Source: Anolis carolinensis (Eukaryota). Taken from it: a stretch of DNA of 64,000 nucleotides. Where the stretch lies: contig NC_085842.1 in NCBI RefSeq assembly GCF_035594765.1, positions 30,046,782-30,110,781 of the forward strand, written 5' to 3'. This document shows, piece by piece, positions 1-64,000 of this stretch; the stretch's first letter is position 1; the number at the start of each line of letters is the position of its first letter. Under the pieces are notes generated by a model. It was not told the DNA's origin and made no database searches. It saw only the letters and a program-made list of their open reading frames with translations. A program made the position numbers and the translations under genes.

Positions 1-39
1 AGTAGTTGCCACTATCATTCCACTTAAATGCCAGCTCAC

Positions 40-159
40 CATGAAAGACAGTGACTGCAATGCATTTTTGGTTCTGTCTTGGGAAACATACATTCACTCT
101 ACCATCACAGTCTTGAGTTGGAGTCTCACGTAGACAGTAATGGCACTTCAGGGCTTGGG
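40..159 (-). CDS. Ly6/uPAR (three-finger, LU-domain) protein, coding exon 2; gene continues beyond left edge
   Basis: Minus strand: polypyrimidine acceptor tctctttttcccctactgcag, then a 120-nt phase1/phase1 exon, then donor G|gtgagc. Translates (A)QALKCHYCLRETPTQDCDGRVNVCFPRQNQKCIAVTVFH, i.e. L-x-C-x2-C-x8-C-x6-C-x7-C, the N-terminal five-Cys half of an LU domain with the typical Ly6 exon phase. Confidence 0.85.
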
Positions 160-865
160 CTGCAGTAGGGGAAAAAGAGATCTGAAACCCAAAAGACCAT
201 GATCACTGGCAAAGGGTTGGTAATTGGCTTCACAGAATTGATTTTGGGCATATCTACACAGCACTTTAACCCAAAGCAGGCCAGAATTGTCTGCATGGCA
301 TTTACAGGGCACACAGAGCTACCTGAAGCTGTGGAGCAGCCCTGTATTTTGGGGCAATGAACAGCCGGGCTGGTTCTGATTTGGAAATGACCCGGCTGTT
401 GACATGGGCCAGTTCTGCCAGTTCTGCAGGAAAACAAGAGTAGCACTGACCTAAATTACATTCCAGTAGTTTATTTGTGTAAGAACAGAGAGGAGAGATG
501 AATGAAGGGAAGGAAAGAGAGAGAAATTCCATCCAAACTTCCCTTGCTTTTGAAATAAAGTACCTCCCAGGTGTTTTTGTGTATATGTATAAGGACAGTG
601 ATGCCACTGTGGTTGGTATCACTCAGCGCAGTAACCATGTTGTCACCACTGTTATCCAGTGCCAAGCCATGCTACAATATTATAGCTGAAATGTTGGAAA
701 ATTTGACAAAATCAACAACTATAAAAATGAGAAGCAATGAAAACAACAGTGTGTGCTTGTAGAACTTGCAGATAAAACCATGTGATTCGAAGCATCATTG
801 GAAAGGGGTAGTAATGACAGCCCTGGCCGGAGAATATGTGCACCAGAATAATAGTAATATAATTA

Positions 866-1184
866 CAGTAGAATCTCACTTATCCAACATTCGCTTATCC
901 AACGTTCTGGATTATCCAACACATTTTTGTAGTCAATGTTTTCAATACATCATGATATTTTGGTGCTAAATTCATAAATACAGTAATTACTACATAGCAT
1001 TACTGAGTATTGAACTACTTTTTCAGTCAAATTTGTTGTATAACATGATGTTTGGGTGCTTAATTTGTAAAATCATAACCTAATTTGACATTTAATAGGC
1101 TTTTCCTTAATCCTTATTATCCAACATATTCGCTTTTCCAACATTCTGCCGGCCCGTTTATGTTGGATAAGTGAGACTCTACTG
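866..1184. mobile_element. Tc1/mariner(pogo)-type MITE
   Basis: TIRs CAGTAGAATCTCACTTATCCAA ... TTGGATAAGTGAGACTCTACTG with TA on both flanks; same family at 8679, 63375 and partial inverted at ~25984-26144. Confidence 0.85.
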
Positions 1185-1487
1185 TATAACTTTATTTTTG
1201 TACCCCGCCTCCATCTCCCCAAGGGGACTCAGAACGGCTTACATGGGGACGAGCCCTAGAAAGTTCAAAAGTAAATTAGGGTAGAATTTTAACCTCATAG
1301 GTATATTGATACAGTATACGTAAACTGGGTTTCTGAATAATGTTTGTGTATTACTGTTTATTTAACAAAGTGATAATTTTATACAAAATAATACATTTCT
1401 GCTAAAATACTGCACAAAAAAATAACAGTAATTTTGACATCACCCAATGTAGTTCACACCTCGCTGTGATCTAAACAGAAGACATAC

Positions 1488-1545
1488 CTGTAAGGACAAA
1501 AGAAAATAAAGCCCAGGATGTGAGGTCGACAACTCTTGTTGGCAT
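1488..1545 (-). CDS. Ly6/uPAR protein, coding exon 1 (signal peptide)
   Basis: ttcaacATG (A at -3), MPTRVVDLTSWALFSFVLT+G, then strong donor CAG|gtatgt. Phase 1 joins exon 159-40 in frame to give MPTRVVDLTSWALFSFVLTAQA|LKC with an A-x-A cleavage motif. Confidence 0.75.
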
Positions 1546-2151
1546 GTTGAATTTTTGTTGCAACAGGCGAAGGGTTGCACCAAAGGCTCCAGGAATGAGG
1601 AAAATCCTTTCCCCCAAACTGGCTCTGAACAATGGGCTGTGGGGGAAAATTGATCCCTCTTCTCTTCTCCCAGCAGACTTGGCCGAGGTCCTGGTGGCCT
1701 TCTTTGGGAGTTGTGGGTATAATCTGGAAGAACCAGACAACTGCAATCTAAATGCCGGGTTTTTAGCTAAACAGTAAACAAACATCTTGTTCTGGAACAC
1801 TGTGCCTACAAGACTTTGTGTGGGCCCCAAGCGGAGTTTGTGGATTGCTTTGACCTACCTCTAGAGAGATGCACTCCTCAAATCCAACAGTCTTAAAATG
1901 TTTTTTTTCCCAAGCAGTAGGTTAGAAATGTGGCACAATCTAATTTTGGAAGGGGATGAGGCAGTCATCCAAACTTCTGGTTGCTGTCTTCTTCTGTTGC
2001 AATTCAATATTTGAAAAATAAGACTTGAACAGATCTGAGAATCCATAACTGTCATATCTCAGGAAAAACCACAACAGAAGGACATTGAATCCAATGCTTG
2101 TGCCAAAAGACCAGGTCTTTCTTGCCCTGATGTATCTGAAGTACCATGTAC

Positions 2152-2390
2152 AAGAATCAAGAATCTTGTTGGAAGAAATCACATGATACTTCTAGTCCAA
2201 CCCCCTGCCACACAGGAAAAGTACCCCTGACAGATGGCCATCCAGCCTCTGTTCAAAAGCCTTCAAGGAAGAGCCTCCTCCACACAATGAGGCAGAGAGT
2301 TCCACTGCTGAACAGCTCTTACGGTCATGAGGTTCTTCCTAATGTTCAGGTGGAATGTCCACTCCTGTAATTTGAACCCATTGCTCCGAG
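2152..2390 (-). mobile_element. CR1 LINE 3' end fragment
   Basis: Reverse complement resembles the 3' end of the CR1 at 19560-19818; boundaries approximate. Confidence 0.7.
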
Positions 2391-2568
2391 ACAGAGAAAT
2401 CCAGTTTCCAGAAGAACCCTGGTTTTAATCTGGTTTTACCGGAGGCATTGTTTAGACACTTTTGGTAAAACTGAGACAGGTCCCAGTTTTTGGGGCAGTC
2501 TGGATGGGCCGTAAGAGGCAAACAGGCTGCTTGGAATTTATATGCCATTGAAATTGAGCCTTAAACAA

Positions 2569-2717
2569 AGGCTCCTTCTACACTGCCATATAATCCAGAT
2601 TACTAAAGCAGATAATCCACATTATCTGCTTTGAACTGGATTATGTGAGTCTACACTGCCATATAATCCAGTTCAAAGTAGATAATCTGGGTTTTATATG
2701 GCAGTGTAGAAGGGGCC
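2569..2717. mobile_element. Palindromic MITE (probably PIF/Harbinger-type)
   Basis: GGCTCCTTCTACACTGCCATATAA ... TTATATGGCAGTGTAGAAGGGGCC inverted termini; related copies near 24108, 48234, 59702 and 62193. Confidence 0.6.
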
Positions 2718-2879
2718 AAAGTTATCTGAATACAAATGGATAGCCATAAACTGCCCATAAAAACGTGCTTTCCTCAGAACATAGTCATGGTAGGATTTCT
2801 TTGCTGCTTAATAACCATAACCATAAATAAACCATTTGATGTCCACCTCCATCAGTAAGTGGGTGAAAAGCACACACTG

Positions 2880-3365
2880 TGAAAATAGCTTTATAAGAAG
2901 CATCAGCCTCCTCCCAGAAAACTTAAATCAAGGAAAAGTTTCATGAGAACCACCACCCCTTTTAATGTTCCTCCAGCAACAGCAACAATATCCCTGTGGG
3001 AAGAAAAATCAGGCAATTCCAACTGTCTGGCCCCCTGCGAGGGTCTTCTCCGAGGGAAAACCAAGACTGGCCAACTTGGAAGTCCCTGGATAGATGCAGA
3101 AGTGGAGTTGGCAGATCAAAAGACAAACTGGCAAAAGAATCCTCCACTTTGTGTGACTGTGGAGCAGAACAAATAACTCAGCATATGTATGCTTGCCTCA
3201 CAATGCCCTGCCTCATGCACAAAGAAGAACTGCTTAAAGCTACAGAAAATACAGTTGCTGTTTCCCGTTTTTGGTCTAAAATTCTTTAGCTGCTTGTGCT
3301 CCCTTTATTTTATCAGTTTTATACTTATTTATTTCTGCAATGCTTTTGACACAAAATAAATAAAT
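2880..3365 (+). mobile_element. Vingi/ingi-like LINE 3' fragment
   Basis: ORF 2996-3289 contains WPTWKSLDRCRSGVGRSK...CDCGAEQITQHMYAC (C-terminal CCHC knuckle of LINE ORF2), followed by an (AAAT)n tail. Confidence 0.65.
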
Positions 3366-3624
3366 CCCTTGTTCCCACAGATAAAAATTGGGCTTACAGA
3401 AAAAGAAGACAACTTCATGATTACTAAATGTAATAAGGATTCTGGGGTACTAAACAGTCTAATCCAGCATATTTAAAACACAGAGTTTGCTCCTGATTTG
3501 ACTGTAGTGCATGAGTGTCGGTCTCATGGAAAATAAGATCTGACTGGGACAGATGGTGGGTTTTTGTGGTGCTCTTCTTCTTCCATAGGCATATGGACAA
3601 TCCTCTAGCTTCCATGTCAAAGGT

Positions 3625-3898
3625 TTTTTTTTGTGTGTGTCAGGAGTGACTTGAGAAACTGCAAGTCACTTCTGGCGTGAGAGAATTGGCTATCTGCAAA
3701 GATGTTGCCCAGGGGACACCTGGATGTTTTGATGTTTTTACCATCCTTGTGGGAGGCTTCTCTCATGTCCCCGCATGGAGCTAAAGCTGATAGATAGCTG
3801 TGCTCTCCCCGGGTTGGATTCGAATCTGGCGGTGTTCAGGTCAGCAACCCTGCCTTCAAGTCACAAGTCTTTAACCCACTACGCCATCGGGGACTCCT
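3625..3898 (-). mobile_element. tRNA-derived SINE (lizard SINE2-type)
   Basis: Reverse complement of the element at 34272-34521; B-box-like ATTCGAATCC, A-rich tail. Confidence 0.7.
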
Positions 3899-4056
3899 AG
3901 TCAAAGGTGTAATGTTGGGGGAGGCAGTATAGCCCCTAATCCCAAACAGTTACCTACTCCTGGGGCAAGGAATGGGCTTTATCTTTAAAGATGTTGAGCT
4001 CTAACTTCCAAAGTCCATCAACCGGATACTTTATCACATAAAGGCAATATATTATT

Positions 4057-4555
4057 TATTTATTTGCAGTATTTATATTCCGCCCTTCTCACACTCAAGG
4101 GGACTCTGGGCGGATCACAATGCACATATACATGGCAAACATTCAATGCCATTAGACATACAACATATATAGACAGACACATATAGACACAGACACAGAG
4201 GCAATTTAACATTCCAGCTTCTGGCTTCATAGGGGTATGCACGATTCCGGGGGAGCTGCCGCTTCACTGTCCACTTGTGACACCGAGTCCTTGATGGAGT
4301 ACTTCCTCATTCTTCCACACGCTGCTGGAGATTTTATGGTGTCATAAATTAGTTAAATTAGCCTTCCCACATAAAGCAGTACCTACATTTCCTACTCAAC
4401 AAATGCCACTGTCTTTTGGCTGCATAGGTCAACAGCAAGCTAGACTATTAGTGGTTGGGGAGTTTACTCCGACCTGGGTTGGCTCAAACTCATAACCTCT
4501 CAGTCAGTAGTGATTTCTTGCAGCTGGCTACTAGCCAGCAGTGCCACAGTCCGGT
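4057..4555 (-). mobile_element. SINE with tRNA-like head and L2-like tail
   Basis: Homologous to 7690-8147; 3' end resembles the L2-type tail (gagtcccct..gagaagggcgg..aataaataa on minus strand). Confidence 0.6.
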
Positions 4556-5339
4556 CCTAGCATTGAATATGGATCGTCGCCTTTGTCAAAGGTACCTATC
4601 AAATAACATTGTGCACAGTCAATTTCTAATCTTCCTCATCGTGACAAACCTGCAACCTGCTATTGAATAGAAAACCACCAATAGCCACACATTGCACATA
4701 TTACCACTATGTATTTACCTGTTGTGGTGAGGTCGTTCTAGTTATGAAGTAACCTCAAAGAGAAAGATTCTCCTCCTCTCCCACTCTTCCCTCCCCTTCC
4801 GAGGCAGTAATAAAACTTTAGGGTTTTTTTTTTTTAATAACCCTGACTGGAATTGTGAACTTGCTTTAATATATACTTTATAAAAATTACAGAGCAGCAG
4901 AAATGGGGGAGGATAGAGTTAACAAGGGTATATGGAAATATAACTGAGGGACTACAAATGGGCTGATTGACACAATTGCATGAATACAGAGATGTCTGAT
5001 AGCAAAGGTATTCATCCCAGTATGTTTCTGCCATTGGTGGTCATGCAAATAGCGGCTTCATGCAATAGTTATTGGACAACTTATCTGATGTATGCTGCAA
5101 AGCTCACAGCAGATTCATGGCAACCTGACATGGAAAACGCCAGTTGCTCCCATACATGGCTGCTTGTGCTTTCATTTTGTGCAGTCATTCATGGCTCTGT
5201 GCTGGCCCCTAGTGGAGCAACTGACAGGGGACAAGTATTACTTATTATGGCATCTGGGCGATTCACTGCTTCTATATAATGATAAATACATTTCATTTAT
5301 TTTCAAGCTGCATGGACACCTTGAAAACCACACTGGAGC

Positions 5340-6170
5340 CCAGAATATAAGCAATCAAGCTGTTTATTGAAGAATATAAGTAAGCACAAGCAAATAAAGT
5401 TCAAAGTCAATAGAGTGGATGAAACACCAAGCAAAATATTTATCTGTCCTTAACAGAAGTCCAAGAAAGTCTCTCACAGTTATAATCCAAATTGGTACTG
5501 TACTTAGTCCCCCAAGAAGTATCAGACGTAGTCCACACAGAGTTCACTTCCCAAGCAGGAAACAACAGGAAGCCATAAGAAACAAGAACCAAACTCAAAG
5601 TAATCCAAGAGAACTGTAATCCACATGGCAAGGAATCAGAAGGCTCAACTGGAATCAAGGCACAGCAAGGCAGGAGATAATTGTAATCCACAAGGCAGAA
5701 TCTTGGCTTGAAAGTTACGGATGCAAGAACACGAAGACAGAGATCTTTCTCACTTGAATTTCAAAGTTGGCACCTTTGCAGTGCAGAGAAAGCAAGAAGT
5801 ATTTAAGGAGATTTCAAAGCTATTGTTCGTAGTGAGAGCTATTGTTCTCATGGGAAAGCTGCTCAATAGCGCGTCTGTGAACCAGACGTTGACTTCTTCA
5901 TAAACATTCCCTCCGGATCCGTCCCTGGGTAAACATCTCCCTTCTGTCAAATCCATCCTCCTCCTCTGGGCTAACATGCCCACCTGGCCTTTGCTGAACT
6001 GGCCTTGACTGAGAACAGGAATGCTCATCTCTGATTTCAGAATCCTCTGCTGGAACCAATTCAGGCAAAGGTATCTGGATTTCAGGCCTAGAATCAAAGT
6101 CTTGAATGGGGCTAAAGTCTGGCTCCAGCTCAGGCTGAGTTGCAACACATACAATGAGACATACAACATA
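5340..6170 (-). mobile_element. Possible LTR remnant
   Basis: Strand-biased composition with TTTATT (minus-strand AATAAA) near 5364; boundaries not resolved. Confidence 0.3.
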
Positions 6171-6172
6171 GA

Positions 6173-6634
6173 CAAAGGAAAAGACTTCTCCCTTCATTTC
6201 CGGCATTGGAGGTGGTGCTCATTTCTGGTTCTGGAAGGTGCTCTTTCTCCATTTTCAAGCCGAGGAGCCTGCAATGTTATCTCCTGATCATACGGTCAGC
6301 AAGATTGCTTGGAGACTTTCTTTGCCTTTTCTCGCTGAAGTGGCACCTATTTATCTACTCTTATTTGCATGTTTTCAAACTGCTAGGTTGACAGGGAAGC
6401 TAGGACTGACAGATGGGAGTTCACCCCATCTCACAGTTTTGCCAACCTTCAGATCAGCGGATTCAGCAGCAAAAGGGTTTAACCCAGTGGTTCTCAACCT
6501 GTGGGTCCCCAGGTGTTTTGGCCTACAACTCCCAGAAATCCCAGCTGTTAGGATTTCTAGAAGTTGAAGTTCAAAACATCTGGGGACCCACAGGTTGAGA
6601 ATCACTGGTTTAACCCATTGTGCACCGTGGCCCC
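6173..6634 (-). mobile_element. Sauria SINE (interrupted by hAT MITE)
   Basis: ggtggtgctcat...tttgcatgttttcaaactgctaggttg core shared with 25079 and 41684 copies. Confidence 0.75.
6485..6607. mobile_element. hAT (Charlie-like) MITE
   Basis: TIR CAGTGGTTCTCAACCTGTGGGTCCCC...GGGGACCCACAGGTTGAGAATCACTG; perfect 8-bp TSD GTTTAACC (6477-6484, 6608-6615). Confidence 0.9.
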
Positions 6635-7184
6635 AGTCATCTACTTCATTGTAACTATTGTCATAAACAAATCAATTGAACATGTATTCTAACTGTGCGT
6701 GCATAAAGCCTTGATCCATTTGCTTACACCATCCTGTGTTGTAATTTTATTCAATCCAGCTAAAAAGGATGACAGCTTGTGGTAAGCTGCAAAATGAAGC
6801 CAATATGCTTAACAAAAATAAAACATACATTTTTAAACAGTGAAGTCTTCTGTCTTTTCCGTGCATGCCCAACTGGGGGCTGGCTTCATCCTGATTGGTG
6901 GAGCTGTGTTGACCTCATGAGCAGCTGGGAGGATTCCCCTATGAGATGGGGCTGTGGCATCCGCCAGCCAATCAGGAAGCATTCTTCACTTCCAATGCAG
7001 ATTTCCGCTCTCCGATGGCTGGCAGGGGGCAGGATGACCAGTCGGACAAAAGAACACATCGTTTCCTGAGTGGATTACTAGGTACCAACTTTAGGATGAA
7101 CAAAAAGGGTCCATTTGGTCCCATGGGTTTTATTGTCAGTAGAATTGTGTCATGAGTTTTCAGTGAGTGAATCTAATGCCTCTG

Positions 7185-7520
7185 CCTAATGGCAGAGAAG
7201 GTATACCTAATGGCAGAGAAGGTACACCTAGTGGCAGAGAAGGTATGCCTAATGGCAGAGAAGGTACACCTAGTGGCAGAGAAGGTACACCTACAGGCAG
7301 AGAAGGTACACTTAATGGCAGAGAAGGTACACCTAGTGGCAGAGAAGGTACACCTAATGGCAGAGAAGGTACACCTAGTGGCAGAGAAGGTACACCTAGT
7401 GGCAGAGAAAGTACACCTAGTGGCAGAGAAGGTACACCTAGTGGCAGAGAAAATACACCTAGTGGCAGAGACGGTACACTTAGTGGCAGAGAAGGTACAC
7501 CTAGTGGCAGAGAAGGTACA
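7185..7520. repeat. 21-bp minisatellite, 16 units (CCTAGTGGCAGAGAAGGTACA)
   Basis: 336 bp = 16 x 21; explains the repetitive ORFs GTPSGRE/VAEKVHL/LPLGVPS. Confidence 0.95.
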
Positions 7521-7689
7521 TATACTTGTTGTGACATGCTTAGACCTGAGATGGCCTTGTAATTTTCCTGTTGTTTACAGTCTCCTCTCATGCTATTGAC
7601 ACAATCCAGGTGGTCACTGCTCTTTTTAGCATTTTCCCCCCTTCCCCAAATACTGGTAGAAATAATAATATGACCGGCTCAATCACGTA

Positions 7690-8147
7690 TTTAATATTTA
7701 TTTACAGTATTTATATTCTGCCCTTCTCACCCCGAAGGGTACTCAGTGCGGATGACATTATACACACATAGGGCAAACATTCAATGCTCATAAACAATTC
7801 AGAGACCGAGACAGACAGACACAGAGGCAATTTAACCTTCTCCTGAGGGGATGTTCGATTCTGGCCACAGGGGGGAGCAGCTGCTTCATCATCCACTCTG
7901 AGGGCACTTCCTCATTCCAGGTCGTAAATTAGTTAAACTTGCCTCCCCACTTTTATAAGTGTTACCTTATTTCCTACTTGATAGATGCAACTATCTTTCG
8001 GGTTGCTAGGTCAGCAACGAGCAGGAGCTATTTTTTATTTTTAATTGACGGGTGCTCACCTCGCCATGGGCTGGCCTCGAACTCATGACCTCATGGTCAG
8101 AGTGATTTATTGCAGCTGCTCAACAGTCTGCACCACAGCCCGGCCCC
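7690..8147 (-). mobile_element. SINE with tRNA-like head and L2-like tail
   Basis: Minus-strand head GGGGCCGGGCTGTGG...GAGTTCGAGGCC (B-box); homologous to 4057-4555. Confidence 0.65.
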
Positions 8148-8249
8148 AAATTTTTCCCAAATTAGCATAACCATTTTATTCAGTTTCAGTGAATTCTGAG
8201 TTGTTTTTGCAAGGGGCAGTTCTGCTGTTACTGTAAAGATTAACAAAAA

Positions 8250-8448
8250 TGTATTTACTTCCTAAAAATGATCTGAAGCAAGATCTATCTGCACTGAAGG
8301 ATATGGCAAGACACTTACTGGCTATGAGAAATATTTATGTGCAATACAACATGAAGGGGAAGATATTCAGAAGAGCGGAAACTGTCCACAGTCTTCGTTG
8401 AGCAAGACAATTAATCGGCAGGCCCTTTGTGGGCACAAGCAGGTAATT
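8250..8448 (+). promoter_or_regulatory. Putative promoter/non-coding exon 1 (type A) of cholinesterase-like gene 1
   Basis: Non-repeat block conserved with 50620-50817 upstream of gene 4; both end in donor AAGCAG|gtaa (exon end 8442). Confidence 0.5.
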
Positions 8449-8678
8449 CCTGATTTACTTCCATTAATTCCTGATTTGCAGTTAGGTGTGATAGCAGTTA
8501 TGCATTACAGCAGAAGCCACAGCCTAATACCCAATGTTTGCAAGGTTTATTGTCTACTTTCAGGCTCAGATTCACTAATCTGCACATCTGGGTATGAAAG
8601 CCCTCCTGTCTTTGTTAAGAGGGAGAGAGGGAGGGAAGATACTATATATCTGAAAATAGATCTATCTGAATAGATATA

Positions 8679-9001
8679 CAGTAGAGTCTCACTTATCCAA
8701 GCCTCGCTTATCCAAGCTTCTGGTTAATCCAAGCCATTTTTGAAGTCAATGTTTTCAATATATATTGATATTTTGGTGCTAAATTCGTAAATACAGTAAT
8801 TACAACATAACATTACTACGTATTGAACTGCTTTTTCTGTCAAATTTGTTGTATAACATGATGTTTGGGTGCTTAATTTGTAAAATCATAACCTAATTTG
8901 ATGTTTAATAGGCTTTTCCTTAATCCCTCCTTATTATCCAACATATTCGCTTATCCAAGCTTCTGCCGGCCCATTTAGCTTGGATAAGTGAGTCTCTACT
9001 G
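8679..9001. mobile_element. Tc1/mariner(pogo)-type MITE
   Basis: Same TIRs as 866-1184, TA flanks. Confidence 0.85.
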
Positions 9002-9486
9002 TATATACGTTTTTAAGGTTTTTATAATGTGTTTTAACAATGTTATTAATGGATCTGTTTATACTGTTTTGTTTTTATGATTGCATTTTGGGCATTAAAT
9101 TTTGCCAATTTTTGTAAGCCACCCTGAGTTCCCTCGGGTGAGAAGGGCGGGGTATAAATGTTGTAAATAAATAAATAATTGTAAATAGGGTATCAATGTA
9201 CTGGAATTAACCATGGAAACATGGCTATCGCTCGGAGCACTCTGGTGGAGAGCGACTAATTAAGAAATAAAGTGAAGTGAAGATCTATTGAGTGAGAATG
9301 GAAAAGGGCTAAAGGATTTAAATAATCCTTATCTTTCTAGAGTCCAAGCAAGAATTATTGTAAATAGGGTATGAATATACCAGAGCTGGTGATGTGAACA
9401 TGGCCATCCATGGGATGAGACTGGAACAGGACTTTTTTGTTATTTATTGTTATCTCACTTAGAACTTTCTCCTTCCAGTCGCTGCA

Positions 9487-10976
9487 ATGCTTGGTCTTGC
9501 CTTTTCCATATCATGCTCTCTCTTCATCCTGTTTTCACTGGCCTCCAATGCTGCTTCCAAAGATGACCTTGCGGTGGACACCAGCAGTGGCCCTGTCAAG
9601 GGTAAAACTCTCACCGTTGGCTCTGGCTCTGTGAGAGCTTATCTTGGCATCCCCTATGCTGAGCCTCCCTTGGGGAAACTGCGATTCCAGAAGCCTCTTC
9701 CACATCAACCATGGAATCAAATCTTTGAGGCCACCGACTTTGGCAATGCCTGTCCTCAATTACTTCTAACTCAAACACCTGAGGCAAAATTGTGGAATCC
9801 TAATAGGCCCCTGTCAGAAGATTGTCTCTTCCTCAACATCTGGGTGCCCCATCCACAGCCCTCTGTACCAATTCCCATTCTTGTCTGGATACACGGAGGG
9901 GGCTTTGTTGCAGGTACAAGTTCTCTGGATTTGTACAATGGAGCTTCTTTAGCTGCAACTGAGAATGTCATTGTGGCCTCCATGAATTACCGCCTGGGGG
10001 CTCTGGGCTTTCTTTCCTTGCCACCAGCCATCCCAGGAAACATGGGTCTGTGGGACCAACACCTGGCCCTGACCTGGATCAAGCAGAATGCAGCTGCCTT
10101 TGGTGGAGATCCAAGGCGGGTGACGATTTTTGGTCATAGTGCTGGAGCAGCCTTTGTTGGCTTCCATCTCCTCTCATCCAAAAGTGAGTCCCTTTTTGCC
10201 CAAGCTGTGCTTCAGAGTGGAGCCCCCAATGCCATCTGGGGTTGGGTGAGTCCTAAGAAGGCCAAGAATAACTCCTTTGAGCTTAGCCAGCTGCTGGGAT
10301 GTGGAGAAGGCAATGAAAATGAAATTGTGAGTTGCCTTCAGAAAAAAGATGCAATGGAATTTCCTCAGTACGAAACATCTCTGTTTCAGAAAAATAATTA
10401 TATTTTGGAATTCATCTTTGCACCAACAACAGATGGGGAATTTTTGACTGATGATCCTCAGAGTCTTTTAAACTCTCAGCTTGTGCAGACCAAACCTATT
10501 CTCACTGGTGTCACCTCAGATGAAGCGGCTTCCATGCTGGCTTTTATTTTTCCTGGAAACAATCACAGCCTAATCACTCGGGAACAATTTCTAGAAACAT
10601 TAAGAAATACAGTACGAAATGCAACTGAAGAAGATATTCAGGCTGTGGCCCTGAAGTACACTGAAGAAAGTCATGGCCTGGCAAAGTACCGTTCAGCCTT
10701 GGTGCAATCCTTGGGTGATTATTTCTTTGTATGTCCTGCAGCCGAAATTGCTGACCAGATGAGAAAAGCTGGGAGTCCTGTGTATGTTTATCTTTTTACA
10801 CATCACACCTCTGGCACTGTCTGGCCTGAGTGGGCAAAGGCAACCCATGGAGCTGAAGTCATTTATCTGTTTGGAAGCTTTAAGGCAGCATTGGAGGCCA
10901 ACAAAACACACACAGAGGCGGATGCAGCGCTCAGCCAGAGAATAATGCGATATTGGGCAGAGTTCGCCAGAACTGG
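9487..10976 (+). CDS. Cholinesterase-like gene 1, main coding exon (catalytic triad intact)
   Basis: Acceptor ttccag|9479, ATG 9487, signal peptide, LGIPYAEPP, WNPN..SEDCLFLN, HGGGF, GHSAG (Ser AGT 10138-10140), SDEA, THGAE (His 10846-10848), ends FARTG with GG|gtaagg phase 2 as in BCHE-type genes. Confidence 0.95.
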
Positions 10977-11146
10977 GTAAGGCATTTTTCTTGCTCATTC
11001 TTCTCTTCTTTATTGATAAAATCAGTACAATCTGAGTAACAGAATACACATTAATTTCTTCTCTGCATTTTCTATCCCGCATTACATATAATCAGAAACA
11101 GTGCTTGGTACCTTGTAATAGGAATAACTAATGAATTTTTAAGTTA

Positions 11147-14100
11147 CAGGTTGAGCATCCCTTCCCTGGAATTCTGAAATATTCCATCAGCCAAAATTGT
11201 CCACATTGGTGCCTAAGATTGCTGATCAATGCCAGATCCATCAATGGTAAGACCGCTGCCATTCAGGACTTGATCCTGGATTAGGGGGCGGATCTGGCTT
11301 GCATTACCGAGACCTGGCTGGACGAGCTGGGGGGAGTAAATCTCACTCAGCTGTGCCCACCAGGCCTCGGAGTGCATCAGCAGGCTAGGCTGGGGGGGCG
11401 CGGAGGAGGGGTCGCAGTTGTCTATCGGCAATCCATCGCCGTGGTCAGATGCTCTGTTCCGCAGGCATCTGGGTTTGAGTGCGTCCACCTGAGGGTGGGG
11501 AACCGTGATAGCGTGGGGTTTCTGCTGGTGTACCGCCCACCCCGCGACCCAGTAGTTTCCCTGACTGAGCTAGCAGAGGTGGTCTCCAATTTGGCCTTGG
11601 TCTCCCAGCGCCTGGTGGTGCTGGGAGACTTTAACATTCATGCTGAGACCCCCTTGACTGGTGCAGCTCAGGATTTCATGGCCGCCATGACGACCATGGG
11701 GCTATCACAAATTATAGCTGGTCCTACCCATCAGGCTGGACACACACTCGACCTAGTTTTTGTGGCGGACAGTGGAATGATCAGAGTGGAAGAACAAAAC
11801 ACCCTTCCTGTGTCATGGTCTGATAATTATCTGGTCAGTTTTAGACTTTCGGCGACCCTAAACCTCCGCAGGGGTGAAGGACAAATTAAGATCGTCCGCC
11901 CCAGGAGACTGATGGATCCGGAGGGATTCCTGAGGAATCTTGGGGTCCTTCCTGCCATGGAGCCTGGTGATCCTGTCGACGTCCTGGTCGATCTCTATAA
12001 CAGGGAAGTGACCAGGGCGATAGATACGATCGCTCCCGAACGCCCCATCACATTGTGTCATGACAAGCCGTCTCCCTGGTTCACCGGGGAGCTGGCTGTG
12101 ATGAAGCATATGAGGAGGGGGCTAGAGCGCACTTGGAGGAGTTCTCGGGGTGTGTCCGACCGAGCACGGGCTACAGCCTTTCTTAGGGCGTATACCATGG
12201 CTATACGGGCAGCCAAGGAGTCCTATATGACTACCCGTATAGCGTCTGCAGCAAATAGATCATCGGAGTTGTTTCGGGTCGTTGGGGAACTCCTTCAGCC
12301 ACCTGTGGTGGAGGAGACTTTTGACGACCCAGCAACTCGGTGTCGCGATTTCGCACACCATTTTGCAGACAAAGTCACTCAGATACACCTTGAGCTCGAC
12401 TCCAATTTCACCACAGTGCCAGGGGAGGTGATTGAGGCATCTGCTTGTCCGATTTTGTGGGATTCTTTTAGGCTTGTTCTTCCTGAGACCGTGGTGGAGG
12501 TCCTTGGGGCTGTGAGGGCAGCCACGTCGGCTCTGGACCCTTGCCCGTCTTGGCTAATTAAATCGACCAGGGAGGGGCTGGTTGATTGGTTTGTGTTGAT
12601 CGTTAATGCATCGTTGGAGCAGGGGGGTTTTCCATCTCATCTGAAACAAGCTGTGGTTCGTCCACTCCTTAAAAAGGTTTCCCTTGACTCCACGGTGCTG
12701 AACAATTTCAGACCAATCTCCAACCTCCCTTTCTTGGGTAAGGTGCTGGAGCGGGTGGTTGCCTCCCAGCTCCAGGGCTTTCTAGATGACATCAACTACC
12801 TAGATCAGTCACAGTCTGGTTTCAGGCCTGGTCACAGCACCGAGACAGCCTTGGTCGCCTTGGTGGATGACCTCCGTAGAGAGCTGGACAGGGGGAGTGT
12901 GACCCTGTTGGTTCTCTTGGACATCTCAGCGGCTTTCGATACCATTGATCATGGTATCCTTCTGGGACGACTCTCTGGGATGGGTCTCGGGGGCACGGTT
13001 TTGTCGTGGCTCCGATCCTTCCTGGAGGGTCGATCCCAGATGGTGAAGCTGGGAGACGCCTGCTCGGACCCCTGGCCTTTGAGCTGTGGGGTCCCGCAAG
13101 GCTCTATTCTGTCTCCCATGCTCTTTAACATCTACATGAAACCGCTGGGAGAGGTCATCCGGAGTTTTGGAGTTGGGTGTCACCTCTATGCAGATGACGC
13201 ACAACTCTACGACTCCTTTCCACCTAATTCCAAGGAGGCCTCTCGGGTGCTGGACGAGTGCCTGGCCGCTGTGTCTATCTGGATGAGGAGGAACAAGCTG
13301 AAGATCAATCCCGACAAGACAGAGGTCCTCCTGGTCGATCATAATCCTGACCGGGGTATAGGGTGGCAACCTGTGCTGGACAGGGTTACACTCCCCCTGA
13401 AGCCACAGGTCCGCAGTCTGGGAGTCCTCTTGGATTCATCGCTTATGCTCGAGGCTCAGGCGTCAGCGGTGTCTGGGAGGGCCTTTGTACAATTGAGACT
13501 CGTGCGCCAACTGCGACCGTACCTCGCGAAGGCTGATCTGGCCGGGGTGGTCCATGCCTTGGTCACCTCCAGACTGGACTACTGTAATGCGCTCTACGTG
13601 GGGCTGCCCTTGAAAACGGCTCGGAAGTTCCAACTGGTCCAACGAGCGGCAGCCAGGATGTTAACTGGGGCCCCTTACAGAGAGAGGTCAACCCTCCTGT
13701 TCAAGGAGCTCCACTGGCTGCCATTTACTTTCCGAGCCCAATTTAAGGTGCAGGTGCTTACCTACAAAGCCCTGAACGGTTTGGGACCATCCTACCTCCG
13801 TGACCGCATCTCCGTCTACGAACCCACGCGTTCACTTCGGTCATCTGGAGAGGCCCTGCTCGTGATCCCGCCTGCATCGCAAGCGCGGTTGGTGGGGACA
13901 CGAGACAGGGCCTTCTCTGTGGTGGCCCCCCGACTCTGGAACACCCTCCCCAAGGATCTCAGACAGGCCCCTACATTGGCAGTCTTCAGAAAGAACTTGA
14001 AGACCTGGCTGTTCCAATGTGCCTTCCCAGATTAATAGGAAATCTCCAACTCCAAGTCCCATAAGCACTTTATTAGAACTAGATCGTATGTCGCACTCTG

Positions 14101-14630
14101 CACTTGCCCTAGAAGCCTTATATATCACCTGTCACATCAGCACTTTTAATCTTGTACCCATTACTCTGACCCGGCCCAGTTTTATTGTGTTTTAGCATAT
14201 TGTTTATTGTTTGTTGTTTATACTGTTTTAATTTGCCTTTTGTTTTGTATTGTTATATTGTGTGTTGAGGCCTTGGTCTTTGTAAGCCGCATCGAGTCCT
14301 TCGGGAAATGCTAGCGGGGTACAAATAAAGTTTAATAATAATAATAATAATAAAAATAATAATAAGATAGCCACACATTTGTTTTCTGATGGTCCAGTGC
14401 ACACAAATTTTGTTTCATGTTCAAAATTGTTAAACATGTATACAATTATCTTCAAGCCTTGTGTATAAATTGTATTGGAAACATACATGAATTCTGGGTT
14501 TAGACTTGGATCCCATCTCCAATATCTCTCATTATGTATATATTTGCAACAACAGGCATTCCAAAATCTGAAAAAATATGAAATCAATAGACTTCTTGGC
14601 CAACCAATCCAACTAAGGATCCTCAAGTTG
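11147..14630. mobile_element. Tigger4/MER46-like DNA transposon remnant split by the L2 insertion
   Basis: CAGGTTGAGCATCCC start and AAGGATCCTCAAGTTG end; halves 11147-11219 and 14363-14630; copy at the homologous position in gene 4 intron (55026-55231) and a remnant in gene 3 (~37040-37290). Confidence 0.65.
11220..14362 (+). mobile_element. L2-clade LINE, 5'-truncated, near-intact ORF2 (APE endonuclease + reverse transcriptase)
   Basis: 887-aa ORF with GDFN, LDISAAFDTIDH, GVPQGSILSP, YADD, SRLDYCN, LHWLP; upstream in-frame NARSI..ITETWL interrupted by TAG at 11282-11284; (TAA)n tail; TSD TAAGAT at 11214-11219 and 14363-14368. Confidence 0.92.
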
Positions 14631-14911
14631 TTTATTTATTTTATTTAACAGCTTTATGTGGATTGCATCTGTTGCAGGTAATCACCCATATTAATTATGA
14701 AAATGAGGACTATGCATTTCTTTAGCTCAGAGTTTAAGCTTTTCCATTGCAACTGCTTTCAGTCAATGAATTCTTACATGGCCCCATAGATATAGGCATA
14801 TAAAATAATTATAAAATCACACATTTACTTATAAGAAATCAGCATTTGGAAGCCTTGCTAAACAGGCTTCATTTCCTTTTTATGAAGTCCAATTTAAGCA
14901 TTTTCTGCAGA

Positions 14912-15117
14912 GTCACAGAATCTTAGAGTTGGAAGAGACCACATGGGCTATCGAGTCCAACCTCCTGCCATGCAGAAAAAGCCCTGACAGATGGCCATCC
15001 AGCCTCTGTTTAAAAGTTTTCAAGAAAGGAACTTCCACCTCACTCCGAGGCAGAGAGTTCCACTGCTGTTAAACAGCTCTTACAGTCAGGAAGTTCTTCC
15101 TAATGTGCAGGTGGAAC
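14912..15117 (-). mobile_element. CR1 LINE 3' end fragment
   Basis: Reverse complement of CR1 3' end (gagttggaagagacc...aggaagttcttcctaatg). Confidence 0.7.
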
Positions 15118-16355
15118 ATTTGGATTGCTGGGAAGTGGAGTCCAAGAACATCTGAAGGGCTGCTCAATACCATCTTATATTATATTCCAAAATGCTTTTG
15201 ATTCAGATTTTGATTCCAGAAAGTCACAGGTAGAAGCAATTTGGGCAGCCAAAACACTCAGCTTTTGTTAACTGTTGTGCAAAAGGAAGCAGAAAACAAT
15301 GTCAGACTTTGTGTGACATGTTGTGTAACCCAGTGCATGATCAGAACCAAGTAAAGTAGATTATATCCATTTTGGCACAATGCCATGCACATTGAGAAAT
15401 ACAGAGAAAGGAGGAAGAGGAAAAAGATAGATCTAAACATAGGATCAGAAAAAAAAGTTACAAAACACCGCATTACTTAGAATATGTCATGTTACCTAAT
15501 GGCATCTCAGTGACTCTTAGGACCTCATCACATTGAGGTGACAGTGGGGGAATTTACAGGAGCAGGAAAACTACTCCTGGTTCCTGATAAAGGTGAAGAA
15601 AATAGTTAGAATAGGAGAGGTTGAAAGGGCTTGGTGGTTGCGGTGGGAATGAAAATTCAGCCAAGAAGAAAAAGAGGGAAAGAAAGGACACAGATGTTGT
15701 GGTACTAAAGACTTTCTAAAAAGTGCAGCTGGTACTGGTTGAGTAAAGTTTGGAGTGGGAATAATACTAGGATGGGAGTAGGATGTTGGCTTTCAACTCA
15801 GCTGCAGCTGGATATCTTCATTATATGCCCCCCCCCCCAATGTTTCACTGATGCAAACAGAGATACGGGTACTTGAACACACAAACCAGGAGAGACTGCA
15901 GCAGTTTGCCTTTGCAGGTGCCTACTGGAAAGGGTGAGGTGTTGCCCACTATGGAGATAATATAGCACAAACTCCTTTTGCATCTTGAACTTAATTTGCA
16001 ATACTTGAAGTAAGCTGAGAAGAAAAGGAAATCGTGGGAGAAGAAGAGGGAAACTGGGTCTTTTTAAAATTTCTGAAAAAGTGAGGTGGCCAAAGTGTAA
16101 TTGGGACAGTCCCTTGTCAAATTATGGAAAACATAAAAGGACTTTGCTGGATCATGTCTTTTTGAGCACTTCGTTAGTTTTGAGAGAGAAAAGTAGCTTG
16201 GTCCCTTTTTTCTGCACCCCGAAGAATTCTATTCATGTTCCTTGTTCAAACCTAAAAGAACCTCCAAACCTTGTGATCTCTTCTACCATTTTTCCTGAGT
16301 TTACATGCAACATTACAGCCTGCTGGTTATAAACATATTGTTTTCTCCTCAATAG

Positions 16356-16501
16356 GAATCCCACAGGATCAGAGAAGAAAGAAGTGGAGTGGCTGCCTTA
16401 TAACCCTACACAGCAGAACTTCTTCCATCTTAGCACTGAGCAAGCTCAGGTTATGCCGGTATCGCCTGCTCGACACTGTGGCCTTTTTGCTACAAATCGA
16501 A
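16356..16501 (+). CDS. Cholinesterase-like gene 1, exon 3 (read-through frame open to 16584)
   Basis: Acceptor caatag|G; NPTGSEKKEVEWLPYNPTQQNFFHLSTEQAQVMPVSPARHCGLFATNR; donor A|gtgagg; homologous to exon 3 of genes 3/4 (9 nt shorter). Confidence 0.9.
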
Positions 16502-17539
16502 GTGAGGCCAGCTCCATCATATGTTGCATATCTCTGTGGGCCATGATGCTGATGTTTCTAATAAGATTAATTGTGTTGGATTAGCTAATAGCTATCTTTA
16601 TATTATCATATGTGTTGTAATGGGCTTGGTCCTCTCTTATGTTCCTGAGTAAGAGAGGGGACCTCAAAATTCTATCAACTGCTACTACTTACTAATCTAC
16701 CCACTTATTTAAGCTGCATCTATGCTGTAGAATTAATACAGTTTGACATTGTTGTCCAAATTAGGCTCCATCCGCAAGGTGCCAGGTTTCAATATTTCTC
16801 AATCAAAACACGCAGAGATGAGGGCAAAATCAAAGGTCAATTTTATTGCTTCATTGATCAAGGAAGGATGTTAGGGAAGAGAGAGAATCCTAAATCTGAC
16901 ATACCTTCTGTTATTGGCTGTCAGTATTGTGTGGTGGACTTTGTTCTAATTGACACGAAGTTACAGTCTATTTTCTTCTTGGTCTAATCTGCCTTCATTG
17001 TTGTCATATTTTACAACTGTGATCGCTGCACTGTGTATGGAAGGAACTTTAATAAAGCTTTATTGGAGAAAATCTGTCTTTGTTGCTTTGCTGTTTTCAG
17101 TCTTCTTTTCCAATGGCTGGAGGGCTTTCTGGGAGAGGAAATGAATATTTGCTTATGACAATAGTGACAATGGTCACTGGTGGGTTATCTGGCTGGAATG
17201 GCGCTTAGGTGGTGGGACTTCCTGTTTTTTCCTAAGTGGGATAATGGGGATCTGGGTTGTGGTTGGCCTTTGAATCCCTTAAATGATCAGCTGCCAGTTG
17301 ACATCCTTATCCATTGTGCTCTGCCCAAGTGTGTTCTGGGAGACTAACCGATAAGAAGGTTACTGTGTCCTAATGGTGATCTGCGCCCATTGAGCTGCTT
17401 TGTGAAAAGGGGAAGAACCAGGTGGGTTTTCCCAGTGTGGGGCTTTCTGCTTCTGATCTCAGACAGGGACACAGGGAGATAATTAATCTGAGCTCCATTT
17501 TCAGGAACATGGACATGGTAGGGTTGCTGCATACAGTAT

Positions 17540-18533
17540 ATGCTTAAATGCTAATAGGGACAGAGAAAAGGCAGAACTACTCAACAGCTTCTTTGCTTCA
17601 GTCTTCTCTCAAAAGGTTATCCATGTTCAACTTGGAGAGAATGGAAAAGAGGATTAAGTAAAAGAAATGGACCACAGAATAGTTAAAGGGGCAATACAGG
17701 AATATCTGGCTAATCTAAATGAATTCAAGATGAACAATATTCAAGGTGTTAAAAGAACCAGTAGAATAAATTTCAGAACCAATTGCAACCATCTTTGAGA
17801 ATCTCTAGAGAACAGGAGAAGTTCCAACAAATTGGAAGAATGTAAATATTATCCACATCTTCAAAAAGGGAGGGGAAAGGACCCAATTACTGCTTACTGA
17901 GCCTGGCACCAATACCACAAATGGTTCTGAAGCACTTCATTAAACAGACCATCTGTAAACACTTAGAAAAAATGCCAGATTCACAAAAAGTCAACATGGG
18001 TTTCTCAAAAACAAATAATGCCAGATTAACCTTTTCAGCTTTTGACAGAGTTTAAACAGCCTTTATTGGCATACAGCAACCAAATCACAACACAGGTATA
18101 TAAAACAAGAGGAAGTCACAGATAAAAAGAAAACATACTTAAAAGTTACTAATCTCAAGGATAAAATTTGCAACAGTCTCACAAAAGAATTCATCAGAGT
18201 TACAATCTTGGTAGATGAAAGGAATGTTGCAGATGTGGCCTATCTTGATTTCAGTAAAGTCTTTGACAAAATTCCCCATGACATTCTCACAAAGAAGCTA
18301 ATAAAATGTGGGGCAGACAATGCTACTGCGCGGTGAATTGGGAATTGATTGACTGGCTGAACCCCAAAAGTGCTCCCCAATGGCTCTTATTTATTCATTC
18401 TGGATGACAGAATGTCTGGAGGACAGAATAGAAGGCATGCTTATTAAATTTTCAGATGGCTCCAAATTGGGGAGTAGTTAATAGTTAATACCTCAGAGGA
18501 CAGGATCAGAATCCAAAATGATTTTATCAGATT
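17540..18533 (+). mobile_element. Old degenerate CR1 LINE fragment
   Basis: Decayed RT-coding sequence (gatttcagtaaagtctttgacaaaattccccatg = DFSKVFDKIPH) with stops and indels. Confidence 0.75.
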
Positions 18534-19818
18534 TTAGAAACAAATGCGGTCATTGCTAATAGTCAACACGGATTTACCAAAAACAAGTCATGCCAGACTA
18601 ATCTGATCTCTTTTTTCGATAGAGTTACGAGTTGGGTCGATACAGGGAATGCTGTGGATGTAGCCTACCTGGATTTCAGTAAGGCCTTCGACAAAGTCCC
18701 CCACGACCTTCTGGCAAATAAACTAGTAAAATGTGGGCTAGACAAAACTACGGTTAGGTGGATCTGTAATTGGCTAAGCGAACGAACCCAAAGGGTGCTC
18801 ACCAATGCGTCGTCTTCATCATGGAAAGAAGTGACAAGTGGAGTGCCGCAGGGCTCCGTCCTGGGCCCGGTTCTGTTCAACATCTTTATTAACGACTTAG
18901 ACGAAGGGTTAGAAGGCACGATCATCAAGTTTGCAGACGACACAAAACTGGGAGGGATAGCTAACACTCCAGAAGACAGGAGCAGAATTCAAAACGATCT
19001 TGACAGACTAGAGAGATGGGCCAAAACTAACAAAATGAAGTTCAACAGGGACAAATGCAAGATACTTCACTTCGGCAGAAAAAATGCAAATCAAAGATAC
19101 AGAATGGGGGACGCCTGGCTTGACAGCAGTGTGTGCGAAAAAGACCTTGGAGTCCTAGTGGACAACAAGTTAAACATGAGCCAACAATGTGATGCGGCTG
19201 CTAAAAAAGCCAACGGGATTCTGGCCTGCATCAATAGGGGAATAGCGTCTAGATCCAGGGAAGTCATGCTCCCTCTCTATTCTGCCTTGGTCAGACCACA
19301 CCTGGAATACTGCGTCCAATTCTGGGCACCACAGTTGAAGGGAGATGTTGACAAGCTGGAAAGCGTCCAGAGGAGGGTGACTAAAATGATTAAGGGTCTG
19401 GAGAACAAGCCCTATGAGGAGTGGCTTAAAGAGCTTGGCATGTTTAGCCTGCAGAAGAGAAGGCTGAGAGGAGACATGATAGCCATGTACAAATACGTGA
19501 AGGGAAGTCATAGGGAGGAGGGAGCAAGCTTGTTTTCTGCTGCCCTGCAGACTAGGACACGGAACAATGGCTTCAAACTACAGGAAAGGAGATTCCACCT
19601 GAACATCAGGAAGAACTTCCTGACTATGAGAGCTGTTTGACAGTGGAACTCTCTCCCCCGGGCTGTGGTGGAGGCTCCTTCCTTGGAGGCTTTTAAGCAG
19701 AGGCTGGATGGCCATCTGTCGGGGGTGCTTTGAATGCGATTTCCTGCTTCTTGGCAGGGGGTTGGACTGGATGGCCCATGAGGTCTCTTCCAACTCTACT
19801 ATTCTATGATTCTATGAT
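18534..19818 (+). mobile_element. Young 5'-truncated CR1 LINE (RT C-terminal half)
   Basis: 328-aa [54 protein letters not shown]; (ATTCTATG)n tail. Confidence 0.92.
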
Positions 19819-19850
19819 AAAATAGTTAAGAGTAGGGAAATTACACTGGC

Positions 19851-20305
19851 ATAGTCAAAGCAATAGTATTACCCATAGTAACCTATGGATGCTGGAGCTG
19901 AACCACAAGGAAGGCTGAGCAAAGGAAGGTAGACACTTTTGAACTGTGGAGCTGGAGAAAAATTCAGAGAGTGCCTTGGACTGCGAGAAGATCCAACAAG
20001 TCCATCCTCTAGGAAATAATGCCCGGTTGCTCACTGGAGGGAAGGTTATTAGAGGCAAAGATGAAGTATTTTGGCCACATCATGAGAACACAGAAAAGCT
20101 TGGAGAAGAGAATGATGCTGGGGAAAATGGAAGGAAAAAGGAAAAGCGGCCGACCAAGGGCAAGATGAATGGATGCTATCCTTGAAGTGACTGGCTTGAC
20201 CTTGAAGGAGTTGAGGGTGGTGACAGCTGATGGGGAACTCTGGCGTGGGCTGGTCCATGAAGTCACGAAGAGTCGGAATCGACTGAATGAATAAAAAACA
20301 ACAAA
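19851..20305 (+). mobile_element. RTE/BovB-like LINE 3' fragment
   Basis: atagtcaaagcaat...ggccacatcatgaga...gtccatgaagtcacgaagagtcgg 3' signature. Confidence 0.75.
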
Positions 20306-20316
20306 TAAACTTACCA

Positions 20317-20505
20317 GTATTTCAATGGAAAGCATGGGCCTGCTTTTGGCTGATGAGATACTCAAATTAATTAGGATTGTTGTTGTGTACCTTCAAGTTA
20401 TTTCAGACTCAGGGTGACCTTAAGTCTAAAGTTTAGGGTAGGTGACAGGTAAATGTCCTTGGAGGGCTACATACGGCCCATAGGCCTTAGTTTGTAAACC
20501 CTTGC
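20317..20505 (-). mobile_element. hAT (OposCharlie/OC1-like) 5' fragment
   Basis: Reverse complement matches the first ~190 bp of 52173-52975. Confidence 0.65.
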
Positions 20506-20860
20506 AATAAGAAGTCTGGGGAAATGTCCTCATCAGAATTTAGCAGATATACCAATGAGTAGAATGTCCAAGGGCTTAGTAAAACCAGAGTGAGGTAGAT
20601 GGGATTTGGAATTGCTAGTATTACTGAAGTCCTGAATTTCCCTGTCTTGTCAGCCTGGCAGCTATTAGGTGTAGTCAACAATGTCAACAACTATGTTCTC
20701 CTTTTCTATACAGTACTTGCCAAGTTACACAAGAACAGAAGGGTTTTTTTTTAACATTTGCAAGCCAGGTTATGCAAATCAAATGTTGTCGTTTCTTTTT
20801 ACTGGAAGTTATTCTTCTTTTCCTCCCACACTGTGGGCGTATCTTGTAAGGCTGTTGACC

Positions 20861-20994
20861 TATATATATCTGCATTCACCCTACATGTTGTTTGCAGGAG
20901 TTTCATCCATTAGAACTAACCTCTCCCTTCTAAATCTGAGCTGCTAGGGACCCCAAGGAGCAGCAAAACCCTACCAGGGAGAAAGGAGGTGAGT
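20861..20994 (+). promoter_or_regulatory. Putative TATA box and non-coding exon 1 of cholinesterase-like gene 2
   Basis: TATATATA at 20861; consensus donor GAG|gtgagt (exon end 20988) 1.3 kb upstream of the gene-2 acceptor. Confidence 0.45.
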
Positions 20995-22283
20995 TCATAA
21001 TGCACAGAGAAAAGTTATGGCAGTTAGATGTGCAATGTTACCTCATAGCACCCCAGAGAAATAAAAACCTGTAGTTGATAAATGAGGAAAAATAGCAGAG
21101 TGGTCTTTATGGAACTGGAAGGCACATAGCATTGGTATAGATGTCAGGAATCTTAACTTACAGCACTATGTTTCCTTATTCCTTCAACAAAAGAAATGAT
21201 CAGGGATTAACACCTTCTGAGTAATACAAACAGGCCCCCTCTTACTTGGGACCAGAGCACTGTCAGAAAGTAGACTCGGTTGAAAGGGGGAACCCAGATT
21301 TTTAAGCTTGCAAGTGTATTTTGACCCCTAAATAGCATTTTTTAATGTATGATAAAGTGAAAAGTGCTTTTGCACAAATGCAACAGTGATTCAAGGAAGG
21401 ATCAGTTCTTTCAGTAAGCAAGCCTTGGGATTGTGCATATGTGCACAAGCAGTTAAGCAAGTCTCATAGGCAAGAAGAACTGATGAAAGAATTGATTCCT
21501 CATGAAATTAATGGAACTCACTTGCAATTTGCAAGAGTTCTGACAGTGGTGTCAGAAAGTGAAGTGTTAAAAAGTGAAGGGAAGCTTTCAACAAATTGAA
21601 TCCTTCTCTAATGAATTTACATTTTTGAAGCTGTGTGGCAAAGAGATAGATCAGACCTAACGTGCTTCAAAATATGCTTTGAATGGTCAAATAACATCCA
21701 GAGGAAATACACAGTTGAATTCTTTTTCAGCTGCAACTCATCCAAATAAGAAACCAAACATGAAATATTAATATTTTTTGGATAATGGTTCCTAGAATTT
21801 TCCAGCCAACATAGCCAATGCAAGAGGATTTCAGGAATTGTAGTCCAATAAAGTGATATTTCTAAGGTCTGACAGAACATTAATCCATGGATTACACATT
21901 ATGAGGCCAGAGAGAAAACATGGCCCAATGGAGACATAACATAGTATCTGATGGTATTTATAATAACTGGACAAATAGAATCTGTGAATGAACTGGTTGA
22001 CATTAAAAATATTTTTGTTAACTAGTCATCAGTGGATCCAAAGGAGGGAGACTTTCCAACCACACCTCTTATTTGCAGACTAATTTTATTGTGTGATACA
22101 ACAGAATAATTGTATCACATCACCATAGAATTTATTTTCCTTTCTTTCAGTAAAATAGGTAAACATGGCTTCTTTTTTGGACACTTTCTATAGCTAGTAG
22201 GATATAGATATCCAAATGAGAAAAGAAAAATATATAATTCATTTTCATCCTCTGCATTTCTGGTTCTTTCACCTACAGCTGCA

Positions 22284-23734
22284 ATGCCTCGCCTCCTCCT
22301 TTCTGTTTTTGGTCTTTTATTCCTCTCACTGATTTCTGCCTCTGAAGATGATACCGTGGTGGTGACCAACAGTGGCTCCATTCAAGGCAAGAGAATTCTG
22401 GCTGGTCCTGGCTCTGTGACTGCCTATCTTGGCATCCCTTATGCTAAGCCCCCGCTAGGGAAACTCCGGTTCCAGAAGCCTCTTCCACATCCACCCTGGA
22501 CCCACGTGTTGGAGACCACCAGGTTTGGCAATTCTTGTCCCCAAGCAAATGCTTCTGGACTCTTTGATATAGACATATGGGTTGCCAATACACCACTTTC
22601 AGAAGACTGTCTTTTCCTCAATATCTGGGTACCCCACCCAAAGCCCTCCACCCCAGCACCTATCCTTGTATGGATCCAAGGTATGGGTTATGTCACTGGC
22701 ACTGCTTCCTTGGAGATCTATAATGGAGCCACCTTAGCTGCCACAGAGAATGTCATTGTGGCCTCCATGAATTACCGCTTGGGAGCTCTGGGTTTTCTTT
22801 ATATGCCACCACATGCCCCAGGAAATGTTGGCTTATGGGACCAACACCTGGCTCTGAAATGGCTGAAGGAGAACGCAGCTGTCTTTGGTGGTAACCCAGC
22901 TCAATTGACTCTTGTTGGCCACGGTGCTGGAGCAGCCATGGTGGGGTTCCACCTTCTCTCACCTGTAAGCCAACCACTTTTTTCTCATGCTGTGCTCCAG
23001 GGTGGCGTTCCCAATGCCATCTGGCCCTGGAAGGATACCCAGAAAGCAAAGCTAGATGCAGAGATGGTAAGCCAAGAAGTGGGGTGTCCTCTAGATGCTG
23101 ACACGGTAAGCTGTCTACAGAGAATAGAAATTGGGGACAAAAAATTTTCTCAACTGACTGCTATCAATTCCTTGACAGTAGATGGAGAATTCCTGACAGA
23201 TGAGCCAAGAAAACTCCTAAAGGATGCAAATTTTCAGGGTAAATCAATTATCACAGGCATCTTAGCTGATGAAGGATCTACATTTGTATTGTATATGTAT
23301 CCTAACACCAAATCCAATGGTGGGATAGTGACCTGGGAACAGCTTTATCAAGGGGTGATGGGAACAATGGCAAATGGAACAAATGAAGCTGTTGCTCAGG
23401 TTGTAGCACGGAAGTTCAGTGAAAACTATCATGGGCCAGAGCAGTACCGTTTGGCCTTTGCTCAATATTTTAGAGATTACTTCTTTGTGTGCTCTTTGGA
23501 TGAATTTGCTGCAAAGATCCAAGAAGCTGGGAGGCCAGTCTATGTTTATTCCTTCGATCACCGTTCATCTGGTTCCACCTGGCCTGAATGGGTAAAGACG
23601 CCCTATGGGTCTGAGGTGCCTTACCTGTTTGGAAGCTTCAAAGCTGCTTTGCCAACAAGCCAGCCAGTCACAGAGGCAGAAAAAGCACTGAGCCGTAGAG
23701 TGATGCGATATTGGGCCGAGTTTGCCAGAAGTGG
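22284..23734 (+). CDS. Cholinesterase-like gene 2, main coding exon; predicted catalytically inactive
   Basis: Acceptor ctacag|22279, ATG 22284, signal peptide, intact frame. Motifs altered: IQGMGY (oxyanion hole), GHGAG (Ser->Gly), QGG, PYGSE (His->Tyr); Glu (ADEG) kept. Ends FARSG GG|gtaagt. Confidence 0.93.
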
Positions 23735-24743
23735 GTAAGTCATCAAATATTTTGGATCATAAGATCATGTTTGATATTGATGAAATTGACGAGGATAAAA
23801 AAAATTCAATCTATGCTCCATCTTTTCTCATAAACTCGCAAATTGGCTAACAAGTGATTTAAAAACACATTTCAAGTAGCCAATTACAAATATCTAAAAC
23901 CAAAAAGACAACATGTTCAATGTCAAAAGTATCATTAACTAGAAATCAAAATGCTAATATAAAATGAAAGCAATACAAACAAGTAGCCATAAAAAGTATA
24001 ATAAATACTTGCTAATTTCCCATTGGGTGAATAGATAGATTTTGGGGCCCAAATGATTAAGATATAGAAGAGAGCAATAGGAGAAGGCAATCAAGGTGCT
24101 CTAACTTAGGGCCCTTCCAGACAGGCCCTATATCCCAGGATCTGATTCTAGGTTTTCTGCTTTAAACTGGATTATATGAGCCTCACAAAATCAGCACACA
24201 GAAACCGCTTGACACTTGATTACATGAATTCCACGGCTCTTCTCGTGAGGTCTCTACCTGAATGTAGCATTGCTCTCACAACTATTGTTATCAACATGAA
24301 CCACTGTTTTAAAACCCCAAAACCCCTTGCATGCGATAATTTCTTTTGCACCTGGCCTCCTTATCTCTGAGCCAGCGGGAGAAGCGAGTCTTTAATTGCT
24401 GGTCCTATCAGCCCTGTTGACATACCTCTAATCTCTCTGACATCAACAAACATTCATCTTCCCCAATTTCCTCTGACTGCGCTTCTGGCAGGTACCCATG
24501 GAAATGGCCTTCACTATTTTCCTCCTGGGAACCAACAGGAGATTCTAAGACATTTCTGCCAGGAGATTCAACATTTCCCTCCCATCATCCCCAGCTGAAT
24601 TTGATTTCAACATTGGCTGAATTTGAAAGTCTGTTTCCTAAGCACCGAATAACCAAAAAAATGCAAGTGTGTGTATGAGAAAATGTGTTAATCACAAAGA
24701 ATTATCTTTCTCTTTAAACCATGATTTCTTTTTGCATTAAAAG

Positions 24744-24907
24744 AAACCCTACTGGATCAACACCCGGTGAGGGGCAATGGCCACTGTACAATGCCAAGGA
24801 GAAGAAGCTCTTTCACATCAGCACAGGAGCACCCCAACTCAAGCCAGTCTCACCTACTCCTCTCTGTGATTTCTTGACTAATCTGAATGTGAATGCAGCC
24901 AGCACAA
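24744..24907 (+). CDS. Cholinesterase-like gene 2, exon 3
   Basis: aaag|A NPTGSTPGEGQWPLYNAKEKKLFHISTGAPQLKPVSPTPLCDFLTNLNVNAAST A|gtgagt, 164 nt. Confidence 0.9.
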
Positions 24908-25078
24908 GTGAGTTCAGTCCCTCTGAGAAAGAAACTTGTACTTCAAATTTCTATTAGCATTAGGGGCCTTAAATAGAGATTCTCAATTAAAAAGAGCATT
25001 GTGAAGGGGCCGTGTGGTATCCTTGTTACAGAACCACTGAGTTCTGGAAAGAAAATATGTTTGCTTAATGTACTGTGT

Positions 25079-25412
25079 AAAGGTAAAGGTAAAGGTTTCC
25101 TCTGACATTAAGTCCAGTCATGACCGACTCTGGGGGTTGGTGCTCATCTCCATTTCTAAGCCGAAGAGCCGGCGTTGTCCGTAGACCCCTCCAAGGTCAT
25201 GTGGCTGGCGTGACTGCATGGAGCACCGTTACCTTCCCGCCGGAACGGTACCTATTGATTTATTCACATTTGCATGTTTTCGAACTGCTAGGTTGGCAGG
25301 AGCTGGGGCTAACAGCGGGCACTCATTCCGCTCCCGGGATTTGAACCTGGCACCTTTTGGTCCACAAGCTCAGCAACTCAGCGCTTTAATGCACTGTGCC
25401 ACCAGGGGCCCA
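25079..25412 (-). mobile_element. Sauria SINE
   Basis: (AAAGGT)n on + = (ACCTTT)n tail; tRNA-like head at right end. Confidence 0.85.
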
Positions 25413-26840
25413 ATGTACTGTGTATCAATAGAAAATGTTAGTGGGTTTTTTTTGAATACCACATACAAAAGTACCATACTCAGTAAGGCCAGTAGCCACC
25501 CTGGTGGGAGAATTCTGGGAGTTTTCCAGATGGGACTTATAATATACTCCCATTGCTTTGGATGTCTGCCTTTATTCTGCATGAAATTCCTGGGTTGGTA
25601 GTGGCATCATTACCAGACAGCCAAATTCATTTTTGGAAAAGTTCTTGAAGGCCACATTTTAGCAGTGGTGGAAGCCAGAGATAAAAAGGTAGGCTCAAAA
25701 ACAGCAGAATGTTTTCGTTTAGCATTCTTACTACCAATTATATACCTCTTAATAAGAGTTTGACACTAATTTCACTGCCATGGCTGAATGCTATGAAATC
25801 CTGGGAGTTGTGGAGTTATGAGCCACCAGTATTCTTTGGCAAAGAAAGCTATAGATGTCATGAAACTACAACTCCCAGAATTCTATAGCATTAAACTTTG
25901 GAAGTTAAATTGATATCAAACCGAATTAGTTCTACATTGTTGATGCACCAGAGAGAAGCATTTCTGGTATGTTCCAGATAATACAGTAACTCCACATTCA
26001 ACATAAACGGGCCAGCAGAACGTTGGATAAGCAAATATGTTGGATAATAAGGAGAAATTAAGGAAAAGCCTATTAAACATCTAATTAGATTATGATTTTA
26101 CAAATTAAGCACCAAAAACATCAAGTTTTACAACAATTTGACAGCCTCAGCAACCCATGCAAGAAAGGCTGCAGCTGTGACACCAACCCCATCACTGGAA
26201 AACCCATTTGCACATGCACATCTCATGCTAATGGGCCCAAACCTTAATAAGTACTCACTGGGCAAGCAATTCACGTGTGCTTGTTTATTTATTTATATGT
26301 TTACATCCTATGGATTTTCATATGACCTCAAAAATACATTGAGAAATGCACAATTAACACTGACCATTTATTAAACTATTCATGATAACATCTATTAGCC
26401 TTAGATCAGATGGTGACAAGTGTGATGATTTGTCATTTGCTTTTCCCCCAGATTTGGACATATAGTGGCTAACAACTTAAACAACGATATAGTTAAAATA
26501 TATCAAAAGTACAGATTAAAATAAATAAAAAGCTGTTAAAATACATTATTTTATTATTAATACTTCATCTTTTCAATTTTTCCTCTTAACCTGGACAAAG
26601 AAATAGTACCCACAGAATGCTTGGGTTTCAGGTAACTGCTTGTGGGCACTTAATGCACTGTGTATGCCTGCACAATCTGTGGCCCTCCAGGCGTTTTGGA
26701 CTTCAACTCCCAGAATTCCTGACCATTAAACAAGCTGGCTAGGGCTTATGGGAGTATGACTCCCAAGCACCTGGAAGGCCACAGGTTGTGCAGGTCTGAA
26801 CTAGAGTGACATCTGAGTTGGGAAAGTGCAGTCATTAGAT

Positions 26841-26975
26841 CAGGCATGGCCAAACTTTGGCTCTCCAGATGTTTTGGACTTCATCTCCCACCATTCCTAA
26901 CAGCTGGTAAGCAGGCTGGGATGTCTGGGAGTTGAAGTCCAAAACACCAGGAAGGCTGAAGTTTGCCCATGCCTG
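26841..26975. mobile_element. hAT MITE
   Basis: CAGGCATGGCCAAAC...GTTTGCCCATGCCTG with perfect 8-bp TSD CATTAGAT. Confidence 0.85.
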
Positions 26976-27858
26976 CATTAGATGTTGTCGAAATGCATCT
27001 TCCAGCAACCCCAACTACTGGCTAAGCTAGCTAAATCTGTTGGAAGTTGCAGTTTTGTCAAAAACATGGAGCCTACATTTTTCCTACCCCATTCTGAGCT
27101 ATTGATGTTTCCTCCACATCTCCCATGTTATCCATCCAAGCATAATCTTAAAAAAGGGACTTATGTGAAGCTTGGATATACTACTTTTGAGGGACTACAG
27201 ACTCTTATCTCTTTCCCAACCATAAGTGAACCATCCCACTGACACAAGTGCCCCAAGTTTTTCCTGCAGAAGATTAATGTTATATACAATAGAAGGAGGG
27301 AGCAAAGGTTTCAAATATATTAGGTAGGCACACATTAAAAGTACAAAATAACTACAGTATGAGTGCAGAACTAAAATGTGTAAATTATCCTCAGCCCAGG
27401 TTCTAGCCACATAGTGTGACAAGAAAAGAGACATTTATCTGCAAGAAGAAGTCAGTTCGAACTGACTAAACTAGAGAAAAATAAGGCAGCACAACATCTA
27501 AGAGAAACGTCACCTGGACCACTTGTCAATCGTTATTTAGGTTCTAGCATAATGTTTTTAATTTTTCTATGATTTGCTCATTGGTGTTTGCTGCAATCAA
27601 GATGGAATTAGGAGTAGTCAAAATCTTTTTTCACGAATGAAGTAAATATTTTTGGTTTATTGAAGACCCCTTCAGTATAAGCATCACAGCTTTGATTTTC
27701 TTTTTACATATTCCCCCTTACTCATTTATTTGCAGTATACGTTTTAAAAGATAAATATTTGATTTAGTTCATTTGCAGATTTTACTGTTCTCAGATTAAA
27801 TATTCATAAGTTTAAAGGAATGAAATGAAATGATATCTATTTTCCCTTGTCTCTACAG

Positions 27859-27866
27859 ACCAATAG
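27859..27866 (+). CDS. Probable terminal coding exon of gene 2 (adds NQ*)
   Basis: Strong acceptor ttttcccttgtctctacag|; phase 1 gives A+AC CAA TAG; ATTAAA at 27974; downstream 28107-28145 is homologous to 58337-58373, which lies 3' of gene 4's last exon. Confidence 0.5.
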
Positions 27867-28301
27867 TTACAATCAAGAAGCATCTGGAAGAAACTGGAAG
27901 AATGGACCTGTATAGAGATTATACTTTGTTTGGAAAACTCACAGTCTTCCATGTGTATTAATCATTCATTCAAATTAAAAAAATTCATGCTTATTTACTC
28001 TGTTGGTGTTATAAAAAATTGAAGTACTACGTATACCCATGTTTATACACACTGTCTCTGGCAAAACAGTGTTAGAGTATGACTGTAAATACTATCAATA
28101 CAATTTTAGGCCTGGATTTTACAGCTGAATCCTCTCATTATATCTAAATTCCTAGGTTCTCAATTTTTGCCATTCTATTCAGCAAAGGGGATGGTGTTGT
28201 TTTTTTTTTTTAATGAGTTAAGGTACAGTACTTACACTGATCCATTGATAAGTCAACCCAGATTTTGTGGGCTAATTTTCTGAGTAAAAATTTTCAACTT
28301 T

Positions 28302-29029
28302 CCAGGCTACTAACTGGAGCAAATTACAAGACGCGGTCTACCCCCCTGTTTAAGGAGCTCCATTGGCTGCCATTTATTTTCCAAGCCCAATTCAAGGTGC
28401 AGGTTATCACCTATAAAACCCTTAACGGTTCGGGACCCACCTACCTTCGCAACCGTATTTCCCCCTATGAACCTGCACGGTCTCTCCGTTCATCAGGGGA
28501 GGCCCTCCTCTCGATCCCACCACCCTCGCAATCGCGGTTGGTGGGGACGAGGGAGAGGGCCTTCTCCGTCGTGGGCTCTCCCCAGGGAGATTAGGCAGGC
28601 CCCTACCCTCCTTATTTTTCAGAAGAGCCTGAAAACTTGGCTCTTCCAACAGCCTTTTGGCAACTGATTTCCTTAGTTTGAGATTGCCCTGTTTGTCCAT
28701 TCTATTTTTATAGCATTTTTACTCCTTGCCGTATATAGTTTTTAGGTGTATGCCTCCCCCAGCACCTTAATGGGATAATAGTCCCTGGTACCTCCTCTTT
28801 CCTAATCTGTATTGTTATAAAACTATTTGCACCTTTCTGGCCCGCTACCCTTTTTAGGAGCCAACCCAAGTTTTTATCAAAGTGTGCTTATTGTTTATTG
28901 GTATATGGGATTTTATTTGTTTATGATTTGTTTTTATTGCTGAGTTTTATATTGCTTGTTGCCTGGGCTTGGCCCCATGTAAGCCGCCGCGAGTCCCCTC
29001 GGGGAGATGGGGCGGGGTATAAAAATAAA

Positions 29030-29079
<50 letters not shown>
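28302..29079 (+). mobile_element. L2 LINE 3' fragment
   Basis: LFKELHWLPFIFQAQFKVQV...GTRERAFSVV nearly matches the end of the 11372-14035 ORF; (TTA)n tail. Confidence 0.88.
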
Positions 29080-29416
29080 CTTATACATGAGTATAGGTTC
29101 AGGTCCATGAAGAGCTCTTCATAAGTTCAGACTAAAACCCAACATAGTGAATGTCAAATACAAAGCTTTTGTGCTCAAAAACAGTTCTAAACTATATTAC
29201 ATTACAACAGTAGATTAATGGGTACCTAAATCAAAACTTAGTGATTATTAATATTTTACAGCACAGAAGCTGTACCCTCCACATTGCTTCAAATCATTCT
29301 TTTCTCCATAACAGCTTCCCACAGATTTAAACTTGTAATGTGTAATAATGTTTGAAAATTGCAGAAATAGCAATATCGAAAACACTTACAGTATAATTAC
29401 AGTGAAATTTAGTGGA

Positions 29417-30157
29417 TGTTATTGAAACCCTGGGACCCAAAATGGACTCCAATACCCTCAACCCCAAGATGTAGAGACCATGAGTGACCTTTCCCCAGAT
29501 ACCCAGTTCAGCTAACCTCAGCAGGTAGCCCTCAGCTTGAATTTACCAAGTTGCATGAGCACAAACATATATACCAGAACAAATCTCATATCATCCCCAC
29601 GATAGTTCCGTGTATCTAACAGTAGACTCAGACCAGAAGTTGCCCAATAACCTGCCAGACCCTTTTCCTGAGAACCCGTTCAAAACATGCCAACTCCATT
29701 TGCCACCCATTGTTTAGCCAGTTAAGATCCATTGTCCTACTCTGGGCAAACAGGAATCAAGCCATTAGCACCCATTAACTCAAAGCCTACCCACATTCCT
29801 TTCCCCTAATCACCCACAAGAGGCAGACTAAGAAACAGTCACAAAATTTCCAAGTGAACAATGATAGTTTATTAAATTTCCCATCAAACCCGGCAACCAA
29901 TCGGTGACTGTTGGCTGGCTGAGATGCAGCAGACAGAGTGTCTCAACCAATCAGCATGCGAAACCTAGTTGTCCCTGACCTGAGCCATTCAGAATTCGGA
30001 ATTTTGAAAATCCTTTGTTTTGAATGGCTCCCAAACTCCTATAAATGCTTCTGAATGTTTTCATTGTGGCATGCCAGTTTTTGGCTAAAGTGAATAAAGC
30101 CTCTGTTATTTTGCGTTTAACCTGTACTGTGTCTCATTCAATCCTTGGATCTAGACA
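29417..30157 (+). mobile_element. Probable solo LTR
   Basis: TG...CA ends; CCAAT at 29897 and 29947, TATAAA at 30040, AATAAA at 30093 in U3-R-U5 order; no clean TSD found. Confidence 0.55.
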
Positions 30158-31139
30158 TGCTGGATTCTGAAACTGCAGCTTTGGTGGAGCTGAAATCATG
30201 TATAATCACTAAGTTACAAACTCAGGATTCTGCAGTAGGCAGCGCCAGGCAATCGACAGGTGGGCCTCCCGTGTCCGCGCGGTCAATTGGAAGGCCTGCG
30301 CACATACCCATTGCCCAAAAAAGCATGGTTGATGGGCCTGTGCACATGCGCAGGCCTTCCAATCATCCCTTTGGATGGGTGGCTGGGCCTTTCGTGTCCG
30401 CATACACTGGCGTGTGTGCTCTCTAGGGGGTTGCCGCCGCCACCGCATGTATTTTTCAGCAATATGCTTGGGGGGGGCAAAAATTCGGGGGGGGGGGGGT
30501 ACCAAAATTCTGGTCGCCTACTCCCGAAAATTACCTCGGGACAGCTCTGATCAGGGTGCCACACCACTCCACTGCTCCCTTCAGCAGCTGACGTCAATTT
30601 AGGATCATGCCATCCAGCTGAAGGGATGTTCTAAAGCTCTTCCAAAGAGGTTGTGGCTGGCACTTGGGCAATCTCCTCCTGCAGCTCCAAATTTAGACCC
30701 GTAGCAAATTGACTTCACAAAGCAGAATCATTCCAATCCAATTGCTGAGCCAACACCCTGACATCAGCAATAAAGCAGACATGTGCTGGAGCAGTCCACA
30801 CTGGGGGGGGGGGGGGGAGGGGATCATGTGTTTTTCTGTAGTGATTTAAATATGCGCATTTTCCAGATGGAATCAGAATAAAAGGGGACCTTATTGTCCC
30901 GTGTTTTTCGTCCGTTACAGTGAATCAGTGCAGATTTGCAGGTAGCATCATGTAACCACTCCCACCCACTTTTTAACCCGGTAAATGCTGTGTTTTAGGT
31001 GTTGTGTAGACAGGCCTTGAGTCTTTTTTTTATGCTATTCAGGGATACTCTGGCTAAAAGGTAGGAAAAGTTCAGTAACCATTGCCCTCTTTTCCTTGTA
31101 CTACCTCTCACACAATGTCCCCTTAGTCTGCAATGTCCT

Positions 31140-31329
31140 CTTACCCAAGCTTCCACAGAGCAGGCTAAGACCAAATGGTCATTGTCCTTTGTAAACATAG
31201 TAAGCCGCCTTCTCCCTGGGTGTTATTTGCAAGACTTAAAAAGCACAGCTGAACTTTTCTATTAGGACTGAGCTACAGGGGACAGAAAGGACTAGCAAGA
31301 TCATCAATCAAGCCCTCCGGGAGGTGAGT
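31140..31329 (+). promoter_or_regulatory. Putative promoter/non-coding exon 1 (type B) of cholinesterase-like gene 3
   Basis: Conserved with 63800-64000; TGGTCAtTGTCCT (31176-31188), GTAAACA (31191), TTAAAAA (31236), donor GAG|gtgagt (exon end 31323). Confidence 0.6.
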
Positions 31330-31606
31330 CCATCAGGTGTAGAAGGCCTATTACTACTTAAAGCAAGCCTGGGGCTTATTATGGTCTGCTCGATGTGTAA
31401 TTGCAGCAATCCTAGTCAGTATAGCCAAGGGTGAAGAATGATGTGAGCTGCAACTCAACACACTCTGGAAGAAACACTATTCTCATCCTGGAATTATATG
31501 AACTTCACAGTGCTGGTGCTAAAGGAATTGCACTGGCTGTTCAAAACCGGATATTTAAAGGAGCACCAATCTCTATGGGCTCATCTACACAGTGTAGATG
31601 GGACCG

Positions 31607-31622
31607 AGATAGATAGATATAG

Positions 31623-31687
<65 letters not shown>
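31607..31687. repeat. (GATA)n microsatellite
   Basis: Direct reading. Confidence 0.95.
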
Positions 31688-34271
31688 CACACACATATTC
31701 AAGTACTAGCATCTGCTGTAAGAACTCTTATCTACACCCTAACCGTGGGAGGAATATGTTATGCAGAAATATGGGAGAGAAGATCTTCCAGACCTCAGGG
31801 CATGGCTACTCTTACGTAGTCCTCAGAACAAGTGGAAGGAGGCTCAGTCCAAGGGACGTGTCTTGAAAAGAGTGGGTATCTGTATGTGTGTGTTTGCATG
31901 GATATGTGCATGTGTCTGGGGGGCACATACTTGTGTATTGCTTGTCTTACTTGCCAACTGTTTATGAATGGTTACTCTAGCTCTAGGATTTCCAGAATGT
32001 AGTTTAAATGGCATCAATTTCAGTAGGTATTGCTACTTACCAAACCAAACAAGCAACATTTGTAGGAATTCCTTCTACAACAGGAAACCCCTCCAATTTT
32101 AAATTATTTCATGGATTTTAGACATTGTTTTATTGTGTATAATGCTTTACATTGTTTTGGACAGTTTACATTGTTTTTAGAATATCTGAAATTATTTCCA
32201 ATTGTTGTTTAGCTTAGAAATCTTTGGCAGGGTGGCAATATTTAAAAATAAAAGGTCATGAGATGGAGGTGTGCGCGCACCCCAAAACATTTGGAATGTA
32301 TGTACCCTTGACCTACACACACCTTTGTGGATAGACTGTTATGGAGAGTTTGAAATGATAAAGGGATATCTCTGAACATAGGGGTGCCCAGTGAAATAAA
32401 GGACAGATCTCCTGTCTCTTCAGTAATGAGTAGAAGGAGAAATTCCAGCAGTTGGAAGAAGATACATGAGCCATGCAGTTAGTGTTATCATGATCAACAC
32501 TATTGCTCTATGCATCCTTGAATGGATGAAATTTTCTTTGCTGTCTATTGCTGACTGTTGCTGGACAATGTATCCTTGGAGGTTAAAATGTAAGACGTTG
32601 AGGCCTGGATTAGAAAAAACCAATAGCAGTTGGATACATTTTCTTAAAAGTAATTGCAAACAAAGAGTTCCTGAATGGAATGTTGTGGACTTTAATCTCC
32701 GATTCGAACCGGCAACCTTCAGGTCAGCAACCCAACCTTCAAGTCAGCAGTCCTGCCAGCACAAGGGTTTAACCCATTATGCCAATGGAGGCTCCTATAC
32801 ACATGCACTGCCATGACTCAAGCCTATGGAGTCCTGGGATTCTTATTGGTGTTAGATACCCTTTCCATATGAACTGACAGTAATTTTAACTCGTATTGAT
32901 AATTTTTTCAAATGTCTTTGTCTCCATAATGGTGACCATTCCATTTCATTTATTTCCATCCCTAAATCTACTTCCCAGATCTCCTTGAGGGTGTTATTTT
33001 TTATTTTTCCTTCATTTATTTTAATTATTATTTTATAAACAGTACTAGTTACTCAATTCAAATGTTATGTTCTTTATTTATAACCCACCCTCTCACCCTG
33101 AAGGGACTCAGGGCAGAACAAAAACAGGAACAAAGAACTAAAGCCCACTACCCCCACATCTGGGCACCACCTCAAATCAGCCCCCATATGTGCAGTTTAG
33201 GTTTAAAATCCATTCTCACAACTGATATAATAAGTATGATAAATATGAGATCATGACTTGGCATTTTATATGGTTTTTAATCTGTTTTATTGTTTATCTG
33301 TTTAGACTGTTTTATACTGTGATGGATGTGTTTCTGTGTTTAATTTTTGCCAAATTTTGTAAGCCACCTTGAGTCCCCTCCGGGGTGAGAAAAGCAGGGT
33401 AGAAATAAAATAAATAATAAAAATAAAAATAAATAAATATAGGATAAGCTAGGAATAGTTCAATGAATGAATAAGCACAATAGATCATCCACTTTTAGGG
33501 GTTCAGAAGATCTCTGCAAATAATAAATAATAAAGACAGTGGTTTTCTTTTGTAACTATAAATTACCAATTAACAGTCATTTTCAGTTATTTTTAAGTCT
33601 TGAAACTTTGTAACTAAAATATAGAATGAAATCATACAATTTAAATTATTTTGTGCTATGGAACTACTCTTCATGATTTGCTAAAAAAAGTTTCAACCCC
33701 CCCCCCCCCCCATTTTTTTTGGCTATGACCCTGCAGGCACTTATGGCATTATTACTGCAAAAATCCCACTCCACAAATGAGGCTGGATGGCCTACTCTTT
33801 TATTCCTCTCCCCCCCCCCCCTAAAAATCCACTACTTGTTCCCTAAACTACCTCTCAACTCTGGCAAGTAGCACCCAAACTTCCTCTCAACTGTGACTCG
33901 CCAGTGAGCCCTCTGCTCCCAAACGCAGGAAGTCAGACCTGCAAGATCCTACTTACCTGTCTTCACTTTACAATTATTCTTATTGTTTATAAGTCCCAGT
34001 GATATGAAAATGATTTAGGTTAATCACACGTGCTTAAATTGAAAAAGTCTTTAAAATCAGTGGATAGATTGATTGTTCTGAAACTTGGCAGATGTGTTGC
34101 CTTGCTCGTGTTGTTTCACTGTGCCACAATTTAAGGCAGTTGTTCTCAACCTGTGAGTCCCACCCAGACGTTTTGGCCTTCAACTCCCAGAAATCCTAAC
34201 AGCTGGTAAACTGGCTGGGGCTTCTGGGAGTTGTAGACCAAAACAGCTTGAGAATCACTGATTTAAGGGGA

Positions 34272-34521
34272 TGGAGCCCCCGGTGGTGCAATGAGTTGAA
34301 CCGTTGTGCTGGCAGGACTGCTGATCAACAGGTCAGTGGTTGGAATCCGGTGAGAGCGGGCAAGTTCCTCTGTCAGCTCTAGCTCTCCATGCGGGGACAT
34401 GAAAGAAGCCTCCCACAGGATGGTAAAACATCAAACATCTGGGCATCCACTGAGCAACATCCTTGCAGACGGCCAATTCTCTCACACCAAAAGCACAAGT
34501 CTCTCCTGACACGAAAAAAAA
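34272..34521 (+). mobile_element. tRNA-derived SINE
   Basis: GGAGCCCCCGGTGG head, GTTGGAATCC B-box-like, poly-A end; homologous to 3625-3898. Confidence 0.75.
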
Positions 34522-35528
34522 TTAAGGGGATACCTCTTGTAGGGTTTTTAAAAAATATTTGTAAAAAAATCAGTGGATAACTGAAACATTCTGAAATTTG
34601 TCAAACTGAAAGAAGTAAACGTTGTCTACAAGTGTACCAAGTTTCAGCCTGATAGCCATAAAAATGACAAGAGAAACAAACCTTGACAAAAATGACAAGA
34701 GAAACAAATTTTCCTCATTGCCACTAATGGAACAAATCTTAACAAAACAATTGTGAAGCTTCAGAAATTCAGATTACGAAATGAAACAGGACTCCTCCGA
34801 ATCTTTACAAAATGTAGCAGGGACTATCCAAATCTATGACAAGAGTTACTAATGAGATTTCAGAACATTGCAGACCTCTAGTATATATGTATCAAATATA
34901 TAACAAAGTATAAATGAAATACAGTATATATGCACTGTCACAACCATTTCAAGTATCCAATGTGGGTGCAGATGTATTGCAATATCAGGAGCTGTAGTTT
35001 TACAAAGCCTTGAGCCTTCTCTGTGAATAACAAAAAGACAAATCCCAGGATTCTGTAGCTTTGGCGCATGGCAGTTAAAATGGGTTCAAACTGCATTATT
35101 CTACAATTTAGATGTGTCCTTAATTTAATATTATTTCACAATCTTGTATAATTTGACTACATCAGTGGTTCCCAAACTTTTGTTCTCCAGTTGTTTTGGA
35201 CTTCAACTTCCAGAAATCCCAGACAGCTTACCAGCTATTAACTACTGTGAAGTCCAAAACACCTTAAGGACCAAATGTTGGGAACCACTGGACAACATGT
35301 ATTGGTGAGTTACTTTTATTTACTATTTTGTGTATATTTGTGTGTGTGTGTATCAGCACCTGTATTTTATATTGCATGCATACCTTTGGCAGGGCTTATT
35401 TTTTTTAAAGGCATCAATATACTGGAATTGGCAATTTGAACATGGCCATCCACTGAGTGAGAATGGAAGAGGGCTTCCTTTATATTTATTGTTATCTCAC
35501 TTCCACCTTTCTCCTTCCAGACACTGCA

Positions 35529-37003
35529 ATGCTTGGTCTTGCCTCTTCCATATTATGCTCCTTCTTCATCCTGTTTTCACTGACCTCCAATGCTGCCTCC
35601 AAAGATGACCTTGTAGTGAACACCAGCAGTGGTCCTATCAATGGCAAAGCTCTCACCATTGGCTCTGGCTCTGTGAGAGCTTATCTTGGCATCCCCTATG
35701 CTGAGCCCCCCTTGGGGAAACTGCGATTCCAGAAGCCTCTTCCACATAAGCCATGGAGTCAAATCTTTGAGGCCACTAACTTTGGCAATGCCTGTCTTCA
35801 GTCAGTTCTTTCTCAAACACCTGAGGCAAAATTGTGGAATCCCAATAGGCCCCTGTCAGAAGATTGTCTCTTTCTCAACATCTGGGTGCCCCATCCACAG
35901 CCCTCTGTACCAATTCCCATTCTTGTCTGGATACACGGAGGGGGCTTTGTTGCAGGTACAAGTTCCCTGGATTTGTACAATGGGGCTTCCTTAGCTGCGA
36001 CTGAGAATGTCATTGTGGCCTCCATGAATTACCGCCTGGGGGCTCTGGGCTTTCTTTCGTTGCCACCAGCTGTCCCAGGAAACATGGGTCTGTGGGACCA
36101 ACACCTGGCCCTGACCTGGATCAAGCAGAATGCAGCTGCCTTCGGTGGAGATCCAAAGCGGGTGACGATTTTTGGCCACAGTGCTGGAGCAGCCTCTGTT
36201 GGCTTCCATCTCCTTTCACCTAAAAGTGAGCCCCTTTTTGCCCAAGCTGTGCTTCAGAGTGGAGCTATCTACGCTTCGGCAAGTCCCGGGAAGGCCAAGA
36301 ATAACTCCCTTGAATTTAGCCAGCTGTTAGGATGTGGAGAAGGCAATGAAAATGAAATTGTGAGCTGTCTTCAGGACAAAAATGCAGTGGAATTTCCTCA
36401 GCATGAAGCATCTCTGAGTAAGAAAAAACCTCTGTATCCTGTATTTGAACCAACAGCCGATGGGGAATTTTTGACTGATGATCCTCAGAGTCTTTTAGAC
36501 TCTCAGCATGTTCAGATCAAACCAGTTCTCACTGGTGTCACCTCAGATGAAGCAGCTCCTATCGTGGATTTAATTATTCTTGGAAGCAATTATAGCCAAA
36601 TCACTATGGAAATTTTTTTAACTGTATTAAGGTATCTAGTGCGAAACACAACTGAAGAAGATATTCAAGCTGTGGCCCTGAAATACAGTGAAGAGAGTCA
36701 TGGCCCAGCAAAGTACCGTTCAGGCTTGGTGCAGTCTTTGGGTGATTATTTCTTTGTATGTCCTGTAGCCAAATTTGCTGGCCAGATTAGAAATGTTGGG
36801 AGTCCTGTGTATGTTTACCTTTTTACACATCACACCTCTGGCACTGTCTGGCCTGAGTGGGTAGGGGTGCCTCATGGAGCGGAACTCATTTATCTATTTG
36901 GAAACTTTGAGGCAGCATTTCAGGCCAACAAAACACATACAGAAGCGGAAGAAGCACTCAGCCGTAGGATAATGCAATATTGGGCAGAGTTTGCCAGAAC
37001 TGG
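35529..37003 (+). CDS. Cholinesterase-like gene 3, main coding exon (triad intact)
   Basis: Acceptor ttccag|35521, ATG 35529; HGGGF, GHSAG, SDEA, PHGAE; 3-codon deletion in QSGA---IYAS; ends FARTG GG|gtaagg. Confidence 0.95.
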
Positions 37004-37132
37004 GTAAGGCATTTCCCCTGCTTTATTCAGTAAAACAATTCATTCTGAGATGGCAACACTTTTTTTTTACGCCCCTCTGAGTACCCTTGGGAAGTTAGGG
37101 CAGAATACAAATAAATAAATAAATAAATAAAT

Positions 37133-37186
<54 letters not shown>

Positions 37187-37914
37187 TTTTCTGATGGTTC
37201 AGTGTAAATCAGCTTTGTTTCATGTTGAATATTATTTAAAATATTTTATATAATTACCTTCAAGCTCTGTGTCCATATGCAGGATACTCTTGTTTGCATT
37301 TAATTTAATGACTTTATGTGGATTCCATTTATTACAGGTTGTCACCCACATTTAATTATTTAATTTCAATTCCTGTTCCTCACTATTGGTTTGAATTTCT
37401 AGGAAGTGTAACATCCAAAAACATCGGAAGGGCTTTCAGTATCTTATATCATATTATACAATGCGTTTGAATGAGATTTTGATTCCAGAGAGTCACAGGT
37501 TGAAGAAATTTGGGCAGCCAAAACACTCAGCTTTGTGCAAAAGGAAGCAGAAAACAATGTCAGACTTTGTGTGATAGGTTGCTTAACCCAGTGTGTGATC
37601 AGAACCAAGTAAAGTAGATTATAGGCAGTCCCCTAGTTAAAACATCTGATTTACAAATGACTCATCATTAAGAATGTAGGTGAGACAACAGGAAGTGAGA
37701 GAAATCTACCTCCAGGAAGAAAAATTCACTCCTGAAAGAGTTATCATGGGGAAAAGGTGTCTCCACTGACACTTTTTCACAATATTCATCTTTCCACAAT
37801 AAGTCAAATTTTTCAAAATCTAGAAAGTGGAAATTTTCTGAATAGGGGCACAGACAGCAAAACAAGCAGCACAGGAGTGTTAACTTTCCTTATGCTATCC
37901 AAAGCTTATATATG

Positions 37915-38290
37915 GATCCCAAGATGCTTGTTCATAAAGCTACTGTCCTCCCAACTCTGTTATACACCTGCAAAAAGTGGACCGTCTACAGATGGACTCA
38001 ACTTCTGGAACGATTCCATCAGTGTTGCCTCTGAAAAATCCTGCAAATCTCTTGGAAAGACAGGTGAACAAATGTCAGTGTGCTGGAAGAAGCTAAGACC
38101 ACCAGCACTGAAGCGATGATCCTTCACCGTCAACTTGGCTGGATTGGCCACGTTGTCTGAATGCCTGATCACTATCTCCCAAAGCAGTTATTATACTCCC
38201 AACACAAGAACAGAAAACAGAATGCTGGTGGACAGGAAAAGAGATTTAAAGATGGGTTTAAAGCTAACCTCAAAAATCCCCCCAAAAATG
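37915..38290 (+). mobile_element. RTE-type LINE fragment
   Basis: Decayed RT C-terminus (ttccatcagtgttgcctc..atcctgcaaatctcttgg..tggattggccacgttgtc). Confidence 0.65.
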
Positions 38291-39385
38291 GGATTTGGAC
38301 TCGATAACCTTGTGGTCTCTTCCATTTCTCTAACTCAACTGATTCACTAAAGTGAATATAAGACTGAGCTGCTAACCATTTTTGCATTGTTCAGATCTTC
38401 TCAATACTCATGTCCTGACCTGCAATTAAACAAATAGGTTGTATTATATGCAAATGAGTTGACTTGATTTGAGGACATAAGATATGGCAATGCTGAGAGC
38501 AGGAAAACCACTCCTGGTTCCTGGTAAAGGTGAACAGAACAGTTTGAATAGGAGAGGCTGAACGAGCTTGGTGGGTGGGGTGGGAATGAAAATCTAGCCA
38601 GGAAAAAAGAGTGAAATATAAGAGGGTCGAAGAAAGGACATAGAGGGTGTGGGACTAAAGATTTTCTAAAAAGTGCAGTTGGTACTGGCTGAGTGAAGTA
38701 TGGAGCAGGAAATATACTAGCATGGGAGTAGGATGCTGGATTTCAACTCAGCTTCATTTCAATTTCATCATATACAGATGCAAACTGGGACATGTGTGGT
38801 CAAACAACATCAGTAGGTAGATGGTCAAGGTGTCAACAGTGATTAAGGAGGAAAAACAGACAAGCTAGCAGAGCTTACCAAACTTACAAGGAAAAGAGGG
38901 ATTTTACCTCTTTTGGAGATAATTAGCAGTAACTCTTAGGATTTTGAATTCAATTTGAAGCGATTGAAGTAAACTGAAAACAAGTGGAGATAGGTTGTAG
39001 GAAGAAGAGAGAAAAACTCAGACTTTTAAATCGCATCTAAAAAGTGAGATGACTGAGGAATAATCAGGACTGTCTCTTTGAAAATGGGATGGCTGTAGGG
39101 TATGACGTTACTTAGAATATAAAAAGAAGTCTGCTGGATCATGCCAAAGGCCAATATTTTCAAGTACTCTGTTGCCACAGTGGACAACCAGATTGCATTT
39201 AGAGGAAGAAAAAAATGTACTTGTATTTGTTTTTATATCCAAAGAATTCTGTTTCTTTCACTTGTGCACACCAGGTTGTTCCTTGTTCAAACCTAAAAGA
39301 ACCTCCAAACTTTGAAATCTCTTTCAGAGTTTACATGCAACACCAATGCCTGCTGGTTACAAATATTTTATTATTTCCTCCACAG

Positions 39386-39540
39386 CAAACCCACAGGATC
39401 AGAGAAGAAAGAAGTGGAGTGGCCACGTTACAATGCTACACTGGAGAACTTCTACCATCTTAGCACTGAGCCAGCCCAGGTTCTGCCAGTATCACCTGCT
39501 CGACACTGCAATCTTTTTAAAACACATACTGTAAATCCCA
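39386..39540 (+). CDS. Cholinesterase-like gene 3, exon 3
   Basis: ccacag|C KPTGSEKKEVEWPRYNATLENFYHLSTEPAQVLPVSPARHCNLFKTHTVNP A|gtgagt, 155 nt. Confidence 0.92.
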
Positions 39541-40558
39541 GTGAGTGCAGCTTTTTTCTTATTTTGAATACTTCTGTGTGCCATATCATTGGTATTTCTA
39601 ATAAGTTTTCTTTGTTTTGGATCAGCTATCTCTTTAATCTAATTGTCATATGTGTTTGTCAGTCTCATGTTCATGAATAGGAGAGGGGATTACTGAATTC
39701 TATCAAATGTCACCATCTATACTGCTGATTTGGGATGCATCTACACTGTAGAATGAATGGAGTTTGACACCAGTTTAACTGCTATGGCTCACTACTGAAG
39801 GTATTTAGTCTCTTCTGCCAAAGAGTACTGGTGTCTTACAGACTACAAGATGTAATGGTGTCCAGAGTACCCAAAATACTTTTTTTTCTGGGCTATCTGG
39901 TCTTTTTGGTCGAAAAAGATTTTGGATGGTGAAGAAAACAGTGTTTGACCTTTTTTCGACTCCCTTTTGACCTGTTTATCAAAAAACACTTTGGTAACTT
40001 CGTTGAATGCTGGAGCTACTGGCACAATTGACTTGGTTGGCAATGTTTCTTTTTTTTAATATAGATTTTTATTATTTTCTATGTGATTTTTACAGCGAAA
40101 GCGAGGAAAACAAAACCGTGGGGGTAGTGTAGAGAGATGCTGGGGAGGTAAAGTGGGTGAAAAGGCAGCAGAGAAGAGGGGAAGAGAAAAAAAAGGCCCA
40201 CATTGTCCCAGTGGGTTAAAATTTATCGACTTCCCATTGTCCTCCTGAAGAGTATTAGTTTTGAAGTTGGCAATGTTTCTGAAGAATTCAGGAAAATGGT
40301 TTCCCAATCTCATTTCATTTCTCAGTTCCATTGTTGTCTTTGTTCTGAATGATTTTGGAAATTGATTCACAATAAGAGAGAACATTAAGATGTGTAAATT
40401 CTGTTCTGATTTACTGAAATATCCAAAATATTGTTGATTGCTCAGATTCTCTAGAATTTTCCCTGACTTGTTATCAATAGGATAGAGAGAGAGAGAGAGA
40501 CATAGACAGAGAGATACGAGAGAGACAGAGAGATACAGAGAGATACAGAGATAGATAG

Positions 40559-41608
40559 TAAGGCTGTGCAATCGATAAAAAAGTTTCAAAAATCATTACA
40601 AAATTAGGGGGTACCAGTGTTTCATTTCTAAAATGTTTCTAAAGTATAGTTAGTGAAAATTTTGTTACTATAATGAGAATAATAACATTTCATTATCGTA
40701 ATTGTTCAAGTGGGGAAACTTCAGGGATTCCTATTGCCCTCATTTTTACAGCTATTGGGGTGAAGCTTGCTACAATGGTAGAACACTTTTACCACTGATA
40801 GCCCATCACATTTCAGAGCATTTAATTTACCCACAGATTTCTGGGGAATTTTCCAAGTTTTTATAAACAACATTTTTTAAATAGAAACTACAAGACCCAT
40901 CGCCTTCAATTTTCTATATAATGGCACAGGATGATAGAGGATAATTCTCTCCAACTTTCACAAATATTCATACATCTATTGATTTTAGGAAACTTTTAAC
41001 AAAACTTTTGACAAAAACGTTTTTTAAAGCCACAAAAGCAATCTCATTTAATGTGTGTTATATTAACCAATAGAACTTCCATTTTGGGATTTCTTCCCAG
41101 CTCAGCACAGAGCTTTACTTACTAGAAGTCTCAGTCAGTCCTCCTCTTTGCAGATTCAATAATTTATTGGAACTCTGGCTGGCTGCTGACTGGGGCTTTC
41201 TGATGTGAGCAGAATTCAGAGAAATGTAGTTTAGGGTAGGGCCTTTTGAATTCTCTGGCACAGGGCTTTTCGCCTTCCCAAACTACATTTCCCAGAAATT
41301 TGTGCTTTCTCAGACTCCCAGCAAACTCTGCTTTCTCCCTGCTGCTTTCCTCTCCTAATGACAAAAGGCCATTAATTTAAAGAGGAAGGCAGCCTTTTTG
41401 ACTTTGCTTTGCTTCCTTGCACTGAAAATGAAACTGACTTTGGGAGGCTTCCGAGATTTAAAAAATTAAAACAAAAAGCATTGGGTAAGTTTTGATTCTT
41501 ACGTTTTTGGCATGGCCCATGCCTGCGCATCAGATATTGTGTCGTAGGTATGAATTTAACAAATTTGATATGACTTACGACAACTAGCGAAAAAATAGCA
41601 TACCCCTA
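40559..41608. mobile_element. hAT-like non-autonomous element
   Basis: TAAGGCTGTGCA...GCATACCCCTA imperfect TIRs; internal similarity to 59919-61029. Confidence 0.55.
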
Positions 41609-41683
41609 ACTGATAGATGATACTGACAGTTCAAAACTGGAAGCTTCCTGTACAACTGTTATTCATTAATGTATGTCCAATAA

Positions 41684-42013
41684 AGTAAAGGTAAAGGTTT
41701 CCCCTGACATTAAGTCTAGTCATGTCTGACTCTGTGTTTGGTGCTCATTTCCATTTCTAAACTGAAGAGCCGGTGTTGTCTGTAGACACCTCCAAGGTCA
41801 TGTGGCCGGCATGACTGTATGGAGCGCTATTACCTTCCCGCTGGAGCAGTACCTATTAATCTATTCACATTTGCATGTTTTCAAACTGCTAGGTTGGAAG
41901 AAGCTGGGGCTAACAGCAGGTGCTCACTCTGCTCTACGGATTCGAACCTGTGATCTTTCAGTCTGCAAGTTCAGCAGCTCAGCGCTTTAATGCGCTGAGC
42001 CACTGGGGGCTCC
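41684..42013 (-). mobile_element. Sauria SINE
   Basis: Homologous to 25079-25412. Confidence 0.85.
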
Positions 42014-42368
42014 CACACATGGGAATAATCAATTGAATATCATGGCTTAGCTGGTCCACTATTCTTGGGCTTTGTACACATAAGTTTTTTTTTTTCCTTA
42101 GATAACCTAGAAAACACACAAACTACAACAACAATTTGGGCTAAGTCTCTCTTCCCTGTGGAGGAATCATACTTCTGTAATATGTGTGTCTTTGGTACTG
42201 AAGGAAGTTGATAACAAAACCTCCCCAGCATGCTTAGCAAGATGGCAGTCTACCTACAATTCTTTGGGGACATACTGTTAAGAGATACACTAATGTCTTC
42301 TTAGATATTTAGCCATACTTGGAGAAGTTCTAATTATTCTCCATTGCTCCCTCCCATTTCTTTTTCAG

Positions 42369-42388
42369 AGAAATCAGATGAAGATTGA
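42369..42388 (+). CDS. Cholinesterase-like gene 3, terminal exon truncated by insertion (KKSDED*)
   Basis: Acceptor homologous to gene 4 (tttagccatacttggagaagttc...ag|agaaatcaga); stop TGA 42386-42388 is the first 3 nt of the insertion. Confidence 0.8.
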
Positions 42389-42654
42389 GAGCGGACAACA
42401 GTCCTCCCCATTGGGAACTCGAATTCTCCAGAAGCCAGGAAGTGTCTCCTCTCTGCTGAGATGAGATAGTTGCATCATTCATTGTTCCAGTTTGCTTTGT
42501 CACCCACGGGGCCCTGCGTCCATTTTGCCCCCCTCTATTTTTCTTGCATTTTATTTACTTCTCCAAAATAAATTATTTCTCTTGAAACCAAGAAATGCCT
42601 GTCTGTTGCCTGTTTGGGTTTTAAATCTGAATATTTAAGAGGTTGGGACGACAG
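42386..42654 (+). mobile_element. ~270-bp solo-LTR-like insertion in gene 3 last exon
   Basis: Flanked by direct repeat GAAGAT (42380-42385, 42655-42660); starts TG, ends ...GACAG; internal AATAAA 42567-42572; absent from the gene 4 paralog. Confidence 0.75.
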
Positions 42655-42811
42655 GAAGATGGTAAGAGATACCAGTCTTCACTAGCAGGAACTATTGTAA
42701 AATGGTATCAGGAAAACCTGGATACATGTAAGTAGCCACTTGTTAGGAATGGCCACAAAAATCTTTCCAAATATCCAGTTGACTAATTTCTGTGAACCAT
42801 GGCTAAAATTA

Positions 42812-44148
42812 TCTATATCTTCTATATCCATAATACAAGTGGAAGTATGTATGTGGTTGGGATTCCCACTTCCACAGACAGGCTCCCACTTCCACAAATA
42901 GCTATAACCCCCACCAAAGAGGAGCCACCAAAGGCTCCAATGATATTGCAGGTTATAGAGAGCACTGTGAACTTTTACAAGAGCTGCCAAACCCTGCCAA
43001 TGTCCTCCACAAACACAATACTGTTCACCAGTCAAGTGAATGCCTTCATACGGGGGCAATCTCATGCTAGATTTTATGTGTTTCTTCTACTACTCTTTCA
43101 ATTGATGTGGAATTTGCATGATCCCACCCATTACCTCTCCTATAACCCTTTCCTGTTCTTTTCTATGGCACACAACAAACAGAGCAAAATTGATCAACAA
43201 CTGAACATACTGGAGAGGCTTAGGGACTGACTCAACATGATGGAAGTTGTAGTTCGCCCTGCATCAAGACAGATCACTGCGACCCCTACCGTAAAAGGAC
43301 CTGGATCAGATTTGGCACACAGAACCCCCATGGCCAACACAACATACTGGAGGGGCTTGGGGAGAATTGACCTTGATTTATAGGAGTTGTAGTTCACCTA
43401 CATCCACAGAGCACCGTGAACCCAAACAACAATTGATACTTGATGTGCCCAAATTTGAATACAGGTGGGGCTTGGGAGGAATTGGCCTTTACATTTGGGA
43501 GTGGTAGGTACTGAGGTTTATATTTCACCTGCTATCAAAGAGCATTCCGAATCCCCACCAATGATGGACTTGGACTTAACTTGGCACACAGAACCCCCAT
43601 GATCAATAAAAAACACTGGAGGGTTTTGGGGGGAATTTACCTGAATTTGGAGAAGTTGTAGTTCACTTACATCCAGAAAGCATTGAGAACTTAAATGACA
43701 ATGGATCTGGACCACAGTTGGCACACAGAAACTCCATGAACAACTGAACATTCTGGCTTTGATTTCTAGGAGTTGTAGTTCACCTACATCCAGAGACACT
43801 GTGACCCCCCCCCCCACGATAAAGGAACAAGACTAAACTTGGCACACAGAATTCCCATGATTAACTGAACCTACTAGAGGTGTTTGAGGGGACAGACCTA
43901 CCATGGTGGGAGTTGTAGTTCATCCTGCAGCCAGAGAGCACATTGAACTCCATCAATGATGCATCTGGAGCAAATTTGCCACGCTTTCCCAACATGACCA
44001 ATTTTCAATACTGATGGAGTTTGAGGGGGGGGGGGCTAACCTGGAATGTTGTGAGTTATAGTTCACCCACAAACTATTCATGTTCTTAATAAGACCATTC
44101 ATACAATTTTAAAAAAGGTACTTGGGCATTGCCGGGTACCTAAGCTAG
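42812..44148 (+). mobile_element. Non-autonomous Helitron-like element with internal ~125-bp repeats
   Basis: A|TCTATA... 5' end; 3' hairpin GGTACTTGGGCATTGCCGGGTACC followed by CTAG|T; no TSD; repeated ggagttgtagttcacc...cttggcacacagaa units. Confidence 0.75.
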
Positions 44149-45693
44149 TATCAAATAAAAGAAAACATTAGGGTTATTCATTGGGTTTTACTTCATTCCG
44201 CATTATCTTGGTGAGTAGAAGTTTAGTTTATTTATTTTTTTTCTAAATCTGGGTAACCTGCTCTTCCCTCACTTCATTCTTTAAAAAATATTCAAAGCGG
44301 TCTTTGTCTGGTCTGAGGGTGGGACTTGATCCAGTGGGATCTCCAGAAGGATCTTGGGATATCTGTGTAAAACAACTATGTCAAATATTCTGCAAGAAAA
44401 GTCTTGAATTGCAAATAGTTTTTGAAAACTGCATAGTTTGTGTGAAGTGTTGGCTCTGCCTTTTCCTCTCCTTTGCTTCAGTTCCCTCTGTTTAGGTTTT
44501 CCCAATAGTGTAGATATCTCCATTTGTATTAGTTTTGGGTGGAGCATAAAATCTCCCTAGTTGGTCTGTTCCAGTTGCCTGTCCAGAGCTTTCTTGCCAG
44601 GCTCCCTTTTTCTTTCTGCATCAGAGCTACAGTGATTAGAGGCCTGGTCATTGTTTGGTATTTTTAGATCCAGCAATCCAAACAGATATCCTTAGCACCT
44701 GCATTTAGCAATATTCATATACCATTAGTCTCAGAGACAACAGAAGCTTGTGGTCAGCCCAGGTTTCACAAAGTGGAAGACCAAGACAGCTTATAAACAC
44801 CATCTTGTAATCCATCACTTTACATCAGAGGCAAAGGACTTTTAAGGATTCCAGAGAGATGACTGCAACCAGCAAAATCTCCTTTTGTTATGTATTGTTT
44901 TAAGCTATCTTACAATAGTCCCGGTTGGAGTTAGCCCTTTGTTCTTCCTGTTTTCAGTAAACTCATTTTGGTTAACTTTCATCTTGCCTAAAGTGCTTCT
45001 GTATGGTAAGAGTCCCGATCTTAAAAGAAGGTATACAGATAGCCCTCGAGTAAAGCCAGACACTATAGTTTTCCTAAAGGCTCGGGCGTGCCATCACAAT
45101 TTGCAAAAACATTCTCCCAGTCAGAAGAATATTGCAGAATTTACTCTACCTTATGGAGACATCATTGAATCAGTCCTGATAATTTCCTGGATTTTGAACA
45201 GTCCAAATGTGAATAATGTTCATGTGGCAAACCTCTTGTCATTGACATCTGTCTGGTTGGAATGAGTTCTGGTTGATTGGATTCTGCCATATAATGAGAT
45301 GAGTCTACATTGCCATATAATCCAGTGTTGTGCTGTCCAGATGTTCTTGGACTATAACTCCCAGCATGCGTTACTGATGGCTATTGGGCACTGCAATCTA
45401 ACACCATAGGGAGGGCCACATCATTCCCAGGTGATACCATTTTTTAAAGTGACCTGCCACAAAACCTTTGAATGTTGAGAAGAAAGAAGGTATAAAAACT
45501 TTTAGCCTTTGTTTTGGAATCTAAAATTCTGTGTTAAAGGCAGAGCTGTTTCTTTCCCGGGTGAAGCCAGCTACTTTATTTTTCCTTTTGAAAAATGAAA
45601 AGCTACACCAGTAACAGCATGCTTACTGCTTACTGATCACTGATACTCTGTTCTGATTTTCTTTTTTATAAAATGCAAAATGCTATTCTATAA

Positions 45694-45829
45694 CAATGGT
45701 TCTCAACCTGTGGGTCCCCAGATGTTTTTGGCCTTCAACTCCCAGAAATCCTAACAGCTGGTAAACTGGCTGGGATTTCTGGGAGTTGTAGGCCAAAGCA
45801 CCTGGAGACCCACAGGTTGAGAACCACTG
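45694..45829. mobile_element. hAT MITE (same family as 6485)
   Basis: CAATGGTTCTCAACC...GGTTGAGAACCACTG; absent from the paralogous block at ~61740. Confidence 0.85.
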
Positions 45830-47084
45830 TTATAGGATAACCACAAAGGGGTTAACAGAGGACAGTAACGATTGTTGAGGCAGACTTTGAAGTTTACAAA
45901 ACATACATTGCAAAATAATCTGGAATCTTGCAAACAAGTTGTGACCTTTTTTGAGGTAAGTGTATCTGTGATTCAAAATGGCACGATGAAGACTTGATCC
46001 TTACAGAATACATACAAATCCCATAATGCCCTCAGTAGCCTCCTTTCTTTCTGTACTTAATAAAATAATGTTCTTTGACTCATTATATGAGAGATGGATG
46101 TCTCCCCCCAATCTGTCCAATGTTCCTCTATCTCAACATAGTGATTAACTAACAGTTTATCATACAGGAACAAGAATGGATACATACTTTCAGAGAGCTT
46201 AACAGGATGAAAAAACATGTAGATCATGGAATCATAAAGTTGGAAGAGAATGCATGGGCCATCCAGTCCAACCCCTTGCCATGCTGGAAAAGCACAATCA
46301 AAGCACCCCCCAACAGATGGCCATCCAGTCTCTGTTTAAAAGCTTCCAAAGAAGGCCATAAAAGTAGCAGAGTTATCCACTGTAAGAACGGCATAGAAAG
46401 TGAACATATTTGGCATTGTTGGAAACGAAAACAACTGTTCTCTTAATGAAATGGAGAAATGTCTGTTGAAACCTTCAAGTGGTAAAAAGCCCTCTTTCCT
46501 CCCTGGATTTGAACCGCCGACCTTTCAGTCAGCAAGTTCAGCAGCTCAGTGGTTTAACCCACTGCACCACCGGGGACTTTAATTTGGTAAGGATGCAGAT
46601 TTAAATTAAAATGCAGAATCCTCCTCAAATTCCAACTTGATATCATCAGTACCATTGTATACTTATGAACAGAATGTCTTGATGATTCTTGAGTGGATGC
46701 TCTTACTGCTTTCCCATTTTCTGGTGCTCTAATGGTCCTACATTTGTCAGGGATTTTATTTTCAGTAGAAATCCATAGCAAAATCATGGTAGAGCTGCAT
46801 TTTGGCCGAGTGCAAAACGTGTATGGAATGCTTTCTGCATTGTTATCACAGAATGGTTGTTTTCATAATACGCTTGAACAACAAAGCACCAATGTTCACT
46901 GGTCCAACTAATGATGGGAACTGAAAACAGCAGGGCCTAATCTACTGAATTAGACCTACACCACCACTCTACATCCACTACAGCTGACACATTCCCCCCT
47001 TCAAATATGGGAGATCTTTGTGACCCAGCCTGTACAGATAAAGAGTGACATGACAGTATAAACGTATCTGCATATAGTGTATAC

Positions 47085-47791
47085 CAGGAGTCCCCAAACT
47101 TAGGCCCGGGGCCCGGATGCGGCCCTCCAAGGTCATTTACCTGGCCCCCGCTCTCAGTTTTATAATATAATATTTTACATCAGTTTTAATAATATAATAT
47201 ATTGTATATACATTTAATATTGATAATAATATTATGTTATGCAATATAATACTAATAGTAATACCATATAATAATATTAATTATATGTTATATGTTACAT
47301 ATTATATAATAGTATAGTGGTATAGTTCAATATAGTAATATATAATGCTAATATTGTGTTATGCTAATAATATAATATATTGTATGTACATACAGCTGCT
47401 CTGAGTCCCCTTCGGGATGAGAAGGGTGGGATATAAATGTAGTAAATAAATGCAGTAAATAAATAATTAATTTTAGACTTAGGTTCGGCCAAAGTCTGAC
47501 ATGACTTGAAGGCACACAACAACAACAACAACAATCCTAATTAACTTGACTATCTCATTGGCCAGTAGCAGGCCCACACTTTCCACTGAAATCCTGATAG
47601 GTTTATGTTGGTTAAAATTGTTTTCATTTTTAAATATTGTATTGCTTTGTTGTTGTTGTTGTTGTACTACAAATAAGACATGTGCAGTATGCATAGGAAT
47701 TTGTTTTGTTTTTTTCAAATGATAATTCGGCCCCTCAACAGTCTGAAGGCTTGTGGACCGGCCCTCTGCTTCAAAAGTTTGGGGACCCCTG
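47085..47791 (+). mobile_element. hAT non-autonomous element, OposCharlie/OC1-like
   Basis: TIR CAGGAGTCCCCAAACT...AGTTTGGGGACCCCTG; perfect 8-bp TSD GTGTATAC. Confidence 0.85.
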
Positions 47792-48026
47792 GTGTATACA
47801 GTGCCAAGCAGATGAGAAGGAGGAATCATAACTGAGTGCAGAAATTAATTCCTTACCACTTCTTGGCATGTAAAACTGTATGAATAAACAAACACCTTCT
47901 ATATGCATAATATTAAATATTGTATACAATTACCTTCAGGCTAAGATTATAAGATTATGAAACACAAGTTATTTACATTGTTCCCATCTTTGTATACGTA
48001 TACGGAAACATTGGTAATTCAAAATT

Positions 48027-48521
48027 TCTCTGCGTTGCTACAAATTTGGTAATAGAAATAAAATGTCATGCTAGGAGGCAAAATTATTATTTGAAATGGC
48101 AATGCCTTATTTTATCTCCATCCCTAAGAACACTGAGACTCTAGCATCAAACAGTATGTGGCTCCAATCAGCTCCATCCCAGACAGCGGGCAGCATGAGA
48201 TTTAGATAGCTTGGTTCTAAATCCATGCAGTTGGGGCCCCTTCCACACAGCAATATAAAATCCACATTGAACTGGATTATATGGCAGTGTGGACTCAGAT
48301 GATCCAGTCCAAAGCAGATATTGTGGATTATCTGCCTTGATATTCTGGTTTATATGGCTGTGTGGAAGGGCCCTGTGATAGTGTTGTTGTTCACTGTTTG
48401 ATGCTAGAATCTCAGAGTTCTTAGGGATGGAGATAAAATAAGGCATTGCCATTTCAAATAATAATTTTGCCTCCTAGCATGACATTTTATTTCTATTACT
48501 AAATTTATAGCAACGCAGAGA
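48027..48521. repeat. 129-bp near-perfect inverted repeat enclosing a palindromic MITE
   Basis: Arms 48027-48155 and 48393-48521, 4 mismatches by eye; MITE at ~48234-48373 in the spacer. Confidence 0.9.
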
Positions 48522-49037
48522 TTGAAACATTAAAAATCTTTCACACCTAGAACCCAGAATCATTCATACCTAAAACATTTTATGTATGTTTGCATTCCTT
48601 TTGGTAACTTTTCCTGCTTCTCTTCTTTGGATACCCAAACTCTATTTCTAAATGCTCAGCTGCAGATTTAAGTTACTGCAATGTTGTAAATTGTAGGAAA
48701 CCTTCATGGCAGGGCAACATTCTAACTGCGTGAGGCAATGTCCTCATTTTGTTTTCCTGTGGCAACATGCCCACATTGATCTCAAGTCTTGTGTAGTAAA
48801 AACTTGGGCAACTGGTTGAGTAATCAGGAATTGCTCAAGTACTGAACTGAACTGAACTGAACTGAACTGAAATCAAATCTCTGAACCTCATTTCTGTTTA
48901 ACTTCTGCCAAAAAAAAAACAAACCCCATCCTCTTATGTTTATGTCTTTCAATACAAGTATTTTGAATGGGCTTCTATGTTTTTATGTTTTATATCTCAA
49001 GCCTTGAGGAGAGGTAGATAACAAATAATCTTTATTG

Positions 49038-49075
<38 letters not shown>

Positions 49076-49321
49076 GTCATCATCATCTTTAACGCTCCCA
49101 CAAAGGACATCTCAAAGACTCTGAATAGCCCACTGTAGATGAAAATATCAGTTTTTTTTACAATAAAGACTAATGTTTAGCTTCTCTTTTATTAAGTTTT
49201 TTTTTCAATACAGTTGGATTCTTCTGTTATGAGAGAGTCTTAGAAATATAGTAATGATATTCCACTAGTGCTGGAAGTTGTACGTACATGCTATCTGGCA
49301 TCAATTACCCTGACACATATA

Positions 49322-49890
49322 TCTATCAAAATATATATAAGTGAAGTAGGTCTGACAACTTATCTATTTTCCAAGGTGGCTCCCACTCCCAGAAAGCCCT
49401 GTAACTCCTGCAAACAACGGATCTGGACCAAACTTGGCAGACATACCCAATATGATTAACATAAAATACTGGAGGGGTTGGGGAGTTACCATGGGTGATG
49501 GGAATTGCAGTTCACCCACATCCGGAGACCACTGTGAACCATACTGACAATGGATCTGAACCAAACTTGGTGCACACACTCATCATGACCAACCCTAAGT
49601 CCAGCTGGGGTTGGGGGTGTGTGTTTAGACCAGGATAATGGGAGCTGCAGTTCATCCAGATACCACTGCATACCCCACCGATGATGGATCTGGTCCAAAC
49701 TAGGTACACATGACCATCATGACCAACTTTAACTGTTGGCAGTGTTGGGGTGGATGGGAGGGGGCTGGGATGATGGAAGTGGTGGTTTACCTATATCCTT
49801 ACATCTAATGGAACCATGCATAACATCCAAAAACAAACAACAACTTTTCCCTAATAAATAGCGTTACAAATAATCTAACCCGGGCATCAC
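49322..49890 (+). mobile_element. Helitron-like element, second (3'-truncated) copy
   Basis: A|TCTATC...TATATATAAGTGAAG start, same ggatctggaccaaacttggc repeats, ends at CCCGGGCATC half-hairpin. Confidence 0.6.
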
Positions 49891-50189
49891 AACTGAAGAC
49901 ATGGTTGTTTCGACAAGCCTTCGACCATATTTAGATACCTTTCATAAATATGTGAAGACCCATAGCTGTCACTAAGCACTTTACATTACTAGATTAACTA
50001 CTGTTGTTTTATATCTGCAGCTATTGCTGTATTTTTTTTATTTTTACCAAGAGGTTTTATGAAGTGAGATGTTTATATTGGCTGTTATTGTTTTGTGTTA
50101 TTGTTTCTGCAATTTTTGTATTTTGTATGTTGCACCTTTGAGTGCTTTGTAAACCGCCCCGAGAGATGGTGGCAGGGTATAAATAAAGT

Positions 50190-50221
<32 letters not shown>

Positions 50222-50619
50222 CATCACCACCACCACATAAGCTGGCTCTCCGTGAAAGTAAATTGTGTAGATGGAAATTCATTACTCCTTCCCAAAGAAT
50301 CCTGTTTCTCTAACGTGTGTATAGTGGACATTCTAGATCTGTGGGCTCCAGATCTATGAATTCAATCTATCTTTCAATCGTCATATCCCATATTATAAAA
50401 TGGTGATGACATGAATGCAAACATACTGAACGATCCACGTTCCAGGCATTGCCTTTTTGGTACCCATGGGGAATACTAAAATTAAACCAGAGGGTCCACT
50501 ATACTGCATGAGTTACTGTGGTGATAGAAATTACATATTATTTCTGCAATCTCAGCAAAATTTAACCCACACAATTCCTTTAAGGAAGGCCAATTATGAC
50601 AGTTAAACTGCTTTAAAGC

Positions 50620-50817
50620 TGCATTTCCTTCCTCAGAATGGTCCAAAACAATATATATCTGAACTGATTGACATAGTAAGACATTTACCAGTTATGAGAA
50701 ATATCGATGTGGCAATACTACTTAAAGGGGGAAATGTTCAGAAGAGTGGGAATTGGCCACAATCTCTTGAACAAGACAATTAACCAGCAGGCTGTTTGTG
50801 GGCGTAAGCAGGTAAAT
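50620..50817 (+). promoter_or_regulatory. Putative promoter/non-coding exon 1 (type A) of gene 4
   Basis: Homologous to 8250-8448; donor AAGCAG|gtaaat (exon end 50811), locally duplicated ~60 bp downstream. Confidence 0.5.
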
Positions 50818-52172
50818 CCAAATTTCCTTCCATTAATTCCTGATTTATCGTTATTAGTGGGCTTAAGCAGGTATTTTTCAATTTTCTTTCATTAATTCCT
50901 GATTGTTTAGTTAAGCGGCATAGCTATTGTGGAGAACTGCAGAACAGCAGAACTGCAGCCTAATATTCAATGTTTGCAAGGTTTCTCAATAAGCTCAGGC
51001 TCACCACTCTGTGGATTTGGGTATGAAAGCCCTCCTGTCTTGGTTAAAAAGAGGGAAGAGGGATTTTTTACATAAAAAAGAAATTTGGTAGCATCTTTCA
51101 GATTACTGTAATTGGGTTTTTTTGGTTGTTTTTTTGTGTGTGTGTGTGTTTTTTGTTTTTTGTTTTTTGCATGAGCCCAACCCTGGCTCATACAATCTAC
51201 CAATCGAATCTAAATTTTACACAGTAATTTTGAAAGTGTATTCATGAATGTTTGCTTCCAACCAGTTGAGTCCTCTTGAGTTCAGTGGAGTTTATTCTCA
51301 AGGAACATTTGTGGAGCTTGTTTCCAAAAGGGGGTGGAGGTGAGGATATTATGGAGTGCTGACTGTGTTAGAGTGAAAGCCAGTTCATCCTAAAATTTCT
51401 AAAAGGTTTGACAGATTTATAAAATGGTACAGACAGGACGTGTCTGCTTAGTGGATGTGGCCAGGAAATGCTTTTGGCAACAGCAGCCATCCCTACAGGA
51501 ATTGATGCAGAAGTTTGGATTGATTTGATCCATCATTCCAGGGAGCATTTTGCTCCTTTCTTTCTCTGAGGACTTTATTGCACAATGGTCTAAGAGTGTT
51601 TTCTGGGGTCACAATCCCATCCTAGTAGAAAGCAAGAACACATCAACATAGCCATATATCTTATTGCACACAATACACATAATAGCACTCTCAAAATACA
51701 GATCATGTTTTCCGTTTAGCACAATATCTTATAGATAACTCCTCTGAACCCATGCATTGCACTTTGATCACCATCCCCCCTTTTAAATGTAACCAGAAGA
51801 ATTGTGCAATTTGTTGTTGTGAGTGTCAGCTATTTCATGTTCCCATTATTGAACCACTTTCATATGTTCTCTGCTATTGTAAAATTTGGAAAAAATTTGG
51901 GGGGAGGGGGGCAGTATTCTCATTTGGAAGAGCAACAATCTCATTTTGCCACCCAAGGAGCAGTTGACCTCTTTCCCTTCCTCCTGTTGCTTCTTTTTTT
52001 TCACCTCCTGTGTCTATATATCGACTCCAAAAAACAATAGATCTTTGCATAGATATTTAAGTGTAATATTCAATGCAACAGTCTAGAAAGTATACAAGTA
52101 TGGACTGTAACACAGAACCAGAGCATATTTCCAAAGTGCTCAGAGTTCAAGGATTGAAACATCCTTCTAGAG

Positions 52173-52975
52173 CAGGGGTCCCCAAACTAAGGCCCGGGGG
52201 CCGGATGCGGCCCTCCAAGGTCATTTACTCGGCCCCCGCCCTAAGTTTTAGACTTAGGCTTGCCAAAAATCTGAAATGACTTGAAGGCACACAACAACAA
52301 CAATCCTACTTAACTTGACTATCTCATTGGGCAGAGGCAGGCCCACACTTCCCATTGAAATCCTGATAGGTTTATATTGGTTAAAATGGTTTTTATTTTT
52401 AAATATTGTATTGTTCATTCATTTACTAATATTGTGCTATGGTAATAATATAATATATTGTGTATACATATAATATTGATAATAATATTATAATGTAATA
52501 CAATATAATATTTATTTATTACGGTATTTCTACCCCGCCCTTCCCACCCAGTAGGGGACTCAGGGTGGCTAATAATAATATTAATACAATGTAATAATAT
52601 TGTATAATATAATAATATTAATTATATATTATATATTAAATGTAATATTACTAATAATAATATGGTACAGTGGTATAGTACAATATAGTAATATATAATG
52701 CTAATATTGTGCTATGCTAATAATATAATATATTGTATGTACATACAACTTGTAAGCCGTTCTGAGTCCCCTTTGGGGTGAGAGAGAGTGGAGTATAAAT
52801 TTAGCAAATAAATAAATAAATAAATGATTGTTGTTGGGGTTTTTTGTACTACAAATAAGACGTGTGCAGTGTGCATAGGAATTTGTTCATTTTTTTTTTC
52901 AAATGATAATTCAGCCCCTCAACAATCTGAGGGACCATGAACCGGCCCTCCACTTTAAAAGTTTGAGGACCCCTG
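52173..52975 (+). mobile_element. hAT non-autonomous element, OposCharlie/OC1-like
   Basis: TIR CAGGGGTCCCCAAACT...AGTTTGAGGACCCCTG; perfect 8-bp TSD TTCTAGAG. Confidence 0.88.
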
Positions 52976-53148
52976 TTCTAGAGCATGAGCAGTATGCCAT
53001 TGAGCAGAGCTTATTTTTTAAAAAGATACAAATATACTGGGGTTGTTGACGTGAATATAATATGGCCAGCCGTTGAGTGAAAATGGAAGAGGGCCTCCTT
53101 TGTATTTCCTGTTAACTGACTTAGGACTTTTTCCTTCCAGTGACTGCA

Positions 53149-54638
53149 ATGCTTGGTCTTGCCTCTTCCATATCATGCTTCTTCTTCATCCTGTTTTCAC
53201 TGACCTCCAATACTGCCTCCAAAGATGACCTTGTGGTGGACACCAGCAGTGGCCCTGTCAAGGGCAAATCTCTCACCGTTGGCTCTGGCTCTGTGAGAGC
53301 TTATCTTGGCATCCCCTATGCTGAGCCTCCCTTGGGGAGACTGCGATTCCAGAAGCCTCTTCCACATCAACCATGGAGTCAAATCTTTGAGGCCACTGAC
53401 TTTGGAAATGCCTGTCCTCAGTCAGTTCTTTCTCAAACACCTGAGGCAAAAATGGTGAATCCTAATAGGCCCCTGTCAGAAGATTGCCTCTTTCTCAACA
53501 TCTGGGTGCCTCATCCGCAACCCTCTGTACCAATTCCCATCCTTGTCTGGATACACGGAGGGGGATTTATTTCAGGTACAAGTTCCCTGGACTTGTACAA
53601 TGGGTCTTCCTTAGCTGTGACTCAGAATGTCATTGTGGCCTCCATGAATTACCGCCTGGGGGCTCTGGGCTTCCTTTCCTTGCCACCAGCTGTCCCAGGA
53701 AACATGGGTCTGTGGGACCAACACCTAGCCCTGACCTGGATCAGGCAGAATGCAGCTGCCTTTGGTGGAGATCCAAAGCGAGTGATAATTTTTGGTCAGA
53801 GTTCTGGAGCAGCCTCTGTGGGTCTTCACCTCCTCTCACCCAAAAGTGAGTCCCTTTTTGCCCAAGCTGTGCTTCAGAGTGGCGCTCCCAATGCTATTTG
53901 GGCTTGGGCAAGTCCTGAGCAGGCCAAGAATAAATCCCTTGAGCTTAGCCAACTTCTGGGATGTGGAGAAGGTAATGAAAATGAGATAGTAAACTGTCTT
54001 CGGGGGAAAAATGCAATGGAATTTCCTCCGTATGAAACATTGCTGGTACTGAAAAGTAAGTTTCTTATGTGTCTCCCCTTCATACCAACAACAGATGGGG
54101 AATTTTTGACTGATGATCCCCAGAGTCTTTTAGACTCCCAGCATGTGCAGACCAAGCCAATTCTGACTGGTGTCAACTCAGATGAAGCAGCTTCCTTGTT
54201 GATTTTTATTTTTCCTGGAAGCAATCACAGCCTAATCAATCATGAACAATTTCTAAAAGTATTAAGAAGTGCATTGCAAAATGCAACTGAAGAAGAAATT
54301 CAGGCCGTGGCTCTCAAGTACAGTGAAGAGAGTCATGGGCCAGCAAAGTACCGTTCAGCCTTGGTGCAATCCTTGGGTGATTATTTATTTGTATGCCCTG
54401 CAACTGAATTTGCTGCCAAGATCAGAAAAGCTGGGAGTCCTGTGTATGTTTACTATTTTACGCATCACACTTCTGGCACTGTCTGGCCTGAGTGGGCAAA
54501 CGCAACCCATGGAGCTGAACTCATTTATGTGTTTGGAAGTTTTAAGGCAGCATTGGAGGCCAACAAAACCTACACAGAGGCCGAGGCAGCACTTAGCCGT
54601 AGGATAATGCAATATTGGGCGGAGTTCGCCAGAACTGG
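53149..54638 (+). CDS. Cholinesterase-like gene 4, main coding exon (triad intact, choline-site Trp lost)
   Basis: Acceptor ttccag|53141, ATG 53149; KMVNPN (W->V), HGGGF, GQSSG, SDEA, THGAE; ends FARTG GG|gtaaga. Confidence 0.95.
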
Positions 54639-55025
54639 GTAAGACATTTGACTTTCTCATTATCCTGTTTTATTCAGAAAGTTAGTTCAATCTGACTAGC
54701 AGAATGCACATTATTTTGTTTTATTTATTTATTTACTTCACTTGTATACTGCTTTTATCACCCCGGATAGGGGACTCAAAGTGGTTCCCAAACATATTAT
54801 GGCAAAATTCATTGCCTACACAACAATAATAAAATAAACTATTAATTGAATCATAAAAATACAATAACATTAACATTAAAACATAGAGTTAAAATATATT
54901 AATTTAAACATCAAAATCACATAATCTAAAAATCAAAGTCAAGGGTCATTCCAATAACAATTTCTATTTTCTTCTCTGACATTATTTCCTGCATAGGATA
55001 TCTTAAGAAACAGAATTTTAATTTA

Positions 55026-55231
55026 CAAGTTGTCTATCCCTTATTTGGAATTCCAAAATCAGAAACATTCCATATGCGAAAATTGTCCACATTGGATGAT
55101 GGTTCAGTGCACACAAACTTTGTTTCATGCTCAAAATTATTTTTTAAAATGCAGTTATTCCAAAATCTGGAAAAAAATGACATCAAAAAACTTCTTGGGT
55201 CAATCCTTCTAAATAAGGGAAACTCAAGTTG
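55026..55231. mobile_element. Tigger4/MER46-like remnant (homologous position to 11147-14630)
   Basis: aaaattgtccacattgg..gatggttcagtgcacacaaactttgtttcatg..aagggaaactcaagttg. Confidence 0.65.
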
Positions 55232-55499
55232 TATTTAACAGTTTTTTATGGACTCCATCTGTTGCAGGTTGTCACCCACATTTATTTATGGGGATGCGAA
55301 CTATGCAGTTGTTGAATTGCAATTCCTAATCATCATGATTTGTTTGAATTGCTGGGAGGCAGAGTTCAAGATGATTTTTGATGATGATGACAAGTAGTGA
55401 TAGTAGGGGTTGTCTCATGCAAGGACCTGCAAAAAAGTTCTATTTGCATGCAGGCAAAGTCTGATGTTAGCAGAGCATTTCTAGATCCATATCAGAGGA

Positions 55500-55878
55500 T
55501 TATCACATGTAAGGGTTAGGGAGCTGTGAAGGTTTAACTTGGTAAAATGAAGGCTGAGCAGGGATATAAAAGTCATCTTTAAATATTTAAAAGGACATCA
55601 CATTGAGGAGGGGACAAGCTTCTTGTTCCCTGCTCTTCAGATTGGACATGAAGTAGGAGATTCAAATTGCAGGAAAAGAGTTTCCACCTAAATATTAGGA
55701 AGAACTTCCTGATCTGTTCAACAGTGGAATATATTGCTTGGGAGTGTGGTGGAATTTCCTTCTCTTAAGGTTTTTAGGAGGAGTCTGGATGGCCATCTGT
55801 CAGGACTCTGATTTTATGTTCCTGAATGACAGATTGGAGTTGGACTGGATAGCCCTTGTGATCTTTTCCAATTCTGTT
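55500..55878 (+). mobile_element. Old CR1 3' fragment
   Basis: Similar to 19400-19800 (ggaagaacttcctga...gttggactggat...ttccaattct). Confidence 0.7.
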
Positions 55879-56689
55879 GCTCAACTGATTAACTTTAGTG
55901 ATGATAATGATCGCATCACATTGAGGTCAGTAAGCCAGCGATAGGGGGGTTGGATTCACCATGGATCATGATGAATCCGGTGTGAGGAACCCATAGCTCA
56001 GTATTGCCCCTTGCCTCATCCTACGGTGGGAAGCATTGCAACCTGGCTTCTCTCAGTTCTCCTCTATTGAAACCTCCAGTGGTCCTGGTGCTGCCTCGAA
56101 TGACAGTTCAACCTCACTTCAGGCATGGATCCCCACTGGAAATAGATCTACATTGTGTAATAGGATCCGGTGGGCTCCGTGCCTGAAGTGAGGTTGAACT
56201 GTCATTGGACAGGCAATTTTGTCCATGTGATGAGGTCGTAAGAGTTGGCTAGCCAACCACATTGATTAATAGCCATCATTGATCAAACCCTCCCATGACT
56301 CATGTCCTGACTTGCATATTGAGCAATCAGGTTACATGACATTCAAATGTGTTGACTTGATTGAGGACATATTGCATATTAGTGAGAACATAAAATGAAG
56401 TATGTTGGATCATGCCAAAGGCAATCTTTTCTATGTACTACATGTTGCCACAGCAGGCAATCAGACTGCATTGGGTCATGAGAGGAAGAAAAAATTATCT
56501 TGATTCCCTCCCTCATGTTTTGTTTACATCCAGAATAACTTTATTGACTTAAATTGTGCACTCCCTGTTGTTCCTTGTTCAAAGCTAAAGGAACCTCCAA
56601 ACTTCGTAATCTCTTGTATCATTTCTTCCAGAGTTTACATGCAACACCACAGCCTGCTGGTTATAAATATATTGTTATTTCCTCCATAG

Positions 56690-56844
56690 GAAACCCACAG
56701 GATCAGAGAAGAAAGAAGTGGAGTGGCCACTCTATAATGCTACGCTGCAGAACTTCTTCCACCTTAGCACTGAGCCAGCCCAAGTTATGCCAGTATCGCC
56801 TGCTCGACACTGCAATCTTTTTAAAACACATACTGCAAGTCCAA
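56690..56844 (+). CDS. Cholinesterase-like gene 4, exon 3
   Basis: ccatag|G KPTGSEKKEVEWPLYNATLQNFFHLSTEPAQVMPVSPARHCNLFKTHTASP A|gtgagt, 155 nt. Confidence 0.92.
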
Positions 56845-57180
56845 GTGAGTAACTTTTTATCTTATGTTGGATACCTCTGTGGGCAATGTCATGGTGTTTC
56901 TAATAAGTTTAGTTTGTGTTGGATCAGCTTTCACTTTAATCTAATTGTCATATGTGTTCATCAGTTCCATGTTCATGAGTAGGAGAGGGGATTCATGAAT
57001 TTTATCAACTATCACTATCTATGCTGCTGATTTGGGATGCATCCACATATTGCTTACACTTGTTTTCCAGAATCTGTGTCTTCTTTCGGATTCCTCTTCC
57101 ATTCAAAGTCTTCTTAGTTATTTAGCCATACTTGGAGAAGTTCTCATTAATATCCATTCCTTTCCCCCCTTTTTTTGCAG

Positions 57181-57323
57181 AGAAATCAGAAAATAATGAT
57201 GCCGGAGACCAGTCCTCACTAGCAGGGACTGTCATGAAAAAGCATCAGGAAAACCTGGATACCTGTGACTCTTCACGTGTTAGGAATGGTGACAAAGATC
57301 TTTCTAAATGTCCAACTGACTAA
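57181..57323 (+). CDS. Cholinesterase-like gene 4, terminal exon
   Basis: Acceptor tttcccccctttttttgcag|; phase 1 gives KKSENNDAGDQSSLAGTVMKKHQENLDTCDSSRVRNGDKDLSKCPTD*; AATAAA 57343-57348. Confidence 0.8.
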
Positions 57324-59305
57324 TTTCAATAGTCAAATACTAAATAAAATGAAAGAGTGCTAAAAGAATGTACAGTAGTAATATGGTGAGATAGTTGACC
57401 TCTTCACACAGGCTACCGGAATCGCCATACATCATGGTGAATCCGGCGACCACTGTCACAGGGTGTGGGAAACCTATTGTTCCATGCCCCACATTGCCTG
57501 GCTTACCTTTAAGCCAATTCCATGGGGGGGGGGGGGGTTGCATCTTTCCCCTATTCCTTCTGTTGCCGTGTATGCCACGGTGGCATACATAGTTCTGTGC
57601 TAATTTAGCCACGAAGCCCCACAGGGAGTTCCTTTGCATCATGAGTTGGGAGTCGGTGTGCTCCATGGTCAACTAGGTGCAGAACTGGCATATGCGCCCG
57701 AAGTAAGCCCCATCTTATGAGTTTGTAGGTCTTTCTATCCTGACTCTTCTCTGATGTAATCTGACTCTTATGGGTGTTTCTCCATCTCTTCCTCTTCCCA
57801 TGAGTACTCGCAGGATCTTTTAAGATATAACTAGGCTAGATCAGTACAGAATTACTATCTTATCTTACAGTTGAATTCCTACCATTACATTTAGTTCTTT
57901 CTACAAGCTATTGCCATGTTTGTTTTTTTAAATCAAAATCTCTAACCAGTGCACGTACTCATAAAGGGACCTAGGCCTCTTTATGAGAAAAACTTATACA
58001 TAGGTTTACTGTAAGCATAACTGGGGATAACCTCATTTCCTCCTATTCACTACTGGGTGGGGGAATCTCGTTGTTGTCCAAATAAGTCAAAGATATCTAG
58101 CTGGGGTAGATGAATTTTGTAAAGGTCACCCGTCACAAGATTTTTAATTCCATATGAATGCTGATAGCTATAGGTATAGAGATATATATGTAATTGTATA
58201 TATATTTCAAACACAATTATCATGTTCTAAGGAATGTAGGCATTTGTAGACCCAAGAGGTATTTAGATTTCCTGTGTGAGAGTTACGATACTTACTGTTG
58301 AACTACAACTATGCTGTGGATTAAAGTCCAGATAAATAGGCCTGGACTTTACAGCTGAATCCTCTCACTATCTAGTTAAGCAATATCTCAAATCAGATAC
58401 TGAAAATTTATAAAACAATGGCATCATACCTTGGTTGCTGCCTCTATGCTATTTGCTTAAGCACTGAGATCAATATGTAGTCCTTCTTTTACCCTCCTCA
58501 AGGTGGGGAACAACAGTTAAAAACACATAACTATGAAATACTATGCAAAACACACAAACCAAAATAGAAGCACCAATATTGGCAATTAGAAAAATATCTA
58601 AGTTGAGCTAAGGCTAAATTAAATGACAAGTAAAAGTTCTGCAAACATTAATCCTGCTGTTGAAGAGACATGTTTGCGAGCAGCTCCGGCTGCACTTATG
58701 TATATAGTTGTAAATAAAGCCTATTACCGCCAGGATCGGCAGGCAGCTATGCATGTTTATTTGTTCGTGCTTCTAAGCAGATGCTAAGTTGCTGAACGGA
58801 AGGGGAGAATTGAGACGGAGAGCTGTAGGTGTCTCAATTAACCACCTCACATCAATCATCACCGACAAGATCATTCTCTTGTCGAGCCATGGCACCCCCC
58901 CCCCCCCCTCCCTAAATTGATCTGGACTTTCAGAGAGACTCCATGTAAGAGATATGACTTTATTTTTATTTTTTTTGCACAAACTCCGCTCTTTCAAAGT
59001 TCTGCAATACTGAAACCACTGGAGGCTCCGGAAGAACCCAGCAGTAACTGTACCCGAAACCAAATATAATAAATGTACAAAATGATGTAACTTTTATTGA
59101 TTGTATACTGTATCAATTCCTAAAAGTCTAAACTTGTATCAAATGTAATATGAAGGCATTCGTTTTCCCAGTGCCACCTATTTACATAAGCTCCTGGGAA
59201 CGGAGATGACTGAATAAATAAGGATGTCCCTCCTGCAGTCTCCCAGATCACATAATATCAGTTCCTTTATGTGTGTGCGTGTGCATGTGTGTATGTATGT
59301 GAGAC

Positions 59306-59545
59306 CAGGGCTGTAGCCAAGGGGTTCAACCCCCCCCCCCCCTTGAAATGTTTCAGGTTTTTTAAAAAACCTGGTTTACTTATGAATTTTAACTGGTTAA
59401 CCAAATTCCCATGGGTGTCCACTGAAGTTTATCGATGGAATCTGATTTCTGTATCATTTTGCGTTATGGAATTATTCTTCATGATTCGCTAAAAAAAGTT
59501 TCGACCCCCCCCCCCCCGCCCATTTTTTTTCTGTCTATTGCCCTG
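59306..59545. mobile_element. hAT MITE
   Basis: CAGGGCTGTAGCC...TCTATTGCCCTG, perfect TSD TGTGAGAC; fragment of same family at ~33640-33733. Confidence 0.8.
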
Positions 59546-59918
59546 TGTGAGACAGATAATCCCTTTATTGCCAGGGCTTACCTGACTGAAGACTTATGGT
59601 CTCCTGGAAGGAAAGGCTACACCAAAATATGAATATATTGGCCTTCTGAAAGGGCAGTCAAGCCTCTGGCCACTTATGATTATCACCCTTGGTTCTCTGG
59701 AGGCCCTTCCACACAGCCCTATATCCCAGAATATCAAGGCAGGAAATCTCATATTATCTGAGTGTGGACTCAGATAACCCAGTTCAAAGTAGATATTGTG
59801 GGATTCTCTGCCTTGATATTCTGGGATATATGGCTGTATGGAAGGGCCCTGTGTCTTGCACCTTTGTCATCTTGGAACTGGGCACTTAAATCAATCAAGA
59901 AATCACCTACATATCCAT

Positions 59919-61029
59919 TAGGCATGTGCAATCCAGGAAAACATTGTTCTAAACTCTCTTTGAAAGTAGGGGGCGCTGGCGCTTCGTTTCTAAAGTCATT
60001 TCCGAATTTGAAGCAAAAAGTTCAAAACTTTCCAAAACTTCTGAATCTTCGTATGTACCTTGTTATTGGCGAATGTGCATGCGCATAAAGGAAAACATTA
60101 TTGTCAATGGGGAAACTTGAGGGGCTGCTCTCCATCTCATTTTTTGAGCTATCCTAATGAAACTTGCTACAGTGGTAGAACACATTTACCACTGTTAGCT
60201 CACCAAATCTAAGAATGTTTAACTTATCCTCAGATTTTTGGCGAATTTTCAAAGTTTTTTAAAATAAAAAACCTTGTTAAAAATAACAAAAATTTGTTCC
60301 TGGTTTGAAAGTGTTATTTCCTGCTTCATTGGGTTTTCTGGGTCTGAGAAAATGTGACTTGCCCAACATCGCCCAGTGGGTTTCCATGGCTGAGTGGGGA
60401 ATCAAGCCACAATCGTAGTCCAACTCTCAAATCACTACACTATACCATGCTGTCTCAAAATCGGGCCGCTGCTAGCCCCAACCAGGAGGGAAAATGCTCA
60501 GGACTTTGTTGCTTTCTATTGGGCTGCCATTAAGCCCGTGGCTAGCCACAGCCAGGAAGGAAAACGCTCAGGACTTGGTTGCTTTCTATGGGGCTGTCAT
60601 TAAGCCCATAGCTAGCCTCAGCCAAGAGGGAAAATGCTTAGGACTTGGTTGCTTTCTATGGGGCTGCTATTAAGCCCATGGCTAGCCCCAGCCAGGAGAG
60701 AAAACGCTCAGGACTTGGTTGCTTTCTATGGAGCTTTTATTAAGCCTGGATGAAAAGGTTCTTCCCTTTTTGCCAAGACTCAGCACTGATTGGGCAAGGA
60801 GGCAACCCCAGGCTAGGCTGCTCTTCCCTGCAAACAAAGTTTGGTTGAATTAAAATGCTTTCTCGTATATCTGAAGGTTTCCTGAGTCCATTAAATAAAT
60901 GGGCTGCAACACTTCAAATTAGAAGGTTAAGTCTGAATCGCCAAATCACCTTGGAACCCCATTCAGAACCCAAAATAGATATGATTTTATTACGATTAAT
61001 GACGATTCCGAGGAATTTGCCCATGCCTA
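59919..61029. mobile_element. hAT-like non-autonomous element carrying a 70-bp tandem array
   Basis: TAGGCATGTGCAA...TTGCCCATGCCTA TIRs; TSD ATATCCAT/ATATCCAC. Confidence 0.75.
60471..60746. repeat. 70-bp tandem repeat, ~4 units
   Basis: GCTAGCC unit starts at 60471, 60541, 60611, 60681. Confidence 0.92.
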
Positions 61030-63374
61030 ATATCCACATCATCGTCTCCTTCAGTCTCACAACCTCCACAGGTATGTCTCTGCAACAGATTGGATCTTAG
61101 AACCTATCAATAACCAGGTGTTCTTCTTCCCCCTATGGGAATCCCCTCTTCCTGTCTGTGAGGTCAGGGAAACCTCCAGTCAAGTTCTATGTGGATCCTA
61201 GCTGACCCGTTTCTCAGTCAAACAGGAGGAGGCATGAGAAATCTGAATAGCTGTCAGAAGTGTATAAAATGTTTTGTATTTTTCTATAGAGTTATGCTTG
61301 TACATTTTGAGTGTTGGCCAGTGCTTCCATCCTTTTTGGCCAAACTGTAACAAACCTTTGTAGTTTGCCTTCAACTCAGAGTGTTTGTTTTCTGTCCTGG
61401 CTGATTTGGTTTAGCAGAAGCTCACTGGGCATCAACCTTCTTATTCATGGTCCTAGCTGAAATCTCTTCATTTCCCACTTCTGTACTAAGTGACATAATT
61501 TTTTTAAAAATGTCACCTGCCACAAACATCTATGAACATTGAGAACAAGGAAGATATAAAAGCTTTAAGCCTCTGTTTTAGAGACCAAAATTCTGTGTTA
61601 AAGGTGGAACTGTCTCCGTCCTGGGTGAAGCTGGTTAGTTCCTTTTTCATTAAACAAAACCCAGAGAAAAGCTACAACAAAAAAGCATGCTTCCTGCTTC
61701 CTAGTTTTTTTCTTCTTTTTATTAAATGCAAAATAATATTTTGTAATGATTAAAAATTGTCAACAGGTCAGTAACGATTGCTGGGGCAGACTTTGAACAC
61801 TATATAACATATATTGCAAAATAACTTGGAGTCCTGTACACAAATGGAGACCTTGGTGAGATAAATGTGTACGTAAACACCCACACACCACCATGCCTGT
61901 AGATAATTTGAAGAGTCCACACATGAGAAGACATGTGACTTAGGGTGCACCTACATAATAGAATTAATGCAGTTTAACACCACTTTAACTGCCATGACTC
62001 AGTGGAATCCTGGAATCTGTAGATTGGAATGGGACCAGCATTCTTTAGCAGAGAAGGCTAAAGACCGTGTAAAATTACAACTCTCATAGCATGGAGTCGT
62101 GGCAGTTCAGGTGGCATCAAATTGTAATAATTCTAAAGTCTGGATGCATGCTGAGCCACATTATCTCACCATTATCAGTTGCTGGCTTCTGTGGGCCCTT
62201 CCCTGGCCATATAACCCAGAATATCAAGGCAGAACATCCCACAATATCTGCTTTGAACTGGGTTAGCTAAGTCCACACTGCCATATATTCCAGTTCAAAG
62301 CAGATAATGTGGGGTTTTATTCAGCTGTGTGGAAGGGGCTTATGTCAGTCAGGTAAGGAACCTCATTGGGTTTTAATTTATACTTCCAAAGAGTTTTCAT
62401 GGGCCTGAACCTACTGTTAGTCTGGAAATTAGCCCACAAAACCTGGGACAACGTATCTATGGGTCAGCATTAATTTTTTTTTTAAGTAGCCATCCCCTTT
62501 TTGAGTAGAATGACAAAAGCAAGAAATTAGTCCACTCAGCATGTGCCTGGCTGCATTGCCTCTCGACCCGGTCCTCAGAATCCAGCCCCAAGACAAAAAA
62601 AGTTTGCCCAGGCCTGCCAAAGAGTGTAGATGCAAAGACTCTTCTGGCCATCCAGAAGTAGTGTTACATTTGTATTAAAACTTAATGCCCCCTTTCAAAG
62701 GAAAAAGAGACCACTTCTTAACTTTGATAACTACAGCTCTATTCCAGCTCGCCCTTTCTTCCTGACCCCACAAAAATGTGGGTTTCAAATGGGGTTTAAA
62801 AAATCCTGGGTCCCCACACAGACCTGCTGTTCTCACAGGCTTCTTCTGTATTGGAAGAAGTAGGAGGGCACCGGGGGACATCCGGCAGAAGGTTTTGTAA
62901 TCAGTTATGCACTGGACTGTATATGGAGTTATGCGCACATGCGAATGTCTGAGTATAAATATAAGCAGATTCACAGGTGTGCATATGAGGTTCAGCACAT
63001 AACAGAGTGGTTTCCACCAATTTCTCCCTTCCCTCAATTGTTTATTCAAGCTCTCTTTAATAATATAAAGTTTAAAATAAAGAGTTTCAGAGTTTGAATT
63101 ACTCCCCATTCATGTTTCTTTTAAATCAGTTGTGTGTCCGCTACACAGCCCAATCAGCTGACAAGCTGTTTCAGGCTTTTAAAAAGTGAACGTGTGCTAG
63201 CGCAGTCTCAAATGGGGTGGGAAGAAAATCATGTGTTTTTCGCAAGTGCAGGGATATATAGTGATGCGATACAGTGATTCCATTTTCCAGATGTTTTTTG
63301 TCTGTTGCAGTGAATCAGCACAGATTTACAGGTACCATTATGTAGCCATGATGCTGTGTTTTAGGTGCTGTGTA

Positions 63375-63695
63375 CAGTAGTCTCACTTATCCAACACTCA
63401 CTTATCCAATGTTTTGGATTATCCAATGCATTTTTGTAGTCAATGTTTTCAATACATTGTGATATTTTGGTGCTAAATTTCTAAATACAGTAATTACAAC
63501 ATAACATTACTGCGTATTGAAGTACTTTTTCTGTCAATTTTGTTGTATAACATGATGTTTTGATGCTTAATTTGTAAAATCATAACCTATTTTGATGTTT
63601 AATAGGCTTTTCCTTAATCCCTCCTTATTATCCAACATATTCGCTTATCCAACATTCTGCCGGCCTGTTTATGTTGAATACGTTAGACTCTACTG
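63375..63695. mobile_element. Tc1/mariner-type MITE inserted in type-B promoter block
   Basis: Same family as 866; TA flanks; empty site visible in paralogous block at ~31008. Confidence 0.85.
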
Positions 63696-63799
63696 TAGGC
63701 CCTGAGTCTTGTTTTTATGCTGTTCAGGGATACTCTGGCTGAAATGTGGGGAAAGTTAAGTAACTGTTGTACTGTTTTCCTCGAACTACCTCTCACACA

Positions 63800-64000
63800 A
63801 TGTCCTCTTACCCAAGCTTCCACAAAGCAGGCTGAGACCAAATGGTCATTGCCCTTTGTAAACATACATGTAGGAGCTGCCTTCTCCCTGGGTGATATTT
63901 GCAAGATTTAAAAAGCACAGCTGAAGCCTCTCCATCCAACTGTTCTATTTGGATTGAGCTACAGGGGACAGCAAGGACTAGCAAGATAATCAAACCCTCG
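63800..64000 (+). promoter_or_regulatory. Putative promoter/exon 1 (type B) of a fifth paralog beyond the right edge
   Basis: Homologous to 31140-31320; window ends a few nt before the expected GAG|gtgagt donor. Confidence 0.6.

Follow-up and report, generated by a model that had tools for sequence, protein, structure and literature searches.

The Ly6/uPAR (LU) domain is described, in the passages of PMC4839075 drawn on here, as a unit of about 80 residues with ten cysteines. Among the characterized members of this family, the GPI-anchored proteins (Lynx1, CD59 and LY6G6) carry a C-terminal GPI signal, which the gene analysed here lacks, whereas PATE, SLURP1/2 and C9orf57 share with it three exons, ten cysteines, the absence of a GPI tail and an arrangement in arrays of fast-changing copies, but are found in another chromosomal neighbourhood. 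LY6G5B and LY6G5C of the MHC class III region likewise encode a single LU domain and lie on the same chromosome, about 3 Mb apart from our gene; unlike them, however, it occupies a class I interval rather than the position between ABHD16A and CSNK2B, is multi-copy and has a short C-terminus. Snake three-finger toxins, including the fasciculins, resemble it in putative fold family, three-exon plan and predicted secretion, but our gene is located in the MHC, whereas the main Ly6 cluster is on a different chromosome (C4). According to the sections of PMC10421932 consulted, these toxins arose in a TOP1MT-linked Ly6 cluster from a membrane-anchored ancestor; 3FTx-like transcripts have been reported from several non-venom tissues in a study whose consulted sections discuss only ACHE itself (Hargreaves et al., 10.1101/006031). 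The binding of fasciculin to acetylcholinesterase depends on Trp286, Tyr72 and Tyr124, as stated in the part of PMC12564739 used here.

We analysed a 64,000-nucleotide stretch of Anolis carolinensis DNA (G000:C2:30046782-30110781; hereafter the window), in which two exons of a Ly6 gene stand beside a series of cholinesterase-like genes. On balance, we lean towards reading the whole as an intact gene for a secreted Ly6 ligand, situated in a copy-variable MHC array with an esterase neighbour, its layout having come about by inversion. Taken alone, the gene adds one more predicted secreted protein to the Ly6 family. The better lead is the locus: ~300 kb of the MHC class I framework region in the lizard are taken up by about 11 loci of the three-finger kind together with 11 cholinesterase-like genes. 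The locus was not found described in the literature searched: the search, whose coverage lay mostly outside subscription journals, brought up nothing published on a cluster of cholinesterase-like genes in squamates or on the present array.

Structure and annotation of the Ly6 gene

The Ly6 gene of the window is a real, intact three-exon gene and a new member of a known family. Its two minus-strand exons were found as the original prediction had described them, with canonical splice sites and matching phase. The coding part of exon 1 (1488-1545, minus strand) starts with an ATG at 1545, comprises 19 codons plus one base, encodes a predicted signal peptide and is followed by a GTATG donor at 1487; the same exon and donor are found in three paralogs and in the RefSeq paralog P0163. 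Upstream of it, positions 1546-1675 (minus strand) are the likely 5' untranslated region, contigs of run X2 (guessed to be RNA) extending to 1675 (L045 7762-7857). Intron 1 (160-1487, minus strand; GT-AG, phase 1) contains a dispersed repeat and ends in the acceptor ...CTGCAG at 160. Exon 2 (40-159, minus strand; 120 nt, phase 1 at both ends) encodes the end of the signal peptide (A-Q-A) and the first half of the LU domain, with five cysteines spaced C-x2-C-x8-C-x6-C-x7-C, and its donor, GTGAG at 39, opens intron 2, of which positions 1-39 (minus strand) lie in the window and which measures 5.5 kb in all.

A third exon containing CC-x4-CN had been predicted to the left of the window, and this exon was located 5.5 kb away, at G000:C2:30041272-30041130 (L014:4349-4491, minus strand). 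It has a CTGCAG acceptor in phase 1 and five cysteines including the CC-x4-CN motif, and it ends with a stop codon six residues after the CN. The three exons together encode 106 residues with ten cysteines (84 residues in the mature form), and the early stop leaves no GPI tail, in agreement with the predicted secreted form. The signal peptide was judged by eye from its hydrophobic core and A-Q-A end and is clearer in the Podarcis ortholog; after its predicted cleavage, the 106-residue product would leave the cell as a three-finger protein with ten cysteines. A GPI-anchored, Lynx1-like modulator was ruled out by the lack of a hydrophobic C-terminal tail in exon 3, and a PLA2-inhibitor-like protein by the single domain and the lack of a match to Pfam PLA2_inh.

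The exon layout is not due to chance, because both P0163 and the Podarcis ortholog P0125 have the same layout, the latter with 51% and 41% identity to exons 2 and 3. A profile search of proteins gave two matches among four candidates, P0163 and P0125, and the window copy was not among them. With exon 3 by itself as query, a protein search gave no match even though P0163 is present in the collection, a false negative due to the word filter. The gene had been called hidden, which holds for the window copy, as it appears to be unannotated in the protein collection, but not for its paralog: P0163 is RefSeq XP_062825638.1, a protein named 'LY6G5B-like' that is encoded at 30137-30144 kb, shows the same two exon joins and is ~81% identical to the window copy.

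Domain assignment and nearest relatives

Membership in the Ly6/uPAR family, proposed from the first two exons, was borne out by profile comparison. When the exons were scanned apart, exon 2 matched positions 1-36 of Pfam UPAR_LY6 (E 5.6e-5; 24.0 bits, a half domain set against a cut-off of 24.8) and exon 3 positions 43-81 (E 1.9e-4; 22.3 bits), so that the two cover complementary halves of the domain, and the full-length paralog and ortholog both pass the same cut-off with 37.3 and 36.3 bits. Furthermore, the gene has the ten cysteines, the L-x-C-x-x-C motif at the N-terminal end and CC-x4-CN at the C-terminal end, and the three exons with the signal peptide in exon 1 that characterize LU genes. 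P0163 also passes Pfam Toxin_TOLIP, weakly (23.3 versus 21.2 bits).

An AlphaFold2 model of the Podarcis ortholog is beta-rich, with a pLDDT of 62.9. Foldseek returned no match for this model at E <= 0.001, its weak matches being three-finger folds, and a PDB sequence search with the ortholog gave five matches, none better than E 0.2. The Atlas structure matches of the ortholog were clusters of C9orf57, PATE14-like and LY6G5C proteins (TM 0.83-0.86); C9orf57 and PATE14-like proteins reached 0.83, and LY6G5C, among the top three, reached 0.86 by query. Atlas feature matches ranged from 0.85 to 0.89, all under the 0.9 mark.

When 14 other Ly6 loci of the genome were compared, the best match was an untailed gene of the LY6G region at C2:27.13 Mb, with a low score of 23.5 bits; by contrast, GPI tails are visible in the genes at C2:27.26-27.32 Mb. 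It is plausible from these comparisons that the array described below derives from an LY6G5-like gene of MHC class III, but its position is not the class III position of LY6G5, and the similarity to the C2:27.13 Mb gene, while the best, is weak. The genome's strongest Ly6 cluster is on C4, and we take this to be the TOP1MT-linked cluster. The array does not have the pre-3FTX position either, being flanked by TRIM, ZNF, RPP21 and PPP1R18 genes.

A Ly6 array in the MHC class I framework region

In 464 kb scanned we found 10 LU second exons and 10 third exons, which amount to about 11 loci of five sequence types, six to the left of the window's esterases and five to the right; first exons were mapped for the window gene's type only, and one second exon was found without a partner. 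All 10 third exons found stop 3-14 residues after the last Cys-Asn/Ser. The region also contains eleven cholinesterase-like genes in two blocks, five on the plus strand (four of them in the window) and six on the minus strand. Four non-retroelement genes, identified from 115 scanned frames, flank the region: to the left, genes for a C2H2 zinc-finger and a TRIM protein, and to the right, Rpr2 (RPP21) and phostensin (PPP1R18). Between the zinc-finger and TRIM genes there is also a frame of 339 codons (L043:2-1018, plus strand), which includes a hydrophobic stretch and matches nothing in Pfam.

In the MHC map of A. sagrei, as given in Supplementary Table 9 of PMC9679377, ten gene ids spanning ~380 kb separate PPP1R18 and RPP21 from RNF39. 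The flanks found here match this PPP1R18-RPP21-RNF39 interval, which places the array in the MHC class I framework region. Neither 'cholinesterase' nor 'BCHE' occurs in the searched text and tables of PMC9679377, two supplements included, and six A. sagrei gene ids from the interval are not in its spreadsheet. Inside this framework interval, the array of about 11 loci gains and loses copies.

Inverted duplication and the fate of the copies

The Ly6 block at 29.96-30.05 Mb is repeated in inverted orientation at 30.13-30.18 Mb with 92-97% identity. In the window, the upstream DNA at 1676-4599 has a counterpart of ~95% identity in the inverted duplicate (30131.3-30126.5 kb). The homology stops near 4600, which is likely to be an edge of the rearrangement. 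Duplication of a haplotype in the assembly was rejected as improbable on the assembled sequence, in which the arms differ by 3-8% and by insertions.

There are four copies of the window gene's type, two in each arm. In one of them exon 2 has a base missing at its start, and another has lost exon 2 through a 259-bp deletion, which leaves one intact copy per arm, the window copy being the intact one in its own. Between the two intact copies, dN is 0.107 and dS 0.118 (20 and 6 changes), a comparison that does not demonstrate purifying selection. The copy without exon 2 lies in the duplicate arm (L017:485-4150; G000:C2:30131266-30134930); both of its introns are in phase 1, so that an exon 1-3 splice would be in frame and yield a half-domain peptide. 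Exon 1 of this copy is closer to the next paralog than to its true twin, which suggests gene conversion. An LU second exon at L010:9509-9631 (G000:C2:30006290-30006412), has neither a third exon that we could find nor a twin in the other arm, and has a full-length relative in Phrynocephalus (P0127).

Expression of the window copy is likely. Exon 3 and its 3' flank are present in 18 of 24 run rows (seven studies), 14 of which are guessed to be RNA and none of which is recorded as such; four runs from four studies were mapped to the gene, the RNA status of all of them being only a guess. Contigs of X2, X3 and X4, from three studies, cover all three exons and the 3' flank of the third. Those of X2 agree with the letters specific to the window copy in exon 1 and at the end of exon 3, and at the latter the X2 and X4 contigs show no differences across nine sites that distinguish the closest duplicate. 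The exon 2 contigs shown (X3 and X4) have 6-7 differences and fully match neither assembled paralog; that of X3, with 7 differences, is probably a paralog allele. The X3 contig spans L045 6221-6344, that is, the limits of exon 2 plus one and three letters shared with the introns, and then continues into 16 unlike letters. The X2 contig with the window copy's exon 1 breaks at the donor and continues with 28 unlike letters, and its one extra matching letter fits exon 3 and not exon 2; skipping of exon 2 in this contig is possible. The joint from 1488 to 159 is not among the joints listed, where repeat-derived rows dominate. X2, X3 and X4 each have zero depth in four repeat-poor intron or upstream bins, gaps in contigs that prove nothing, and X9 covers all 30 bins.

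Several of these observations would also be expected if the window copy were a redundant duplicate, weakly or wrongly spliced and heading for loss: it is missing from the protein collection, two of the four copies of its type are already broken, dN/dS between the two intact ones is near 0.9, and one contig may skip exon 2. We nevertheless hold such decay to be very improbable, since the reading frame, the splice sites and all ten cysteines are intact despite 20 replacement changes relative to the other intact copy, the window copy is the only intact one of its type in its arm, and contigs with its own letters cover its exons.

The cholinesterase-like genes

Four of the esterase genes have their large coding exon on the plus strand of the window. 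A1 (9487-10980) has an intact triad and a last coding exon near 16342-16500; a block at 8153-8678 (plus strand), which is conserved upstream of three related esterase genes, is likely to be the A1 promoter or a non-coding first exon. In A2 (22284-23738), the catalytic serine is replaced by glycine and the catalytic histidine by tyrosine, so that A2 is predicted to be inactive and to be the catalytically dead member that had been claimed for the window. A3 (35529-37007) and A4 (53149-54642) have intact triads, with valine at the Trp86-equivalent position in A4. The same region contains two reverse-transcriptase frames, retroelement-like by eye, one of 916 codons in the last intron of A1 (11285-14035) and one of 372 codons between A1 and A2 (18522-19640), and, between the Ly6 gene and A1, a minisatellite of 16 copies of a 21-bp unit (7185-7520).

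Like ACHE and BCHE, these genes belong to the COesterase family, with one large coding exon and, in eight of eleven, a Ser-Glu-His triad, the serine having been lost in A2, B3 and B4. However, they form a separate clade with 38-45% identity to the genome's ACHE-like and BCHE-like genes (on C3 and C6), and no tetramerising tail was seen in four annotated Anolis proteins. Residues, including Asp74, Glu202 and those of the triad, are numbered as in human acetylcholinesterase. Glu202, which precedes the catalytic serine, is replaced by histidine or glutamine in all eleven esterases, and Trp86 is kept in seven. Of the residues of the fasciculin site, Trp286, Tyr72 and Asp74 are kept in none of the eleven and Tyr124 in one, while the genome's own acetylcholinesterase retains Asp74, Tyr124 and Trp286. 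The replacement of Glu202 renders doubtful the 'cholinergic' character that had been attributed to the locus. The loss of the fasciculin site makes a fasciculin-type pairing unlikely, and the esterases may act on a substrate other than a choline ester.

The lineage (G000:C2:30056-30267 kb; window 9487-54642) has 402 database matches at E <= 1e-100, of which 120 were listed, all of them squamate where named. Homologs of the clade are found in geckos, skinks, lacertids, anguimorphs, iguanians and snakes. Among the 120 listed, 99 have Ser-Glu-His, eight have aspartate for the glutamate, 11 are without the serine and two are truncated, and the gorge residues vary. B3 and B4 have asparagine in place of the catalytic serine, as do eight of the 120 listed homologs, which come from Anolis, Sceloporus, Pogona, Elgaria and Gekko kuhli; this distribution suggests that the Asn-for-Ser esterases (B3 and B4 at G000:C2:30218121-30237721; L025-L027) are a long-kept lineage of pseudo-enzymes. 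The locus marks out a squamate-wide esterase family that includes a dead lineage retained by several families of lizards, and this third cholinesterase-like lineage is probably of more interest than the single Ly6 gene.

Probable linkage in other squamates and proposed origin of the head-to-head layout

A profile built from eight second exons retrieved nine proteins at E <= 0.001, of which eight were looked up; none of the nine was named as a snake protein, and P0129 is a kinesin-like false match. P0122 and P0123 are RefSeq 'PIP-1-like' models from Hemicordylus and elephant; each contains two consecutive second exons and is probably a fusion of adjacent genes. Synteny was read from accession order rather than coordinates, which was informative in two of the four named squamate species with array matches, Phrynocephalus being left out. 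In Podarcis lilfordi, the Ly6 ortholog CAI5767874.1 is followed on the same contig by the esterases CAI5767875/76, 79 and 82. In the gecko Paroedura picta, the Ly6 proteins XP_077180765 and 0767 stand between the esterases XP_077180758-63 and 0786-87 on one contig; they are of a different type, with 26% identity to P0125. The match in Hemicordylus lies on the chromosome of the esterases, but its accession number is not adjacent. Linkage across squamates, expected under the original prediction, is therefore likely for Podarcis and the gecko and not seen as adjacency in Hemicordylus. It is probably old, dating from the split of the geckos or from early squamates; since the gene order of the MHC framework is conserved anyway, such an old linkage is the default.

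The Ly6 gene and the first esterase are indeed head-to-head, as had been noted with an estimated spacing of ~7-8 kb: the start codons of the Ly6 gene (1545) and of A1 (9487) are 7,942 bp apart. The proposal that the two form a divergently transcribed, co-regulated pair did not fare as well. Genes paired on a bidirectional promoter have start sites within about 1 kb of each other and a conserved orientation. Judged from contig ends and the conserved block rather than from mapped start sites, those of the present pair are kilobases apart, the Ly6 contigs reaching 1675 and the conserved block upstream of the esterase beginning at 8153. Moreover, the equivalent Ly6 genes of the duplicate arm come after esterase A5 and share its strand.

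In a quick, midpoint-rooted tree without bootstrap, calculated from 41 of about 130 esterase sequences, A1 falls into an Anolis-only clade with A3, A4, B1 and B2 (SH-aLRT 100), while the Podarcis esterase CAI5767875.1 groups with Anolis A5 (SH-aLRT 97) and the next Podarcis esterase with A2. The head-to-head geometry is thus probably not old and most likely results from the recent inverted duplication, with A1 belonging to an expansion confined to Anolis. We propose that ancestrally the Ly6 gene stood next to A5 in tandem, on the same strand, and that inversion of the A1-A5 block and duplication of the Ly6 array would then have split the A1/B1 family and brought A1 head-to-head with the window's Ly6 gene. 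A layout produced by inversion and duplication does not by itself point to a promoter in common or to a pairing of enzyme and inhibitor.

Possible relations between the two families

Under the reading that we favour, the Ly6 protein would act alone, as a small extracellular ligand whose finger tips contact a cell-surface receptor, in the manner of secreted SLURP and PATE proteins; such a role is likely by analogy with the family as portrayed in the relevant passages of PMC4839075. The interval has also seen the cholinesterase-like family expand, and this family has probably stood beside the Ly6 array since early squamates. There is no sign so far of the two protein types working together, but a shared function would also fit the old linkage of two secreted families.

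One form of shared function would be a module under a common regulatory domain: a single gland or epithelium, be it of the skin, the cloaca, the reproductive tract or the mouth, would release both families to serve in chemical signalling or in defence of the surface, with no binding of one to the other. In its favour, members of both families have signal peptides and no visible anchor, both are multi-copy and variable, the order of accessions has them side by side in Podarcis and intermingled in the gecko, and the esterase gorge varies across the 120 listed homologs as would be expected for diverse small substrates. We consider such co-secretion possible but rather unlikely: the conserved framework order would keep the families together in any case, and the Anolis rearrangement has altered both orientation and neighbours.

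More specific is the idea of direct binding, in which the esterases next door would be inhibited, stabilised or carried by the three-finger proteins, much as fasciculin acts on acetylcholinesterase or GPIHBP1 on lipoprotein lipase, with the dead esterases serving as decoys. Fasciculin on acetylcholinesterase provides a precedent for a three-finger protein on an alpha/beta-hydrolase (PMC12564739, in the part consulted), and GPIHBP1-lipase structures were among the weak fold matches of the ortholog, none at E <= 0.001. The probably old adjacency, the three of 11 Anolis esterases without a catalytic serine and the Ser-to-Asn change in eight of the 120 listed homologs point the same way. However, the fasciculin-like partner that had been envisaged is not supported, given the missing peripheral-site residues and the gene's position outside the chromosome-4 Ly6 cluster; the former counts against the fasciculin mode only and not against other interfaces. 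There is also no one-to-one pairing, five Ly6 types facing 11 esterases in separate blocks. A complex prediction without controls, for Podarcis P0125 (residues 21-104) with its neighbour esterase P0149 (25-542), gave scores of 0.02 and 0.01 against a mark of 0.34 and is evidence neither way. All in all, we regard direct binding as highly doubtful.

A broader view, in our estimation distinctly unlikely, would see in the squamate MHC class I region an old secretory module of two families, in which an expanded third cholinesterase lineage with active and dead members is accompanied by a co-secreted three-finger array that binds or tunes the esterases through an interface other than that of fasciculin. 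If this were true, the MHC-linked module could yield individual chemical signals or surface defence, and the toxin-esterase pairing of snake venoms would have in it a counterpart of endogenous kind. Were the families found to be co-secreted or to bind each other, MHC-linked chemical signalling in reptiles would become directly testable. The array is an independent squamate set of three-finger proteins with predicted secretion and bears on the reading of 'toxin-like' transcripts from non-venomous lizards; the paper on three-finger toxin origin (PMC10421932), in the sections consulted, deals with another cluster.

Further untailed LU third exons similar to those of the array were seen on chromosome 1 (L063-L064; G000:C1:27.35-27.37 Mb), possibly marking another cluster of secreted Ly6 genes.

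Follow-up and report, generated by a model that had tools for sequence, protein, structure and literature searches.

Vertebrate cholinesterases are usually treated as the products of two genes, ACHE and BCHE, and in ACHE an intron lies inside the catalytic domain near residue 356. Animals commonly show tandem esterase radiations with variable pockets, and a His or Gln precedes the catalytic Ser in Drosophila Est-6 and in the juvenile-hormone esterases; the ESTHER database includes a 'cholinesterase-like' class. Within the accessible part of PMC3045457, acyl-pocket residues are reported to determine substrate size, and the acyl loop is variable among true BChEs too (Table 2 of that paper). Positions 199, 227, 287, 328 and 332 re-tune human BChE for cocaine, according to the sections of PMC3347506 available to us.

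Four tandem cholinesterase-like genes

The window, by which we mean the whole 64-kb stretch of Anolis carolinensis DNA that was analysed, carries four tandem cholinesterase-like (COesterase) genes, all on the + strand, which confirms the tandem array proposed in an earlier sequence-only reading. The large coding exon of gene 1 (9487..10976) encodes a signal peptide and the catalytic Ser (within GHSAG), Glu and His, and its translation is identical to XP_062825636.1 over the aligned length. It ends at 10976, where a phase-2 intron falls at the Gly that corresponds to BChE 478, and the next exon (16356..16584) is read to a stop as in the RefSeq model, giving a 27-residue hydrophobic tail. A weaker alternative donor lies after 16501, and a search for an exon-4 homologue of gene 1 found none. 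Gene 2, a pseudo-enzyme identical to XP_003217977.3, consists of a large coding exon (22284..23734), a second exon of 164 bp (24744..24907) and a last exon of two residues and a stop (27859..27866), the sole acceptor-plus-codon match to its RefSeq C-terminus in the interval. Gene 3, identical to A. carolinensis XP_003218004.2, has its intact triad in the large exon (35529..37003), followed by a 155-bp exon (39386..39540) and a last exon with a short charged tail and stop (42369..42388). Gene 4 also has an intact triad, with GQSSG at the Ser, in its large exon (53149..54638), followed by a 155-bp exon (56690..56844) and a last exon (57181..57323) encoding a 47-residue hydrophilic tail that is not the WAT tetramerisation peptide.

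Unlike ACHE, the window genes hold the catalytic domain almost wholly within one large exon. This exon ends at Gly478 (BChE numbering) in phase 2 and is followed by an exon of 146–164 bp and then a phase-1 intron; human BCHE probably has the same large-exon end and the same 146–164 bp exon after it.

Fold and active-site residues

Against the Pfam COesterase profile (PF00135, curated cut-off 27), gene 1 reaches 476 bits and gene 4 reaches 475, and the RefSeq protein identical to gene 2 falls in PF00135 clusters; NCBIfam profiles returned weak lipase matches only, far below the cut-off. A predicted model with a pLDDT of 91.4 superposes on swine BChE with Z 55.9 and an rmsd of 1.8 Å over 459 residues at 45% identity, and fold and sequence scores for AChE tie with those for BChE, both being the best matches. 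The proteins have a signal peptide, three conserved disulfide pairs and the cholinesterase fold, and genes 1, 3 and 4 share with vertebrate BCHE the fold, the triad, the oxyanion hole and the three disulfide pairs, together with a non-aromatic peripheral site and a variable acyl loop.

The Ser/Glu/His triad and the Gly-Gly-Gly oxyanion loop are present in genes 1, 3 and 4 and not in gene 2, where the catalytic Ser is Gly, the His is Tyr, the oxyanion loop reads GMG and the acyl loop is ∼10 residues shorter; the older RefSeq model XP_003217977.2 carries identical motifs. Judged from these residues, genes 1, 3 and 4 look like working enzymes and gene 2 looks catalytically dead. Gene 2 is a conserved pseudo-enzyme, a point absent from the sequence-only reading: at 95% identity to its A. 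sagrei orthologue it is the best conserved of the four (the others reach 83–91%). Database records also name viper orthologues of gene 2. Like the neuroligins, gene 2 combines the cholinesterase fold with loss of the catalytic Ser, but unlike them it has no transmembrane or cytoplasmic part, ending two residues into its last exon, and it nests in a reptile family beside active relatives (in a tree without neuroligins).

Several residues that handle choline are changed, much as had been claimed. The omega loop spans 25 residues Cys-to-Cys in all four genes versus 28 in python BChE (the same three-residue gap appears in alignment to a human BChE variant), no Asp lies around position 70 of this loop in genes 1, 3 and 4, and position 197, the Glu before the Ser, is His, His, His and Gln in genes 1–4. 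In addition, residue 440 is Ala or Ser instead of Tyr. The choline-site Trp82 is present in genes 1, 2 and 3, and genes 1 and 3 retain all of Trp82, Tyr128 and Trp430. In gene 4 Trp82 is replaced by Val, a loss that had gone without mention, Ala199 is replaced by Ser and the acyl loop holds an extra Cys; gene 3 has a three-residue deletion at 226–228, Trp231 changed to Tyr and a two-residue deletion in the acyl loop. Every one of positions 199, 227, 287, 328 and 332 differs among genes 1, 3 and 4.

No last exon among genes 1–4 encodes the WAT tetramerisation peptide, and none of the 194 family rows reaching the last Cys has a WAT-like tail (one tail has three Trp). GPI anchoring was considered as a family trait and rejected, with hydrophobic tails in 0 of these 194 rows; the gene 1 read-through tail is the only hydrophobic one.

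A reptile family outside the BCHE clade

The reptile clade that holds the window genes spans squamates, tuatara, turtles and alligator and is separate from true BCHE. It was sampled as 224 rows, which are redundant, so that the counts given here are not gene counts. A short omega loop is found in 207/224 rows, and position 197 is Gln or His in 185/224 and Glu in 17/224. The family is thus unlike BCHE in its loop of 25 rather than 28 residues, missing Asp70, His or Gln at 197, Ala or Ser at 440 and lack of a WAT tail, and also in being multi-copy, with many catalytically dead members, on a long-stemmed clade of its own. It is likewise unlike ACHE in having no aromatic peripheral site, Asp70, Glu197 or equivalent of Tyr440.

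In the phylogeny called for by the sequence-only reading, the family and the cholinesterases together exclude three fish CES domains (100/100), and the family forms a separate clade (100/100) on a stem of 0.61–0.67. BCHE of python and Candoia occupies a branch of its own (100/100) with the family outside the BCHE clade, and a true squamate BCHE with a WAT tail exists on a separate branch. BCHE lies on a contig other than the family's in Candoia and Liasis, which suggests different chromosomes in these two snakes. A grouping of family, frog proteins and BCHE received 85/88 and did not resolve in a 47-row tree, the sole jawed-vertebrate AChE being partial, and the AU tests were not decisive (p-AU 0.27 for family with BCHE; 0.0525 for family with mammalian AChE, 17.25 log units worse). 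A BCHE-side origin of the family is favoured by these sequence comparisons, but not proven. Frog proteins (Rana, Staurois) are a weakly supported sister (81/84 with a fish protein; 74/61 in a second tree). They have His before the Ser, but unlike the family the frog protein retains both Asp70 and an omega loop of 28 residues. No bird or mammal appears among the best 120 of 402, the best 120 of 383 or the best 120 of 589 matches.

The array resembles carboxylesterase genes in tandem, such as mammalian CES/Ces and the juvenile-hormone esterases and secreted beta-esterases of insects, in its birth-and-death pattern, secreted alpha/beta-hydrolases and variable pockets, but it differs from CES in its placement, with fish CES outside the cholinesterase clade, and in a catalytic domain carried nearly in one exon. 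RefSeq labels some members 'acetylcholinesterase(-like)', the genes being already annotated automatically; a literature search covering few subscription papers found no published description of the reptile family, and PMC4231632 gave 0 matches to the searched terms.

The radiation had been called lineage-specific, which does not hold, since the remodelled gorge is common to squamates, tuatara, turtles and alligator. What belongs to the anole level is the sub-expansion of genes 1, 3 and 4 only, and A. sagrei has it too.

Divergence of the gorge

The three acyl-loop strings quoted in the sequence-only reading are all present in the translations, and its contrast between a similar N-terminal core and a divergent loop stands: among genes 1, 3 and 4, residues 1–225 (BChE numbers) differ at 8–10% and residues 277–290 at 62–77%. 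The helix after the catalytic Glu, also said to differ sharply, does so in gene 3 (6/9 residues), but genes 1 and 4 differ there at only 2/9. Variable columns among these genes are enriched in gorge segments, which were defined after the alignment had been inspected (35/73 versus 100/451 elsewhere; Fisher p 1e-5), while synonymous divergence is equal (pS 0.228 versus 0.224). The gorge is variable as described, though not alone, as helix 345–358 is as variable and the tail beyond the last Cys is hypervariable too.

Three sequences, our own implementation, a star tree and a gapped acyl-loop alignment underlie the codon tests, and gene conversion among the sequences is probable. Omega is about 1.0–1.2 in the gorge versus 0.36–0.41 in the remainder, a difference that persists when multi-nucleotide changes and a free local rate are allowed (p 0.0025–0.004). 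Site models (M1a versus M2a) gave p 0.0004, or 0.0036 with multi-nucleotide changes, with ∼7% of sites at omega ∼5; on the C-terminal half alone p was 0.005 and 0.014, and without the acyl loop the C-terminal test gave p 0.06. A class of sites with omega above 1 is supported, but omega of the gorge as a whole is not significantly above 1. Variation spread evenly, with no non-synonymous excess, was tested for and is absent, and the wider claim of a cholinesterase-derived tandem radiation, its gorge faster than its scaffold and its choline-handling residues lost, is upheld.

These data bear on an alternative that we regard as unlikely, though the strongest of those considered, in which the genes are redundant low-specificity esterases whose gorge became near-neutral once choline specificity was lost, with gene conversion homogenising the N-terminal half. 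Gorge omega is indistinguishable from 1 in the gorge-segment tests (p 0.28–1.0), and with a free local rate it is 0.96–1.05, with the acyl loop at 1.8 and not significantly above 1 (p 0.32–0.36), so that relaxed constraint may apply. The variability of non-gorge stretches fits the same account. The N-terminal similarity is moreover partly synonymous (pS 0.151 in 1–225 versus 0.284 in 226–478), which points to gene conversion, and the nearest neighbour of gene 3 shifts along the gene, being gene 1 in 1–225 (92%) and gene 4 across the second exon (91%). Against relaxation, the site class above 1 is still detected when multi-nucleotide changes are allowed and within the C-terminal half, and frames and splice sites are intact in 4/4 genes with an overall omega of 0.35–0.45. 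The gorges of genes 4 and 2 are also kept between species: gene 4 differs from A. sagrei P0007 at 5/73 gorge sites (43/441 elsewhere) and gene 2 from P0121 at 1/63, where paralogues 1, 3 and 4 differ from each other at 24–29 of 71–73. Genes 1 and 3 differ from their nearest A. sagrei proteins at 13–24 of about 72 gorge sites, so the identity of a paralogue is not always fixed.

At the scale of the family, the gorge segments are better conserved than the remaining positions among 27 canonical cholinesterases (0.62 versus 0.55) and less well conserved among 109 thinned family rows (0.57 versus 0.70), a rate shift with a Mann-Whitney p of 5e-9. Canonically conserved positions are lost in the family at 15/28 gorge positions versus 22/100 elsewhere (p 0.002).

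Catalysis, binding and choline

A second alternative, to which we give somewhat less credence than to relaxed constraint, puts binding first: the proteins would be secreted mainly to carry or scavenge lipophilic ligands such as scent compounds or dietary toxins, with the gorge serving as their binding pocket and catalysis dispensable. Ser or His is missing in 55/224 family rows (3 of these via gaps in incomplete models), in several separate groups, namely the gene 2 group, an Asn group of iguanians and others, and many turtle rows, and the high conservation of gene 2 points the same way. In sea turtles the principal glycoprotein secreted by Rathke's gland is reportedly an esterase-family protein, and Lepidochelys kempii has family members with Asp in place of the catalytic Ser; XP_073166346–348 are Lepidochelys members. 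However, the full triad is retained in 169/224 rows as well as in genes 1, 3 and 4, and the literature searched yielded nothing on the Rathke's gland lead. The femoral-gland protein tables were also negative, with no family members in the sand-lizard proteome or in the portion of the marine-iguana table available to us (PMC9000839, PMC8143647).

It is improbable, in our assessment, that these are still cholinesterases, that is, extra BChE-like enzymes acting on choline esters with an altered acyl preference. BChE and AChE are their best sequence and fold matches, the three aromatic residues are kept in genes 1 and 3 and Trp82 in 156/224 family rows, and atypical fish BChEs with substituted gorges hydrolyse choline esters, among them the medaka enzyme, which like the family and the frog proteins has a substituted gorge and no T-peptide but unlike the family is GPI-anchored (accessible part of PMC3045457). 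Yet the canonical panel retains Asp70 in 89% and Glu197 in 93% of its members, as against 2% and 6% of family rows, Tyr440 survives in 3/224 of those rows, gene 4 has Val at 82, and the true squamate BCHE is accounted for on its separate branch. A venom role was rejected, with no evidence for it and no mention of cholinesterase in the part of a viper venom-gland preprint available to us.

The best reading of these sequences is that of secreted, non-synaptic esterases and pseudo-enzymes that would be diversifying onto non-choline ligands. We hold with modest confidence that they belong to an old family of secreted reptile proteins derived from cholinesterases, evolving by tandem birth-and-death, with the gorge re-tuned per paralogue and some copies dead binders. 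The family ancestor would have shed the cation-guiding parts of the gorge, namely Asp70 with three omega-loop residues, Glu197 and Tyr440, and each duplication may have been followed by re-tuning, partly by positive selection, of the acyl loop, the helix after the Glu and helix 345–358. Genes 1, 3 and 4 would encode soluble, monomeric or dimeric ester hydrolases that use the usual acyl-enzyme mechanism away from the synapse, each paralogue putatively acting on a different ester, most likely neutral and lipophilic. Some copies, gene 2 included, would have lost catalysis under continuing purifying selection and are most plausibly binding proteins. More tentatively, and with less confidence than in the family itself, one could see here a third, unnamed vertebrate cholinesterase lineage in reptiles and possibly frogs, unseen in birds and mammals, of diversifying secreted pocket proteins in which active esterases and repeatedly evolved dead copies process or carry lipophilic chemical signals or dietary toxins, with gorge sites positively selected.

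If true, a third lineage, multi-copy, present throughout reptiles and remodelled in its gorge, would alter the two-gene picture. It would bear on how genes annotated as 'cholinesterase' are read in the genomes and gland transcriptomes of reptiles, and on what esterase activity means when pesticide exposure is monitored in these animals. The paralogues form a natural substitution series at the positions engineered to re-target BChE, and they allow a direct test of how this fold passes from choline to other esters, and how it gives up catalysis for binding.

Gene layout and surrounding repeats

Genes 1–4, the four cholinesterase-like (COesterase) genes, lie head-to-tail on the + strand, each with one large coding exon of ~1.5 kb (9487–10976, 22284–23734, 35529–37003 and 53149–54638). 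Genes 1 and 4, the two scanned, score ~475 bits against Pfam COesterase, and RefSeq Anolis carolinensis models are identical to the translations of genes 1, 2 and 3 over the aligned length. In all four, a phase-2 GT donor closes the large exon at a Gly aligning with BChE Gly478 and a short second exon follows, with a third in genes 2–4; we take this to be the human BCHE layout, for which a literature search found no published source.

The tails differ. The second exon of gene 1 reads through (16502–16584, + strand) into a 27-residue hydrophobic tail that resembles a GPI signal or membrane anchor and is included in the RefSeq model; of 194 further tails in the family, 0 are hydrophobic. Gene 1's last exon would be expected at 18046–19800 (+ strand), between genes 1 and 2, where CR1-like reverse-transcriptase fragments lie instead. 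The tail of gene 3 was shortened, since a relic with 80% identity to gene 4's last exon (42668–42790, + strand) sits ~280 bases past its early stop.

The intron after the gene 1 large exon holds a LINE with endonuclease and reverse-transcriptase domains (11192–14035, + strand). This element has a 916-residue open frame, a single in-frame stop immediately upstream of it and a GC content of ~56%, and appears to be recent; the UniRef gene models P0004 and P0013 both splice the esterase into it, probably erroneously. The window also contains a 79% fragment of this LINE (28302–28574), a 21-bp minisatellite of 16 copies (7185–7520), a 70-bp tandem repeat of 3.9 copies (60471–60746) and two short palindromic elements, 83–84% self-complementary and like miniature inverted-repeat transposons (6469–6623 and 45684–45839).

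Gorge variation among the paralogues

Residue numbers follow python BChE, in which nine landmark positions coincide with the human numbers; the triad numbers among these landmarks are presumed. The aromatic landmarks come from Table 1 of PMC3045457.

With gorge membership assigned by alignment rather than measured distance, and segments fixed post hoc once the alignment had been inspected, 35 of 73 gorge columns vary among genes 1, 3 and 4 versus 100 of 451 others (p 1e-5). Evenly spread variation without a non-synonymous excess, which would have refuted a sequence-only reading of these genes, is not what is seen: pN is 0.206 in the gorge versus 0.077 elsewhere, with pS 0.228 versus 0.224. The 14 aromatic positions from that paper point in the same direction (omega 2.1 versus 0.48). 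The acyl loops quoted in the sequence-only reading are present in the window genes, as are its omega loop of 25 residues, the absence of Asp70 and the His or Gln at 197; its divergent helix after the catalytic Glu is strongly different, but only in gene 3. Helix 345–358, in which we take positions 356–357 to be gorge rim, and the C-terminal tail are as variable as the gorge. Silent sites are also more alike in the N-terminal half (pS 0.151 versus 0.284) and the nearest neighbour among paralogues switches along the gene, a pattern that suggests gene conversion.

Codon models in our own implementation were fitted to these three close paralogues, a thin base of three sequences with conversion. 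M2a was favoured over M1a with p 2.6e-5 (518 codons), 0.0004 with the tail removed (509 codons) and 0.0036 with multi-nucleotide changes. The C-terminal half alone gave p 0.005 and 0.014, weakening to 0.06 without the acyl loop, and the N-terminal half p 1.0. In the tests by gorge segment, gorge omega was higher than background (p ≤ 0.024); with a free local rate it was ~1, the first-shell set weakened to p 0.04–0.06, and acyl loop omega (1.8) was not significantly above 1 for the three paralogues. On these results the gorge evolves faster than background, positive selection is likely at some sites, and part of the signal is accounted for by relaxed constraint.

A reptile-wide family

Homologues, mostly auto-named 'cholinesterase-like', occur in squamates, tuatara, turtles and alligators (best 120 of 402, 383 and 589 matches). 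Among the matches listed, one species often has numerous members on a single chromosome-sized contig, with at least 13 clusters in Erythrolamprus reginae. We assembled 224 rows, a count of sequences rather than of genes, from matches no shorter than 470 residues together with the four window genes. Because the 25-residue omega loop is found in 207 of 224 and Gln or His at 197 in 185, the proposal of a lineage-specific radiation is not supported: the remodelled gorge is reptile-wide, and the anole-level part is confined to the most recent duplications.

Conservation of the gorge exceeds that of the scaffold in 27 canonical cholinesterases, a mostly invertebrate panel picked by score to lamprey AChE that leaves out frog and fish atypical enzymes, and falls below it in 109 family rows (the 224 thinned at 80% identity; p 5e-9). 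Genes 1, 3 and 4 differ mutually at a third or more of gorge sites; the A. sagrei orthologue differs from gene 4 at 5 of 73 and from gene 2 at 1 of 63. Turnover continues in genes 1 and 3, since their nearest A. sagrei proteins differ at 13–24 of ~72.

In a 47-row tree, the 32 family rows form one clade (100/100, stem 0.61) separate from snake BCHE, in which the A. sagrei partner is a different protein for each of genes 1, 3 and 4; the window genes are not BCHE orthologues. A 21-row tree unites the family with the frog proteins and BCHE (85/88), and the best tree joins family and frog (74/61). With a partial AChE reference, the AU test does not reject family plus BCHE (p-AU 0.27) and leaves family plus mammalian AChE borderline (p-AU 0.0525); a BCHE-side origin is favoured, not proven. 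The cholinesterase-like ranid frog group P0312–P0323 is a weak sister of the reptile family; in P0312, His precedes the Ser, the catalytic acid is Asp and the omega loop is intact. A literature search covering few subscription journals found no published description of the family.

Loss and change of catalytic residues

The triad is intact in 169 of 224 rows, Ser or His being absent in 55 (3 by gaps). In gene 2 the catalytic Ser is Gly (both A. carolinensis models) and the catalytic His is Tyr; the oxyanion loop contains a Met and the acyl loop is shortened. The Tyr is common to orthologues in A. sagrei, Sceloporus, Pogona, Elgaria, Varanus and Thamnophis, while His is retained in python and the majority of other snakes. 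Given its 95% identity with the A. sagrei orthologue, we read gene 2 from its sequence as a maintained pseudo-enzyme rather than a decaying copy. The model of the Sceloporus undulatus orthologue P0122 carries C-terminal EGF repeats and, since no other match does, is probably mis-joined.

Many turtle rows (P0339–P0390) have Asp, Gly or Cys in place of the catalytic Ser, and in a second iguanian group encoded outside the window (P0021, P0030, P0035, P0063, P0017, P0020) it is Asn. Sea turtles hold several near-identical copies; the family may be linked to their Rathke's gland glycoprotein, although a literature search did not find such a link.

Gene 4 has Val in place of choline-binding Trp82, as does its A. 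sagrei orthologue, and Ser at 199. Its acyl loop also holds a Cys that has no partner (residue 308, exon 53149–54638, + strand; Ser in the A. sagrei orthologue). Gene 3 has lost residues 226–228 and has Tyr at 231.

Proposed function

From sequence, genes 1, 3 and 4 have a signal peptide, cholinesterase fold, triad and oxyanion hole, and lack Asp70, Glu197, Tyr440 and the tetramerisation tail. An AlphaFold model of the gene 1 large exon (pLDDT 91.4) gives equally good matches to BChE and AChE (Z 54–56). Substrate size is set by acyl-pocket residues (PMC3045457), and human BChE can be re-targeted to a non-choline ester by changes at 199, 227, 287, 328 and 332 (PMC3347506); each of these five positions varies among genes 1, 3 and 4. 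Femoral glands are mildly disfavoured, since no family member appears in a sand-lizard femoral-gland table or in part of a marine-iguana proteome table.

The remodelled gorge is real, yet its history is older and wider than one lineage and takes in pseudo-enzymes. The window enzymes would be soluble extracellular esterases with cationic-substrate tuning gone, each paralogue would carry its own pocket, and dead copies would bind without cutting; the cluster would work like the tandem carboxylesterase radiations of other animals, but built on a cholinesterase.

What the first reader, a model, noticed from the sequence alone, without database searches (positions are those of the whole stretch)
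22284..27866. Catalytically dead but intact cholinesterase paralog (pseudoenzyme)
Seen: the nucleophile Ser codon is GGT at 22923-22925 (GHGAG; AGT in paralogs) and the catalytic His codon is TAT at 23604-23606 (PYGSE; CAT in paralogs). The oxyanion hole GGG is GMG (ATG 22683) and QSG is QGG (23001). Yet the signal peptide, whole frame, splice sites, structural cysteines, catalytic Glu and choline-site Trp (IWVAN) are all preserved, although it is the most diverged copy. Established: non-catalytic cholinesterase folds serve as binding or adhesion modules (neuroligins, thyroglobulin ChEL domain, neurotactin). Inference: four hits in catalytic machinery without any frame disruption suggest selection for a new non-enzymatic role, such as a ligand/lipid/pheromone carrier, toxin or inhibitor sink, or partner of the active paralogs.
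Basis: partly seen in the sequence, partly recalled or inferred. Interest (0 to 1): 0.88.

Follow-up and report, generated by a model that had tools for sequence, protein, structure and literature searches.

The report
Conserved catalytically dead lizard cholinesterase
The green anole keeps an intact, probably secreted cholinesterase-like gene that has lost its catalytic serine and histidine; lizards and snakes have held this gene lineage under purifying selection, so it most likely binds something rather than cutting it.

Summary
The gene at 22284-27866 (+) is the RefSeq 540-aa "cholinesterase" of Anolis carolinensis, XP_003217977.3. It reads GHGAG at the nucleophile, PYGSE at the catalytic His, GMG in the oxyanion hole and QGG for QSG. 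The frame, splice sites, signal peptide, six cysteines, catalytic Glu and gorge Trp are intact.

It is not a young pseudogene or an assembly error. An older A. carolinensis assembly model also has Gly at the nucleophile. The four changes arose stepwise in one orthologue clade covering Iguania, Anguimorpha and snakes:
- GMG (or GIG/GLG) is in all 14 members.
- His->Tyr is in all iguanians and anguimorphs, and arose again in Thamnophis.
- QGG is shared with A. sagrei.
- Ser->Gly is seen only in A. carolinensis among the species sampled.

At three of these positions 107 of 107 other squamate homologues keep the canonical residue; at the nucleophile 100 of 107 do.

Omega is 0.29 for the clade, 0.28 in the Tyr lineages and about 0.09 on the A. 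carolinensis branch. The catalytically intact neighbouring paralogs give 0.56. A fully spliced Tyr-type orthologue mRNA occurs in chameleon lung-liver-kidney RNA.

Best reading: a secreted, non-catalytic binding protein with an unknown ligand. The scan noted a second, Ser->Asn pseudoenzyme lineage about 126 kb beyond this window. Expression in Anolis could not be tested.

The parts
22284..23734 (+). First coding exon of the dead cholinesterase-like gene (copy B). It encodes residues 1-483 plus two bases of Gly484 and covers almost the whole COesterase domain.
   Evidence: Open frame and translation. Pfam PF00135 E=4.4e-120. Identical to XP_003217977.3/P0122 over all 484 residues. Donor GTAAGT at 23735.
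22284..22343 (+). Signal peptide, residues 1-20 (MPRLLLSVFGLLFLSLISAS). The mature end EDD... aligns with the mature N-terminus of human BChE.
   Evidence: Sequence read; alignment to BChE chains starting at query residue 19-21. The cleavage site is inferred by homology, not predicted with a dedicated tool.
22578..22580 (+). TGG, Trp99, equivalent to the choline-binding Trp82 of human BChE. Retained.
   Evidence: W in 14/14 clade members.
22683..22685 (+). ATG, Met134, replacing the middle Gly of the oxyanion-hole GGG (human BChE G116). This is the hallmark of the clade.
   Evidence: M/I/L in 14/14 clade members; G in 107/107 other homologues.
22923..22925 (+). GGT, Gly214, replacing the nucleophile Ser (human BChE S198). 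Seen only in A. carolinensis among the species sampled.
   Evidence: AGT or AGC in all 13 orthologues. Gly also in the older-assembly model XP_003217977.2 (P0123).
23001..23003 (+). GGT, Gly240, replacing the Ser of the QSG motif (human BChE S224). Shared with A. sagrei only.
23271..23273 (+). GAA, Glu330, the catalytic-triad acid (human BChE E325). Retained.
   Evidence: E in 14/14 clade members.
23604..23606 (+). TAT, Tyr441, replacing the catalytic His (human BChE H438). Shared by all Iguania and Anguimorpha sampled; arose separately in Thamnophis (TAC).
   Evidence: H in 107/107 other homologues.
24744..24907 (+). Second coding exon. It supplies the last base of Gly484 and residues 485-538 (NPTGS...NAAST), including Cys525 of the third disulfide.
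   Evidence: Sequence; tblastn to orthologue C-termini; C-terminus of P0122.
27859..27866 (+). Terminal coding piece: AC CAA TAG, giving Asn539-Gln540-stop. No tetramerisation (T/WAT) peptide follows.
   Evidence: Sequence. P0122 and A. sagrei P0001 both end in ...TNQ.
9487..10976 (+). Paralog A, large exon. Canonical GHSAG, GGG, QSG and His. 55% identical to B.
35529..37003 (+). Paralog C, large exon. Canonical catalytic residues. 54% identical to B.
53149..54638 (+). Paralog D, large exon. Triad present, but GQSSG at the elbow and Trp82->Val.

Best explanation
Copy B is the A. carolinensis member of a single-copy orthologue lineage of butyrylcholinesterase-like genes found across Toxicofera (iguanian and anguimorph lizards, and snakes). 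The lineage gave up serine-esterase chemistry stepwise, yet has been kept intact by purifying selection.

Shown: the protein has a signal peptide, the full alpha/beta-hydrolase cholinesterase fold, three disulfides and the aromatic gorge residues (equivalents of W82, Y128, W231, F329, F398, W430). It has no C-terminal tetramerisation peptide and no membrane anchor. In A. carolinensis it lacks both the nucleophile Ser and the general-base His.

Inferred: it is a soluble, probably monomeric or dimeric, secreted protein. By analogy with BChE, and given the chameleon lung-liver-kidney transcript, it may be made in liver and released to plasma. It uses the remodelled gorge to bind a ligand stoichiometrically instead of hydrolysing it. 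In support, four of the five residues that define the clade lie in the oxyanion loop or acyl pocket. The ligand is unknown. A small cationic or hydrophobic molecule fits the retained aromatic gorge best.
For: Identity and intactness.

Not an error: Gly214 is present in two RefSeq model versions that differ at 3 other residues.

Orthologue clade: a 14-member clade with 100% SH-aLRT support whose branching follows the species tree.

Staircase of changes.

Purifying selection:
- Pairwise dN/dS is 0.13-0.33 over 461 codons in 10 species.
- A. carolinensis versus A. sagrei gives 0.18-0.28.
- Polarised with Sceloporus, the A. carolinensis branch has 17 synonymous and 5 nonsynonymous codon changes, omega about 0.09, binomial P=1.7e-7 against neutrality.
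- GY-model omega is 0.286 for the clade, 0.275 for the Tyr lineages and 0.363 for snakes. The catalytically intact Anolis paralogs give 0.556.
- The exon is 93% identical between the two anoles, against 86-89% for flanking non-coding DNA.

Expression of Tyr-type orthologues: full-length spliced CDS contigs occur in RNA runs SRR6291286 and SRR12676605. The latter is total RNA from a lung-liver-kidney pool of a veiled chameleon (PMC7699425).

Clade-defining residues: Q132, M134, P248, N295 and F378. Four of the five lie within 2 residues of oxyanion-hole or acyl-pocket positions. My post-hoc estimate is P about 5e-4, given that about 10% of positions are so placed.

Fold: the AF2 model has TM 0.8 to AChE and BChE, and BChE is the best PDB sequence match.
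Against: Ser198 and Glu325 are still conserved in every Tyr-bearing orthologue, so those proteins may retain some chemistry, or a use for Ser that A. carolinensis has given up.

The retained gorge aromatics are also core structural residues of the family, so their conservation does not prove ligand binding.

The AF2 model is only moderately confident (pLDDT 76) and is poor in the oxyanion loop (135-140). No coordinates were available to inspect the gorge.

The two A. carolinensis models differ by 3 amino acids, which is rather many. Omega on a branch cannot date Ser->Gly, so a very recent relaxation would not be visible.
Confidence: 0.7

Rival explanations
1. Protein-binding module. The dead fold serves as a surface for a protein partner, as neuroligins do for neurexin or AChE does for three-finger fasciculins. 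The partner could be an active paralog (heterodimer through the four-helix bundle) or a Ly6/uPAR three-finger protein. The gorge would then be irrelevant.
For: Non-catalytic cholinesterase folds that are already known work this way (general knowledge). Another first-reader note places a three-finger gene at the head of this array (unverified). The gorge-mouth position equivalent to Y332 varies within the clade (Y/L/F/H), as expected if the gorge entrance is not the functional site.
Against: The clade-defining substitutions cluster inside the active centre, not on a surface. No partner was tested. Neighbouring genes alone are weak evidence.
Confidence: 0.15
2. Gene on its way out in A. carolinensis. 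The lineage was functional, possibly even enzymatic by some route that needs Ser. Ser->Gly marks a recent loss of function in the green anole that has not yet accumulated frame-breaking mutations.
For: Ser->Gly is seen only in A. carolinensis, whereas 13 of 13 orthologues, including 8 with Tyr, keep Ser. Three amino-acid polymorphisms separate two individuals. No expression data exist for the anole.
Against: The A. carolinensis branch has the lowest omega measured, about 0.09 (17 synonymous: 5 nonsynonymous, P=1.7e-7). The frame, three splice junctions, signal peptide and cysteines are intact. Gly is present in both model versions, and Gly is the same replacement that functional neuroligins carry at this elbow (from memory). 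The supporting QSG Ser was already lost in the common ancestor with A. sagrei, so dismantling preceded this step without any decay.
Confidence: 0.1
3. Still an enzyme, with altered chemistry. In Tyr-bearing orthologues the conserved Ser/Glu/Tyr set, or a Glu-activated Tyr, might catalyse a different reaction. In snakes the intact Ser-Glu-His triad with a GMG oxyanion loop may be a working esterase with changed specificity.
For: Ser198 and Glu325 are invariant in all other clade members, with synonymous variation at Ser (AGT/AGC). His is kept in 5 of 6 snakes. The oxyanion hole uses backbone NH groups, so Met at G116 need not abolish it (general knowledge). His was replaced by Tyr twice, and only by Tyr.
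Against: A. carolinensis lacks both Ser and His, so classical acyl-enzyme catalysis is excluded for the protein in this window. His->Tyr removes the general base. CAT->TAT is a single transition, so two hits on Tyr can be chance.
Confidence: 0.08
4. Artefact: the substitutions are sequencing or assembly errors in an ordinary active paralog.
For: None found.
Against: Two RefSeq model versions, differing at 3 other residues, carry the same four changes. Three of the four changes recur in independently sequenced species.
Confidence: 0.01

Closest known systems
Vertebrate butyrylcholinesterase (BCHE) and acetylcholinesterase
   Same: Best PDB sequence matches: a BChE variant at 424 bits, human BChE at 397, AChE at 373-402. 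Fold TM about 0.8. Shared signal peptide, three disulfides, gorge Trp and catalytic Glu. The one-large-exon-plus-small-exons layout is typical of BCHE (layout from general knowledge).
   Different: No nucleophile Ser, no catalytic His, Met in the oxyanion loop, and Gly for the QSG Ser. No C-terminal tetramerisation peptide. The omega loop is 3 residues shorter and the acyl loop about 10 residues shorter. Some of these deletions are shared with the wider squamate family or part of it. Only 36-40% identity.
Squamate 'cholinesterase-like' tandem gene family (RefSeq-predicted, uncharacterised)
   Same: Copy B sits inside such an array, between catalytically canonical copies, in A. carolinensis. 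The same arrangement is seen in A. sagrei and Sceloporus. GH/Q-S-A-G elbow and short C-terminus.
   Different: B belongs to a distinct, slowly evolving, one-copy-per-species clade (omega 0.29 against 0.56 for the neighbours) marked by QGMG and, in lizards, Tyr for His.
Neuroligins and other cholinesterase-like adhesion molecules; thyroglobulin ChEL domain
   Same: A cholinesterase fold retained as a non-catalytic module. In neuroligins the nucleophile is also replaced by Gly (from memory, not tested here).
   Different: Those are ancient, separate lineages: membrane-anchored, or embedded in a giant multidomain protein. This one is a stand-alone 540-aa secreted domain that arose within a squamate BChE-like expansion. 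No TM segment or extra domain is present in the RefSeq-matching model.
Ser->Asn cholinesterase-like pseudoenzyme about 126 kb beyond this window in the same genome (earlier scan finding s1-621321)
   Same: Same array family, intact ORF, loss of the nucleophile, and conservation in several lizard families. Its members appear in my data as P0113 (Anolis), P0058 (Sceloporus), P0051 (Pogona) and P0054 (Elgaria), with N at the nucleophile.
   Different: It is a different clade in the tree with a different route. There Ser->Asn occurs with His and GGG kept. Here the oxyanion Gly and the His go first, and Ser goes last and in only one species.

Membership tests
Carboxylesterase type B / COesterase superfamily (PF00135) | Significant match to the family profile over the whole domain | tested here: met
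   E=4.4e-120, 402 bits, residues 23-484.
Active cholinesterase (AChE/BChE, EC 3.1.1.7/8) | Ser-Glu-His catalytic triad | tested here: not met
   Gly214, Glu330 and Tyr441 at the aligned positions.
Active cholinesterase (AChE/BChE, EC 3.1.1.7/8) | GGG oxyanion-hole loop | tested here: not met
   GMG here; 107/107 other homologues have G at this position.
Active cholinesterase (AChE/BChE, EC 3.1.1.7/8) | Choline-binding Trp in the omega loop and three conserved disulfides | tested here: met
   Trp99; Cys85/109, 268/277 and 403/525.
Active cholinesterase (AChE/BChE, EC 3.1.1.7/8) | C-terminal T (WAT) tetramerisation peptide or GPI signal | tested here: not met
   The protein ends at ...NAASTNQ, 15 residues after Cys525.
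Active cholinesterase (AChE/BChE, EC 3.1.1.7/8) | Hydrolysis of choline esters | not testable with these tools
   Needs a recombinant protein assay.
Pseudoenzyme (conserved catalytically dead homologue) | Loss of essential catalytic residues in an otherwise intact homologue | tested here: met
Pseudoenzyme (conserved catalytically dead homologue) | Purifying selection after the loss | tested here: met
   Omega is 0.275 across Tyr-bearing lineages and about 0.09 on the A. carolinensis branch. The branch test cannot date Ser->Gly within the branch.
Pseudoenzyme (conserved catalytically dead homologue) | Expression as mRNA or protein | tested here: inconclusive
   Spliced full-length transcripts of Tyr-type orthologues exist in a chameleon and an agamid-like run. 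A. carolinensis itself could not be tested.
Neuroligin / CLAM adhesion proteins | Transmembrane segment and cytoplasmic tail after the ChE-like domain | tested here: not met
   The 540-aa product ends right after the domain.
Neuroligin / CLAM adhesion proteins | Orthology to the neuroligin lineage | tested here: not met
   The best PDB sequence matches are BChE and AChE. The gene nests inside a squamate BChE-like expansion.

The most novel reading that the evidence does not exclude
A Toxicofera-wide secreted 'decoy cholinesterase'. The lineage would have been converted about 170 My ago from an esterase into a stoichiometric sink or carrier for a cholinergic or anticholinesterase ligand. Candidates are dietary or endogenous quaternary amines, or three-finger/fasciculin-like proteins such as the one encoded at the head of the array. 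Its lizard members would use the twice-evolved Glu-Tyr pair for binding or for non-serine chemistry.
Probability: 0.12. Interest if true: 0.8.

Novelty: new member of a known kind. Interest (0 to 1): 0.55.

Why it matters
Non-catalytic cholinesterase folds are known as adhesion modules, but a stand-alone secreted one inside the BChE-like radiation of reptiles has not been described in the literature I could search. The lineage records an ordered, dated dismantling of a catalytic centre under continuous purifying selection: oxyanion loop first, then His, then the supporting Ser, then the nucleophile. That makes it a natural series for studying how an enzyme becomes a binding protein. It also shows that RefSeq's name "cholinesterase" for XP_003217977 and its orthologues is functionally misleading. 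With the Ser->Asn lineage nearby and a lacertid Ser->Gly pair, the squamate family has lost the nucleophile in at least three separate clades. That argues for a recurrent demand for binding versions of this fold.

Tried and rejected
Neither expression in the anole nor read-level support for the GGT codon could be obtained.
- P0001 (A. sagrei ordinatus) had no DNA on record. The near-identical cluster member P0121 did.
- Eight literature searches were run. Six on cholinesterase-like genes, BCHE paralogs, squamates, pseudoenzymes and XP_003217977 found nothing on this lineage. One only turned up a 'ChE-like' entry in a Sinomicrurus venom proteome legend. The eighth, on the run accessions, identified the chameleon run.
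- The AF2 model gave the expected fold, but no coordinates were available and confidence was low in the oxyanion loop. Gorge geometry was therefore not analysed.
- The acyl-loop deletion first looked specific to B, but it is shared with a much larger set of squamate paralogs. I dropped it as a hallmark.
- My first mapping of hBChE L286/V288 onto residues 294/296 was off by up to two positions because of an indel. Only 'acyl-loop position about N289/F290' is claimed for N295.
- Complex prediction was not used. I make no specific binding-partner claim, and gene neighbourhood alone does not justify a job.
Full-length work used P0122, a database protein returned that is identical over exon 2 and whose length and C-terminus match the exon boundaries read here.

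Full report
**What is in the window.** The window carries four tandem, plus-strand cholinesterase-like genes. Their large coding exons lie at about 9.5, 22.3, 35.5 and 53.1 kb. Copies A, C and D are 81-84% identical to each other. Copy B, the finding, is only 53-55% identical to them.

B's large exon is a 484-codon open frame that matches Pfam COesterase at E=4.4e-120. Reading the DNA gives this model:
- exon 22284-23734, with donor GTAAGT;
- exon 24744-24907;
- a terminal piece 27859-27866 ending in TAG.

This model gives 540 residues. A cluster look-up returned the RefSeq protein XP_003217977.3, "cholinesterase [Anolis carolinensis]" (P0122). It is identical to the window over all 484 residues of the large exon, and it has the length and C-terminus that the read splice junctions predict. 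The window is therefore green anole. P0122 was used for all full-length analyses.

| Window position | Codon in B | Motif in B | Codon in A, C, D | Human BChE equivalent |
|---|---|---|---|---|
| 22923-22925 | GGT | GHGAG | AGT | S198 (nucleophile) |
| 23604-23606 | TAT | PYGSE | CAT | H438 (general base) |
| 22683-22685 | ATG | GMG | GGG/GGC | G116 (oxyanion loop) |
| 23001-23003 | GGT | QGG | AGT | S224 |

The human BChE equivalents come from a residue-by-residue alignment to BChE structures. Retained features are the catalytic Glu (E330), the choline-site Trp (W99), the six disulfide cysteines and the signal peptide. The gorge residues equivalent to Y128, W231, F329, Y332, F398 and W430 are also retained.

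Among 107 other squamate homologues, G116, S224 and H438 are canonical in 107 of 107 and S198 in 100 of 107. Four changes at these positions are not chance.

**Not an artefact.** A second, older RefSeq/UniProt model from A. carolinensis (XP_003217977.2 / R4GBT6) differs from the window at three other residues. It has the same Gly, Tyr, Met and Gly at the four sites.

**Orthologues and the order of events.** A search of the protein collection found one close relative per species in many squamates:
- A. sagrei (95% identity), Sceloporus (83%), Pogona (74%);
- two transcript-derived proteins (76% and 71%);
- Elgaria, Varanus, Python, Thamnophis, Pituophis, Erythrolamprus, Vipera and Crotalus (63-70%).

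In a 74-sequence tree these, together with copy B, form a 14-member clade with 100% SH-aLRT support. Snakes branch first, then Anguimorpha and Iguania, which matches the species tree. The sister groups are lacertid and skink paralogs with canonical residues.

Mapping the four sites gives a staircase:
1. The oxyanion Gly is Met, Ile or Leu in all 14 members.
2. His is Tyr in every iguanian and anguimorph. It is His in five of six snakes and Tyr (TAC) in Thamnophis, so the loss happened at least twice and both times to Tyr.
3. QGG is shared only with A. sagrei.
4. The nucleophile Ser is kept in all 13 orthologues, with synonymous AGT/AGC variation, and is Gly only in A. carolinensis.

By general dating knowledge (not computed here) it runs from the Toxicofera stem to within the genus Anolis.

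**Selection.** I took the orthologous large exon from genomic or transcript loci of eleven species.

| Comparison | dN/dS (omega) |
|---|---|
| All pairs, 461 ungapped codons, 10 species | 0.13-0.33 (NG86) |
| Sceloporus-Anolis (both lack His) | 0.20 |
| Pogona-agamid transcript (both lack His) | 0.13 |
| Elgaria-Varanus (both lack His) | 0.26 |
| Codon model, whole clade | 0.286 |
| Codon model, eight Tyr-bearing taxa | 0.275 |
| Codon model, three snakes | 0.363 |
| Codon model, intact paralogs A, C, D and an A. sagrei neighbour | 0.556 |
| A. carolinensis vs A. sagrei | 0.18-0.28 |

Polarised with Sceloporus, the A. carolinensis branch carries 17 synonymous and 5 nonsynonymous codon changes, counting Ser->Gly. 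That gives omega of about 0.09, with binomial P=1.7e-7 against neutrality. The exon is also more conserved between the two anoles (93%) than the flanking non-coding DNA (86-89%).

The dead copy is thus under stronger constraint than its live neighbours. The young-pseudogene reading is not supported, although a branch average cannot exclude a very recent relaxation.

**Expression.** Two orthologues with GMG and Tyr were recovered as complete, spliced coding sequences on contigs under 2 kb from RNA runs. The exon-2 and exon-3 matches abut on those contigs.

One run, SRR12676605, is total RNA from a lung-liver-kidney pool of a veiled chameleon (PMC7699425). This agrees with that protein's placement beside the agamids. 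It also fits, but does not prove, a liver-secreted plasma protein like BChE.

**Mechanism.** Shown:
- a secretory signal;
- a complete cholinesterase fold (AF2 pTM 0.83, TM about 0.8 to AChE/BChE);
- no tetramerisation peptide and no membrane anchor;
- no nucleophile and no general base in the anole protein.

Of the five positions that are fixed in the clade and different from a conserved state elsewhere, four lie in the active centre. Q132 and M134 are in the oxyanion loop, P248 sits next to the acyl-pocket Trp, and N295 is in the acyl loop. The fifth, F378, lies elsewhere.

Inferred: the founding event was a remodelling of the active centre rather than random decay, and the protein now binds a ligand in the gorge without turnover.

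Caveats:
- The conserved aromatics are also structural.
- Met at G116 need not abolish an oxyanion hole built from backbone NH groups.
- The snake proteins, which keep the triad, may still be enzymes.
- Retention of Ser and Glu in all Tyr-bearing orthologues shows those residues still matter there.
- What the anole gave up with Ser->Gly is unknown. It followed loss of the supporting QSG Ser in the Anolis stem.

**Comparison with known systems.** By sequence the protein is closest to BChE. It fails the defining tests for an active cholinesterase (triad, GGG loop, C-terminal peptide). It works like the non-catalytic cholinesterase-fold proteins (neuroligins, thyroglobulin ChEL), but it is not one of them: it has no membrane anchor and it nests inside a squamate BChE-like expansion.

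An earlier follow-up in this scan described a Ser->Asn pseudoenzyme lineage about 126 kb beyond this window (s1-621321). Its members are visible in my alignment and form a different clade. Two lacertid paralogs have also lost the Ser. I found no paper on any of these.

**Verdict.** This is a new member of a known kind, a cholinesterase-fold pseudoenzyme. It is well supported as conserved and non-catalytic in the anole. Its ligand and tissue of expression are unknown.

Noticed in passing
window 26146-26244 (+), inside the last intron of copy B: A short open frame encodes an EGF-like, Notch-type piece (...NPCKKGCSCDTNPITGKPICTCTSHANGPKP, then a stop). It is 70% identical to the terminal exon of the Sceloporus 'cholinesterase-like isoform X1' model (P0002, 663 aa), which fuses the ChE domain to EGF repeats, and it ends at the same ...KP stop. 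It was not found in the A. sagrei locus. It is either a relic of a captured Notch-like fragment or an alternative 3' exon.
   Followed up: partly
window 53452-53466 and 53794-53811 (paralog D): Paralog D keeps the triad but has Val (GTG) for the choline-binding Trp (MVNPN) and a GQSSG elbow. This is also noted by another first-reader entry (s1-567526).
   Followed up: partly
window paralogs A (9487-10976), C (35529-37003), D (53149-54638); L010:17860-19338: The catalytically intact Anolis paralogs evolve fast: pairwise dN/dS is 0.36-0.63 and codon-model omega is 0.56. One-to-one orthology between A. carolinensis and A. sagrei is unclear, suggesting rapid turnover or diversifying selection in the live part of the array.
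   Followed up: partly
proteins P0015 (Zootoca), P0020 (Lacerta); P0113, P0058, P0051, P0054: The nucleophile Ser has been lost independently elsewhere in the squamate family. A lacertid pair reads LGLGEGG/LGLGSGA. A Ser->Asn clade (Anolis, Sceloporus, Pogona, Elgaria) matches earlier scan finding s1-621321.
   Followed up: partly
L006 (Thamnophis elegans) orthologue, His-equivalent codon: The garter snake replaced the catalytic His by Tyr independently (TAC), while its close relative Pituophis and four other snakes keep His. This is a second His->Tyr event in the same lineage.
   Followed up: partly
proteins P0009-P0013 (colubroid and viperid snakes): The acyl-pocket Phe equivalent to hBChE F398 is Met in all colubroid and viperid orthologues, but Phe in Python and all lizards.
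   Followed up: no
window 28265-28700, both strands: Overlapping ORFs downstream of copy B look like a retroelement remnant (for example ...LHWLPFIFQAQFKVQVITYKTLNGSGPTYL...). They were not examined.
   Followed up: no
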